Below are positions 1 to 64,000 of a DNA stretch of 64,000 nucleotides, one piece after another. The translations under genes and the position numbers were made by a program. The notes beneath the pieces are model-generated. The model ran no database searches. It was not told where the DNA came from and saw only the letters and a program-made list of their open reading frames with translations. This DNA comes from Hyaloraphidium curvatum SAG 235-1 (Eukaryota > Fungi > Monoblepharomycota). Position 1 is the first letter of the stretch. Every line of letters starts with the position of its first letter. The stretch spans positions 62,001 to 126,000 of the forward strand of contig JAIVFI010000044.1 of NCBI GenBank assembly GCA_025558095.1, in the 5' to 3' direction.

Positions 1-157
1 CGCGGGCACCGCGCCCGAGGCCGTCGCACGCGGAGGGCGCCGGCGCCCGCAGCATCCCCTCGGCCCCCCGCGCCCCCGCCCCGCGACCCTCCCGAGAGCG
101 TCCCACCCGGCTCGCGGTCCTTCGCACCACACCGCCTATCCGCCGCCGAGCGCCGAC

Positions 158-2071
158 ATGAGCGCCCAGGCCGGGGACAGCGGCCCGGAGGAGTCGGGCT
201 CGACCCCCGAGTTCGTCAAAAAGGTGGGGATGCCGCGGACCTCGCCGCCCCGGCTGCTGCTGACTTTCTCACACCCCGCAGCTCTATGCGTGGGTTTCGA
301 ACGGCGCCCAGGGCCCCGTCGCGCCCCGGCCCGTGCTGATTTTGGTTCCCGCGTGACTCGATCCCGCAGCATGCTTGAGGACAACACCTACGCGCACTGG
401 GTGTCGTGGGGCATCGACGGCAGCTCCTTCGTGGTCAAGGATCCGACCGAGTTTGCGAGGGTGCGCCGCTCCGCGCGGCGGCGTCGTGCCTCGTGGTCTC
501 TAAAATCATCCCCTCCCAGACGGTGCTCCCCCGCCACTTCAAGCACAACAACTTTGCCTCGTTCGTGCGCCAGCTCAACAAGTACGACTTCCACAAGGTC
601 AAGACGACGGATGACCAGCGGGTGTACGGCGACCAGGTCATTTTCGGCGCAGGGTCCGCTCGGCAACACCTCTGACCGGCCTCGTTCCCGTGTTGGCAGG
701 CCTGGGAGTTCCAGCACCCCAAGTTCCAGTACAACAAGTACCACCAGCTCGAATCCATCCGGCGCAAGACGCCCGCCGCGCGCCTGGTCAAGCCCGGCAC
801 GGCCGCCGGCTCCCCCGCGCCCAACCGGGTCAAGGAGGAGCCCGGCGCGCAGGCGCCGCCGTCGGGCCTGTCGCCGGAGCAGCAGTACCAGATCGACAAC
901 GTGGTCAAGGTGCAGGCCGAGATGGCGAGTTACCTCAACGGGATGGCGAAGAACTACCAGATGCTGGTGGAGGAGGTGCTCGAGTTCCGCAAGAGCATGG
1001 TGCAGCAGGACCAGGTCATCAAAAGCCTTATCGACTACGTCGTCAACAATGCCGGTGGGTGTTGCACGCGGTTCGCGGCGGCCGTGCCCGCCCCTCACCC
1101 GCCCCACCTCTTGCAGACAAGCCCGAGGCCCAGTCTACGGCCCGCCAGCTCCTCTCGGCCTACCAGGACATCTCGCAGAAGAACCAGTCCCATGTCGCCA
1201 AGATCGGCGAGCGCATGCACGGCGCCTCGGAGATGATGGGTCCCCCGCCGGTGCCCGCCGCCCCCCCGGGCTACTTTGGCTACGACTACCCCCCCGCCGA
1301 CTTTGGCCAGCCCGGCCCGCCGCTGGGCATGCAGCAGGCGCCGCCGAACGGCGGGAGCAAGCGGCCGCCGGTGTGGATGAGGCCGCCCAAGGTGCTGCTG
1401 GTGGAGGACGACCCGATCTGCAGGAACCTGTCGGCCAAGCTGCTGCAGGTGTTCGGGTGCGTGTACGACGTGGCGAACGACGGGCAGAGGGCAGTGGACC
1501 TGTTCCAGCTCGGGAACAAGTACGACCTCATCCTGGTGGGTGCACGGCTCCTTTTGCCCCCCCACGATTCTCCTGATCCCCGCGATCCTCAGATGGACAT
1601 CGTCATGCCCAACATAGACGGCATCTCCGCCACTTCCCGCATCCGGCAGTTCGACAACAACGTGCCCATCGTCGCCATGACCGGCAACACCTCGCAGACG
1701 GACTGCATGACCTACCTCGCCCACCGGATGAACGACGTGCTCGCCAAACCGTTCGCCAAGGAGGCGCTGCTGCAGATGCTCGAGCGGTGGGCCACATTCT
1801 CCACATCCCCAGCCCGGTCGCTGACGCAACATTGAACCGCAGGTACTGCGACGGCCTCCGGTCCAAGGACCCCTCTGCGCAGCACGAGGAGCCCGCGCCG
1901 CCGCCGACCGGCTCCCCGCGGTACGATTTCCCGTACCCCCCGGCCGGTCCCGACCGGTGGCCCGCGCCGTCGCCGTACGGGAACCAGGGGTACTTCCCCG
2001 GGGGCTACCCGCAGCAGAACGGGTACGCCAAGTTCGAGGACGGGCAGGGGAAGAGGCAGCGGACGGAGTGA
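158..2071 (+). CDS. SKN7: Skn7/Prr1-type transcription factor: HSF DNA-binding domain, coiled coil and response-regulator receiver domain (8 exons)
   Basis: Spliced translation gives FVKKLYAMLED...VSW...SFVV...[25 protein letters not shown]...WEFQHPKF (HSF) and [12 protein letters not shown]...YDLILMDIVMP...PIVAMT...DVLAKPF (REC). Introns at 224-281, 290-369, 461-519, 637-699, 1055-1116, 1536-1592, 1787-1842. Confidence 0.93.
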
Positions 2072-2415
2072 TGGGATTGGGAGGGGAGGCTCGGGCTCGG
2101 TGGCCGGATGTATGTGCAGGACCGTAACGACAAGAGGCTTGTTCTTGCTCCTACGTCGTTCGTGGCGGGGCCCCGTCACTCGCGGCCCCATCCATCCACC
2201 CATTTTTCCGCATCAGCGCATCGCAAGCTTCCAGAGCGGGCCTACCGCCGTGGCGCATGGAGGCCTTTCATGCGCCCACGGCCCAGTCCGCGCTGGTTCG
2301 ACCGCAGGGTCAATGTTATAGTGAGGGACGCGTGTGGAACTGCAGTCGCTGCCCTGATGACCGCGATCGCCGAGGATGTCTCCCGGCCCGAATAGATCCA
2401 GCTGACGCTTCCGCG

Positions 2416-3914
2416 ATGGACAGCGAGCCTGCGGCCGAGACCTGGCTGGCTGCATTTCCAGCGTGGCCTTCTGCGCCGCCGAGCCTCTCCGGCGCGCCGC
2501 CGTTCCCCGACCGTGCGGCGCCGGCGGCGGAAGCGCGACCGCTCACTGCGAGGGCCATGCTGGACGGCCTCGCGCCGTCGCCGGCCCTCCGCGCCGCGAC
2601 ACGCATGCAGCTCGTGCTCGCGCCCCTGGCGGGGGCGGCCATGGCCCGGGCCGCCTTTACTTTTGTCGCGTTCGCCGCCGTGCTGGGCGCGTCGTGGGCG
2701 TTCCCGCACGGGCAGTTTCCGCAGAACAATTTCGTCATCGGCTTCGCCGTGATGCTGGTCTTCACATTTCAGGCTTTGGTGGGGCAGGGTCTCATGGCCA
2801 CGTACCGCGGGTCCCTGAGGCTCCCGACGTCGACGTCAGGTCCGGTGCTCCTGGACAAGCACCCGCTCGCCCCGCTAGTGCGGTGGGCGGAAGCGCAGCG
2901 TGCGGGCCACATGTCGGAGCACGATCCCGTCGACGAGCTGTGTCCCTGCCCGCTGCCGGGCTGCGCCGGGGGGCTCGGTTCTCGCGCCGCGCTTCTGCGC
3001 TGGCTCGAACTGGCCTTCAAGTCCGTCTTCGTGACTTCGGCCATGTTTGTGTGGATCTTCACTCCCATGGTCACGCAGGGGTACGAATTTTGGCGGACCC
3101 CGTGGTCTGCGACGCTTGGGGCGTTGAGCCGTGAGTAAGACAGCCGTACACCGCGCTTGCTTTCTGCTGAACGTCCCATCTTGCAGTCGCTGCGATTCCG
3201 ATATACAGCTTCCCCGTCACTGCCGTGCGCTTCAACGGGAACATCGCCGTGTTCGAGCTTTCGGAACGTATCTCGCACCGGATGATGCGGCTCGCTCTCT
3301 CGGACGTGCTCAGTTCTCTGCGTCACCGCTCCCTATCTGCCATGGAGCACGGGGAACTCCCGGTTCCGGTCGATAAGCCCGGTCCAGGGAATCCGGCCGA
3401 TGCGGACCTCTACGTGGAGCTTCACCGAGCCCTCTCCGCGACATGGCGCTCGCGCGTCTCGCAGACCAACTTCTCCACCGCCCTCGTCGTCTCGGCCCTC
3501 ACCGCGCTTGTCGGCAGCTGCATCGTCATGGTTTCGGGCGGATGCCTGCCCGCCATATATCCCGCCTTTTTGGCCTATTTGGCGCTTGCGCTGGTCCTCG
3601 TGGACCTGCTCAACCTGGCCGCCAGCAACGGACAGGTCAGTTCGGTGCGCGCTCTGTACCACACGGCGCGGCGGGAGCTCCGCGAGCTGCCGGACCCGCC
3701 CGACCCCGAGCTCCGCCGCGCGGCAGCCCGGCACGACGCCCGCCTGCCGGGATATCTCGACGACCCGGGCGTCAGGGGGAAGTTCCTGGGCCTGACGGTG
3801 GACTACGGAGTCGTGAGGACGGTCGTCGTGACCACGATCACTTTGATCGTCGGCATTTGGAGCATGCTGGAGGGGCTCGGAGTCAGGTTGACGATGGACT
3901 TCGCGCGCACCTGA
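2416..3914 (+). CDS. Unnamed 7-TM membrane protein, putative gustatory-receptor-like/7TMIC family, paralogue A (2 exons)
   Basis: Intron 3131-3186 (GTGAGT..TTGCAG) joins two ORFs. Seven hydrophobic segments, an LCPCPLPGC motif and C-terminal KFLGLTVDYGVVRTVVVTTITLIVGIWSML. Homologous to 50424-52388. Confidence 0.8.
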
Positions 3915-4819
3915 GCATGGCGTCGCCGGTGGGAATGTATGCTGATCATCCGACGATTGGAGCTCCGAGTGGTGGCATATGTGGTCGCTACGCGAATGGA
4001 AAGGACCGAGCAGTTCTTTCGTCAAGAACAAACTCAAAGCTGTGCTCCGAGCAGCTCACATCTGCCTCAGCGTCGCGATTTCGTCACCTCCAAATCCCTC
4101 TTCCACGCCCAAGGACTTCCAAAAGTCCACTTGTTCCGGAGAACGCGCGGTCGCGATCGGGAGCTTCTGCGCGGAGCGGCCGCGCTGGAATAGGCGACGC
4201 CCCGCAGCTGCGCGGGATGCCTGCTCGGAGAGGTCACGATTACGACGCCGGCGCAGCAAGCTTGCATTATCGCTCTTCTCGGGAACGGGGGACGGAACCC
4301 TCGCCGTTCTATCGCGGACCTCCTCGCCGACCGCGGTGCCGGTCGGGGCTACGTGCGGAGCCCGCGTCGCAAACCGGATACCCGCCGTGCGCGCAGCGGA
4401 GCCTTTTGAGCAGTTTGTGTGCGCCCCGGCCGCCCGGTCTGCCCGCGGGGCTCCTGCCCGTTGGGGATGTTTTGGCGGCGAGGCGGCAGCATTGGTGCCT
4501 TGGCTTGAGGGTCCGGGCTCCGCAGCCACCGCCCCTCGGCGGCCTTCCGGCGCCGCTGCGTGCAACCGATCCCGCCGCTGCTTTACGGCCGGCACCCGCG
4601 CACTCTCGTATGCAGCGGAGGATGCACCGCGGTGCGCGGCCGGCGGGCACGAATGCCCTGCCGACCGGTCGGCACCTCCGTGGCTGGGGCGCCGACACCG
4701 ACGTCACCTGTCCCCAATCCGGGGCCCTGCGTCCCTTGTTTTCCGCCACCGGCCTGGCAGATCCCAGACAAATGATCTCGGGCCCGAACGAACCCCCATT
4801 TCGCCGGATCGACCTTGCG

Positions 4820-7800
4820 ATGGACGCGCCGGCACCCCCGGCGAATGCGCCGGCGCGCCGCACTGCCCCCCGACGCGGGCGGCCGCGCCTCGCGGCGTCC
4901 CTCATCTGCCTCGCCGCGCTCCTCCTCCTCCTCTCCGCCCGCACCTCCGCGCAGCTCGCCGCGCACGATCGCCCCCCCGCCGTTCGCTCCTCTTCGGCAT
5001 TCGTGCGCGGCGAAACATGGTGGGCGCCGAACGTCCCGGCCGCAGCGCCGCGGCTGACTCGCCCCGCGCGCGCAGCTGCTTCGGATGCTCGTACGGCACG
5101 GGATGCTGCTGCCCCCGCGCGTCCCGCGAGGTCCGCACGAGGACGGTCACCTGGACGGCCGTGGCGACCCGCCGCATCACGCGCACCCACGTGAAGAAGG
5201 TCACGACCATCGTGACGGTGACCGCCCGGCGGTTCTGGGGCCGCAGCACGCCGGTGGTCGTGCGCGGGGCCGCCGGGAGCAGGCCGGAGCGTCCGGGGGA
5301 TGCCGGCACGAACCTGCGGAGGGATCACGGCCGCAACGCCACGGTGCCCCGCCGGCTCGAGGCCAGATCACCACCTCCCGAGCCCTATTCCCCCCTCGAT
5401 GAGCCCATCCGGGAGCCGCATCGCCTCTTTGCCCGGCACCTCTGCCCCGCGTGCCCCTCCGGGATCGTTCCGGCCGCGAACGCGGTGGGAGGCAGCCCTT
5501 GCTGCCCCCGCACGACGGTCTGGAGGACTTCGACCGCCGTGCGCAGGCGGACGACGACGGTGTACACGACCAGGACGCGGAGGGTGACGAGCACGAGCAC
5601 GTTCACGAGCGTCGCCGGCGCGGTGGGTGGCTTTACGTTCCCCGAGGTGACCTTACCTTACTTGATCCTTGATCCCTGATCCCGGACAGACAAACGCCGT
5701 GCAGGGACAGGCGAGGACACTTACCGCCTCCCGCAACCTGTATTTGGATTGACCCGCAGCCGCCCCGCAGATCTGGTACGACGACGACGACGACGGCCTC
5801 TTCGACCCCGCGCACGACCGCCCGCTCGCCGGGCAGGTGGTCTACGTCCTGGAGGTCGACGGCGCCACGGGCCACGCCGTCGCCGTGGCATCCGGGACCA
5901 CGGACGGCCAGGGACACTACGAGCTGCCGGCGCCGCAGATGCCCCCCGGGGTGGTGTGCAGGATCGCGCTCAACGACCCGGGGAACAGGCCACTGGGGAG
6001 CACCTTGGTGGGCGGCGCTCCTTTGCACCGCTGATTCGTCTGATCCGGTGCCGTCAGACCAACTCGTCGGGCAGCTTCAACTCCCTGATCCCGATCCCGC
6101 CCGCCCGCCAGCCGCCCGAGGTGATCGCGATCGCGCACCGCAACGCGTACGGCGTCCGTCTGACTCCGGAACCCCGCAGCTCGCCGTCACCGCCTTCCTC
6201 GATGGCTGCTCCGCGCGCCGCCGCTCGGGCGGCGCCGTCACCGTCGCCGGCACCGGCGCGGCCCCGCGCTGCACGGTGGTGCTCACCTCGTCGGGCGCCC
6301 GGATCGCCGAAACCGCGTCGGACGCCGGCGGCGCGTGGCGGTTCGTCGTTTCCGCGGCGGCGATCCCGGGGATGGGCGGGCGGACGCCGTTCGAGGTGCA
6401 CCAGCTGGACGGGCACGGGCTGGCTTCGGCGCCGGTCGAGGCGGGGTGGGTCCCGGACGCGTTTCCTCGCCCGTGGTGGTTTGCTGACGTCCGTTCGAAG
6501 CGTCGCGAACTGCCCCGTAAGGACCGCGACGGCAACGGCCACGAAGACACCGACCCCGCTGCCCCTGGGCTCCATCTCGGGCCGCGTGTTTGTCGACGCG
6601 ATCGGCAGGCCCGGTGTCGTCGGCGTCGCCATCAAACTCACCGGAACGGCTGCCGACGGAACCGCCGTCATCCTGGCGACGAGCACCTCGGCCGACGGGA
6701 GCTACTCCTTCGCGGACCTGCCGGCCGGGACCTACACCCTGACCGAGAGCGTGCCGGCGGGATACTCGCCTTCGCCCAACTTCCCCAATACTGTGATCAC
6801 ACCCGTCGTGCTCGCTCCCGGTGCATCGTCGACGGAGAACGACTTTGGCCTCGTGCAGCCGATCGCCTCTTCGAGCACCGCCGCGGCTCGTTCGACCTCG
6901 AAAACCAAAACCTTGACGGCAACGACGTCGATCGCGCAGAGCTCGACGGCCTCGCCCACCACCACGGGCCTTCCCCTGGGGACGATCTCGGGCCGCGTGT
7001 TCCTCGACGCCACGGGCAACCCCGGCGTCGCCGGCGTCACCATCCAGCTCGCGGGCACGGCATCGGACGGCAGCGCCATCGGCTTGTCGACCATCACCTC
7101 GGCGGACGGGGGCTATTCCTTCCCGAACCTGCCCGGCGGCACATACGCGATCACGGAGCTCGTGCCCGCGGGCTATTCGCCCTCGCCAAACTTCCCCAAC
7201 ACCGTCGTCGCGCCCGTCGTGCTCGCTCCCGGTGGATCCTCCGCCGGGAACGACTTTGGCCTGGTACAGAGCACATCTTCGAGCACCGCGGCAGCCGCTA
7301 CGTCGACTTGGCAGACCGAGAGCGCGACGGCAACGAGCTCGGAGTCGCAGAGCTGGACGGCGACGACCAGCGAATCTGCTTCGCGGACCGGTACGACCTC
7401 GGAGTCGCGGAGCTTGACCGCGAGCACCTCGGAGACGCAGAGCGAGACCGCGACGGCATCAGAAACCCAGAGCCTGGCGGCCACGAGCAGCGAGACGGCT
7501 TCGGCGACCGCGACGTCACCGGAGTCCCAGACCTTGACGGCCAGCACGTCCGAGACGCAGAGCCGGACGGCCACGACGTCGGAGTCGCAGAGCGTGACGG
7601 CCAGCTCCTCCTCGGAGACGAAGAGCGGGACTGCGACGGCATCGGAAACCCAGAGCCTGACGGCCACGAGCAGCGAGACGGCCTCGGCGACCGCGACGAC
7701 ATCGGAGTCCCAGACCTTGACGGCCAGCACGTCCGAGACGCAGAGCCGGACGGCCACGACGTCGGAGTCGCAGAGCGTGACGGCCAGCTCCTCCTCGGAG

Positions 7801-10800
7801 ACGGCGACGACCAGCGAGAGCGCCTCTGCGAGCGCCACGACTTCCGAATCCCGGAGCGCGACGGCCACGACCAGCGAGACTGCCTCGCCAACCGCGACGA
7901 CCTCGGAATCGCAGAGCTTGACGGTCACGACGCAGGCTACCTCGGTGAGAGGATCGCTTGGGAGCGCGGAAGCAGCCGCTGACGAGCTTGCAGACCCAAC
8001 CATCGACGTCGACGGCCGCCCCGACCACCTCGAGCCTGCCCTCCGGATTGATCTCGGGCCGGGTGTTCCTCGATGCCCCCGGCCAGCCCGGCGTCGCCGG
8101 GGTCACCATCCAGCTCGCGGGCACGGCATCGGACGGCAGCCCCGTGAGCTTGTCCACGACCACCGCGGCGGACGGAAGCTATTCCTTCCCAAACCTTCCG
8201 GCTGGAACCTACACCGTGACTGAAGTCGTGCCCGCGGGCTATTCTCCCTCGCCGAATTTCCCCGAAACCATCATCACCCTGATCGCGATCCCTGCGGGCG
8301 GGGCTTCAACCGCGAACGACTTTGGCTTGGTGCGGACGAGCACCTCTTCGAGCACCGCGGCGGTGGTTCCTTCGACATCAAAAACCAAGAGCCGGACGGC
8401 AACGAGCTCGGAGACGCAGAGCTTGACGGCCACGAAGTCGGAAACGCCGAGCACCAGCTCTTTGACGGCCACGAAGTCGGAGACGCCGAGCAGCAGCTCT
8501 TCGACGGCCACGGAGTCGCAGACGCCCAGCAGCAGTTCTTTGACGGTCACGAAGTCGGAAACGCCGAGCACCAGCTCGTTGACTTCCACGAAGTCGGAGA
8601 CGCCGAGCACTAGCTCTTTGACGGCCACCAAGTCGGAGACGGCCAGCAGCAGCTCTTCGACGGCCACGGAGTCGCAGACGCCCAGCAGCAGCTCTTTGAC
8701 AGCCACGAAGTCGGAAACACCGAGCACCAGCTCTTTGACTTCCACGAAGTCGCAGAGCCGCACTCCTTCGCCGACGTCGAGCAGCACCACGGCCCGCCCC
8801 ACGACGTCGAGCAGCACTCATTCGGCGACGTCGAGCACCCAGGCCGTTCCGAAGACGTCGACGAGCTCGACATCTGCAACTACCACCAAAGTTTGTCTAC
8901 CTGATGCCGCTCTCCCAAACCTCGAGTGACCAGTCTTTGCAGGTTTGCAGCACCGTCACCCCGCTTCCCAGCCCGTCCGGGGGCACCAACGCCTGGAGCG
9001 GCACGGTGACCACTCAGGCGGCGGTTTCGAGCCCCGGCGTCGATTTCCAGTCGAACACCGGCGGCGACGGATGGGATGTCGGGTTTCACGCTGATGGCCA
9101 GAGGGTGTTCAACGTGTTCCACGTCAGTATCGCGCTCCGTGCTCTGGGCTCTCGCTGAGCTGTGCGCTTCGCCTCGCAGCACGACGTTGGCATGACGGTT
9201 GATTGCCACGTAAGTGCGATGTTCTGCAATCACTTGCTCTCCTCGAACTCCTCTGTCCCTTCAGATCAAGAGCACCGGTGACCCCTGCAACGCCCATTAT
9301 CCGTGGAGCGGAACGACAGACGTGCTGACGTCGCAGCAACCCTACCTATTGTTCGACCCGTTGGACCCCAACCTGATGTACATCTGGGGCCTACTCTCCT
9401 TGCAGTCGGGAGCGTCAGCAGCAGCCGTGATCGTGGGTATCAACGTGGGCAGCACCGCTGCAACGGTACCGACCATCACGGGGCTGTACCAAATGTCTCG
9501 CGACGGCTACGGACCTTATCCCGACTTTACCTACGGAAACTACGGCCCGGTGGGAGGGGTCGTGATAGGCATGTGGCCCGTGCGTTCGCTCGGGCAAAGC
9601 CTGACGCCAGGCCACAGGAACGCAGTTCTGGGCCATCAACAACGCTCAGAACTTTGCTCTGGATCACGAAAGGAACGCGATGCTGTGCTTCGACACTTCC
9701 ACCAAGGCTGCTTGTGCTGGGCCCGCCTGGTACCCAGTAAAGTACCCCAACAACTGGATCAGCAATTGGGGTTATACGGCATGGATCTTGGAAGCGAAGG
9801 GACGGATCTACATCTACAGCCCCGGGGAAGCGTCCGGTTTTTGGAAGAATGTGATAACTTGCTTCGATCCCAACTCGGCTGGGACCGCGTACGAATGCGG
9901 CGGGAGCTGGCCGGTCACGGTTCCGTATGAGTGAGTTCGTCTCCCGTCGAGCGAGGGGCAGTCTTCTCAACGATCTCCCAGCACAACACTTGACGAAGAC
10001 ACAAGATCGGCATCGCTCTTCCAGTATCGCCCTTCTGCTTCAGGGGATGCGCAGGGAGTCTGCGTTGGCGGTGCTCAGTATGATGCCATAGCGGGACCCG
10101 CAGGCCGGATCTACTGCTGGCACTTTGATGGCACCAAAATCGGATGTGGGTTCAACCGGAGCTCGACTCGCCAGTTGTGTTGACTCATTGGTTCGGAAGA
10201 TCTGGCCGACATCCACGGCCTCCTGAGCCACACCTCGGTCAGCGGCGCGAACTTTGAAACCACGAAGTACCTTGTGCCTGCCAACGACGGGGTGGCGTGC
10301 ATCGACATGGCCACCAACGCTTCATGCACCGGGTATCCGATAACGGGCCTCACACCAGGCGGGGACATTTCGACCTATACGATCCGCGCGGAATCGCCGA
10401 CGTGTTTCTGGGCGAATAGCGACGCCGGCGACATTTGGAACTTTGACCCTGTCGCGAGAACAAAGGGCTGCGGGAGTAAGCTATACACTTACGGTGGGTT
10501 TCACTTGGGGTGCATCCTGGAGTCACACGAACTCATTGCCTGGCCCGATCTATAGACAGCTTCCACCCTGTCAACCTCGAGAAGCCCTGGTGCACGCAGA
10601 ACATCACGAGCTGGAAGTCGTGGACGCTGATCAAGGTCGGCAACAACCTGGCTTACACCAGCGCGAGCATCGTCTTCTACGACCAGAACCTGGTCCCGAT
10701 CCCGGGCCTCGCCTTCACCATAACGTCGGCGTCGCCCACCGCCAACTTTGGGAGCAACCTGCCGGGGTCGCTGATCCCCGACGGCACGCTGCGCTTCGAG

Positions 10801-10940
10801 ATCAAGTTCACCGGCCTGACGGGGTGCACCGGATGCGCGATCCAGTACTCTGTAGACTGTGCGTACCCGCGCCTTGGACACCGATTCCACCGCTGACCCT
10901 CTCGACAGTTGACTCGACCCCGCAAGTGTGCTGTGGCTGA
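4820..10940 (+). CDS. Large secreted, multi-exon adhesin-like protein: signal/anchor, Cys-rich N-terminus, SdrD-B/prealbumin-like repeats, Ser/Thr mucin repeats, Cys-rich beta-rich C-terminal domain
   Basis: Hydrophobic leader LAASLICLAALLLLLS; three copies of (S/T/L)ISGRVF(V/L)DA..PGV.GV.I.L.GTA.DG...TSADG.YSF.(D/N)LP.GTY...E.VPAGY...NDFGLV; about 15 introns hand-spliced into one frame ending DSTPQVCCG*. Confidence 0.78.
7300..7945 (+). repeat. Coding tandem repeat, about 30-nt unit (TATTSESQSL-like), with a higher-order duplication of about 183 bp
   Basis: Recurring (acg)gccacgac/gagc...tcggag(a/t)cgcagagc; the block at ~7450-7620 recurs almost identically at ~7633-7803. Confidence 0.9.
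8395..8760 (+). repeat. Coding tandem repeat, about 39-nt unit (LTATKSETPSTSS)
   Basis: Repeated ttgacggccacgaagtcgga(a/g)acgccgagca(c/g)cagctct units. Confidence 0.9.
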
Positions 10941-11024
10941 GGTGCACGTTGTTGGGCATTGGGCGAGCGCGGGATGTGCCAATAGAGCAACCACGGTTTC
11001 GCTTCCTGCTCCGCCGCGCGATCT

Positions 11025-11789
11025 TTGTTGCACCAACACCGTCGCGTTGTTCGCCAGACGGCGTGTCGTAAAGAACACGGAGCACACCGTTCGGTCCCAG
11101 ACCTTGTTTCCAACACAAGCCCTATCTATTGGAACGGACACACGGTCTCCACGGTGAAGAATATTCCCGCGCCCCTTAGCATCGCGGGGACCAACTACAG
11201 CGGATCCGACAAGCCCGCCGCCGAGCGCTTCGCGCACTGGACGGCCGGATGCGGTGGCACGATCGCGTTCCTCGAAAACGTGCTGCGCCCGCTGAACATC
11301 CCCGTGCTTGCCCTGTGGAACGACCTGGACGCATGCGCGCACTCGTCCGCCTACTTCCCCACCCTCGACATGTACCTCTCCCACGGGGACGATCCCTACA
11401 CCGCGCACACCATGGGCATCGGGGACTGGTTCGCCCCCGCCGCCGAGCTCTTCACCTCCCGGGCAGACTGGACGTCCTGGTTCAACGTCACGGTGCCGCT
11501 CTCGTGCAAGAACCTCGGCCGAAGACCGCACGAGATCGCGATCGGCACGCCCAGCGTGCCGCTGTGGTACGCGTTCTGCGTCGATCGGCTCGCGGGGGTG
11601 CAGTGGGATTCGCCCGTGGCGGCGAAGGAGGGAAGCTGGGTGGTGAAGGAGTTTGCGCCGTTCGGGTACACCGCAGGGACGCTGCAGGCCAAGGGCGTGT
11701 GGGACAGGTTGGAGGCGGTGAGGGCGGCGTTGGGAGGCTGTCCGCCGGGGTGCGCGGTCAGCCCGTGGTCGGGGTTTCCAATGTGCTGA
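11025..11789 (+). CDS. Hypothetical protein or 5'-truncated gene fragment, possibly transglutaminase-like (Cys-His-Asp)
   Basis: 254-codon open frame with host-like codon usage and HWTAGCGGTIAFLENVLRPLNIP...HSSAYFP...YLSHGDDPY; no in-frame ATG in its 5' part. Confidence 0.5.
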   Translation: MLHQHRRVVRQTACRKEHGAHRSVPDLVSNTSPIYWNGHTVSTVKNIPAPLSIAGTNYSGSDKPAAERFAHWTAGCGGTIAFLENVLRPLNIPVLALWNDLDACAHSSAYFPTLDMYLSHGDDPYTAHTMGIGDWFAPAAELFTSRADWTSWFNVTVPLSCKNLGRRPHEIAIGTPSVPLWYAFCVDRLAGVQWDSPVAAKEGSWVVKEFAPFGYTAGTLQAKGVWDRLEAVRAALGGCPPGCAVSPWSGFPMC

Positions 11790-11866
11790 CGAGACAAGGT
11801 CCGATGCACCGAGTCGAAATGATGGTACACTGCATCGTTTCCGGTGCCGCGATCCAGAACCGTCCG

Positions 11867-12760
11867 TCAAGTTTCCCGCTCGACATTCCCGAATGCGGCC
11901 CAGAGGTCCCTCTCGCGGCGGCCTTCCTCCCCACGCCACGCCTCGCCGTGCGTCAGCGGCGGCCCCGAAAACTCGAACCGCACACGGAGCCCCGGCCGCA
12001 AGCACAGCATCCCGATCGCATCGGCGTGACCAACGGGGAGCGACGGCTGCGCGTTTCGGAGCACCAGCAGGCGCAGACTCGGCGGCAGCCGCGCGCACCA
12101 AAGCTCGCCGGTCGGGATCCTGTCCAGCTGCAGGGTCTCCACGCTGTCCATGGCCGACAGGGAGCTCCAGAACCTGTCCACGTCAGCCTCGGTCATGGGC
12201 GGGATCACCCGCACGGGGAACCAGATGAAGCGCAGCTCCTTCAATCGCAGCCCCTGCATCGCGAGCAGCCCGGGGAACGTGTCCAGCTGCGCCACCGCCA
12301 AAACGAGCTTGGCCCCGAGGGCGGGCGGGGCACGGTCCCAAGGGAACCCTTTGTTGAGGCACCGCACCGCGCGGACGGCGGGAGCTGCCGCCAGCGCCTC
12401 GAAGATGCGCGAGGTGCCGACGACGGTGACCTCCACGTCCCGCATGCGCAAAAGCATGCTCTCCAGGTCGTCCGCGGCAGAAAGATGCACACCGGCCAGC
12501 ATCAAGTGGCGCACGAAGCGCAGGTTCGGCGACTCCCCCGCCGCCGAAAAGAAGCGCCCGAACGGAACAGGGCGTTCGAAGGGCGGGAACGCGGAGTCGC
12601 CGAGGCACACCGTGCGGAAGAGTGCGGGCATCACAGCATCGAGGCCCGCGGAGCTGGCTTGCGCGAGGGAGGCGAGCGTGCGGAGGAGGCCGGCGCGGGA
12701 GAGGTGTTCGGCGACCAGGGCGAGGAGCTCCTCGGGCAGGTCCGGCGGTTCGGGCACCAT
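11867..12760 (-). CDS. F-box-like protein with LRR-like C-terminus (intronless; alternative start at 12835)
   Basis: N-terminal PDLPEELLALVAEHL...TLASLAQAS...MPALFRTV, followed by LxxLxL-type segments. Confidence 0.65.
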   Translation of the reverse strand: MVPEPPDLPEELLALVAEHLSRAGLLRTLASLAQASSAGLDAVMPALFRTVCLGDSAFPPFERPVPFGRFFSAAGESPNLRFVRHLMLAGVHLSAADDLESMLLRMRDVEVTVVGTSRIFEALAAAPAVRAVRCLNKGFPWDRAPPALGAKLVLAVAQLDTFPGLLAMQGLRLKELRFIWFPVRVIPPMTEADVDRFWSSLSAMDSVETLQLDRIPTGELWCARLPPSLRLLVLRNAQPSLPVGHADAIGMLCLRPGLRVRFEFSGPPLTHGEAWRGEEGRRERDLWAAFGNVERET

Positions 12761-12887
12761 CAACGACGAATGAAGATAGGTGCGACTGTCCGGGTCGCTC
12801 CCGGCAAAGCTAGCTCCGGGTGCGGCCGTGGCCATGTTGGACGACGGCTGGCCTGCCGAACTCCGTGTCTCCCGCGGCGAGCAAAGG

Positions 12888-13445
12888 ATGCCTGCCCACC
12901 TAATCTACATCATGGGCACTACCGCCTGCGGCAAAACCACCGTCGCCTCCGCGCTCCCGCCGCTCCTGGCCTCCCTCTCGCCCCCGGTGCGCGCGTCGTG
13001 CGTCGACGCGGACGCGCTCCACCCCCGCGCCAACGTCGAGAAAATGAGCCGCGGCGAGCCGTTGGACGACGACGACAGGTGGCCGTGGCTGGAGGCCGTG
13101 GCGACCGAGGCGGTGAAGGAGGCTGGAAAGGACGGGGCGGCCGTGGTCGCGTGTTCCGCGCTGAAACGGAAATACCGGGCGGTCCTGGCCCGGAATGACC
13201 CCGGAAGCGCCGTCGAGACGACGTTCGTGCATCTCCGCGCGTCGCCTGAAGTCATACGGACGCGAATCGCGGCCCGGAAGGGGCACTTCATGAACCCGGC
13301 TTTGGTGGACTCCCAGTTTGCTGCCCTCGAGCAACCACAGTTGGGCGAGGGCCCCTACGGCGTCATTGTCGTGGACGTGGACGACAAACCGGAGGACGAG
13401 GTGCTGCGGGAGGTGCTCGAAAAGCTGGAACCGAGGCTCCGGTAG
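12888..13445 (+). CDS. Gluconokinase (GntK/IdnK type)
   Basis: IYIMGTTACGKTT P-loop, DADALHPRANVEKMSRGEPLDDDDRWPWL, VVACSALKRKYR, RKGHFMNPALVDSQFAALE. Confidence 0.93.
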   Translation: MPAHLIYIMGTTACGKTTVASALPPLLASLSPPVRASCVDADALHPRANVEKMSRGEPLDDDDRWPWLEAVATEAVKEAGKDGAAVVACSALKRKYRAVLARNDPGSAVETTFVHLRASPEVIRTRIAARKGHFMNPALVDSQFAALEQPQLGEGPYGVIVVDVDDKPEDEVLREVLEKLEPRLR

Positions 13446-13451
13446 CCTCTA

Positions 13452-15040
13452 TCATTGTGTCTTCTGGTCGAGGACACGCAGCATGTACTCGCAGGCTGCC
13501 ACCAACCCGGCCTCCACCTCCTCCCCGCTCGGCACGATCTCGGACGGCGGGAGGAGGAAGCCGCGCTCGCCTCTGTCGCGGAGCTCGACGCCGAACGCGA
13601 AGTCGGCCCCGACGGAGCGGGCAAAGTCGACCGAGGAGCCCGGTGCGGGGTAGATGGTCTGGCACACGGGCCCGTGCCCGAAGCTGTACGGTCATCGGCA
13701 TGTCAGCTGCAATCGACCGGCGTCCGCAGCGCAGGCATCGCACCTCTTCCCGTGCACCTTCTCCAGCGCCTCCACCGCCGCCTCCGCCGCCCCGGCGAGC
13801 GCCCTGCCTTCCGGCGACCGATCCTCCTCGCACGTCCACGCGGGCGGGTACATCCAGAGCTGCGAGAAGGCGTGAAAGTCGGCGTAGCCCGCCAGCGGCG
13901 CCGTCGAGTTGGAGAGGGATGTGAGGAGCGAGGCGATGGCGCGGGATTCGGGGGCCGAGAAGGCCTTGGGGCCGCCGCTGGTCGGGTCGGACGTCAGCCT
14001 TCTTGCGCCGTCCGGCGGGACGGCAGACCCACTAGTTCTCGGCGCAAGGGTTGGAGGAGGAAGACCACTTGTATCCCCAGTTGCGGTTGGTGTCGGTTCC
14101 GTCGCAGCCAAAGCCGGGGAACGGCGACTTGTTGGGCTGCCTGTTCTTGCGCCACTGCGCACCGGAGTCGTCGGCAAACCGAGTGGCGCACGCCCACGAC
14201 AGATCCCACCATCCGGTCCTTGGTCCAGGAATAAATGTAGCCGTCGACGTTCATGACGGGAATGACGTGGAACTCGAACCGGTCCAGCAGCGCCGCCAGC
14301 GGCCCCTCCCCCGAAAGCAGCCGGTCCGCGAGGTAGGTCGCGACCGCCGCCGATATCCACTCCCGGGCATGCTGTGCGCCGTGGAACACGAACGAGTACT
14401 TCCGGGGGTGGGGATGGTCCGAAGTCGAGTTGCCGTGCGGCCGCGCGATCTTGAGGCCGAGGATGTCCCGCCCCTCGTGGGTCTTGCCGGCGGTGAACAC
14501 CGATGCGATTTCGGGGTGCTCCTCGGCGGCCTTCATGACAAAGTCTTTGAGCTCGTCGGCCGTGTGGTACTTGCTAAAGAACCCGTCGCGGCCGGCTTGA
14601 GCAGAAAGCTCTTGTTCCTCCCGGATGAGCTGGTCAACATCTTCGTGCACGACCCGGGATCCGGAAAACCGGCGCTCCAGTCTGGGCCAGTGACGGGCAA
14701 ATGCGCCGGGGTTGAGCCGCACCAGCGCCGTAGCGCAGCCGCCGTCCCGAGCGAACGACCACAGATCTGCCCCGGGGATCGCCTCCAAGACGGTCAGGAG
14801 GTCCTCTTTCCTGTCGGCATGCCGAAAAGACGCGTTGTCGGCCCGCTGGAGAGCGATCGGAGCTTCTTTGCCAGGGCAATCGACGAGGCGGACCACGCCG
14901 TGACCGCCATACGAGACGGGGCCCGAAGACACAAGGAAAGACCGGAGATCCAAAACGGAGGGCTCCCAGAAGGAAAACAACGCAATGCAAGCAATCAGGA
15001 GCCCCAAGGCCGAGAAAACCACACGCGCCGCGTCTGGCAT
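13452..15040 (-). CDS. Secreted zinc carboxypeptidase, family M14A, with prodomain
   Basis: Signal/anchor; HAREWI zinc ligands, WRKNR, DINRNW, DFHAFSQ, TIYPAPGSSVDF and FGVELRD (catalytic Glu intact); at least 3 introns. Confidence 0.92.
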
Positions 15041-15129
15041 CGCGGCGAACTAAAGACAGTGCGCACAGAGCAGCTTCTGAGACGTGTCATCGAAGCAGCA
15101 TCAACCAGTCTTGTCGCGCCGGGAACACG

Positions 15130-16668
15130 ATGCCGCCACGGTCGCCGCCCAAAAGGGCGGCACCGAATGTCCGGCACCGCGATGGCCCGGGCCAGCAGAC
15201 ATTGGACGCGCCGCATCCCCTCCTCCGCCTCGCGGACGCGCTGCCCGGACCTCTGCGGCCGCTGGGCCGGCTGGCCGCCTCGTTGCTCGCCGACCGGAGA
15301 TATTTCTGGCATTTGGCGGGACTGCTGCTCGTGTGGGAGGCGCTGCTGACGGCGGTTGTGATACTGAAGGTGCCCTGTGGGTCCACCGTCGCGGCGGAAT
15401 GAGGACTTCGCTGACCGCGGTCCAGACACGGAAATCGACTGGATTGCCTACATGCAGGAAGTTGAGGGGTTCCTGGGCGGCGAGAGGGACTACATGAAGC
15501 TTAAGGGCGACACGGGGCCGCTCGTGTACCCCGCGGGCTTCGTCTACCTTTACTCTGGGCTCCGGTGGTTGACTGGAGGGGGCGTCGACCTGCGGACGGG
15601 GCAGTGGATCTTTGCGGGCCTTTACCTGGCCACGATGGGGGTGGTTTTCGCTGCTCTGGGTCACTCTGAGGTGGTGAGTGTCTCGTTGTTGCTCTTCGCC
15701 GTCCACTTCATCGACATTCGTCGCAGATGCCGAACTACGGCCTCATTCTCTTAACGCTATCGAAGCGCCTCCATTCCATCTATGTGCTGAGGCTGTTCAA
15801 CGACCCGTGGGCCATGTTCTTCCTCTACTGCGCCCTGCTAGCGATGGTGCGAGGCCGATGGCGAGGAAGCGCAGTTCTCTACAGGCAAGTTCTCAATCGT
15901 ACCATCGAAGCTGACTGTCAATGACCTCTGTGATGGCATTACAGCCTCGCGGTGTCGATCAAGATGAACGTCCTGCTATTTGCCCCGGCCTTTGGCGTAC
16001 TGCACCTCGTGGCGAACGGCCTTGCCGAGTCGATCATCAACGGCCTCTCCTTCCTCCTCATCCAGATCCTCCTCTCTCTCCCCTTCATGCTGCACAATGC
16101 ACGATCCTACCTCGCCCGGTCGTTTGAGCTCTCCCGTGTCTTCCTCTACAAGTGGACGACCAACTGGAAGTTCTTCGACGAGGCTACCTTCCTCTCCCCC
16201 TCCTTTGCCCGCCTGCTCCTCCTCGCGCACGCCGGATTGCTCCTCGTGCTCCTCCCGCTCTGGACCTCGCGCAGGCCGTGGCGCTCCCTCCTCTCGTGGG
16301 CCCGCCCGCCCTTCCCGCGGCCTTCGGCGGACCGCATCCTCTCTGCCATGCTGACTTCCAACCTCGCCGGCATCCTGTGCGCGAGGAGCCTGCACTACCA
16401 GTTCTACTCGTGGTACGCGCACGCGGTGCCGTACCTGCTCTTTTTCGCGGACCTAGAACGGGCGCTGGGGTTCCTGGGATCCGCGGCCGGGTTGGCGGCG
16501 GCGTTGCTGAGGATCGGGGCATGGGCGGTGCTGGAGTGGACGTGGAACGTGTACCCGGCGACAGCGGTGTCAAGTGCGGCGATGGTGGTGGTGAACGGGG
16601 GCGTCCTCGCAGCGTGCATCCTGTTTGGCAGGTGGACGCGGGGCAAAGAGAGCGGGCAAGCTCACTAG
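15130..16668 (+). CDS. ALG3: Dol-P-Man:Man5GlcNAc2-PP-Dol alpha-1,3-mannosyltransferase
   Basis: [16 protein letters not shown]...[60 protein letters not shown]; 3 introns, including GC-AG 15885-15944. Confidence 0.95.
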
Positions 16669-16941
16669 CAGGCTTCACGTGTATCGATTGAAGTGACCCT
16701 TCAGCCCTCCCTTTACATCATGGCGTGCAACACTCTTCGTCTTCCTCCCACGGACAAATGTCGTAGTCACCGTCCTCGTCGTCCGAAGACGGCTCACGAG
16801 ATTTGCGATTCTGGATCTCCAGCTCGAGGCGCAGGTTGGCGATGTGTTGGCTCCCTCGCCTTACAAAAGACGAAAATTCCGACTTTTTTTTTTCCTGCTT
16901 TCTCTCCTCTTCACTTCTCGCCGACTTGCGACCCGCCCCAA

Positions 16942-19255
16942 CTACGAGATCCGGGGCTTTTGAAGCCGGATGGTGACGTAGAAGAAGATTCGGAACACTA
17001 CGATTATGGCAATGAGCACGCCACACCAGTTCCCGATGGTGGCGCCGCCGATCTCGTAATACGACATGACGTCGTTCCCGGTGAAAGCGCACTGGCCTGG
17101 GGGCAGCGTCGAAGGGAACATGCAGAAGCACTCGGTGGAGTTGCCCTGCTGGATTTGGTCGCAAGTAAACGTTTGGCCCGACAGGTCGTTCGCCGCCATG
17201 AGCTCGAAAGTGTAGCGCTGGTAGTCGATTTGCTGTGGGCGCACGTGAGAGGTCCGCCCCTCCGTCGATTGAGCCGTTGAAGCTCACCGTTGCCCAGACA
17301 CGCAGCCACACGGGGAGGTTGATGTACTTGACGAAGTAGCCCTGGACACACATCCAGAAACCGTTCATAAAGGAGGTGATCGCGAGCGCAGCCACGAAGA
17401 TGGGCACAAGTGCCGACACGAATATGGCCTGGAATTCCGCAGCGAGGAGGCCGAGGTAGAGATACGCAAGGAATTGGAAGAAGTGCGAGGCGCCGGGGTT
17501 CAGGCCAATCATTGGATAGGCGATTGCGGTGAAGACGAGCGAAATGACGAAGAGGTAGGGAAGAACGACAAGGGTATTGGCGATGGTGTGGGCCAGGCAG
17601 CCGTACAGCCCGTTGGCGCGCTCGCGCATGAACACCTGGCGTTCTTCGAGGAAGGATGGGATGCCGGCGACCGACATGAAGCCGAGGAAGGCGACGGAGA
17701 AGAAGTAGACCGAGAAGCGGTCCGCGATCTGGGCTTGTCCGTACCCAATGCGCATCCAAACGAGGCCCATCAGGATGGCCATGGCGACTGATGCATGGAG
17801 GCAGAGGCAGAAGCTAGATCAGCACGGAGCTGTCAGGCTAGGGGGAATCGCGTACGCACCGTACATGGCCAGGCGGATGCCGTAGCCGATGATGTTGCGC
17901 GAGTAGTTGAGGACGTTTCTGCGAGTCAGGACGACCGTCTGCTGGAAGATGTTGGCCTTGTACGTGTGCTTCCGTTCGCTTTTGACCAGGCCGGTCAGAG
18001 ACGCGATCGAGCCCGAGGGCCCCTTGGGCAGTTCCTCCATGGCTCCCTTGGCGTCGAGCTTGACGACAGGGCCGTTGTCTTTCCACGCCTGAACAATGCT
18101 ATCGATCTGCTGGGCGGCTGCGGCGCGGTCCGTAATGAAGTCAACGTTGATCTGCAACGATGCATGTTATAGCGTGAACAGACAACTGCGCGTCTCACCA
18201 CATGCCTGCTCTAGGAAAAAGTCCGACGGGTTGAAGTACGCCGGGCAGGGACGCCCAATGCTCGTGAAGTAGTCGATGGCGCCCTCGCGGGGGCCAGGGA
18301 AAACGGTTCGGCCGCCAGGAGCAAGCAGAAGGAGCTGAAAGGATGAACTGGTCAACAAGAGCTGGACTGGAGGAACATTGCAGCGATGCTCACGTCGTCG
18401 AACAGGTTGAAAGTCTCCGTGCTCGGCTGATGGATGGTGGCGACGACCGTGACTTGGCCCTCTACGGCGAGCCGCTTAACCGACTCCATGACCTTAAACG
18501 CTGCTGCGCTGTCCAGGCCAGATGTTGGCTCGTCGAGAAACTGCAGGAAGGGCATCAGTCGATCAGCGAGTGATGAAGGGCCTTGCGCGACTCACCAGGA
18601 TCTTGGGATCGGTGACCAGCTGCGAGGCGATGGACGTCCGCCTCTTCTCGCCCCAGGAGACACCGCGCTGTATCACCGTGCCGACAATGGAGTCTTTGAC
18701 ACGCTCGAGGCCCATTTCCTGGATCGCTTGGTCCACCTTCTTCTCGCGTTCGGCGCGCGAGAAGTTCGGGAGCGAAAGGTCGGCGGCGTAGCGTATGTTC
18801 TCGACGACGGTTAGGGAGCCGTAGAGGGCTTCCTCCTGCATGACAAAGGTGGACAAGTGCTTGAGGGTCGACGAGCCGGGGGCGACGGCTGCGCCGTCCA
18901 CCGCGAGGGAGCCCGAGAGGCCGCCTGCGCGGACGCGATTCGAAATGCAGCTCAAAAAGGTCGACTTGCCTGCGCCGCTGGGGCCCATGACTGCACGGCA
19001 AAGGACGGTCGGTCAGCAGTGGCTTGGGCGGTGTTCGAGATGCGCGAACCTGCGAGGATGCGGCCGGGCAGAGCGCGGCCGGTGCCGCAATCGAGCACGA
19101 CCTTGGCCGACTTGCCGTCGTTGTGCTTGGGCTTCACCTGGGGCGAAAACAAGTGAGCGCGGTGCCCGACGGTGACGAGGGGGGCTCACATTGACTTTGT
19201 ACGCGAGGTCGGTCCAGGAAAGCTCGACGCCGCTGACGGTGACAGTGGCGGACAT
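16942..19255 (-). CDS. ABCG (White-family) half-size ABC transporter, NBD-TMD, 8 exons; signature motif altered
   Basis: Walker [20 protein letters not shown], Walker [38 protein letters not shown]. Confidence 0.92.
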
Positions 19256-19745
19256 GGTGGAAGGTTTCGCCGCGAAGTTCGCAACTTCGGGGCAGCGAGC
19301 TCAGCTCCTAAGCGCTGCTGAGGTGGGGAGACGTTTCTGTTGGAACCCTTCGAAACGACCGATCTGGGCCCCGCATATCCCTGTGACATCATGGGAGACG
19401 GGATGAGCCCATCAGCCTCAGCTTCATCGCGGCCTGCCTTCGGCGCAACATCAAACCATCCCTTTTCCACAATGGTGCCGAATATGGGTTCAGTGCCCGC
19501 CGAACGGCATGCGGATTCGTGCATGCCTATGGACTGCAGCGACCGACCTGCGGCGGGGCGCGCGGCATTTCCGCATCTGCTGGCGGTCTGGGCGTGCGCG
19601 AGCCGCTATCCGACTCTCCGGTGGGAGACGGGCGGCCAAGCGGACAGTCCCGGGAGAGCCAGGAAGCGCCGGCGGAGGTGCGGACCGTGCGGTGTCGTCT
19701 CGGGGTGCACCTGACGGTTGAAGCGCATCATTGCATTCTTCCGCG

Positions 19746-19945
19746 CCCTCCTTTCCGCCGCGCTCAACTCCTCGCGCACGCCGGACTATGCTCCTCCCGC
19801 GCTGGATCTCGAGTAGGCCGTGGCGCTCGCTCCGTTCCTGGGCCCGGCCGCCGCTCCTGCGTTCGCGCGGCCCTCGGCGGGCCGCATCCTTTTCGCCATG
19901 CTGATCTCAACCTCGCTGGCATTCTGTTCGCCAGAAGCCGGCAGT
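19746..19945 (+). pseudogene. Degenerate fragment of an ALG3 paralogue
   Basis: Colinear similarity to ~16197-16395: identical ctcctcgcgcacgccgga and aggccgtggcgctc, residual NLAGIL.ARS, with frameshifts. Confidence 0.85.
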
Positions 19946-20213
19946 GCTTGTCCAGGTCACCAATGTTTTGCCGAGGACAACGTGAAGGTCGAGCGACAAA
20001 CATGGAGAGGAACAAGCCAACGACGACTCGGAGAACAGGACCTAGGACCAGATGGCAGGGCAAGGGATAAGGCGGCCTAATACTATGGTACATACACGCG
20101 GCCGCACGGAGCCGTAATCCACAATAGCTCGGTTATCCTCCCCGCCGCGCATGCGGCGGGCACATCCCGTGATCGACTGCTCAGAATGGTGGTACTTGGG
20201 TGGAGCGGAGCGC

Positions 20214-21780
20214 TCAGGACTTGGTGGGGATGCCGTTGACCGCGTTGGCGGCGGTGCTGGCGGCGGAGGCCTGGGCCGCGGTGGCGACGGGCGCGGAGGC
20301 ACCGAAGCCGGCTGCAAAGGGCGAGCGCGTGAGCAAACAGGGACGCGCAAGCAGCGTCGCGGGAAACCCACTCATGACGGCGTTCCTGTTGCGCACCAGC
20401 TGCGACTCGACCGCCACCTTGTCCAGGTCCGTCGCGTCCTTCATCGAGTCGAGGGTCTGCATCACCTGCTTCTCCAGCGCCAGGATGGCCTTCTCCTGCT
20501 CCTTGGTCGGGAGCGTGGAGCCGCACTTGCCGCAGCGGCGGGCGTCGGCCTGCACGTCCTCCTTGCACCAGAAGCACACCAGCACGATCGTCTCCTTCTT
20601 GCGGTAGAAGAGACCCATGAACTTGACCATGCCGAAGACGACGAGCGCGATGATGAAGAAGTTGATGATGGTCTGCGTGACGTGGGCGGTCAGGACTTGG
20701 AGCGGCTCGGGGACAACGCGGGAAACCCACGTTCAGGAAGTTGCCCCACGCGAGGGTGATGGCCTGGTCCAGCTTGGCCTGTGCAGGGGACGGGTAGCTC
20801 ATGTTGCCCGACAGGCCGGCGCGCATGACGGTGTTGATCTCGGAGAGGGACTTGTTGCCGATAAGACCGAGGATGGGGCCTGTGGGGCACGTGTCAGGGC
20901 GGGAGGGGAAGCGCGAGGTTGGAACCCACTGATCATGTCGTTGACGAGGGAGTTGACGATGGCCGTGAAGGCCTGGCCGACAATGACACCGACGGCGAGG
21001 TCGACGACGTTCTGGAGAACGGGACGGTGTTCACGGGAGCTCCATCCGACCTGCGCGGAGGGTACGCACACCGCGGGAGATGAACTTGAAGAAGTCCTGG
21101 GCGAACTCCGACATGCCCCTCAGCGCGTCCTGGGCCGCATCGCCGGGGTCCTCAAAGACGTTCTGCACGTAGGTTGTGGTTTGGTTGAACGTGTTCTTGG
21201 TCGTGTTGATGACGGCTGCGAAACAATCGGTTAATGGCCGTGCGGTGCACCGCTAAATGGGCTACTCACTGTCCGCAACGTCGGGAACAAAGTCGGATAT
21301 CGCGATCGACCCCGCGTCTCCCTTCGTGTCCTCGGCGATGGTGTCCGTGTTGAGCGCGTGCGCAAGATCCGAGGTGCCAGCGGCATCCGCCTTGCTAGGT
21401 GCAGCAGAAGCGGCGGCGGCAGCAGCGGCGACAGGGGCGGCCGAAGCGGCGGGGACGGCAGGGACGACCGAGGCCGCCGGTGCCGGTGCGCCCTTGGCGG
21501 CCGCATCCAGCGCGCCGGTTGCAGACTCGGCGGTCATGGCCATGGCGCCGCCGTTGACCGATTTGGCGCCCATGGAACCGATGGTGTTGCCCGTCTGGAT
21601 GCCCACGCCCTGGTTCGAGGTCATTGTCGGTGCGGTGGCCTTGGCGGCCTCTGCTGCTGCTTCGACGGGGACCAGCTTCGGCTGGCCGGTCTCGGCGTCG
21701 AGGATGACCTTGCCGGTGGCCTCGTCCACATCGTACTTGAAGCCGGCCGGCGGTGCCGGCAGGTCCGCCGGCGTCGACAT
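20214..21780 (-). CDS. mscL: Large-conductance mechanosensitive channel (MscL family) with long N-terminal extension and C-terminal zinc ribbon; 6 exons
   Basis: Spliced: [41 protein letters not shown]...AITLAWGNFLN|TIINFFIIALVVFGMVK...CFWCKEDVQADARRCGKCGS. Confidence 0.9.
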
Positions 21781-22637
21781 CTCCAAATAAAGCGGAAGCG
21801 GGTAACCTAGATGACGCGCGGTCCCCAAAGAAAGCAGACAGCAGGCCCCATTCCGGTAACAAGAGGCCGAACGGAGGGGTAATGAACGCAGGAGCGGCCG
21901 AAGGGCGTGAGGAAGGAAAACGAATGGTTAGCCCTGCCACCACGCCATCCGCGGCCCGAGCCACCACCGGTTGCGGCGGAACCGCATCACAGCACTCCAA
22001 CGCGCGCCGCGGTGTCGGCCGGGCGGTCGCCGGGGTCCGACAGCGGAGCGGCCAGCCGGGCCCCGATACCCGCGGGAACGCGTGCCGACGGCCATCGCGG
22101 GCCGGCCGCCCCGCCGCAACCCGCCGGCCGGCTATCCGCAATATTAAAAGCCCGGAGCCGCCGGCGGCGCCGCCCTCCCGCTGCCCGATGCTTCCGCACG
22201 GTGCGCGGGGGAGCGGGCGGGCGGGACCGTTTCCGGCGCCCGGCCATCGCCGCGCCGCCCCGCCCGCCGCCGCCGCCGCCGCCATCGTCTCGCTCTGCCT
22301 CTGTTCTGAGTAGCCGACACTGACCTCGCGCGCCGCTGGGGGGTGGGGGGCTCAGGGTCCTCGCACGATCACCACCTTCCTCGTTTGACCAGCCCGTCAG
22401 CCGGGTGCTGCGGCGGTCCCCCGACCCCGAACGCACCAAGGACGCGGATCGGCGGCCCAATTAATGACCAGCACGATAGCTGTATACTCCACATCTACGT
22501 GCCGTGGTGGATGGCAGGCGACGGGCCACGCCGGCCGGCCGATCCGATCGTCCCTATGCCGTCCGCAATCCCGACCCAAGCCGATCGCACCTCGCGCGCA
22601 TCCACATCCGCAAACCAAACAACCAGAAACCCTGCAA

Positions 22638-24172
22638 TCAGCTCTTCCCGGCCCTTGCTTCCCGGATCACCTCGGCCAGCCGCCGCAGCGCCTCGTCCAT
22701 CTGCTCCTCCGTCGCGGTGGAGTACGCCGCCCGCACGTAAGGGCATCCTCCCTCAGGCGGCGACGGGTAGAACTCCTAAAATACAAGTCAAGACGTCAGC
22801 GAAAGACCCATTTGAGTGATTTGCGGCAAGCAACCCACGAATCCGGGCACCATCAGCACCTTCTTGTCCACCATGGCCTTGACCAGGCTCCCCGCCTCGG
22901 CCACCCCGTCGACCTTGATCCAAACAAACATCCCCGCCCGCGGCACGTTCCACGTCGCCAGCCTCTTCAGGTGCTTATCCGCCGCGCGCAGGAACGCGTC
23001 CCTCCGCGCCACGTAGAACGCCTCCACCCTCCCCACGTGCTCCAGGAACCCCTCGAGCTTCCACTTGCCGACCAGCGAGGCGACGAGCAGCTGGGACGGC
23101 CCCGACGGGTGCAGGTTCATCGCCTGCCCGTGCAGCACGATCCTCTCGATGAGCTGCTGGGGACCGGTGGCCCACCCGATCCGCACCCCGGCCGACAAAA
23201 CCTTGCTCATGCTGTCGAACCTCAGCACCCGCCCGTCCTCGTCCATGGAGAGGTACGAGGGCAGCCGCTCGCGGAACTGCAGGAAGTAGTACGGGTCGTC
23301 CTCGAGGATCAGCAGGCCGTACTTGCGCGCCAGGTGGTAGATGCGGCGGCGTCGGTCCGGGGAGGTGCACAGGCCCGAGGGGTTTGCGCCCGTGGGCACG
23401 GTGTACAGGAACTTTGGCCGCTGAGGGCTGTCCCTGTACGACGCGAGGATCCTTTCGAGCGCGGCGGGGTCCAGCCCGTCGGCGTCGGTCGGCACCTCCA
23501 CGAACTTCGGGAACAGCGGCCTCAGGCAGGCAAAGGCGCCCGAATAGCCCGGCGAGTCGACCAGAATGTGGTCGCCCGGCTCGATGAGCATGTCGAAGGC
23601 CTTGGTGAAGGCCTCCTGGCTGCCGTTGGTCACGCAGATGTCGTACGGGACGGGAGGACGGTGCTGCGCGTCCTGCAGGGTGCGGAGGAAGGCAACGAGG
23701 TCTGGTAGGCCCGCCTGATGTCAAGGAACGTCGAATCAGAACGCGTCCCGTACCGCAAAGGAAGCGGGCCGCCCACCGTCGCCGAATACTGCAGCCCCTT
23801 TGCCATCTCCTCCGCCGGCACATCCAGCACCGTCCCATCCTTCAGTTTCACGCTCATGCTCTCGAACGGGAACATGGCCGGGTTCGGCATGCCCCCGCCC
23901 AGCGAGATCATCCCCGGGATCGAGAGGAACGGCTGCAGCGCGCGGATCGCGGAGGGCTGCCGTGCTGCGGAGCGGGCGGTGATGTAGCGGGCGTAGCTGG
24001 AGATCGGCTGGGGTTTGGCGGCCTCCGTGTCCGAGAGGGGGGGCGGGGGGGCGGTGGAGGACATTGCGCGGGCGGAGAGGGCGGAACGGGGCAGGAGGGC
24101 CGGGTGGCGGGGGGACAGGGGGGGTAGGAGCGCGATTCGGAGGGCGGAGGTGGAGCGGAGGGGGGATCTCAT
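22638..24172 (-). CDS. PLP-dependent class I aminotransferase (Aro8 / kynurenine-alpha-aminoadipate type), probable mitochondrial presequence
   Basis: MISLGGGMPNP..FPF, LQYSAT, TNGSQ, YTVPTGANPSG, ILEDDPYYFL, RFDSMSKVLSAGVRIG (PLP Lys), GMFVW, YVRAAYS; Arg/Ser/Leu-rich N-terminus. Confidence 0.93.
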
Positions 24173-24667
24173 TGCTTCCGGGCGAGGCCCGTGTGCAGTT
24201 GAGTTCGTTGTTTACCGCAGGCGGGCAGGCGTCGGCCTTGACTTCCCGCCCCGTAGTCGACCCATCAAGATGCTCGTCGTCGCTGGGCGACGCAAATCCT
24301 AATCTCCTACACCTTTACAGACGGACGCGATGCTTGTCTCGAGAATCGGTGTTCTCGTCAGGGCGGATGGCACGTAGTGACTCCTGGACAGGCCTTGACG
24401 CAACCTAGGCTAAGCCGCAGATTCAGTGGATTCAAAATGAGTTCCACTGCTGATTGGCTTAGCTAATCACGACCGCACGAGGCGGTTGATCGTTTTCCGC
24501 TTGATCGATCCGATGCGACGTTCGCGGCTAATCCAACCCCGCCCGATCCGCCCGGCCCGCGCTTCCGCGATCCCAAGCGGTCAAATCTGTCTCCCCGCAC
24601 GCGCACAATCCTCGCCAACAGGGCGTACGCCGAAGAACCTTGAGGACCTTCCGGTCCCACCGGAGAG

Positions 24668-25528
24668 ATGGCACCTGCTTCGGCCGCGGCAGCAGCCGCG
24701 ACGCCCATCCTCTTGACGATCCCCTTCTCGCACTACAACGAAAGGGCGCGCTGGGCGCTCGACCTCGCCGGCATCCCTCGGCGGGAGCTCCGCTTTCTCC
24801 CCGGCTTCCACGTTCCGGGCGTGTCATTCGCCTGCTGGTGGTACGGCGTGCCCGGGCAGGGCTCTGCGGACGGCGTGTCGTCTCCGTTCTCGACGCCCAT
24901 GCTGGTTCGCCCGGGCGACAACTTTTCGCCACCTCGGGCTCTCAGGGATTCCCTCGACATCGTGCGCTACGCCGACGAAGTGGCCGGTCTGAGCCTCTTT
25001 CCTCCGTGTGGATCGAAGGAGGCGGCGGAAGTGGACGAGCTCTGCGCGCTCTTCCACGACGTCCTAGGCCCCGCCGCGCGAGCTTACGGCTATTCGAGCG
25101 TCCTCTACAACGTGCGCCAGTACTGCTCTACGGGCTGGTACAACGCAAACCTGCTCCAGTCTTCCCTCTGGATCCTTCTCGGACCCGCGATCGCGCTCGG
25201 GCTTCGGTCCGGCATCGGAGCCGACGATCGGCCCCGAGCCGAAGCGGATATCAGGAAATCCATGGACATTGCCTCGCAGAAGTTGTCGGACGGACGGCCG
25301 TTCCTTGTCGGGGACCGGATGACCGTTGCGGACCTATCTCTTGCGTCTCTCGGCTCGATCGCGATCGGTCTTTCGGCCGAAGAGGGTTACGGGGGCGGCA
25401 AGTGCTACCTCCCGCCATCCGAGTCGTTCCCGGCCGAAATGCGATCGTTCTACGAGGAAATGAGGGCTACGCGTGCCGGCCAGCATATTCTGAAGATGTA
25501 CCGAGATCACCGGAAGGCGAAGGCATAA
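24668..25528 (+). CDS. Glutathione S-transferase-like protein (intronless)
   Basis: TIPFSHYNERARWALD, STPML, DSLDIVRY, LSDGRPFLVGDRMTVADLSLASL. Confidence 0.85.
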   Translation: MAPASAAAAAATPILLTIPFSHYNERARWALDLAGIPRRELRFLPGFHVPGVSFACWWYGVPGQGSADGVSSPFSTPMLVRPGDNFSPPRALRDSLDIVRYADEVAGLSLFPPCGSKEAAEVDELCALFHDVLGPAARAYGYSSVLYNVRQYCSTGWYNANLLQSSLWILLGPAIALGLRSGIGADDRPRAEADIRKSMDIASQKLSDGRPFLVGDRMTVADLSLASLGSIAIGLSAEEGYGGGKCYLPPSESFPAEMRSFYEEMRATRAGQHILKMYRDHRKAKA

Positions 25529-26395
25529 AGGTCTCGCGCTGATCATGAAGCTTGTTCCTGTTGCAAATAGTCCGAATTGCGCGGTAAGTGTCCAATCGCC
25601 GCCCAACGTGGACTTCCGAGAGTCGAAGGAGGAGGCGGCAGAAAGAAAACCTCGATTCAAGAACTGCCGTCCAAACCAGCGATTCCATATCAGCAGTGAA
25701 TCGTACTTCTATCCCGGCAGGTTCGACTTGGCATCAGCTTTGTGATCAGCGAGCTGGGTTCGTCTCTGGACAGGTGGCGGACCAGGCAAAGCGCACGCGA
25801 CATCGCGTCACGCGGACGGCCCCTGGACGTTCCCAAGGGGTTCCGGCGCCGAGGTGAGCACTTTTCCCGGATCTAGGACCGCCGGCACGCGGATTCCGGG
25901 AGTTTGGCGGGGCCCGGCGGGGTCGCAGGCGGCACCTTTCGCGGCGGCCGGCCGGGGTCGCGGAGGGCACGGCGGACGCCGGGCCGCGCTCGCCCGCCCG
26001 GACCGCACAACGGCGCCGCCGATTGGGTGCCGCGGCGGACCTACGCGCGGAGGACGGTCCGCTGGACGCCCGGGCGGCCTGCTGCGCTGTGGGGCAGTCG
26101 CTGACCCGTTCCCACCGCCCCCTCATCGCGCCCTTTTCTCGCCTCCGCGTGCCCGGATATCATTTCCTTGCAAATTCATAGGACCGGATAAGGCGCTGCC
26201 GCGGGCGACTGCCGCGGCTGGCCGCTCCTGCCGGCGCTCAGCTCGCTCCACAGAAGCCCGTTGAGATACCCAGCACGCCCCGGACGCCCTCCACCGGATC
26301 CGCGATCGCCGCACGCACCGCCAACATTTCCGCCGCGCAAGACATGAGCGCCGCCTCCGCACGCACCGCCGACACCGCCGCCGCCCGCGCCCGCA

Positions 26396-29300
26396 ATGTC
26401 CAGAAGGAAGAGGGACGCCGCCGCGGCGCCCGCTGCTGAGGAGCAGACGCCGGGAAGGAGGCCGCGCAGGGCCGCGCTGCCGGACGCGCAGCAGCCCGCT
26501 CGGCCCGCAGAGGACGCGCAGGACAGCAAGGAAAAGGCGGCAAACGCACCGGACGACTCGCCGCCGTCGTCGCGCACGCGGAGATCCCTGGCCGCAAAGG
26601 CCGCCAGCGCCGCAGGAACACCCTCGGCTTCATCCCCCGCGGAAGCTCCCGCGCAGCCGGCTTCGCAGGCCGGGAAGCGCAAGCGGCGCGGAGCGGGACC
26701 CGCACCCGAGCCCGCACCGGAACCCGAGCACTCCGATTCCCCGCCCCCCGCCAAGCGCACGCGCATGGGCGGGAGCGGCAAGGACAAGGCGGACAAGGAC
26801 CGCCCTCCCCCCGAATCCCCCACCCTCTCCGGCCGCGCGGGAAAGTCCCCCCGCTCGCGCAGCAAATCCTCCCTCGGATCCCCCAAATCCGGGCCCCTCT
26901 CGCCCCGCGCGCAAGCAGCCGTGGCGTCCGCGGACGAGGACATGGCGCTGCCGCCGCCCGCGCCCAAGGGCCGGCGCAGGGACTCGCGCAGCCGCAAGGG
27001 CGACGAGGACGGGCCGGGCAGCCCGCCTCCGTCCGTGGGGCGCAGGAAGAAGAAGCAGGACGAGCCGCCGGATGCGCTGGGGAGCGACGGCGAGGAAGCC
27101 GCCAAGCCGGATACCCCAGCATCCAACGGCGCATCGCCGTCTTCTTCCTCCAACCCCAACCCTCCCAACCCCGCATCCAACTCCAACTCCAACCCTCCCA
27201 CTCCCGCCGGTCTGCCGCCCGCCGCCTCGGCCTCGGCGCAGCTCGCAGCCATGTTCGGCCTGGGCTCGCTGCGCCCGTCCACTGGGTCGGGCTCGGGCTC
27301 GGGTTCCGGCCGGTTCGCGTCGCTGCTGTCGCAGCTCCGTCGCAGGGACGATCCGACGGCGCAGATGGTGGCGCTGCAGGAGCTGTCCGAGGTGCTGTCG
27401 GTCGCGACCGAGGACATGTTCGGGCGCGGCGGCTACGGGGGAGGTGGGATGGCTGGCTTCGACGTTGATGCGTGGGTGAGGGAGCTCTTGAGCGTTCTCA
27501 GAGGTGGGAACCGGCGGCGTTTGTCGGTTTGGACACAGCTGACAAGCGAGCGATCCTTTCCCACAGGACCGGACCGCAAGGATCCCAAGGAGGCCCTCCG
27601 CGCGGCCGGCATCGCCGACGACTTCCCGCTCGAGTTCCTCGACGCCGACACCCTAGCCGAGCTCGGGCTCTCGGCTCCTTCCTCCGCCATCGCCCCCGAC
27701 CTCATGCTCCTCGCCTTGCGCTGCCTCTCCAACCTCATCGAGGCCCTCCCCAGCGCCACGGCGCTCGTCGTCGGCGCCGAAGGCGTCCCCGCGCTCGTCG
27801 CCAAGCTCCGCGAGATCGAGTACATCGACCTGGCCGAATCCGTCCTGAGCGTGCTCGGCAAGGTGGCGGGGGAGTACCCCCTCGCGGTGCTCCGCGCGGG
27901 CGGCGTGGCCGCGGCGCTCGGCTACGTCGACTTCTTTGCTTTGTCGACGCAGCGCGTCGCCGTGGGGATCGCGGCGGCCGCGCTGCGCGGGCTGGGGCAG
28001 CAGGCCGGCGCCGAGGACATGGCGAGGGAGGCGATGCCGACGCTGGAGCGGCTGCTCGGGTACGGCGATGCGAGGCTGGTCGAGGGGGTGGTCAAGGCCA
28101 TCGCAAAGGTTGTCGAGTGGGCGTGCAGGCCGCAGGCTGGAGAGAGCGAAAAGGCCGTCGAGGATCGCGTCGAGGTACGTCTCATCCTGTTGCGTGCCGC
28201 AATCTCGCATGTCTAACTTTTCTTCCGCTTCAGTCCCTCATCCAGTCTTCGCTGCTCCGCGCCATCATGGATCTCCTCTCCCCCAACGTCCCCACCCAGA
28301 CGGTCGTCACCCCGCAGCTCTTCACCTCCCTCCTCCGCCTCCTCCCCCCCGTTCTGCGGGCCTCGCCGCGCTACGCGCACATGATGGCCGCCGAGTGGGG
28401 CCTGGCGGACCTCGTGCGCAGCGTGCTCTGCGGGCCCGAGCCGGCGGACGCCGCGGACGAGGTCGCGGATGCCGAGGATGCGAATGCCGGCACGGCGGAG
28501 AGGGTGATGCGGACGATTGCGACGAGGACCGAGGAGCAGGTGATCGAGGCGCTGTCCGTCGCCACGGACGCCATCGCCGCGTTGCCGAAAGGTGGGGAAC
28601 AGTCGTTTGCGAGCCAGCGCCATCAGCTGACCTGCATGCATGTTCTCCAAGGCGACATTTGGGCGCTGCGTGTGCCGGCAGGGCAGGGCGACGAGAAGGC
28701 CAAGCCCCCTCGCGCATCGACTTCCGAATCGCAGGCCAGCGACGTCGCAATGGAGGGCGCAGAGGCCCCGGCCGCGAGCTCCGAGAGCAAGCCCGAAGGG
28801 GAGGACCCTGCTGACGGGGGCGACGGGGAAGAGGACGGGGACGGCGAGGGCGACGACGGCGAGGAGGACGAGGAAGACGACGACGAGCCGCCGTCGCCGA
28901 CGACCACCACCGGGCCCTCGTTCACCGAGCGCAACGCCAAGCTCGCCGAACTGCACCGCGCCGACAAGGACAGCCTCGTCAACTTCTGCGGCTCTTTGCT
29001 TCCCGTCGTGCTCGAGGTGCACGCCGCAACGGTGCAGCCCCAGATCCGGCGCAAGTGCGTCGGCCTCATCGCGCGCATGGTCTGGTTCTGCGGCGAGATC
29101 GCGGGCGAGGACGGGCTGCGGATCGTGCTGGCCAGGGCCAAAGGGTTCGGCGGGTTCGTCACCTCGCTCGTCGTGCAGGGCCGGGAGGGCGTCTACGGCG
29201 CGGCCATCGACGCGAACGCGCCACCTTCGGTGGCTGCCGCTGCGGCGGCTTCGGAAGCCAACAAGAAGGCGGAGCAGCTCGGAGTGCTCGCTTCCGGACT

Positions 29301-32300
29301 GCAGCTCGCCCTCCTGGTTCTCGAGCGGTGCCCGGATCCGTACCTGCGTGCCTTTGTCAGGGAGGGTGTCCTGCACGAGGTGGAGAAGACCGCGCAGGTC
29401 GCGACGGCGTGGCTCGAGGAGCACCAGCAGGCCGCGGCCGACGCCGCTGCTTCCGCCGAGGCGTCCAAGGATGCTGCAGGGGACGTTGTGATGGCTGACG
29501 CGGATGGGGGCAGCGGTTCGAACTCTGGGCCGCGGCGCAGCAAGAGGAACAAGGGCAAGGAGTCGGAACCTGCTTCCGGTTCGGCATCCGCGGCTGCGTC
29601 TCCAAAACCTGCTTCCGCGGCAAAACCGAGCTCTGCGCCTCAGCCCACAAGCTCTTCATCCTCGTCTGCCGAACCTGGTTCCACGGCAAGCCTGCTCTCC
29701 GGCATGCGCAAAATGCTTGAGCGCCTGTCGGACGTCATGGGGCATTCGGGAACGGATTTGGGGGCCGTGGCCGCCTCGGCGGGCATCCCCGGGCTCGCGC
29801 CTCCTCCGCCTCGCACGGGTTCGGCGCCGATGGTCCAAAACATCAGCGGCGAGCGGTTTGCCGACAAGGACGTTCGCGAATGGCTCGTCTGGATGTGCTC
29901 TCGGATCCTGGCTTTCTACAGCGACGTTTCGACCAAGAGCAGCGGGGAAGTCGGCAGCGTTCTGCGCGAGCTGAAGGCGCTCTCGAAGAAGCTCAAGGCC
30001 GCCGCTGCGATGAGCGAAGGAGGGTCGGATCCGGCGGACATTGCGTCCCTGCACCGCGTTGCCGAGTTGCTTGCTGGCGTCGGAGTCGGGGGCGACGGCA
30101 AAGGTGCCACGAGCTTCGAAGTGCTGCGGAGCGGGATCGTGGAAGGCCTGGTTCAGTACCTGTCTGCCCTTCCCCTTGCCGATTCCAAGTCGGCTGCCGC
30201 CATGAGCCCCGAGGATGCACGCGCGCAGCACCTGCGCATCAAGGCCTTTGTCCACGTTTTCATGAACGGGCCTTGGCCCTACCCTGGGGATCGTGAGCTG
30301 ACCGTGGTTTCGGTGCCGCACGAGGATCCCAGAGGCGACAGCGACCGGCGGCACCAGCATGGACCAGGCCCGCAGCCCCTGCGGTCGTCGCACGACCACA
30401 CGGAGCCGCAGATGTACGTGCCCAACGCCCTGATGAGCCTCGTGCGGCGCTTGCAGAGCCTGCTTTCGCGCACCGAGCACTTCGAGGTCGTCGCCGCTAT
30501 CCCCGGCCAGCAGTCGTCGGCTTTGGCGAGCTACGCGCTGGAGAGCATCATGGGCGCCTCATACCTGGCCGCGAGCCAGAACCCGGCGATGCAGCTCACC
30601 AGGCAGCTCCGTCTGCGGCTTGTTGCCGAGGAGCCCGACAACGTCCCGAAGACCTTCAACAACTACGCCGTCTCCATTCACGCGGTGGCGACGTTCCGCG
30701 CCTTGGAGGAGTACCTGAAGGGACGCGTGGGCGGTTTGGACTTCGGCAGCACGCCTGGGCAGGGGGACGGAACGGTTGCTTCGACCGGGAACCCTGCCGC
30801 ATCCAATGCCAGTGCGGCTGCGGCGGATGCGGCTGCTTCACCCTCCGCCGTGGTTCCCAGTGGTGGCGACGACAAGGCGTCTGGCGCCGGAGACGGGGAC
30901 GTCGAAATGGACCAGGGTGAGGACGGGGAGGATGATGAAGATGGGGAGGATGGTGACGACGGGGACGATGGAGAGGACGGTGAGGACGACGAAGACGAGG
31001 ATGAGGACGAGGATGGGGAAGAGGAGGGTGCCCCCGGCGAGGCGCCTTCGGGCGGAGAGGGTGAAGAGGCTGGAGCCTCTGGGGACTACGACGACGGGGA
31101 GGACGACTACGATGACGGCGATTACGACGACGGTCAGGTATGGTATCGCCTCTCTGCTTCGTTGCAAAGCACATCTGATTGGGCTCTTGCAGATGGTCGA
31201 CGTGAGCGACCTCCTGCTGCACTCGGAGGAGGAGAGCAGGCGCAGGCGGGTCAAGCCCAAGCGGGTCGACAGCACTGGGAGCTCCATTGGGGGCGCTGCG
31301 GCGGGATCCCTGGGCACCGGCGCCGAACCGCCACCGCTGGACCGTCAGCGGACGGGTGACAGCTTCGTCGTCGACATTGGGGACAAGGAGGACCAGGGAC
31401 CATTGACGCCCCAGCGGACTTTGCGCTCTCGTTCGGGCCAGACACCTGCGAGCAGCACGTCTGCGCCGTCGCCTCTTTCTGCAGCGTCGAAACCCCCGGC
31501 TGGTGCAGCGGCTCTGCCTCCGCCTTCGCCTACGACCCGCCCTGCAGCCTCCTCCTCCGCTGCTCCTCCTCCCGCCTCCTCAAGCGCGCCAGCGGCGTTG
31601 GGCGCTTCCGCCGGGGCCGCTGCGCCTGTTCCGAGCTACAGCTCGGTTGTCGCGGGCACGGCCAACTCGTTCCACATCGAATTCTCCATCGGCGATGCGG
31701 TTTCTGGCGTCTTTGTGCCTGTCACCAGCGACATGACAATCTTTGCCGCCTGCTGGCAGCTGGAGCAGGAGCAGGCTCGCCGCCGTGCTGCTCCGGGAGC
31801 CGCACCGCCGGCCTCGGTGAACGTGTGGAACTCGGCCTACACGGTTCGCTTCCGCAAAGTTGGAGGAGCGCGGCCAGTCGCGGCGCCGCCGACGGCTACG
31901 GGTTCCGAGCCGTCCAAGAAGCCGCCGCCGAGCCCTGCGCGGGAAGTGGCCCCGCAGTCGCCGGCTGCCTCGGTTTCGACGACTGCCGTGGACCATCTCC
32001 TCATCCCCCGCCTTCCCTTTGATTCCGTCTCCCAGCCTGCCATCGACGCGACGTCGCCTGCAGGCCGCATCCTCTACCTCCTCCGCGCCCTGTACGGGAT
32101 CAACACCAACTGGACCGATGTCTACCTCGACGAGAACTCGAAGGTCATGGAACTGTCGCACGCCAAGGAGCTACTGGACTCGCAGCCTCTCGAGGAGGAA
32201 GCCATGGTCATCGAGAGCGAGGAGATGGTGCAGAACCGCCTCGAGCCGGTTCCGGCGAGGAGCGACATCGAGCTCCACCCGGGAGTCATTGCCGCGCTTC

Positions 32301-33994
32301 CGCCCTCGGCGTTCGTCAACTCCAAGGTCACGGCGAAGCTCGCACGGCAGCTCGACGAGCCCTTGATCGTGGCGGGCCGGGTGGTGCCCGACTGGTGCAG
32401 CGCCATCGCCAGGCACTTCAGCTTCCTGGTCAGCTTCGAGTCGCGCTGGACTTTCCTGCAGAGCACCAGTTTCGGCTACAGCCGCAGCATGCTCAGGTGG
32501 CAGCAGCAGCAGCAGCAGCAGGCTTCGTCGTCGGGCAGCGCGGCCGCGGCGCGGGAGCAGCAGGTGCTGGGCCGAATCCAGCGGCAGAAGGTCCGCATCA
32601 GCCGGAACCGCGTGCTCGAGAGCATGATCAAGGTCATGGAGCTTTACGGGAGCAGCCAGGCCTTGCTGGAGGTCGAATTCTTCGAGGAGGTCGGGACCGG
32701 GCTTGGGCCTACGCTCGAGTTCTACACGCTCGTATGCACGGAGATCCAGAAGGCGAAGCTCAAGCTGTGGAGGGACGAATCGACGGAGCCGCAGCCGGCC
32801 AAGGGGAGCCGCCGCAAGTCGAAGCCGGGCGCGGACTCGGACCGCTACGTGGTTGCACCGCACGGACTCTTCCCGGCGCCGATGAACGCCGCCGTCGCGG
32901 CCAGCGACAACGGAAAGTGGGTTTCATCCTCGCTTGGAAGCTTTGACGTGGATGCTGACGTTGCTTTTCCTCAACAGGCGTCTGCTCAACCTGTTCCGCA
33001 ACCTCGGCACATTCGTCGCGAAGTCCCTCCTGGATGCGCGCATGGTGGACATACCCTTCAACAACGTCTTCCTGCGCCTGATCCTCAAGGGCTGCTTCTC
33101 GATGGCTTCTGCTTCCGACGAGGATGCGGCCCGCGATTCGGAGCAGCAGCGCGTGCGCGGGCTCCACTACCTCAAGCACATCGACCCCGCCCTGACGCAG
33201 TCCCTGCTGCACCTGCAAAAGTACGTGCACCAGAAGCGGGCCATCGAGAGCCGGAGGGACCTGTCGGCGGACGAGATCCTGGACCAGATCAACGCCATCA
33301 AGGTGGACGGCGCGCACGTCGAGGACCTCTGCCTGGACTTTTCCCTGCCCGGGTACCCCGACATCGAGCTCCTGCGCAACGGCAAGAACATCTCGGTCAC
33401 CATCTTCAACATCGAGGAGTACGTGGCCGCGGTGATCGAGGCGACCCTGGGCGACGGCGTCCGGAGGCAGGTCGAGGCCTTCCGCTCGGGCTTCGACGTC
33501 GTCTTCCCGGTCACGGACCTCAACGCCTTTACCTTGGAGGAACTCGGCATGCTTCTCGGTGGCGGACAGCAGGAAGATTGGTCTGCCGAAGGTGGGCCTG
33601 ATTGTGCGTTTTCCTGCTTGGTTCTTGTCCTGACGCATCCACTCCAGGCTTGACGGACGCGATCAAGGCGGACCACGGCTACCGTACCGACAGCATCGCC
33701 ATCCGCAACCTGATCGAGATCCTGAGCGAATTCACCAGCCTGGAGCGCCGCGAGTTCCTGCAGTTCGTCACGGGCTCGCCCAAGCTCCCCCTGGGCGGCT
33801 TCCGCAACCTCTCGCCGCCTCTGACGGTGGTGTGCAAGACGTGCGAGGCGCCGCACCAGCCGGACGACTACCTGCCCAGCGTCATGACGTGCGTCAACTA
33901 CCTCAAGATGCCGGACTACAGCGCCAAGGCCGTGATGAAGGCCAAGCTGCTGCTGGCCATGAGCGAGGGCAAGGGGGCGTTCCACCTTTCGTGA
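26396..33994 (+). CDS. UFD4: HECT E3 ubiquitin ligase, UFD4/TRIP12 family (ARM repeats + HECT)
   Basis: [111 protein letters not shown]. Confidence 0.95.
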
Positions 33995-34534
33995 GGCCGG
34001 GGCCAACTGTACCATAGCATCTTTCATTCCCATTTGTCTCTGTCCCGATATAGAGGAGGGATTTCTTAGAGTTTCGCAGCTCCATCCGCGCGTTATGGGG
34101 CAAGTTTGAGTTTCCGCGGAGTGGCCACCGCCTCCACCCGCGCGGCGCAACACCACTGACTCCGCGCGCGCCCACGTACCGAGCCCTTGGTGCCGCAGCG
34201 ATGGCCACCGCCTCGTCGAGCCAGTACACCGGAGGTGCGTTCCGCGAGACGGAGGGCCTGAGGGCGGGCGGGGACCGCGGGGCGCCACGGGAGCCGCGAA
34301 CCCCCGAGTTGTCTCCCGAGCCTTTTGCCGTCGAAAGCGCTCGTCTGCACGGTCTGACGCCGCCTCCCCGCAGACGGCATCGATTTCACCACGCAGGCGG
34401 GGCAGAAGAAGGGGATCAATGCCTACCTGGACAGGTGCGGCGGCGTCCGCGACTGGAGGCCGCTTCGTGGACTTACAACGGCTTCCTGGGGTCCCTTCCC
34501 TATTGCTGCACCTTATCTCCCCAGTGTCGATGTT

Positions 34535-35582
34535 ATGCAGCACTGGGATGCCGGCGAGAAGCCGCTTGGAGAGATTGGTGGGCTCCCCAGTCCTCCCCCG
34601 CGCCGAGCAACGACTCACTGCCGCACACAGACCCCGTGACCAAGCACGACCTCGATATCCTCCTCCGCGACGGCCACGTCACCATCGAGGGCGTACTGAG
34701 CCCCGCCGAGGTGGCGCACCTGAAGGAGACGGTGCACAGGATCAACCCGCAGCCCAAGATGGGGCGCAACAACTTCGAGGGGCGCAAGACGATCCGCACG
34801 GACGGCATGCTCGGCAAGAGCTCGGCATTCGACTACCTCTGCATCCACCCGCGGGTGGTGAACGTCATCGAGAGGGTGCTGATGCCCACCTTCCTGCTGC
34901 AGCAGATCCAGGGTGGGTTTCTCCGTGTTCCGCCGCGTCTCGATCTCATTGCCCCCAGCCATCGAGATCTTCCCCGGCGAGACCGTGCAGCCCGTGCACA
35001 CCGACGACGGGTACAACCGCGTCCCCCGCCCCCACCCGCCGCTCAACGTGGCCTGCATGTGGGCGCTGGACGACTGGACCGAGACCAACGGATCGACCGT
35101 CATCTTCGAGGGCTCGCACCTCTGGCCCGACGACCGCCTGCCGGACCGCGAGAAGGACAAATGGATCTCGGCGACCAAGAAGGCGGGGTCGGTGACCATC
35201 TGGCTCGGGACGACCTGGCACGGGGGCGGCGCGAACATCACCGACCAGACCCGCGAGGGACCCGACGGCAAAGGCACGAGCCGGCTCGGGATCACCTGCC
35301 AGTACTGCCAGGTGGGTTTTCGTGCGTGCTCTAACCATGAGCAAGGAAGCTGACTCTCGAGCCCTCCTCCAGCCCTGGCTCCGCCAGAACGACAACTTCT
35401 TCCTCGAGATCCACCCCAAGGACGTCCTCAAGATGCCCCAGCGTCTGCAAAGCATGCTCGGCTACTCGATCCACTCGCCCAACATCGGCCAGTACAACGG
35501 CGTGCACCCCATGAAGGCCCTGGCGCCCGAGGGGATCAGGTTCCTGCGGAGGATCGAGGACCAGGAGGGGAGCAGGCTCTAG
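34535..35582 (+). CDS. Phytanoyl-CoA dioxygenase (PhyH) family Fe/2-OG dioxygenase, 4 exons; start approximate
   Basis: RDGHVTIEGVLS, QPVHTDD (HxD), WALDDWTETNGST..GSH, TWHGGGAN, QPWLRQ. Confidence 0.88.
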
Positions 35583-35851
35583 ACGGGCAGAGCGCAAAAG
35601 TGGAATGTCGCGGTTGTTCAATCGAAGTGTCGTTTCTCCCATGTGTCCTTGTCGCTGGATCGACGTGCCAAGAACGGGTCGACGCAGGGCGTCTTCCGAC
35701 GTGAGGTCAGGTGGCACCGCAGCGCAAAGAGTATTCTCGTTTCCTTCACTCCAAAACGCCCGGAGAGCCCGGCTTTCGGCATCGGAAAGCCTATTTGGAG
35801 TGTATCTGACTGCAGCGCTCGCCGCTCCGTTCGTTGCTGCCCGCGCGCGCA

Positions 35852-36541
35852 ATGGAGGCCATGGAGGGGAGCGCCGCGCCTGCCAAGGCGGGCCCGTCCA
35901 AAATCGCCCCAATGACCGCTGCGTTCAGGGCCATAGACGAGAGGAGCATCAAATCGCAGGAGCTCGCGGACGCCGCAAAGCTCGTTGGCCACCTCTACGA
36001 CGTTCTCTTTGCTTCCTCCTCGAAACTCTCCTCGACGCTGTCGGCCGACCTGAACGCGCACATCGACGAGCTGCTGGATTACACGGACCGGAACCCGCAC
36101 AACCTGCCTGCGGACAAGCGCGGCGAACTGATGCTGCCGGTGCTCGAGGCCGAGATCGCGCTGTGCGGCGGGAAGGAGGCCGTGGCGGAGGGCGGGACGG
36201 CAACGTCCACGTGGGGACTCATCTGGCTCCTTCGGATCCTCTCTTTCCTCCAAACATTCCTGGGTCATCTGTCGAAGCCGCTCGAGTTCAATTCGCCGCG
36301 GGCAGCTTGCAAGTCGGCCTACTCAGCGACACTAGGGAAGCACCACTCCTTCGTCGTCGGATCCCTGGTCAAGGTCGCGATGACGATGGTCCCGGGATCG
36401 CGGGAGTACATTTGCCTCCAGTTCGGGTTCCCGAACGAGGTCCAGGCTCTGAAGGAGAGCGCGGAGTGCTCGGCCGAGATGAGCAGAGTGATCAGCTTCC
36501 TCAAGATCTGGGTCAACAAGAACGTCGGGGATTTGGTCTGA
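35852..36541 (+). CDS. Glycolipid transfer protein (GLTP/HET-C2-like) domain protein
   Basis: STWGLIWLLRILSF and AYSATLGKHHSFVV match the GLTP LLWLxRxLxF and AYxxTLxxHH motifs. Confidence 0.8.
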   Translation: MEAMEGSAAPAKAGPSKIAPMTAAFRAIDERSIKSQELADAAKLVGHLYDVLFASSSKLSSTLSADLNAHIDELLDYTDRNPHNLPADKRGELMLPVLEAEIALCGGKEAVAEGGTATSTWGLIWLLRILSFLQTFLGHLSKPLEFNSPRAACKSAYSATLGKHHSFVVGSLVKVAMTMVPGSREYICLQFGFPNEVQALKESAECSAEMSRVISFLKIWVNKNVGDLV

Positions 36542-37390
36542 TTCCTACTCGTCTCCACGGACCAGCTGCATGGAGGCGGTCTCGTTTGTCGTCAGAGGGC
36601 TCGACCGGACGGCTTGGACAACGCGGGGAGGACGTGGCTGGGAACTCGGCGATATCACTTCAACAGGGCTTTTCTACTCGACGCCTTTGGTTCCCCTCAG
36701 TGTCCAATGATCTTCAGGTGTCGGAATCACCAAGTGCCGTGCTTGCGGGTGTCCACCATCGCCTCTCCCGTCGCGTCGTTCTGGAGCCGCATTCAAAATC
36801 GAGCAGCGAAGAAAAGACTTGTCGGCACACATACCTTCCACGCCTTCTAATCAGCGTCCTGGACTTCGTGCTCGAAGCTGTGGGGATCTGCCACGATCGC
36901 AACGTCATGTCAGATCAGCTGATGAAGTTTCCAGTCCATAGCTTTCCCACCATCGTCCTTCGTTTCGTCCTTCTGCTTTCCGCCGTGCACTTCTTCCACT
37001 GTCATCCGTTCGCCCTCTTTGGCTGCTCCTCCAAGCTGCGATCCGGGTAGAGTCAACGACGGGGTGTTCGCGGCCTCTTTGCGCTTGGAGCCGTGCGCTG
37101 GCGGTCTTGCTGCCTTCGGCCGGCACGGTCTCGCCGGTCAGCAGTGCGTCCTCGGGGATTGCTGGTCCGGACATGTCTTGAACGCCCGTCTGGTTGTTCG
37201 GATTGTCTCTCAGGTCCTTCGGTACGAGTCGACGGTTTTGGTGCTGACGTGGCTCCTCCGCTTCCGAACTCCTTCGCAAAACTCCGTCATTCAAATTGCT
37301 CGCACGTCTACCAGCAGAGAGCTCCGTTAGTAAGAACTCTTTCGAAAGAGCGGTTTGACGCCGCTGCTAATGCTGCTCCCGCAGAAAGTC

Positions 37391-37892
37391 ATGAGCAGCA
37401 ACCAAGACCCCGAGCGGCCCGCCGGCACCTCCAACACGACCCAACCTCCCGGAGGCACCACCGGCTCAACCGTCGCCGAAACCTCTCCCGTCTCGCGCGA
37501 AGCCGGCCGCCTCATGTCGTCCCGCGCCGCGCACGTCGACGCCATGCGCACGGAGCACCAGGGCGAGAAGGGCGACCCCGGCGTCGAGAAGCCGATTGAC
37601 GAGGCGCAGCAGGGGGTGTTGGAGGGGGAGAGGTTCGGGAGGAACGTGCAGTTTCAGCAGGCGGGGAGTGGGGAGGGCGCTTGGAGTGGGTGGATAGGGC
37701 TGTTGGCCGGACATGGAAGAACGCTATCTCACCTCGTCTCGGACACCCACAGAACCCTCAGGCTACGAGATGGATCCGGATCTCAAGAAGGTGGAACGCG
37801 ACGCCGCGTCCGAGATTGGCCAATCGGCGCACAACCTCAAGGAACCCGGGGCCGCCTCGCGCGAAGAGCTCAAGCGCAGCAAGACCAGCTGA
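37391..37892 (+). CDS. Small hydrophilic hypothetical protein (hydrophilin-like), 2 exons
   Basis: MSSNQDPERPAG...GEGAW|KPSGYEMDPDLKK...SKTS* through intron 37686-37752 (GTGGGT..CACAG); rich in G/E/Q/S/T. Confidence 0.6.
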
Positions 37893-38025
37893 ACACGGCA
37901 CCAGGACACCATTGGTAGCGAGCAAGGGACCATGTAGCTCGTAGAAGGGCGGAAGGCAGACATATATGCGAATCCATCAGCGAACACGGAACCGTCAGGC
38001 CTGTTCTGCCAGGGAAGAAGCAGAG

Positions 38026-39882
38026 TCATCGGCGCTTCTTGCCCTTTCCCTTCGTCCCCCGCTCGGCTTCTATCGCAGCAGCAGCGGCGGCCGCCGCCGC
38101 AACGTTGACCGGCACCGCGTGTCCGGTCGCCTTGACGTGCGCAAACATCTTGCTCCGCGAGGAAAACGCGGCGCGGCACACAAGGCACACGACGGGCTGC
38201 TCCGCGCCTTCGCCGTCCGGCACCGGAGCGGGCACCGCCGGCGCTGCCTCCTTATCCTTGTCCTTCCGTCGCCGGGGCTTGCGCTGCTTCCCGCTCGGCG
38301 CTTCCTCCTCTGGGTCCGGGTCCGGTTCCGCGGCCCGCGAGAGGTCCAGCCCGCCCATCCCGAGGTCCCCTTCGGAGCCGGAAGAGCCGAGGCCGGCGTA
38401 ATCGGTGCGCTGTCCGCGGCGCCGGGCGGCCTTCTTGGCCTTTCCCTTTGGCCGAGGTGCGGATTTGGGGCCGGGGAGGTCCGACAGCTCGTCCTCCGAA
38501 ACCAGGGCCGGGGCGGGCTGCGCGGGCGTCGGCGGGGAAGGCGCGCCGGAGCGGCGGCGCCGGAGGGATGTGGGAGGCGGTGTGTCCGCGTCCGAGTCGG
38601 AAGGCTCGGGTTCCGGTTCCCTGTACCCCGTCGCCGACCCGTTAGTCGGCTTCGGCTTCGCGCTTTTAAGCTCCCGCTCCTCGCGCTCGATCTCCCGGCG
38701 GAGCTTCTCCACGTTCTGCCTGTGCTTCTTGGACCGCTCGTGGTTGGTGAAGGAGGCGCCGTTAGCGAAGCGCTTGTTGCACGCGGGGCAGTAGAGCTCG
38801 TCCATCTCGAGCTCCAGGTCGTCCTCGTCGCTGTCGGCAGCCTCCGCGGCCGCTTCGACGAAGTCCTCGTCGTCGTCGACGTCGACCTCCCGCGCGTCGA
38901 CGTAGGAGTCCGGATCGGCGTCGGCGTTCTCATCAGCCTCAGCATCCTCCTCGAGGTCGTCCTCGTCCGTGACCTCCTCTTCCGTCTCGTCGTCCCCAGC
39001 CTCGTCGTGGCTCAGGTCCTCCACAGCCCTGGTCGGTACCGCCCACTCTGGCGGCTTCCACTCCTTTGCCTTCTCCGCCTTTTCCCTGCGCTCCTGCCGC
39101 ACGCGCTCCTTCTCCTCCTCCATCTTGCGCAGCCTCTCCCGCTCCTGCTCCTCGACCATGGTCTTGTACCGCGGGTCCCGGCGCCGCACATACGCCGCCA
39201 GCGACCGCACGGCGTCGACGTAGGCGGAGCGCTCCTTGGACCGGAGCTTGGCGTTCTCGCGGACCATGATCCTCCGGATCCGGCGGTCCGGCGCGTCGCG
39301 GGTCCGGTACTTGTCGCACCAGGCGAACTTCTTGGCCGTGACAAAGGAGGCGAAGCGCGTGTAGAACGACGCGGGGTACGAGTCGGAGGAAGTGCCGAAG
39401 GAGGTCCGGGGGAAGTCGTAGTCGGAGCTGCCCTCGGACTCCTCGTCCGACGACGTCCGCCCGCGGGCCCGCCTGGCCGCCCGGGCCGACAGTTCTTCCT
39501 CGTCGATCTTTGCGAAAAGCGCCCCGTAGACGGCGTAGAAGCCGTTGCGCCCCTCCATGCCCGTGTAGCACGCCGGTGAGAAGAACCGCATGAGGTCCGC
39601 CGCGGTCAGCCCGGCTCCCTCGGGCGGCACGCCTCCGCCCCCGCTTCCGCCACGCGAGATTTCATCCCGATGGTCGTCGTACCACCGCCGCTCGCGCTCG
39701 TCCGAGAGCACCTCGTACGCCTCCTGCAGCTGCTTGAACCGCTCCGTCGCCGCGGCGAGCTGCGCCGCGCCCGACCCGGCATGTTTGTCCGGGTGCCACA
39801 GCAGCGCCTGCCGCCGATACGCAGCTTTGATATCCGCCGCGCTGGCGTCGCGCTCGACGGACAGGAGCGCGTAATAGTCCAT
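38026..39882 (-). CDS. JJJ1: J-domain co-chaperone with two C2H2 zinc fingers (Jjj1/DNAJC21)
   Basis: DYYALL...WHPDK...AYEVLSD..ERRWYD, RRRDPRY, LYCPACNKRF...NHERSKKH, CLVCRAAFSSRSKMFAHVKATGH. Confidence 0.93.
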   Translation of the reverse strand: MDYYALLSVERDASAADIKAAYRRQALLWHPDKHAGSGAAQLAAATERFKQLQEAYEVLSDERERRWYDDHRDEISRGGSGGGGVPPEGAGLTAADLMRFFSPACYTGMEGRNGFYAVYGALFAKIDEEELSARAARRARGRTSSDEESEGSSDYDFPRTSFGTSSDSYPASFYTRFASFVTAKKFAWCDKYRTRDAPDRRIRRIMVRENAKLRSKERSAYVDAVRSLAAYVRRRDPRYKTMVEEQERERLRKMEEEKERVRQERREKAEKAKEWKPPEWAVPTRAVEDLSHDEAGDDETEEEVTDEDDLEEDAEADENADADPDSYVDAREVDVDDDEDFVEAAAEAADSDEDDLELEMDELYCPACNKRFANGASFTNHERSKKHRQNVEKLRREIEREERELKSAKPKPTNGSATGYREPEPEPSDSDADTPPPTSLRRRRSGAPSPPTPAQPAPALVSEDELSDLPGPKSAPRPKGKAKKAARRRGQRTDYAGLGSSGSEGDLGMGGLDLSRAAEPDPDPEEEAPSGKQRKPRRRKDKDKEAAPAVPAPVPDGEGAEQPVVCLVCRAAFSSRSKMFAHVKATGHAVPVNVAAAAAAAAAIEAERGTKGKGKKRR

Positions 39883-40027
39883 TGTTTACGCCAAGCGTCG
39901 CAGTGGTCCTAGCAGCGGATGCCAAAAGTGAGGCGGCCCAATCTAAAGCCGTTGCCACTTCATTCAGGACCCTCGTTGATCTACAAGAACTAAGGGCCCA
40001 AGCAAGGCAAAGCTCTACTCCACAGCA

Positions 40028-43516
<3,489 letters not shown>

Positions 43517-43665
43517 GGCGGCTACCCTTGTTGAGGCTCGACGCGATCGCGTGGCACATACGATCGCGCCGGAAATACAACTGTCTCCCGGCCCGCTTCG
43601 CTTCCGTTCCGCCAGCGCAACCTCAGCCATCGAGCTCCGCGCCGCAGACGTCGCACGAAGTCGCG

Positions 43666-44651
43666 ATGCCCGGCCACATCGCCTCGGATCGGGACCACAT
43701 GCTCGAGTTCGCCCGGCATGCCGCGGAGGTCTCCAAAGCGAAAAGCGCCGGCCACGTTTCCCTCTCCCACGGCGTGGAAGGCAACTGGGCTGCCGCTCCG
43801 TATTTCATGACGAACAGCTTCATGACGACGCGTCCGCTGTCGAACGACCAGTTTGCCCAAGCCTGCGCTGAGGTCACGGCGGACGCCGCCAAGCGCCAAG
43901 AGGCTCTGGGCTCCGCCTTCCGGGCGCGCTGGTTGTTCCAGGTCTTCGAGGGCGACCTGCAGGACGCCGACGCTGCCGTCGAGATCGCCATGAAGAACGG
44001 GCTGGCGCTCACCTCGCGCTCGCGGATCATGGCGACGGACGTCTCGCTGCTCGTCCCGCCCGCGCATCCGGCGCCGGAGATGGAGCGCCGTAGGATAGTG
44101 ACCGAGGCCGATGCGGCGGAGGCGGTCGCGCTCAACTACGCCGCGTACGGAGCTCCCGCAGCCCCCCGGGATGCCGAGCTCACCGCGGCGTCCGGGATGT
44201 ATCGCTCGTCGCCAACGACCGACTTTGGCTGGCTGGCTGTCGTCGACGGGAAGCCCGTGGCCACGTGCCAGTGAGCTGCACCTCGAGCGTACATGTTCCA
44301 CAGCCGATCTTACGCCCATTTCCCAGAATCCTCGTCCAGGACGGGTGGCTTTATGTGACCGAGGTGGCCACCGACCCCTCCCCTGCCCACCGCGGCAAAG
44401 GCTACGCCGAGCACCTCCTCCGCCACGCCCTGCTTACCGCCCGCGCCGAGACCGGCCTCACCCGCACCGCCTTGGATGCCTCGCAGCCGGGTGCGCCGAT
44501 CTACGCGCGCATGGGGTACGCGTTCACGGGGGGGTGCTGGATGGCGTTCGTCGCCGCGAGGAGCGAGAAGGGGAGGGAGGCGACGCGGAAAGATGAGGTG
44601 CAGGCCGAGGAGGAGTACAGGAAGCGGATGAAGAGGATTGGGAGACTTTGA
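43666..44651 (+). CDS. GNAT-family acetyltransferase, 2 exons
   Basis: LYVTEVATDPSPAHRGKGYA (motif A), LDASQPGAPIYARMGY. Confidence 0.85.
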
Positions 44652-44741
44652 TCGCGCGCCGGCGGCGAGTTCTTCGCGAGATAGGGTGTGGCCCCCTGCT
44701 ACGTTTCCATTTTCGCTCGACAATACACATCTTTCGAGTAC

Positions 44742-45576
44742 TCATAGGCGGTACTCGGTGTCCGGCGGGATCGGGAATTCGTCGACATTCAAGCACATTG
44801 ACACCCAGCTGATGTGAGATGATCAGTACCCGATGCGGGCCACTCCGCGGATGCTCACGTGTAGTAGCTCATGACCCCCATGAGCTCCACCGCCCCCCTC
44901 TCGCCGAGCAGCTCCCTGACCTTGAGCCACGTCGCCTGGTCCACCCTCTTCCTCTCCGAATGGTAGAGCTGCCTGCAGAACGCGTAGATGGCGTTCTGGT
45001 CAGCGGTCATGGCTGCCACGGGCGGCGGCAGGTTCTTGCGGATGGCGTCACATCCCTCCTTGGACAGGCCGGCGTGGATCGCAGGGAGCTCGTGGGCATA
45101 CCATTCGAAGTCCGAGTTGAAGAAGCGGGCGGTGACTAGGATGCCGATCTTGGGAAGGAGGGTGAGGGGACGGCTTGCGGGACGGAGGAGGAACGCACCT
45201 CCTTTGCCATGGGCGGGACCTCGCTCTTGAGGTTGAAGAACTGCAGCATGTCGACCATGACCTTGTTCATCCCCGGAGTGCGGTGCCACGGGTTGCTCGG
45301 CCCGACGCGGAGCACCCTGTCGCCCAGGGCGTTCGCCAGCTCCTTCTGGTCCTCGGCCAGGCTGTCGTCCTCCGCGGGCGTCAGCGCAGGGAACCGCTTT
45401 CCCTCCGCGCGACGCCCATTGGGGCCCTTGTCCATGAAGAACGGGATCTTGGTGAGATCCCCGAGGATGCCGAAGAACTCGGTGTTGTACTTGGCCAGCT
45501 CGGCCTCGGTGGGCTTGAGCTTGGGCGCGGGGAGGTTGGCACGGTACTCCTTGCTCCAGGCAGATTCGGAGCCCAT
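44742..45576 (-). CDS. Carboxymuconolactone decarboxylase/AhpD-like family protein, 3 exons
   Basis: KEIGILVTARFFNSDFEWYAHE.PA..AGL, VDQATW..VRELLGERGAVELMGVMSYYT|WVSMCLNV. Confidence 0.8.
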
Positions 45577-45892
45577 CGTGGCGTTTCCTCAATGGAATGA
45601 AGGTCCTTGGTGGACGAAGATTCGCCTTCTGCCCTCGCGAGAGGACAAAGATGTGCCCGGAATCGGAGGGGAGACAGACGCGGGGGAACAAACGCCGGCG
45701 ACAATCTCCCGACGCGAGTCCTCCCGGCAGCGCAGGCAACGAGCGCGAAAGAACGCGTTCGATCTCCCTTTAGGCAAAGAGAGAGCCTGAAGAGACCGGC
45801 GGGCGCTCGAGACTATTGGCGGAGAGACCCTTTGCCACGCGCGCGTTCCTTTCGTCGTCCCGCCGACGGCAAAGTGCGGATCCAAACACGCG

Positions 45893-47337
45893 ATGGCCCA
45901 CGAAACAGGCGTCCAGGGCGCACAGGGCGGGGCGTCCGCCGATCTCGGAGTGCCCGGCGTCAGCGGCCACGGTGAGGCACGGCCCTTTCCCGCCCGGAGA
46001 GCCCTCTGACGCGGGATCCGGGTAAACAAGTCTACACGACCTCGTCGAGCCTTCCCTTCTCGGTGGAGAAGGAATGGTACCTGTGCTACGCCGACAGCTG
46101 CACCGTGGACGACCTTTTCGTCGGGATGATCGACAAGGTGGCCCCCGCCGCGGCCTCTGGAACGTTCGGGCGGGCTGACGGGATCGCGGACAGGTCGGGC
46201 AGTGCGTGACCCCCCTGACGACCATGCTGGGCCTCAAGCCGACCCCAAGTACGTTGTCCGTCCTTCGCTGTCGGCGATGTCCCGCGCTGAGTCGGATTCC
46301 CACAGTGATGGTCACGCGGGATTTCCGACTCCAGCTCCACCCGTCCATGGTCGCGCAGGGCTCCAAGACCATGATACCGGGAGCGGGCGACCACCTCTGG
46401 TTCCGCATGTACATGCTTGACGTCAGTAAGGCCTACATCAAGTGCGAGTTTGAGTTCCGGTTGGTCGGGGACCTGGACTGGGCCAAGTTGGTTTCCCGCG
46501 GGCAGTCGCTCGCGGCCCGATGACTGATTGCCCTCCCTTTCCAGGTGGGCAGAGAGAGACATTGCCGGCGGGAGGGCCAGCTGGGGCTCCGGCGTCGACC
46601 GCCGGCCAGGGATTCCCGTCGCCGCCGGCGTCGTCGGCTACGTGAGCATCCTTTTCGTCGTCAATGTTTGCCAGCTTCTCATATCCTCCCAGATGGTCGT
46701 CGTCCGGGATCCCAAAACCCACCGCCTCCGCGCCGCCCCCCCGGACCTCCTCCCCGTCGCCGAGTGGACCCGCCGCGGCATCTTCCACAGCTCCATCCTC
46801 GCGGGCGACATGCTGGACGGGGAGCAGGCGTACAAGTGGCTGCTGCACAGCACCGAGGCGGACGGGTTCGCGGCGGAGGAGGTGGTGCCGGGAGACAGGT
46901 GGGAGGCGCTCCCAGAGTACGAGTGGAGATCGCGGAGGACGGACAACGACAGTTTGGGGCACACGACGGTGCACCGGTGGGATTCGTTATCTGTGGTGCG
47001 GATCGGTTCTGATTCCTCGCTGCCAGCCGGGTGCTGCCCTTTTTCGACGCCTGCTACGCGCTCCTGCCGAAACAGCGGGTCGCCGGCATGTGGTTCGAGT
47101 GCGTTTCGCCCCCGCTTCCTGTCCGAACTCGGCTGACGGCGCCCTGCCAGGTGCAAGACCGAGATCCTCCCGGACCAGGACTGCACCATCCGCGGCGTCC
47201 ACATCCCCGGCGCCGACGGCCGCGCGCGCTTCCTCCTCGACAACGGCGGCGGCCCTGGCCGGCTGAACCGGTGCGGCGTCTGGCTCGTGGACCGGGCGAG
47301 GGTGCGGCTCAAGAGCGCGGGGGGCGGGCCGGCGTGA
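45893..47337 (+). CDS. Multi-exon hypothetical protein, possibly a double hot-dog thioesterase-like fold
   Basis: Exons with host codon usage; WRSRRTDNDSLGHT resembles the RxxDxDxxGH hot-dog motif. Exon structure only partly resolved. Confidence 0.45.
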
Positions 47338-47440
47338 GGCGGTTGGACAGGCATCAGCAATCAGAATAGACTACATTTCGCGACTCGTTCCGCGACGACT
47401 CCACTTGCGCCGATCGGCATCCAATTTTCGCACCCTTGGA

Positions 47441-49608
47441 TCACGGGCTCAGCAGCGCCTTCGGGGGCACCTGCACCCGCGGCGACTCGGGCACCTCCTC
47501 CTCCTCCTTGACCCCCTCCACGGCGACCTCCCCCTTTTCCAGCAGGTCGTCTTGGCTCCGATCGGTTTGGAGCGGGTGCATCGCCTTCCAACGCTTCTGG
47601 AAGTGGAACGGCCCGTTCGGCCCGCAGTATTGCGGGTACCGCCACTCGATGAAGTAGGTGATGCAGAGCATGACGCTGCGTTTGCCAAACGTGGGAACAA
47701 TCAGCCCACCGATGCATCCGCGGAACGCGCGGAGGGAAACCCACATCACCGCCCCGCACATGGCCGCGCTCACGGCGAACGCCTGCTGGTATAGCGGCGC
47801 GTCCTGCTGCCTGTACAGCTGCGGCCCGATGATGCTGCCGAACTGCCCGAACATGATGGGGATGGAGGAGGCGAGGGCGGTGTAGGTGGTCCCGTAGATG
47901 GTGTCGGTGCGCCTGCAATCCCGGGTTTCAGTCCGCTGCTGCTTCCAAGACGTGGAGCCGAAACCCACCACGCCATGGTGATCGGTGCCAGTGGCGAGAT
48001 GCCCGTCAGCCCGAGGAACAACAGGAACAGCTTCACGCCGGGCAACCCGGGCCCGATGACGGAGAACACGGTGTAGGCGACCATTGGGAAGCACACGATG
48101 GCGACGAGGTGGAAGAACCGGTCGTGGAAGCGGTCCGACGACCAACCCCAGAACAGGAGGGTGATGACGCCCCATGTGCCCAGCGGGGCGCTCATGGCGA
48201 TGGCCTTGGTAGAGGTGAAGCCGAGGTTGGTCAGGATGATGGGCTGCCGAATCGCGGTCAGTTTGGAAGCCTTGGCAGGCGTGGAGACAACCCACGTAGT
48301 AAGCCACCAGCCCCGACGTCACCGCCCCCGAAAACAGCTTCGCAATAGCAAAGGTGTACGTGAACGGGTTCCTCGCCGCGTCCTTGACTTGCGCCCACAC
48401 CCACGTCCTCCCCCTCGGATCCGAAACGCTGTCCCCCTGCAGCCTCCACTCCATGAACTGCCTCTCCGTCCTTGTCATCCACCCCCTGCACGTGTGCGGG
48501 TAGTCGGGCAGGCACGTCCACGAGCCGATGCCGATGAGGATGGAGAACAGGCCCTCGAGGAGGAAGAGCCACTGCCATCCGTACAGGCCGCCGATCCCGT
48601 TCATCTGGATGATGCCCGTGGCGAGCAGGCCGCCGATGATGGTTGCCACGGAGCCCGCGACGAAGAAGCCGGCGACCCGGCGGCCGCGCTCGGAGCGCTT
48701 GTACCAGAACTGGAAGGGGACGGGGTGCGGTGAGGCGAGGTGATCAATCGGGTGCCAGCGAGGCAACCCACGGTGAAGTAGTACAGCACGCCCGGGATCA
48801 GCCCCGCCTCGCACACGCCGAGGAAGAACCGCGTCGCCAGCAGCCCCCCGTAGTTGGTGATGGCCGCCATGCACGCGAAGACGATCCCCCAGGAGACGCA
48901 GATGCGCGCGAGCCATTTCGAGGGGCTGGCCCACTTGAGCACGATGTTGCTGGGGATTTCGAAGATGATGTAGCCGAAGAGGAAGATGGATTGGGCCCTG
49001 GAGGGGGGAGGCGGGTCGGTCAGATCCTGGGTAGACTACCCGTGAAGGTGGTTGTGATTACCAGTTGTATTGGTCTGCCAGCGGGGGTCAGTCAGGTGTT
49101 CCGTCCGCAAGCACAAGGCACAAAATGCCCACCGGTGGTCAGGTTCAGCGTCTGCAGCAGCGAGTTGCCGCTCTCGCGGTTGGCCACTGCGGCGAACGAG
49201 AGGGCCGAGCGGTCGAAGGTGTTGACCAGGAAGAGGAAGAACACGGCGGGCATGATCCGCCAGTCGGCGCGCCGCACGAGGGCCCTCTCGATCTTGGCCA
49301 GCTCCCTGCGAAGCCGTGCGGGAGAGGATCGGCGATCAGCGTCGGGCGGTGCGGGCTTCGCAGGGGACCCACTCGGGGGCCGCCCCCGCCAGCTCGGCGG
49401 GCAGCGCGACCTTGCCGTCGGCGTCCTTCGGGTACGACTCGTCGGGCTCGTCGGTGCGGCCGCCGACGATGCGGCGCCACGTCCAGCGCGCGGGCGCCGG
49501 TGCGGGCTCCGCAGGAGGGTTGTACGGCGGCGGCGGCGAGGGCGTTTCAGCGCGCGCGGGGGCAGCGCCCGCCGCGGCGGCCTTCACGTCGGCGACGCCG
49601 GGCTCCAT
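47441..49608 (-). CDS. MFS transporter, anion:cation symporter (Dal5/Tna1) family
   Basis: RRADWRIMP, FDRS.L, DQYNWAQSIFLFGYIIFEIPSN, RFFLGVCEAG..PG, WYKRSE, GWQWLFLLEG, LPDYP, IIGPQLY. Confidence 0.92.
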
Positions 49609-50423
49609 TGGCGCGGCACGCGGACGATTGGCGGCGGCGGATGGGGTGTTCCTGGACGAAGGCAGCGGATGGCTGATCGATCCGCGGCCTCAGCCCCGTC
49701 GAGCGTCTGGGCCGACGATCGTCTGACGTGACGTCGAATCAGCCGGACGGAGGGCCCTTCGCCGGCACTACTGTGGTGCTCCACAGCGTGTGGGAATGGG
49801 GCGAATGCTTCCGCAACGGCCGCCGGTGCCTATGCGCCCTGCCGGGACAGCGGGGGGCGAGGGCGCCTGGCCGCACCCGGGCGGGATCCGGCCGCTTCGG
49901 CCAAAATGGAGAGGTTGGGCAGCACCCATGCTATGGATTTGGGCAAAATCGCGCGGGACAGTGGTCTCCGACGGGCAGCGACCGTTCTTCGAAGATGGTC
50001 TCCAAGTGGGTCCGTCCCTTCCGCCGCTCCCGCGCGCAGGGGGTCCGGTCCGGCTCGGTCCGGCCCGGGCAGTCAACCGAATGACACCCTGAGCTAGATC
50101 AATGCGTTGAGAGTTGTCGTTGCTTGAATCGCGACGGGGAAAGCGGATTTTGGAAGATTCCTATGGAAAGCGGTCTGGAGCGGTCCAAAGTGACGTATCC
50201 GTCTCCCCACTCCAAGCGATCTGCACCCGATCCGCACGATTCACCCATGAACGTGACCGGCTGCCAATGTCCGCAATCAGACGCACCCCGGCGGAAGGTT
50301 ACCTCCGCTTCCCACGTTCGGCACTACGTTTCACGTTTCTGCTCCCTAGCCAACCAGCCACCTCTGCGGAGGTGCGGGCGCCTCACATCACTCGTCGGGC
50401 TCCGCAGCGCCGCTTCCCCCGCG

Positions 50424-52388
50424 ATGACCACAATGCGGCGCGCGCCGCCGCGCGCGCTTGACTTCTCCCCCGCCGAATGGGTCACCGTCTTCCCCGCGCC
50501 GTCGCCGGGCGTCGCCGTGTTCCCGTCGACGAAAGCCGATGCCGCGCCGCCCGACCCGGGCGCCGACCTGCGCAGGGCCGAGCCGCTGTCGCGCGCCAAC
50601 CTGCTGCGCGAGGCGCGGCGGTCGGGCTCCGGGCTGCTGTACGGCATGACGCGCCTGAACTTTTTCCTGAGCCCGTGGGCAAACAAGGTGCAGCTGCGCG
50701 TGCTGGGCTTCCACGTCTTCAACTTCGCCCTGCTCGCATTCGTGTGGGCGGTCAATGCGGCCGGCGGCAACCGGTACGGCACCCGGCAGCTGATAGCAGG
50801 TGGGTTGCCCCGACCGCCCCAGCTAAAGGTCGGCTGACCCCTTCCACCATTGTTTCCAGCCCTGATCAGCGCGGTCCTGGAGCTCCTCGGCCTCGTCCTC
50901 CTGCCCTTCCTCTTCTTCGGCCGCCTCCGCCAGCGCTTCAAGAAGCTCGGCTCGGGGGTCAACAACGTCCTGGACCAGCACTCGCTCGCCGGCTTCTGTC
51001 GGTGGCAGCAGCTCGTGCGCCGCGATAGCTTGTCGGAGATCCTGGTCGACGTGGATCTCGAGAAGGCGGGCGCGGCGGCCGGGCCCAAGTCCGACGCGGG
51101 CGCCGAGGAGGCCTCGGAACCGGTCCGAGACAGCGCATCCACCGCCGCGGACTCGGAGTCGTCCTCCGAACCCGCCTCCATGCCCCGCGAGCGGCACTCC
51201 TCCTCCTCCCGCACCGACGCCCCCTCCCACATTGATGACTCCCCCCCACTCGGCGTCTCCCCGCTCGACACCGCCCCCCGCAAGGCGGTCGACCTCCCCC
51301 CCACGGAGCCCTCGAAGCTCATCGAGCACCACAAGGGCGACTCCCTGTGCCCGTGCGCGCAGGACGGGTGCATGGGTCGCATCGGGCACCGGTACGCCAA
51401 CCTGAGGCTGTTCCAGATGTTCGTCACCCTGCCGACGCTCATCATGCGGAACCTGTTCCACTTTTACGCGGCGTTCGTGACCTTTGGGTACATCTTCTGG
51501 GGGCGGTGGTGGGGCGTGCTGCTCGGCATCGTGGCCAGTGGGTTGCTGCGTGCCGGGAGCACGCACGTTTGATCTCACCCGTCCGCCGTCCAGTCTTCGC
51601 CGTCCTGAACGACAACGTACCCACCATCCTCGGCCTCGTGCAGTGGACCAACGTCCGCCTCCTCGGCCTCTCCCGGCGGGTGCACCGCCGCGCCATGCTG
51701 CTCGCGCTCGACAGCTTCCTCGCGCGGTGCAAGCACGAGCTGCTCGCGTGCGACGGGGACGGCGACGGCGCGCATGCGATGCAGCCGGCGGAGCTGTACG
51801 TGCGGCTGCACGAGGAGCTGCTGGCGACCTGGAAGAGGGTGCTGCCGCCGCTGTCCATCATGGTGTCCAACTGGGTGCTGCAGCTGAGCGTGCTGCTGGC
51901 GGTGATCATCATCAACATCGTGGGTTCCCGTGCCGCGGTTGCGCGGGCCGTTGCCTGACCTTTGGCGCATCCAGACGATGGGCTCGTGCGTCCCGGCGTA
52001 CTGCTTCTTCACCGTCGCCAACTCCCTCATCCTCATTACCACGCACCTCGTCGACCAGTCCGTCGCCAACTCCCAGATCTCCGACATCACGGATCTGTAC
52101 CTGGACGCGCGCCGCGAGGTGCGCGGCATGGTCGTCCGCGGCGAATCGCTCCCCCGCACCGTTGCGCGGGACCGCCTCCTCGCGCGGCTGAGGGCGCACG
52201 AGAACCTGCTGGGCTCGTTCCTCGAGGTGCACCTGTACAAGAGCCGGCTGCTGGGGTTCGAGATCAACTTCACCTTCACCCGCAACTTCCTCGTCACCCT
52301 GTTCACCCTGACGATCGGCCTGTGGACGCTGCTGAGGGGGAGCAACATCCACGTGGTGCTGGAGAACGTGTGCCCGCCGATTGCGTAG
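50424..52388 (+). CDS. Unnamed 7-TM membrane protein, putative gustatory-receptor-like/7TMIC family, paralogue B (4 exons)
   Basis: Introns 50800-50859, 51538-51593, 51920-51974; LCPCAQDGC motif; C-terminal RLLGFEINFTFTRNFLVTLFTLTIGLWTLL. Homologous to 2416-3914. Confidence 0.82.
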
Positions 52389-52660
52389 GGGGTCGACGGG
52401 GCAGTGCGCCGCGTTGGTGGGGTGGCGGGGAGCTGGTGGGGTACCGATCCAGCGGGCCTTGGAAGCCCGCTTGGAAAAAGTGAAACGCGGCATGGAGGAG
52501 CGCCTGTACATCCTTCGACAGTAGACGATGCGCTCGGAAAGACGCCTCCACTCCCGCCTATGCGGCAGCATACATCTACTTCACCTGCAATGCTCCCACC
52601 CATCGTCCCGTGCAATGAGTCCACCCTTCTCCCGTGTTCTCAGTGCCGAGGCAGTGCCCG

Positions 52661-53509
52661 TCAAGGCGCCAACCGGGACAGCACCCACGACCCTCCAGCA
52701 CCCTGCACCACCCTCTCCCCCGCCCATGCTCCCGCTACCGCCCTCTCGTACACGACCCGGTCCACGTCGTGCAGCTCCGGCGTGCTCCCGCCCTCCCAGA
52801 ACTCCCACCTGTCCGCCGAGACGGCGAAGCACCCCCAGAAATCCGGCGCCGTGCCCACCGGCCCCGTGTACGACGCGTCGGCGAGCACCTCCTCCCTGGT
52901 GACGCGCGACGACATCCTCGGTGCGCGGTGTTCGCGGAGCTTCTGCCCCTCCGACAGCCCGGCCCAGATCGACTCCCTTTCGGGCCCCGGCAGGAGCGCA
53001 GCCCGGCCGTGCACGACGATCTGGCGCGACCTGCCGGCCTCGGGCAGGGGCAGCTGCAGCACGAGGGCGCAGGCGGGGTTGGCGGCGAGCTGTCGCGCCT
53101 TTGGCGAGCCGAGGTTGGTGTGGAAGAGGAGCAGGCCGTCGCGCGAGTACGACTTGAGCGATACCGTCCGCGCTGCCGGCCGCGGCACGCCGTCCGACGC
53201 GTCGACGGTGGAGAGCACGGCGATCGGCTGCGGCGCGAAGGCGATCGGGGGGTGCGCGCCGCCGGCGGAAAGGAGGGCGGCCGAGGGCCGCGCCGGCGGG
53301 GGCTGGTTGAGCCACGCGAGCAGCAGCGCCAGCGGGTCGTCCGGCGCGTTCGACACGTCCAGCCGCGGGCGCGGCGCGGGCGAGGCGGGGGAGCGCGGCC
53401 GCGGGGAGGGCGCCCGTGCGCCGAGCTGGAGTACTGTGACTCCGTCGTCGTCGGACGACGACGACTCGTCGGAGGCGTACATCGCCGCTACGCTGCGACT
53501 TAGGGACAT
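52661..53509 (-). CDS. Divergent pyridoxamine 5'-phosphate oxidase (PdxH/PhzG)-like FMN-binding protein
   Basis: LSTVD..PAARTVSLK, FHTNLGSPKARQLAANP, RQIVVHG, FWG......WEFWEG...LHD, W..SRLAP*. Confidence 0.8.
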   Translation of the reverse strand: MSLSRSVAAMYASDESSSSDDDGVTVLQLGARAPSPRPRSPASPAPRPRLDVSNAPDDPLALLLAWLNQPPPARPSAALLSAGGAHPPIAFAPQPIAVLSTVDASDGVPRPAARTVSLKSYSRDGLLLFHTNLGSPKARQLAANPACALVLQLPLPEAGRSRQIVVHGRAALLPGPERESIWAGLSEGQKLREHRAPRMSSRVTREEVLADASYTGPVGTAPDFWGCFAVSADRWEFWEGGSTPELHDVDRVVYERAVAGAWAGERVVQGAGGSWVLSRLAP

Positions 53510-53653
53510 GTTGTTTTAGGTAGAGATGGGTGTCGAGGCGCGATGGCTCGAATGCGCGATGGACGTTGGCCGTCCGCGGAGGCGTGGGCTCCGCGCACTC
53601 GTTCTGCCTCCCGCGTCCCCCACGGCCTGCCGTTCCCACCTCTCCTTACTACG

Positions 53654-54772
53654 ATGGCCAAACCGCTGCGCGTAATCGTGACCGGAGGATCCGGAAAATT
53701 GGGGCGCTACGCCGTCGCGGCCCTCCTCGAGGCGCACTTCCAGGTCGTCCTCAACGCCGACCTGATCCCGCCGCCGCCAAACACGCCGTGGGCCAAGCAG
53801 GTGCCCTTCCTCCAGGTGGACCTCGAGGACTTTGGGCAGACCTACGAGGCCTTCAGCGGGGCCGACATCGGCATCGACAGGGGCGGCAGGAAGGTGGACT
53901 GCATCGTTCACCTGGCCGCCATCCCGGCGCCGGGCAAGCACACGCCGTCAAAGACCTTCCGCAACAACATCCTCTCCGGTGGGCTCCCGTCGAGCCGGCC
54001 GCCGCGTCGGCCGCCGTCCTCACCCTCGCCTCGGCACAGAATACAACGTGTTCGAGGCCGCCCGCAAGCTCGGCATCCGCTCCGTCGTCTGGGCCTCCTC
54101 CGAGACCGTCCTCGGCATCCCCTTCCTCGACCCCCCGCCGTACCTGCCCCTCGACGAGGAGTACGCTGGGCGCCCCGAGAGCTCGTACGCCTTGAGCAAG
54201 CACCTCGGCGAGAAGATGGCGGAGCAGTATGCGCGCTGGCAGGGCAAGGAAGGGGCGCGGATCGTCGGGCTCCGGTTCTCGAACGTGATGGATCCCGCGG
54301 CGGGGGACTACGCGGGGTTCGAGGCGTGGCAGGAGACGCCGGCGATGCGGTCGTGGAACTTCTGGGGATGTGGGTCGCACGCCCCCCGGTCCGCCTTTTC
54401 GGCCGCTCACCCCGCCCGACTACAGACATCGACGCCCGCGACGGCGCCCAGGCCGTCGTCAAGGCCGTCCTCGCCTCCCTACCCGGCTCGGACCTCCCCG
54501 CCGGCGCGCACGTCTTCGTGATCGCAAACGCCGACACGGTCATGCGCACGCCCAACAGGGCGTTGCTGGAGCGGCTGCCGGGGATCGAGAGGAGGGGGGA
54601 CACGGAGGGGAACAGGACGCTGCTGGGGATCGAGAAGGCGAAGAAGGTGGGTTGTCCGTGCGCGCGGGTGGGATCGTGAGGGGCTGACGGAGTTGCGATG
54701 CAGCTGCTCGGGTGGGCGCCGCGCCATTCCTGGCGGCCGTCGTGGAAGGTGGAGATGGACTCGAAGATGTAG
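53654..54772 (+). CDS. NAD-dependent epimerase/dehydratase (extended SDR), 4 exons
   Basis: VIVTGGSGKLG, VHLAAIP, WASSET, YALSK (YxxxK), LRFSNV, WGYIDARD. Confidence 0.9.
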
Positions 54773-54985
54773 ATGGCCCGTTGGAGGTGTTGCAGATCGA
54801 ACAATCATCATCGCTCCCATTTTGGCAAAGAGATCATCGACGTACGCGCAAAAGGACACCCGAGTGACCGAGCCGCACGCATCCTCCTCCACCTACTGCG
54901 CCGGCGATGCGCAGCTCAGCTTGTGCCCCGCCCCGCCTTGTGACTGCCGACTTCACCGCCACGCATTCGCCCGGCTTCGACCGCT

Positions 54986-56866
54986 TCACCGCAGGACGAT
55001 CGCCCACTCCAGCACCCCCACCGCGGCCCCCACGAAGATGGCCCACGCCGGGTTGATCCCGCCCCTCCCATCCCCGCCGTAGTCGCAGCACAGCACGAAG
55101 GTGATGACGGCCAGGCTCAGGAACACGGGGTAGCCCAGGATGCTGGTGCCCTTGTCGCGCCCGGTGATGGACTGCACCGAGATGACGTAGACGGCCTGGA
55201 ACATCAGGCCCGTGGAGGCGGCGTTGATGCCCGAGAAGATCCACTGCATGGCCGGGTACTCGCGGATCTTGGCGTACGAGGGGATGGTGATCGAGAACAT
55301 GAGCATTCCCGGCAAGAAAATGGAGACGAAGGCGAGCCAGCCCGTCAGGATCATCACCCCCGGCCCCGAGCTGCGGAACGCGAGCGCGCCGACGAACGCC
55401 GCTGCGTTGAACAGCGGGCCCGGCAGCGCGTTCTGCAGCGCCACGAGGAAGGTGAGCTCCGAGATGGTCGCGAAACCGTACTGCTCGACCGCGAAGGACG
55501 TCCAGAGGGGGAGCAGCGAGGCCCAGCCGCCAAAGACGATGACGCCGCAGACGACCATCATGCCGTACAGGTTCAGGAGGGGGTTTCTGACGGGGCCGAA
55601 CTGGCAGGTGAAGCCCGTGGCGAGCACGAGAACGTAGAGCACGGCCAGGGGGAGCATGTTGACTAGCGTGGGGGGAAAGTACGGCGCCAGGGGAGGCTGG
55701 TTCGGTTTGACGTGGTTTGAAAAGGTGATTGCCAGCGGGTCGGGCTCCATCCGCGCCCTCGGGGAGAGGCCGGAGCCGGCGGTCATGGCCGAGGCGGCGA
55801 TCGACGGCCTCCTGCGGAGCACGGCGGCCCCGGGCGCCGAGATCTGCTCGAGCCCGTCCGGGACCCAGTCGTCGACGACGGAGTCGGAGTCGGCGGCCGG
55901 TGCAAGGTCCGCGGCATCCGACCGCTTTCCCCTCGTCTGCAGCTCCACGTCGGCCCCAAGATCCTCCTCGACGACAACCGTCGGCGTCCTTTTCGCCGCC
56001 TTGCCGGGCATCCTGGCTCGAAGCCCGTGCTTGGCCTCGGTGAACCACGCCCAAAGCCCGCGCTCGTGCCCCCACTCATATACGAACCCCGCGGCTCCCG
56101 CCAGCGCCATGACCACGGGGAACTTCCACACCGGCTGCGCGACGATCACCACCACCAGCGTGATGGTGCACAGGGCGACGGCGAAGACCCTCCTGTTCCT
56201 GCTGTGCGCCACCACCGCCCTCTCCGAGGCCGACATGCCGGGGAGCACGCGCACTGGCGTGCCGTCCAGGAGGACGATTTTGGCCGTCAGCCGGAAGGCG
56301 GCCAAAGCGACGAGGCCGACAGCGGAGCCGACGGCGCCGTTCTTGATCCCGACCGCCCATCCGGGGAGCTCCGAGACGCCGCCCGACAAAGAGAGGCCGA
56401 TGGCCACGCCGATATAGACGAAGAGGCTGGGTGCGGTCCACACGAAGAAGGAGAGGATCGCGCAGAGCAAGCCGCCGCGGATCAGCGCGACCGCCCAAGA
56501 GAACCCGGCGTTCCCGGGGCCAGGCAGGGACGACGTGATGCCAAAAAGCTCGGCGTAGGTTCGCTCGGTAATGAAGTGGTTCTTCACGACGAAAATCGAG
56601 AAGTACTGCGAAACCGTCGCTTGCGGCCCGCCGAGGGTCGTGAAGCCCAGCGGGAGGTACGTCCAGAACGTCTCGGCCAGCCGCTCCCGCAGCGGGCGCT
56701 TAGTAAATTCCGGCTGGATCAGCGGCAGCGAGTCGGGCGGGTCGGCGGGGGCGGAGGGAGGGCGCCGAGGGCGGGAAGGGCGGTCCGGCGCCGGCGCGTC
56801 CCCGGGCGGCGGCGTGGCGCTGCCGGGGGCGACCTCGGTGCTCGAGCGCGCTTTTGCCGGCGACAT
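54986..56866 (-). CDS. Chromate ion transporter (CHR/ChrA family, two-domain), intronless
   Basis: LPLGFTTLGGPQA, YAELF...SLPGP, second domain VFGG..LLP...LQNALPGPLFN.AAFVG, IFLPG, GINAASTGL. Confidence 0.9.
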   Translation of the reverse strand: MSPAKARSSTEVAPGSATPPPGDAPAPDRPSRPRRPPSAPADPPDSLPLIQPEFTKRPLRERLAETFWTYLPLGFTTLGGPQATVSQYFSIFVVKNHFITERTYAELFGITSSLPGPGNAGFSWAVALIRGGLLCAILSFFVWTAPSLFVYIGVAIGLSLSGGVSELPGWAVGIKNGAVGSAVGLVALAAFRLTAKIVLLDGTPVRVLPGMSASERAVVAHSRNRRVFAVALCTITLVVVIVAQPVWKFPVVMALAGAAGFVYEWGHERGLWAWFTEAKHGLRARMPGKAAKRTPTVVVEEDLGADVELQTRGKRSDAADLAPAADSDSVVDDWVPDGLEQISAPGAAVLRRRPSIAASAMTAGSGLSPRARMEPDPLAITFSNHVKPNQPPLAPYFPPTLVNMLPLAVLYVLVLATGFTCQFGPVRNPLLNLYGMMVVCGVIVFGGWASLLPLWTSFAVEQYGFATISELTFLVALQNALPGPLFNAAAFVGALAFRSSGPGVMILTGWLAFVSIFLPGMLMFSITIPSYAKIREYPAMQWIFSGINAASTGLMFQAVYVISVQSITGRDKGTSILGYPVFLSLAVITFVLCCDYGGDGRGGINPAWAIFVGAAVGVLEWAIVLR

Positions 56867-57366
56867 TTCGGCGCACCGGTCGCCGGCGTGCTCAGGCCGG
56901 TGAAGTGGGCGGAGCTTTGTTTCTAGTGAGTGGGTGGCGCAGCCGGGGAAAACGGCGCGGCCCGAGGATCCTTGGGAGGCGCTCAATCAGATGGGCGACT
57001 GGGGTAATATTCCTCGAATCCAGTGCTGCAGAGGCATGCGCTGCGGCGATTCTCTTTCCTCCCAAGTCTCTGGCCCTGGTAAGTCTGGTACCGTTGCTCG
57101 CTACTTCTTCGGCTCGGTTGCTTTGTCACCTCCTCATCGAAAGGCTATTTGAGAAGCAAGACCCTCCATGTTTTGTGCCTCCTCCTCCATATCCCTTCTA
57201 AGAGTAAGTTCGGATGCCTAATCGCGTCCTTGGTGCATCGGGAGGGTCGGATGGGTGATGTAGCGCGCCGCTATTAGCCCACGCCTCGTTCTCTCTGTCG
57301 CTAACTCGGCATAACAGCCTCTATGCTCCGCCATCTTCACGTTCCTGATTGTGTCCGCAGGCTTTG

Positions 57367-57440
57367 CGGCCGCGCATACGTGGCACCGCCGGCCGCGCAT
57401 ACGTGGCACCCACGCTTACGTGGCACCCGCTTACGTGGCG
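57367..57440. promoter_or_regulatory. Homotypic cluster of four TACGTGGC motifs (bZIP/G-box-like)
   Basis: TACGTGGC at 57377, 57400, 57417 and 57432, in the divergent intergenic region between the CHR and acyltransferase genes. Confidence 0.6.
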
Positions 57441-58430
57441 TCCGCGAAAACTACCAAAGGCAGGGTAAATAGGCTCCCGCATCATCACCAAACGTCTCCT
57501 GCCCCGTGCGCTCACCAGCATAGAGCCATGAGGGCCGCAAGAAGCGCACGAAGAGCTTCCCGGTCGCGCTCTCGCTGTTGGGGGCGCTGTCCTGGTGGGA
57601 GCGCGAGCGCCGCCTGCGCCCTGCCCCCGTCGCCTTCTCACCGCGGCATTTCCCATCTTTCGGCAGTGCCGCTGCCGTCACGCGCAGAACAACGGCCGTG
57701 TTCTCGGCTCATTGAGAGAAGTAGGCTCGCAAAAAAGACGCGCCGGAACGACGCACCGACCTGACGGTTCAGCAGCCATCTTATCTTCATTTTGTCGCTT
57801 CTTTCTCTCTGTTACTCGGCTACAACGACTGACGGGCGACGAGCGCACGGGCGCTGCGCGGCGCCGACGGCCGGAGACCGCCGATCGAATCGAGCTGGAC
57901 TCCAAGTGCACTCTCTTGCACCCCTCGGCATTGCGCGCGACTGTGGAGTTCGGAGCTCAACCAAGCCTACCTGCATGTGCATTATCCTGCCCGCCCGCCC
58001 ATGGATCTCCACCGTTGCAATGTGGTGGAACAACGTGTGGGTGGAGCCTGCATGCGCCCTGCGATCGTGCCGGCCAACGTTCCCTTGCAGACTGATCTGG
58101 AGAATTCGTGGGCAGGAAGGGATATCGGGTAGCAAGTTGTTGAGGACAGTAGCCAGAGAACTAGTAGCGGCGTCGAACCTGCGGAGTGCGGGTTTCTGAT
58201 GTAGCCGCACTAATCTTCAGCTGCGGGGCCGCGTCGTCGACTCACAACAAGCTCGCTGCCATGGCCCGATGTTGCTAGCCGGAGGCGTCCTGCGCACCTC
58301 CCGTACTTCGCTCGGTTCCCTCGGCCTCGCTGGACTCGGCTCCCGCGGCTTCGCGTTTTCCCGCCCTTCGCGCCACAAGCGTCGGATTCCCGCCCGCGCC
58401 GCGTCGTCTGCGGCCGCGCCGCCGCCCGCG

Positions 58431-59687
58431 ATGCGCCGCCCGCTGAACGAGATCGAGTACATGAACTTCTGCATCCCGCAGCCGTACAACATGGTGCTCT
58501 GCGCGCGTCTTCGCGGAGCAGTTGGGGCGGCGGAGGTTCGCGACGCGCTGGACACAGCGCAGAGGAGGCACCCGCTGCTGCGCGCCAACGTCTCGCACGA
58601 CGAGCATGGATATCCGTGCTTTGATTCCGAGGGCATCGGCGAGATTCCGCTGCGGGTGGCCTCCCGGGTCCCGAACGACGAAGGCGCCGCGGACCGCGTC
58701 GCAGACGACGAGCTCGGCGCCGTGTTCCCTCTGCACCCTCCGCACCCGCTGCTCCGCGCCACGCTGCTGCTTCCCGAACCCCCCGACGCCACCGCCGACC
58801 TCGTGCTGTGCGCGCAGCACTACATCGCAGACGGCAGGTCGATGCTGCTCCTCCTGCGCGACCTGCTCGCATCCATGGCCGATCCCGCGCGCGATCCGGG
58901 CACCGAGGACGCGTCGGCCAGCGCGGAGGACCTGCTACCTCCCTCTGTGAGACGCTGGATGCCGACCTCGACCCTCCGGCTGCACGCCATGCGGTGGCTG
59001 CTCGCTCCCTTTGCCTGGTTCAACCCCTCCCCGCCGCCTGCAGCGGCCGGTCACGCGGTTCACCGCCGCTCATGGTCACTCTCCCCCGAGCGCACGGTGA
59101 AGCTGATCGCGCGGTGCAAAGCCGAGGGCGTCTCGGTCCAATCTGCCCTCTGCACCGCCTTCTCCCCCTCATATCGGACCATCAACACCCCCGTCGACCT
59201 GCGCACCCTCCTCGCACGCGACGTCGGCCAATCCGTCGGGCTGTACGTCGGCTCCGCCATCGTCACGCACGCTTACGACCCCCGGCTGGGTTTCTGGGCC
59301 AATGCGCGAGCGTACCATCCCCTCCTCCGCAAGGCTATGGCCAACCCGTTCCTGCCCTTCATGGCCATCACCCCCCGCGCCCCGCCGGAGCTCGTGCAGA
59401 AGGCAGGGGACGCCGCCGTGGCCGCGTTCGCGCGCGGGCGGCCGTTTGCTGTCACAAACCTCGGCTCGGCCGAGAGGCAAGGGATCGATCTCCGCTCCGG
59501 GCCCGTGAAGGTGGACGCGGTGAGCGGGGGCGTGACGCCGATTCTGGGGGCCGCAAGCGTGCTGGTGTACACGCTTGGGGGGGAGATGCGGTTCCACCTG
59601 GCGGCACCGACGGAGCTGAGGGAGGAGGAGGTGGCGGGGGAGGCAGAGAGGGCGATGAGGATGCTGGAGAGCGCGCTGGAGGAGTGA
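58431..59687 (+). CDS. Condensation-domain/PapA5-like (CoA-dependent) acyltransferase, intronless
   Basis: MRRPLNEIE, QRRHPLLRA, PLLRATLL, QHYIADGRS (HxxxDG), CKAEGVSVQSAL, PVDLR, VTNLG. Confidence 0.85.
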   Translation: MRRPLNEIEYMNFCIPQPYNMVLCARLRGAVGAAEVRDALDTAQRRHPLLRANVSHDEHGYPCFDSEGIGEIPLRVASRVPNDEGAADRVADDELGAVFPLHPPHPLLRATLLLPEPPDATADLVLCAQHYIADGRSMLLLLRDLLASMADPARDPGTEDASASAEDLLPPSVRRWMPTSTLRLHAMRWLLAPFAWFNPSPPPAAAGHAVHRRSWSLSPERTVKLIARCKAEGVSVQSALCTAFSPSYRTINTPVDLRTLLARDVGQSVGLYVGSAIVTHAYDPRLGFWANARAYHPLLRKAMANPFLPFMAITPRAPPELVQKAGDAAVAAFARGRPFAVTNLGSAERQGIDLRSGPVKVDAVSGGVTPILGAASVLVYTLGGEMRFHLAAPTELREEEVAGEAERAMRMLESALEE

Positions 59688-59689
59688 TG

Positions 59690-61705
59690 TGTTGGTGGGA
59701 TGTTGCCGGTGTTGCATATGGGCTGGACTTGCTTCTGTTCTTCTTTTGCAAGGATTCATGATTTCCCCATGGTTTTCCAGCCACTCTCTTATCCGTCTCC
59801 CACAAAGCTGCCCCGTCCGAATGCGCAGTCACGACACACAAGCGACGAAAACGATGCTTTCACTTCAAAAGGCAGTCACTTGAGCGCGATTTTGCAATTA
59901 GGGGGCTTTTGGCAGAACGAAATGTGGCAGTCACAAAACCAACCTGTTTGCCCCGCTGCTTTCAAACCCCTTCCGGCGTGCGTTTGAAAAATGAAGTGTG
60001 GCACCTGACTTGCATGATCCATGAATGCATGAAGAAGCATGCCTCTAGCTAGACTCATGGCCTGTAATCCATATCATTCACTTTGTTCGCTGTTTCCTGC
60101 AATTACAAGTGAAATAACTGCGCCAGCAACCTTCCTTGACTCCATCAACCTATCACATACAGCAGAGGGTACTCTGCAGAAGACAGATCCTGATTTTGCC
60201 CCCGTGAAAGCCGCATAAATTCGCGAAGTAATGGATTCTCAGGCCCTAATGACAAGGTCTGACTTCCAGCACCCTGATAAACTTGGTTGCGAAATTCAGG
60301 AGCATCTGTAGCGGCACAGATCATTCACTGATCAGGCAAGGGATTTAATAGAGGTGGTGGTGCTTGTTTAGGACACAGAAGCACGCTGCGCAGGCACCTC
60401 GAAAACCCAAAACCATGCCCCCCGCTTCCCCTTCACCAGGAGTGCCCAGAACCATTTCCCAGCAATTTCCCGGCTCAAAGGAGGTTTCCTTTCTCCTTTT
60501 CCTCGCCCTGCCAGACGGGAGCAGCCACCGAATACCGGTATTTCAATCTCCCCCTACAAATGGGAGTGCGTCCCCACGCGTCGCAAAATGTCCCCACTGC
60601 GAGCATATTGCCAGCCTGTGCGGCTATGATGGTAAGACCAATCCAGACACGCGTCTTTTATTCATACAAGTGCTATCTGCTGAACCACAACTTCCCCCTC
60701 CCCCGGAAATCTCATTTCTGGGTTCTACAGGGCAACTTGCCGCCAACATCAACAAGCACATTCGCTCCAAGCATGCAGGGATGGCCAGTGTGAAGAGCAG
60801 CCGCAAAGTTGGGCACAGAGTTGTGGGTTGTCGGCGGGGCCAGATACGGGGTGTGCCCCTAGCCTGCTCTGAGATCGGTATCTTACACCTCATTTTCTTG
60901 ACCTAGAATCCAAACAAGCCTGGTGTGCGCCCCAGAAAGCGCAGCAAAGGATCCTTCAAGGCCAAAGCAGCTGGGAATGGTGGGTTTTCGGACCTTATTG
61001 GTGCGGCTTTTCTTCGAGTCCTGCTAAAGTCATCAAATTGCCGGCAGCATCGGCCCCAATCACGCCAGAAAAGCTACCAGACGCGTCCCTTGGGCTGGCA
61101 GCAGAGCCTGGGTCGCAGGGGAGCGGGGAGAACCTCGAAATTGCTCTTGATGAAGGTGGCAAACAGGCAATCGGCCTGGAGCTTGCCAAGCTTCAGCCCC
61201 TGAAGGAGCCTTTGGAGCTCTTAAACACTTCTGTGCAGTCCTATGGGCTGCAATGCGTTGGCATCGTGGTGGAGGATCCGTCTTTTGACTCTGCAATGGA
61301 CGATAGTGGGATGTACATGCTTTTCCAGGATGTGATGGAGGAAAGTGGCTCTTGGTGGACTACGTGAGTTGGTAGATCTACATTCATTCAAACAATGTAT
61401 CGTTGTTTTCACTGGCATCTGTAACGCATCTTTGTATCAATGGGAAGTAAGTGATGGGAGAAGGTCAATCAAGTGCCCAGCACAAAGGAGGAGAGAAGAA
61501 GATGAATTTTGACCCTGAATTGGAGGAGAAGAGTCTTATTGGAAAGTTGAATGTCGGGGTTTGTCGATCTGATGCCCTGCTTGAGAGCAAGAGGTTCTGG
61601 AGGAGGATGCGGAGCCTGATGTCTGAAGTCTGGTTCGCACCCAATCCAACAAAATGAAGTGATTGATCCAGGCTTGCTGATAGTCTCCCCAGTTGGCAAA
61701 GTGTG
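59690..61705. mobile_element. Low-GC, CpG-depleted island; probable decayed DNA transposon-related sequence with a BED-like zinc finger
   Basis: Abrupt compositional shift relative to both flanks; removing intron 60632-60730 gives KCPHCEHIASLCGYDGQLAANINKHIRSKH. No TIRs found. Confidence 0.5.
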
Positions 61706-61823
61706 ATGACGCCGGTGAGCTGCACGGAAAGCGATGAGGGATCGCTCCTGGAGGGGGGCGGTGGGGCTGCTGGGAGCGGCCGTCTGACCTCGCGGGGCCT
61801 GCTCCCTCCCCTCTCCGACCAAC

Positions 61824-64000
61824 ATGCGGCAGCGGCTCCTGTTATGGATCATCCTGCTGATCATCGTGCAGATGCTGGACCGCCAGCCGGGCGGCCCCGC
61901 CGCGAGCCGCGCGCACTCGGCGAACCGCGGCGCGGGGGATACGCACGCCACCCCGGCAGGTGGGCACGGCCGCCGCGTGCTGAGCCTGAAGCGGCTGGCG
62001 GACGCGTACGCGAACGAATCGCGGCGGCTGGCTGAGCTGCCGTTCGCGGCGCCGGCGGAGAACGCGGCGGCGGCGGCGCGGTTCACGGCGTCGCTGCTCG
62101 ACGCCGCGCGGACGTTCGTTCCCCCGCCGGAGGAGGAAAAGGCTCAAACAAACAACACCGATGACGCCGACGCGCGCATCGCCGGCCTGTGGAAGGCCGC
62201 GTTCGGGGCCGCGCCGCCGCCGGAGCCCCCGCCGACCCTGGACCTGCCGGTGGTGCTGCCGCTCATCGAGCGCTCGCGGAACCGGACTGTTTCGCGGTTC
62301 CTGCCGCCGCGTATATACTACCGCAACCTGAGCTCCACGTTCACCGGGAAATGGACGTCGGTGCGGCTCTCGGAGCACTTTCCGGACCTGGGGAAGCCGA
62401 TCCAGCCGGCGTTTTTCCGCCGTCGGGGTGTTCCTCTCAATTCTTCTTCGAATGCAACGACAGGAGATGCTCGACAGAATGAATCGTCGGGTGGGCAGCA
62501 GTTGACGCAGCAGCTGAGCCCGAGGAACGCGTCGGCTATGGACGGGGAATCCGCAAACGGCACGGCGCCGCCAAACTCGACCGCCCTGTCGCCGTACGTG
62601 CCGAACCCGCTGGATGTTTTCAACGAGACTGCGGCATCGACGCGGCGGGGCACGGTCCTGGGCTCGCCGCAGCTGGGCTCGGGCTCGCTCTCGCTCACGC
62701 TGTTCGGGAACCAGACCATCACGGACGAGGTCGATTTCGTCAGCGCCCACCTCCTCCTCCGCACCGGCGACCGCTCGGCCTCGGGCGACCCCAAGCGCGA
62801 GGCCGCCTTCGTCGGCTACGGCGTGCACGTGCTCGAGGAAGGCGCCGTACGCTTCCTCCTCGTCCCCCCCGGGCGCGACCTCCCCCTCGAGGAGCTCCTC
62901 CGGCTCATGCCGACGCAGGGCACCTTTACCCGCGCGCGCAACGCCACGCGTCGCTTCCTGGAGGGCAAGGTGGCCCAGCTCCGGCGGCGGATCGAGGCCG
63001 AGGGCCCAGACGCCTACGAAATCTTCGACTCGGGGTCGCGCCCGTTCGCGTTCGGCGCGCCCATCGTGCCTCCCGACTGCAGCTTCCAGCTCCACCTGCA
63101 GCTCTCCCCCCTCGGCCACCCGCACACGGAGGAGGAGCTGCTCGAGTACACGGCGCAGATGCACGGGGGCACCTACGACGGCCGCGCGCTGCCGCACCTG
63201 CCCGCGCCGTCGGCGTCCATGTTCCTCTACTCCAGGGACTGCCTCCTGGCGCTGGAGGCGCCAATGACCAACGGCATGCTGCTCCCTGTGTTCTTCTCGC
63301 GGCTGAACGCGCTCGTCGTGGCCGTGTCGGTCGCGACGGCGGCCGAGATGGTCGGGATCGTGAGGCAGTTTGGGCACACGCAGACGCTGGGCAGGCTGGC
63401 CAAGGTCAGCCTGTGGATGCTGGGCGTCGGCGCGGCGTGGGACGCGATGCTAAGCGCCGTCGCGCTGATGGGAGCCATGGTTCTCGGTGGGTTTGCCTCG
63501 TGTTCCGCGGGTTCTCCTTGCTCACAACCCCTCCGTGCGACAGAACCCCTACTCATGCCCCTCCTGGCGCTCGCCTTTCTCAAACTCTCCTCCTGCGCCA
63601 TCTTCCAGGGCCGCTACATCCTCCTGGTGCTGCGCGCGCGCCACATCGACGTGACCCCGGCCGGGTTTCAGCGCGTCTACGTGCTCTGGGTGCTGGCTAT
63701 GGCCGTGGCCTGGGCCGTGGTTAGCCTGGGGGGATGGGTGTTTTGGACGCTGATCGTGGCATCGCTGGGGTCGATGATGCCAGGGCAGATCGTCATGTGG
63801 GTGGCTTTCGCTGTCGGCCCGATCGTTGAGCTGGACTGAAAGAGAGGGTGCTCCCACAGGAACGCCCGCCGCAACAACCGCAAAACCCTGGACCACGCCT
63901 ACATCGTCTCCACGATCGTCTCCAAGTTCTTCCTGCCCATCTATTACCTCGGCTGCCCCGGCAACGTCGTCGTCCCCGACGCCGGCGACACCCTCCCCTT
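61824..64000 (+). CDS. TUL1: Transmembrane Golgi E3 ubiquitin ligase Tul1/Dsc1-like; 3' end (RING) lies beyond the window
   Basis: Signal anchor; YYRNLSSTFTGKW, GVH...G, DCSFQLHLQL, LYSRDC, RQ..HT.T...LAKVSLW....WDA, then multiple TMs and MPGQIV.NAR. Confidence 0.82.

Follow-up and report, generated by a model that had tools for sequence, protein, structure and literature searches.

Insect odorant and gustatory receptors (ORs and GRs, among them Orco, MhOR5, AgamOR28, AaegOR10, BmGr9, Gr43a and Gr64a) are tetrameric ligand-gated cation channels, and large 7TMIC repertoires are viewed as a hallmark of chemosensation in insects and other animals. Outside animals, 7TMIC gene numbers are low: two Spizellomyces chytrids have a single gene each, protists 1-6 and plants 4-12 (PMC7746228). 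The chytrid proteins, SpunGRL1 and SpalGRL1, encoded by one gene per Spizellomyces species, were identified by BLAST as similar to animal GRLs (Benton et al. 2020, PMC7746228). Here, we analysed a stretch of 64,000 nucleotides from Hyaloraphidium curvatum, hereafter the window, in which a sequence-only reading had proposed two paralogous genes with the architecture of insect chemoreceptors. H. curvatum is a non-flagellate, planktonic and apparently non-motile fungus of the Monoblepharomycota. We think it rather probable that these genes, A and B, belong to a very large Hyaloraphidium family, in which they are divergent members that are expressed or under constraint, and that this family has the 7TMIC fold and serves as chemosensory channels. 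The members at present carry the annotation hypothetical protein and no Pfam domain, and a limited literature search found no paper describing the family.

The features of the two genes in the window are as follows.

2416-3130, forward strand: gene A exon 1, from open frame and splice model; amino acids 1-238 plus 1 nt, with the W..FP motif, TM1, TM2, IL1, TM3 and the start of TM4
2920-2964, forward strand: gene A motif HDPVDELCPCPLPGC (H-x3-D-x2-CPC-x4-C) in IL1, a candidate site of metal binding or redox function on the cytoplasmic side
3131-3186, forward strand: gene A intron, 56 nt, GT..AG, phase 1, within TM4
3187-3914, forward strand: gene A exon 2, amino acids 239-480, with the remainder of TM4 and its cytoplasmic extension, TM5, EL3, long TM6, TM7a, β-hairpin, TM7b and C-tail
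3804-3875, forward strand: gene A TM7b, the putative pore-lining helix, YGVVRTVVVTTITLIVGIWSMLEG
50424-50799, forward strand: gene B exon 1, with the W..FP motif and TM1
50800-50859, forward strand: gene B intron 1, 60 nt, absent from the RNA-type contig
50860-51537, forward strand: gene B exon 2, with TM2, a long acidic and Ser-rich IL1, the CPC motif (51327-51371), TM3 and the start of TM4
51538-51593, forward strand: gene B intron 2, 56 nt, phase 1, at a position homologous to the gene A intron
51594-51919, forward strand: gene B exon 3, with TM4, its cytoplasmic extension and TM5
51920-51974, forward strand: gene B intron 3, 55 nt
51975-52388, forward strand: gene B exon 4, with EL3 (GSCVP), TM6, TM7a, hairpin, TM7b (52269-52340) and a C-tail with a conserved Cys (NVCPPIA)

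Both spliced frames are open and all introns are GT..AG. Gene A, with one intron, encodes 480 amino acids; gene B, with three, encodes 597, because its IL1 is about 130 residues longer. The start of gene A is uncertain, since an in-frame ATG lies at 2257, 159 nt upstream. Gene B is spliced and transcribed: in a 1,620-nt cDNA-like contig from a public run, all three introns are excised exactly as modelled, the joint at intron 1 being reported 3 nt leftward, which is an equivalent cut. A second, short contig, in run X1, spans 50300-50487, at gene B exon 1. For gene A, exon 1 is 79% identical to a paralogue on contig C41, with a dN/dS of 0.19, and exon 2 has a dN/dS of 0.13 against its closest paralogue, values that point to purifying selection. 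A third family copy in the window was considered and rejected; the segment 8527-8745 gave one weak match only.

The proteins encoded by A and B align by blastp with 28% identity across 320 amino acids (E 2e-36), and an additional, weaker colinear match is found in their N-terminal part (E 1e-4). At the DNA level, megablast gave no match and blastn only a short antisense, GC-rich chance match, with nothing colinear. The two genes have in common a 56-nt, phase-1 intron located 8 residues past the W..W motif (FWRTPWSATLGALS^L in A and FWGRWWGVLLGIVA^I in B), which in B is also seen in the contig. The intron sequences themselves are unrelated, with 20 of 56 bases identical. Three or more other paralogues have an intron at this position and in this phase, a count that takes in L033, L035 and L038 and leaves out L002, L032, L034 and L037. 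The sequence comparison thus identifies A and B as divergent paralogues with a shared ancestral intron. This agrees with the sequence-only reading, which had described paralogous genes at 2416-3914 and 50424-52388 without obvious DNA similarity, with an intron of this length and phase at the same aligned codon and with a series of colinear protein motifs, every one of which we found in both translations.

Hydropathy of A, of B and of the family average gives seven hydrophobic segments, arranged, as had been proposed, in the pairs 1-2, 3-4 and 5-6 plus a terminal one, and AF2 models have matching helices. In 22 paralogues, the mean number of Lys and Arg residues within 15 amino acids of the membrane is 0.2, 0.4 and 0.0 in the loops 1-2, 3-4 and 5-6 and 0.6 in the C-tail, whereas the N-terminus and the long loops have 2.0-4.8. 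By the positive-inside rule, this predicts that the N-terminus is inside and the C-terminus outside, the inverse of GPCRs. The inner loops are on average 77 (IL1), 76 (IL2) and 65 (IL3) residues long and the outer loops 4 (EL1), 17 (EL2) and 4 (EL3). Members are mostly 480-540 amino acids long and most paralogues are intronless; the length expected by the 7TMIC membership criteria, which we took from PMC7746228 and PMC9998090, is about 350-500.

Database searches and fold predictions used single exons or intronless paralogues, and the joined A and B translations served for pairwise alignment and coordinate mapping. In the model of the paralogue P0001, DSSP assigns helices to segments 268-288 and 295-321, 335-353 and 358-378, and 383-427, followed by a helix at 434-450, a β-hairpin and a helix at 467-490. 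The AF2 model of gene A exon 2 (pLDDT 89.2, pTM 0.82, from a 124-sequence alignment) has the same helix order; alone, this half-protein model has no diagnostic power. As modelled, TM4 to TM6 are long with cytoplasmic extensions, and TM7 is split into a cytoplasmic TM7a, a β-hairpin and a membrane-embedded TM7b. A Foldseek search against the PDB placed GRs and ORs at the top with E values of 0.05-0.1 and TM of 0.3-0.42, which alone are non-significant. In the exhaustive structure search, the head of the list consists of all insect OR, GR and Orco representatives and nothing else, with 300-344 colinear residues aligned; beyond them the aligned length drops sharply, to unrelated rows. The 7TMIC-like architecture proposed by the sequence-only reading is supported by helix number, N-in bias, long TM4-6, split TM7 and matches to every OR, GR and Orco representative. 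A four-copy prediction of gene A exon 2 scored 0.03, with the alignment not used, and counts neither for nor against tetramers.

At the sequence level, six exon translations and 22 paralogues gave only chance matches in Pfam, with no match at E<=10 to 7tm_6, 7tm_7, Trehalose_recp, DUF3537 or PHTF, and the family profile found no receptor and nothing relevant among PDB sequences. Language-model look-alikes, which serve as a lead only, are headed by TMEM39 at 0.90, with 7TMIC families at 0.81-0.86; clusters of DUF3537, 7tm_7, GUR and SRR recur among them. Of the TM7 motif (T/S)Yhhhhh(Q/K/E)(F/L/M), only an invariant Thr (T479 of P0001, in TLIVGVWSI) could correspond by position, while the Y and the Q/K/E are absent; the literature regards this motif as diagnostic, though not as definitive (PMC7746228).

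The H. curvatum family differs from insect ORs and GRs in having no detectable sequence similarity to them and at most one position of the TM7 motif. It belongs to a fungal and not an animal lineage, and its channel function is putative. The gene structure differs as well: introns arranged as in animal Gr/GRL and insect Or genes were not found, the single intron of gene A lying in TM4 and those of gene B lying after TM1, in TM4 and at TM5/EL3. Like the chytrid GRLs, the family is from an early-diverging fungus and is 7TMIC-like in length, seven TM segments, N-in topology and long inner loops; one position of the TM7 motif is kept in the chytrid proteins and at most one in H. curvatum. By description, it is set apart from them by its hundreds of genes and by the lack of BLAST similarity to animal GRLs. 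Plant DUF3537 proteins (PF12056) resemble it as non-animal proteins of the 7TMIC fold in which the intracellular loops are longer and the TM7 motif is not recognisable (PMC7746228), and the DUF3537 cluster is the best 7TMIC look-alike of the language model, at 0.86. However, the H. curvatum family does not match the Pfam DUF3537 profile, and its long loop is the motif-bearing IL1, whereas that of DUF3537 is IL3. The PHTF-like (Class-B) 7TMICs are conserved and of single or low copy, and no PHTF Pfam match was found in the H. curvatum family.

With gene A exon 2 as query, at least 155 matches were obtained in the 32-Mb H. curvatum genome, all with E below about 1e-17; the count is a lower bound, with 150 of 561 first-look candidates scored. 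The family profile retrieved 458 protein clusters worldwide at E<=1e-3 and 403 at E<=1e-10, and nine of ten clusters in an evenly spaced sample were H. curvatum proteins. A word-indexed homologue search returned the same five H. curvatum proteins with a single protein as with a profile. We estimate the family in the Hyaloraphidium lineage to be of the order of 300-400 genes. The proposal of a large, lineage-expanded family, as opposed to only two copies in the genome, is borne out by these numbers. Copies are found on nearly all contigs, many as pairs of near neighbours on the same contig (for example C41:327542 and 331497, C26:548784 and 550812, and C6:172066 and 173857). In the literature searched, 7TMIC repertoires of several hundred genes are so far known only from animals.

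Within the family, TM7b, EL3 and the IL1 motif are the most conserved parts and TM1-TM4 the least. TM7b is the most conserved helix (2.56 bits per column), with an invariant R and T. A like distribution of conservation is seen in insect ORs and GRs. We propose that the subunits would form tetramers around a pore lined by TM7b, with a stripe of Thr, Gly and Ser residues (T472, T476, T479, G483 and S486 in P0001). The fast-evolving membrane helices TM1-TM4 and TM6 would provide the ligand pockets. Ligand binding would open the channel and the family would therefore be a chemosensory or environment-sensing repertoire, evolving through tandem duplication and divergence. This agrees with the overall interpretation of the sequence-only reading, of which channel and chemosensory function are the inferred part. 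Against it stand sequence comparisons that link the family to no known 7TMIC family and no solved receptor, the TM7 motif conserved at one position at best, and a non-flagellate planktonic habit, which gives no evident need for so large a repertoire.

The fold could be truly 7TMIC and homologous without the proteins being chemoreceptors: they could be channels or scaffolds with another role, for example in internal membranes, where PHTF-type 7TMICs have been proposed to act, or in self/non-self recognition or defence, the expansion being a conflict-driven diversification. All fold and topology evidence fits this, and the conserved cytoplasmic His/Asp/Cys cluster suggests control from the cell interior. 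Moreover, the long IL1 is as in PHTF-like Class-B 7TMICs (10.1101/2023.08.30.555482) and most non-animal 7TMICs have no assigned function (PMC7746228). However, PHTF and other housekeeping 7TMICs exist in one or a few copies (PMC9998090), whereas the H. curvatum family has hundreds of constrained, divergent paralogues that vary in TM1-TM4 and conserve the putative pore helix. We judge a non-chemoreceptor role to be unlikely, though a serious contender. Variable membrane helices with a conserved pore helix across hundreds of paralogues are the pattern of a receptor repertoire.

The likeness to insect receptors could also be convergent or an artefact of modelling, in a novel lineage-specific seven-helix family of transporters, enzymes or TMEM39-like ER proteins, TMEM39 being the top language-model look-alike. 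This is a decidedly doubtful explanation: OR, GR and Orco representatives alone head the exhaustive search, N-in topology, long TM4-6, TM7a/hairpin/TM7b and short outer loops all coincide, no member matches Pfam Tmp39, and 7TMIC clusters recur among the same look-alikes. Fungal-type GPCRs would share the seven hydrophobic segments; they are disfavoured and very improbable here, as neither the N-out topology nor the helix bundle of GPCRs was found and the charge bias is N-in/C-out in the 22 paralogues. The high copy number over nearly all contigs and the in-frame stops in a few copies would fit cargo of repeats or transposable elements, or mostly pseudogenes. This was rejected, its probability being close to negligible: protein identity between copies is only 25-45%, most copies keep long intact frames, A and B have no DNA-level repeat in common, gene B is transcribed and spliced, and dN/dS is low (0.13-0.19) between gene A and its closest paralogue.

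It is quite possible, at somewhat less than an even chance, that a receptor-scale 7TMIC repertoire arose independently in Hyaloraphidium and in one or more uncultured relatives. It would be the largest known outside animals, with several hundred genes in a 32-Mb genome, birth-and-death duplication and its own IL1 His/Asp/Cys3 metal- or redox-sensing module. Hundreds of constrained, fast-diverging genes of the 7TMIC fold in one fungal genome, with transcripts, would change the animal-centred picture. Such an independent expansion would allow comparison of how 7TMIC channels diversify, and the many intronless genes suit heterologous expression. Should the members prove to be ligand-gated channels, animals would not be the sole inventors of large, insect-type chemoreceptor repertoires, and H. 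curvatum would be a simple system for the ancestral gating mechanism. The family also prompts one to ask what there is for a planktonic fungus to sense.

Some motifs are the family's own. In contrast to insect ORs and GRs, it has an N-terminal W..FP motif, conserved Cys residues in EL3 and the C-tail, which probably form an outer disulfide, and a much longer IL1 with an H/D/CPC/C cluster. The sequence-only reading had noted a CPCxxxGC motif in this loop; the motif stands, extended by the conserved H and D, while the metal or redox role suggested for it stays that of a candidate. The H, the D and three C show no variation among 22 paralogues, and among 124 they are conserved to 90% or more. The cluster is probably a binding site for Zn or another metal, or a redox sensor, and is a new, testable regulatory feature.

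The window (GC 66%) is eukaryotic DNA with short introns, in which genes A and B were the only members of the family found.

2416-3130 and 3187-3914, forward strand: gene A, 480 amino acids, frame open after splicing
50424-50799, 50860-51537, 51594-51919 and 51975-52388, forward strand: gene B, 597 amino acids, frame open after splicing

Every intron in these genes has GT..AG borders and is 55-60 nt long. The two proteins align over 320 residues with an identity of 28% (E 2e-36), and a second, weaker colinear match was found in the N-terminal piece (E 1e-4). A reading of the sequence alone had described the genes as paralogues with common motifs and no obvious DNA similarity; all of these motifs are present in both translations, and direct nucleotide comparison gave no colinear match. 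The phase-1, 56-nt intron at the same aligned codon is likewise real in both genes. It lies inside the fourth helix, eight residues past the W..W motif, and the sequences of the two introns are unrelated. The same position and phase occur in at least three more paralogues (L033, L035 and L038), and the majority of family members are intronless. The best reading of this intron is therefore that it is ancestral and was subsequently lost many times.

Gene B is transcribed and spliced, since a 1,620-nt contig from a public run carries it with each of its three introns spliced out precisely where the gene model places them; the evidence is the spliced form, the RNA label of the run being only a guess. 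The closest paralogue of gene A, on contig C41 (L002), is about 80-86% identical to it, and dN/dS for this pair (exon 1, 0.19; exon 2, 0.13) shows that gene A is under purifying selection. An in-frame ATG at 2257, 159 nt upstream of 2416 (ORF 2257-3138), offers an alternative start for gene A; family alignments favour 2416.

The hint that two copies belong to a large family was borne out. With gene A exon 2 as the query, at least 155 matching places were found in the 32-Mb assembly, and all matches listed have E values below about 1e-17. This number is a lower bound, since 150 of 561 first-look candidates were scored. Alignment A1, of 22 intronless paralogues, supplied a profile for a search of 1.84 billion cluster representatives, in which 458 proteins matched at E 1e-3, 403 at E 1e-10 and 281 at E 1e-30. 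When the listed matches were sampled at even intervals, nine of ten proteins were "hypothetical proteins" of H. curvatum, as were 15 of 20 in two samples skewed to unusual composition; the remaining sampled matches come from metagenomes or other assemblies. Family copies are found on nearly all contigs, many as close pairs, indicating local duplication, both tandem and inverted. Copies lie a few kb apart at C41:327542/331497, C12:710357/714708/731488, C26:548784/550812 and C23:78028/78948, and some neighbouring copies sit on opposite strands. A few copies have in-frame stops and may be pseudogenes. In the window, a lone weak tblastn match to one family protein (8527-8745, reverse strand, E 6e-5) is most likely due to chance similarity in composition.

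The family is also present in a related organism. L031, a 48-kb Logan contig (SRR26194948, about 55% GC), carries a family gene at 10001-11569. The genes next to it share 65-80% identity with genes of H. curvatum contig C35, while the family member itself reaches no more than about 30% with any H. curvatum copy, yet retains both the C-terminal Cys and the H..D..CPC....C motif. The family is therefore diverging much faster than housekeeping genes, and L031 probably comes from an unsequenced relative that has a repertoire of its own.

Searches and folds used single exons of genes A and B or intronless paralogues, while joined translations were used in local scripts only. Among the six exon translations of genes A and B and 22 paralogues, none matched a Pfam family at E≤10, including 7tm_6, 7tm_7, Trehalose_recp, DUF3537 and Tmp39, and the family profile found no solved receptor by sequence. 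The folded stand-in, P0001 (L003:667-2178), is an intronless paralogue with a full-length identity to gene A of 40.6%; its model, made with alignment A1, has a pLDDT of 86.5 and a pTM of 0.85. Foldseek ranked GR/OR first, at non-significant E values of 0.05-0.1 and TM scores of 0.3-0.42. The best shape matches in the ESM Atlas are proteins of about 400 residues without Pfam names (TM 0.56/0.68) from cnidarians and echinoderms; both phyla possess GR-like genes, and these proteins may be among them. Language-model look-alikes, which serve as leads, are headed by TMEM39 (0.90), followed by DUF3537 (0.86) and 7tm_7/GUR/SRR clusters (0.81-0.82).

Seven hydrophobic helices, as had been proposed, are seen in gene A, gene B and the family average. 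K+R is near zero in loops 1-2, 3-4 and 5-6 and in the C-tail, and reaches 2.0-4.8 in the membrane-adjoining parts of the three long loops and of the N-terminus. This computed distribution indicates an N-in, C-out topology and agrees with the expected internal N-terminus. Mean loop lengths are 65-77 residues inside and 4-17 outside. In the P0001 model, TM4 runs on into the cytoplasm as a helix at 295-321, a further cytoplasmic helix (335-353) opens TM5, and TM6 is a single helix of 45 residues (383-427). The predicted split of the last helix appears as a cytoplasmic TM7a (434-450), a short β-hairpin and a membrane TM7b (467-490). The order resembles S7a-hairpin-S7b of Orco, in which Butterwick et al. 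in 2018 reportedly described a hairpin of roughly 15 residues. Conservation peaks in TM7b (2.56 bits per column), and also in outer loop 3 (EL3), the motif of the first cytoplasmic loop (IL1) and the C-tail, and is lowest in TM1-TM4 (1.1-1.4 bits). Insect receptor repertoires are alike: the pore helix is conserved, and the helices around the ligand pocket vary. The TM7a/TM7b split of Orco is documented (PMC9998090).

As computed from the model, hydropathy and K+R, the family has all the structural and topological features of the single chain used to admit proteins to the seven-transmembrane ion channel superfamily, 7TMIC (PMC7746228, PMC9998090), in line with the architecture first claimed. 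It lacks the sequence-defined features of Gr/GRL, Or and DUF3537, with at best one position of the TM7 motif. It differs from animal Gr/GRL and Or in having neither a profile match nor their 3' introns, and from plant DUF3537 in having no DUF3537 profile match. We accordingly class it as a new family of 7TMIC fold, and not as a member of GR, OR or DUF3537. In the literature searched, fungal 7TMICs are reported from two Spizellomyces species only, one gene in each, and copy numbers are low throughout non-animal lineages (PMC7746228; 10.1101/2023.08.30.555482). H. curvatum belongs to the Monoblepharomycota, Hyaloraphidiomycetes, and a limited literature search returned no paper on this family or on any Hyaloraphidium receptor expansion.

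The best-supported reading is that the proteins are channel subunits of 7TMIC type. Analogy with known members suggests tetramers in which TM7b would line the pore, with contacts through the cytoplasmic anchor and with ligand pockets among the variable outer helices. The analysis shows the predicted fold and topology, the expansion, the constraint and the expression of gene B; oligomeric state, conductance, ligands and localisation are inferred. The family would then be a sensing repertoire growing by local duplication. The rival to this role keeps the same fold and assigns it a function other than chemosensory. Treating the proteins as GPCRs is disfavoured, and so is treating these many copies as a transposon.

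Several features are the family's own. The N-terminal W..FP motif is family-specific and confident in the model, an Asp and an Asn in TM6 are invariant, and a Thr/Gly/Ser stripe runs along one face of TM7b. EL3 carries G-x-C-x-P, and the C-tail a Cys that is at least 90% conserved. The P0001 model has short strands at 380-382 (EL3) and 494-496 (C-tail), and their presumed pairing, a guess from the model, suggests an outer disulfide between the two cysteines. Gene A has lost its C-terminal Cys, ending in MDFART (3900-3911) where the C41 paralogue has MDFACT, so its EL3 Cys would be unpaired if the two cysteines pair in the family. In IL1, an H-x3-D-x2-C-P-C-x4-C cluster is nearly invariant; with a His and three Cys facing the reducing side, it is a candidate Zn site or redox sensor. 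IL1 of gene B is about 130 residues longer, owing to an acidic, Ser/Pro-rich and probably disordered insertion (51040-51330) that is missing from gene A and from most paralogues.
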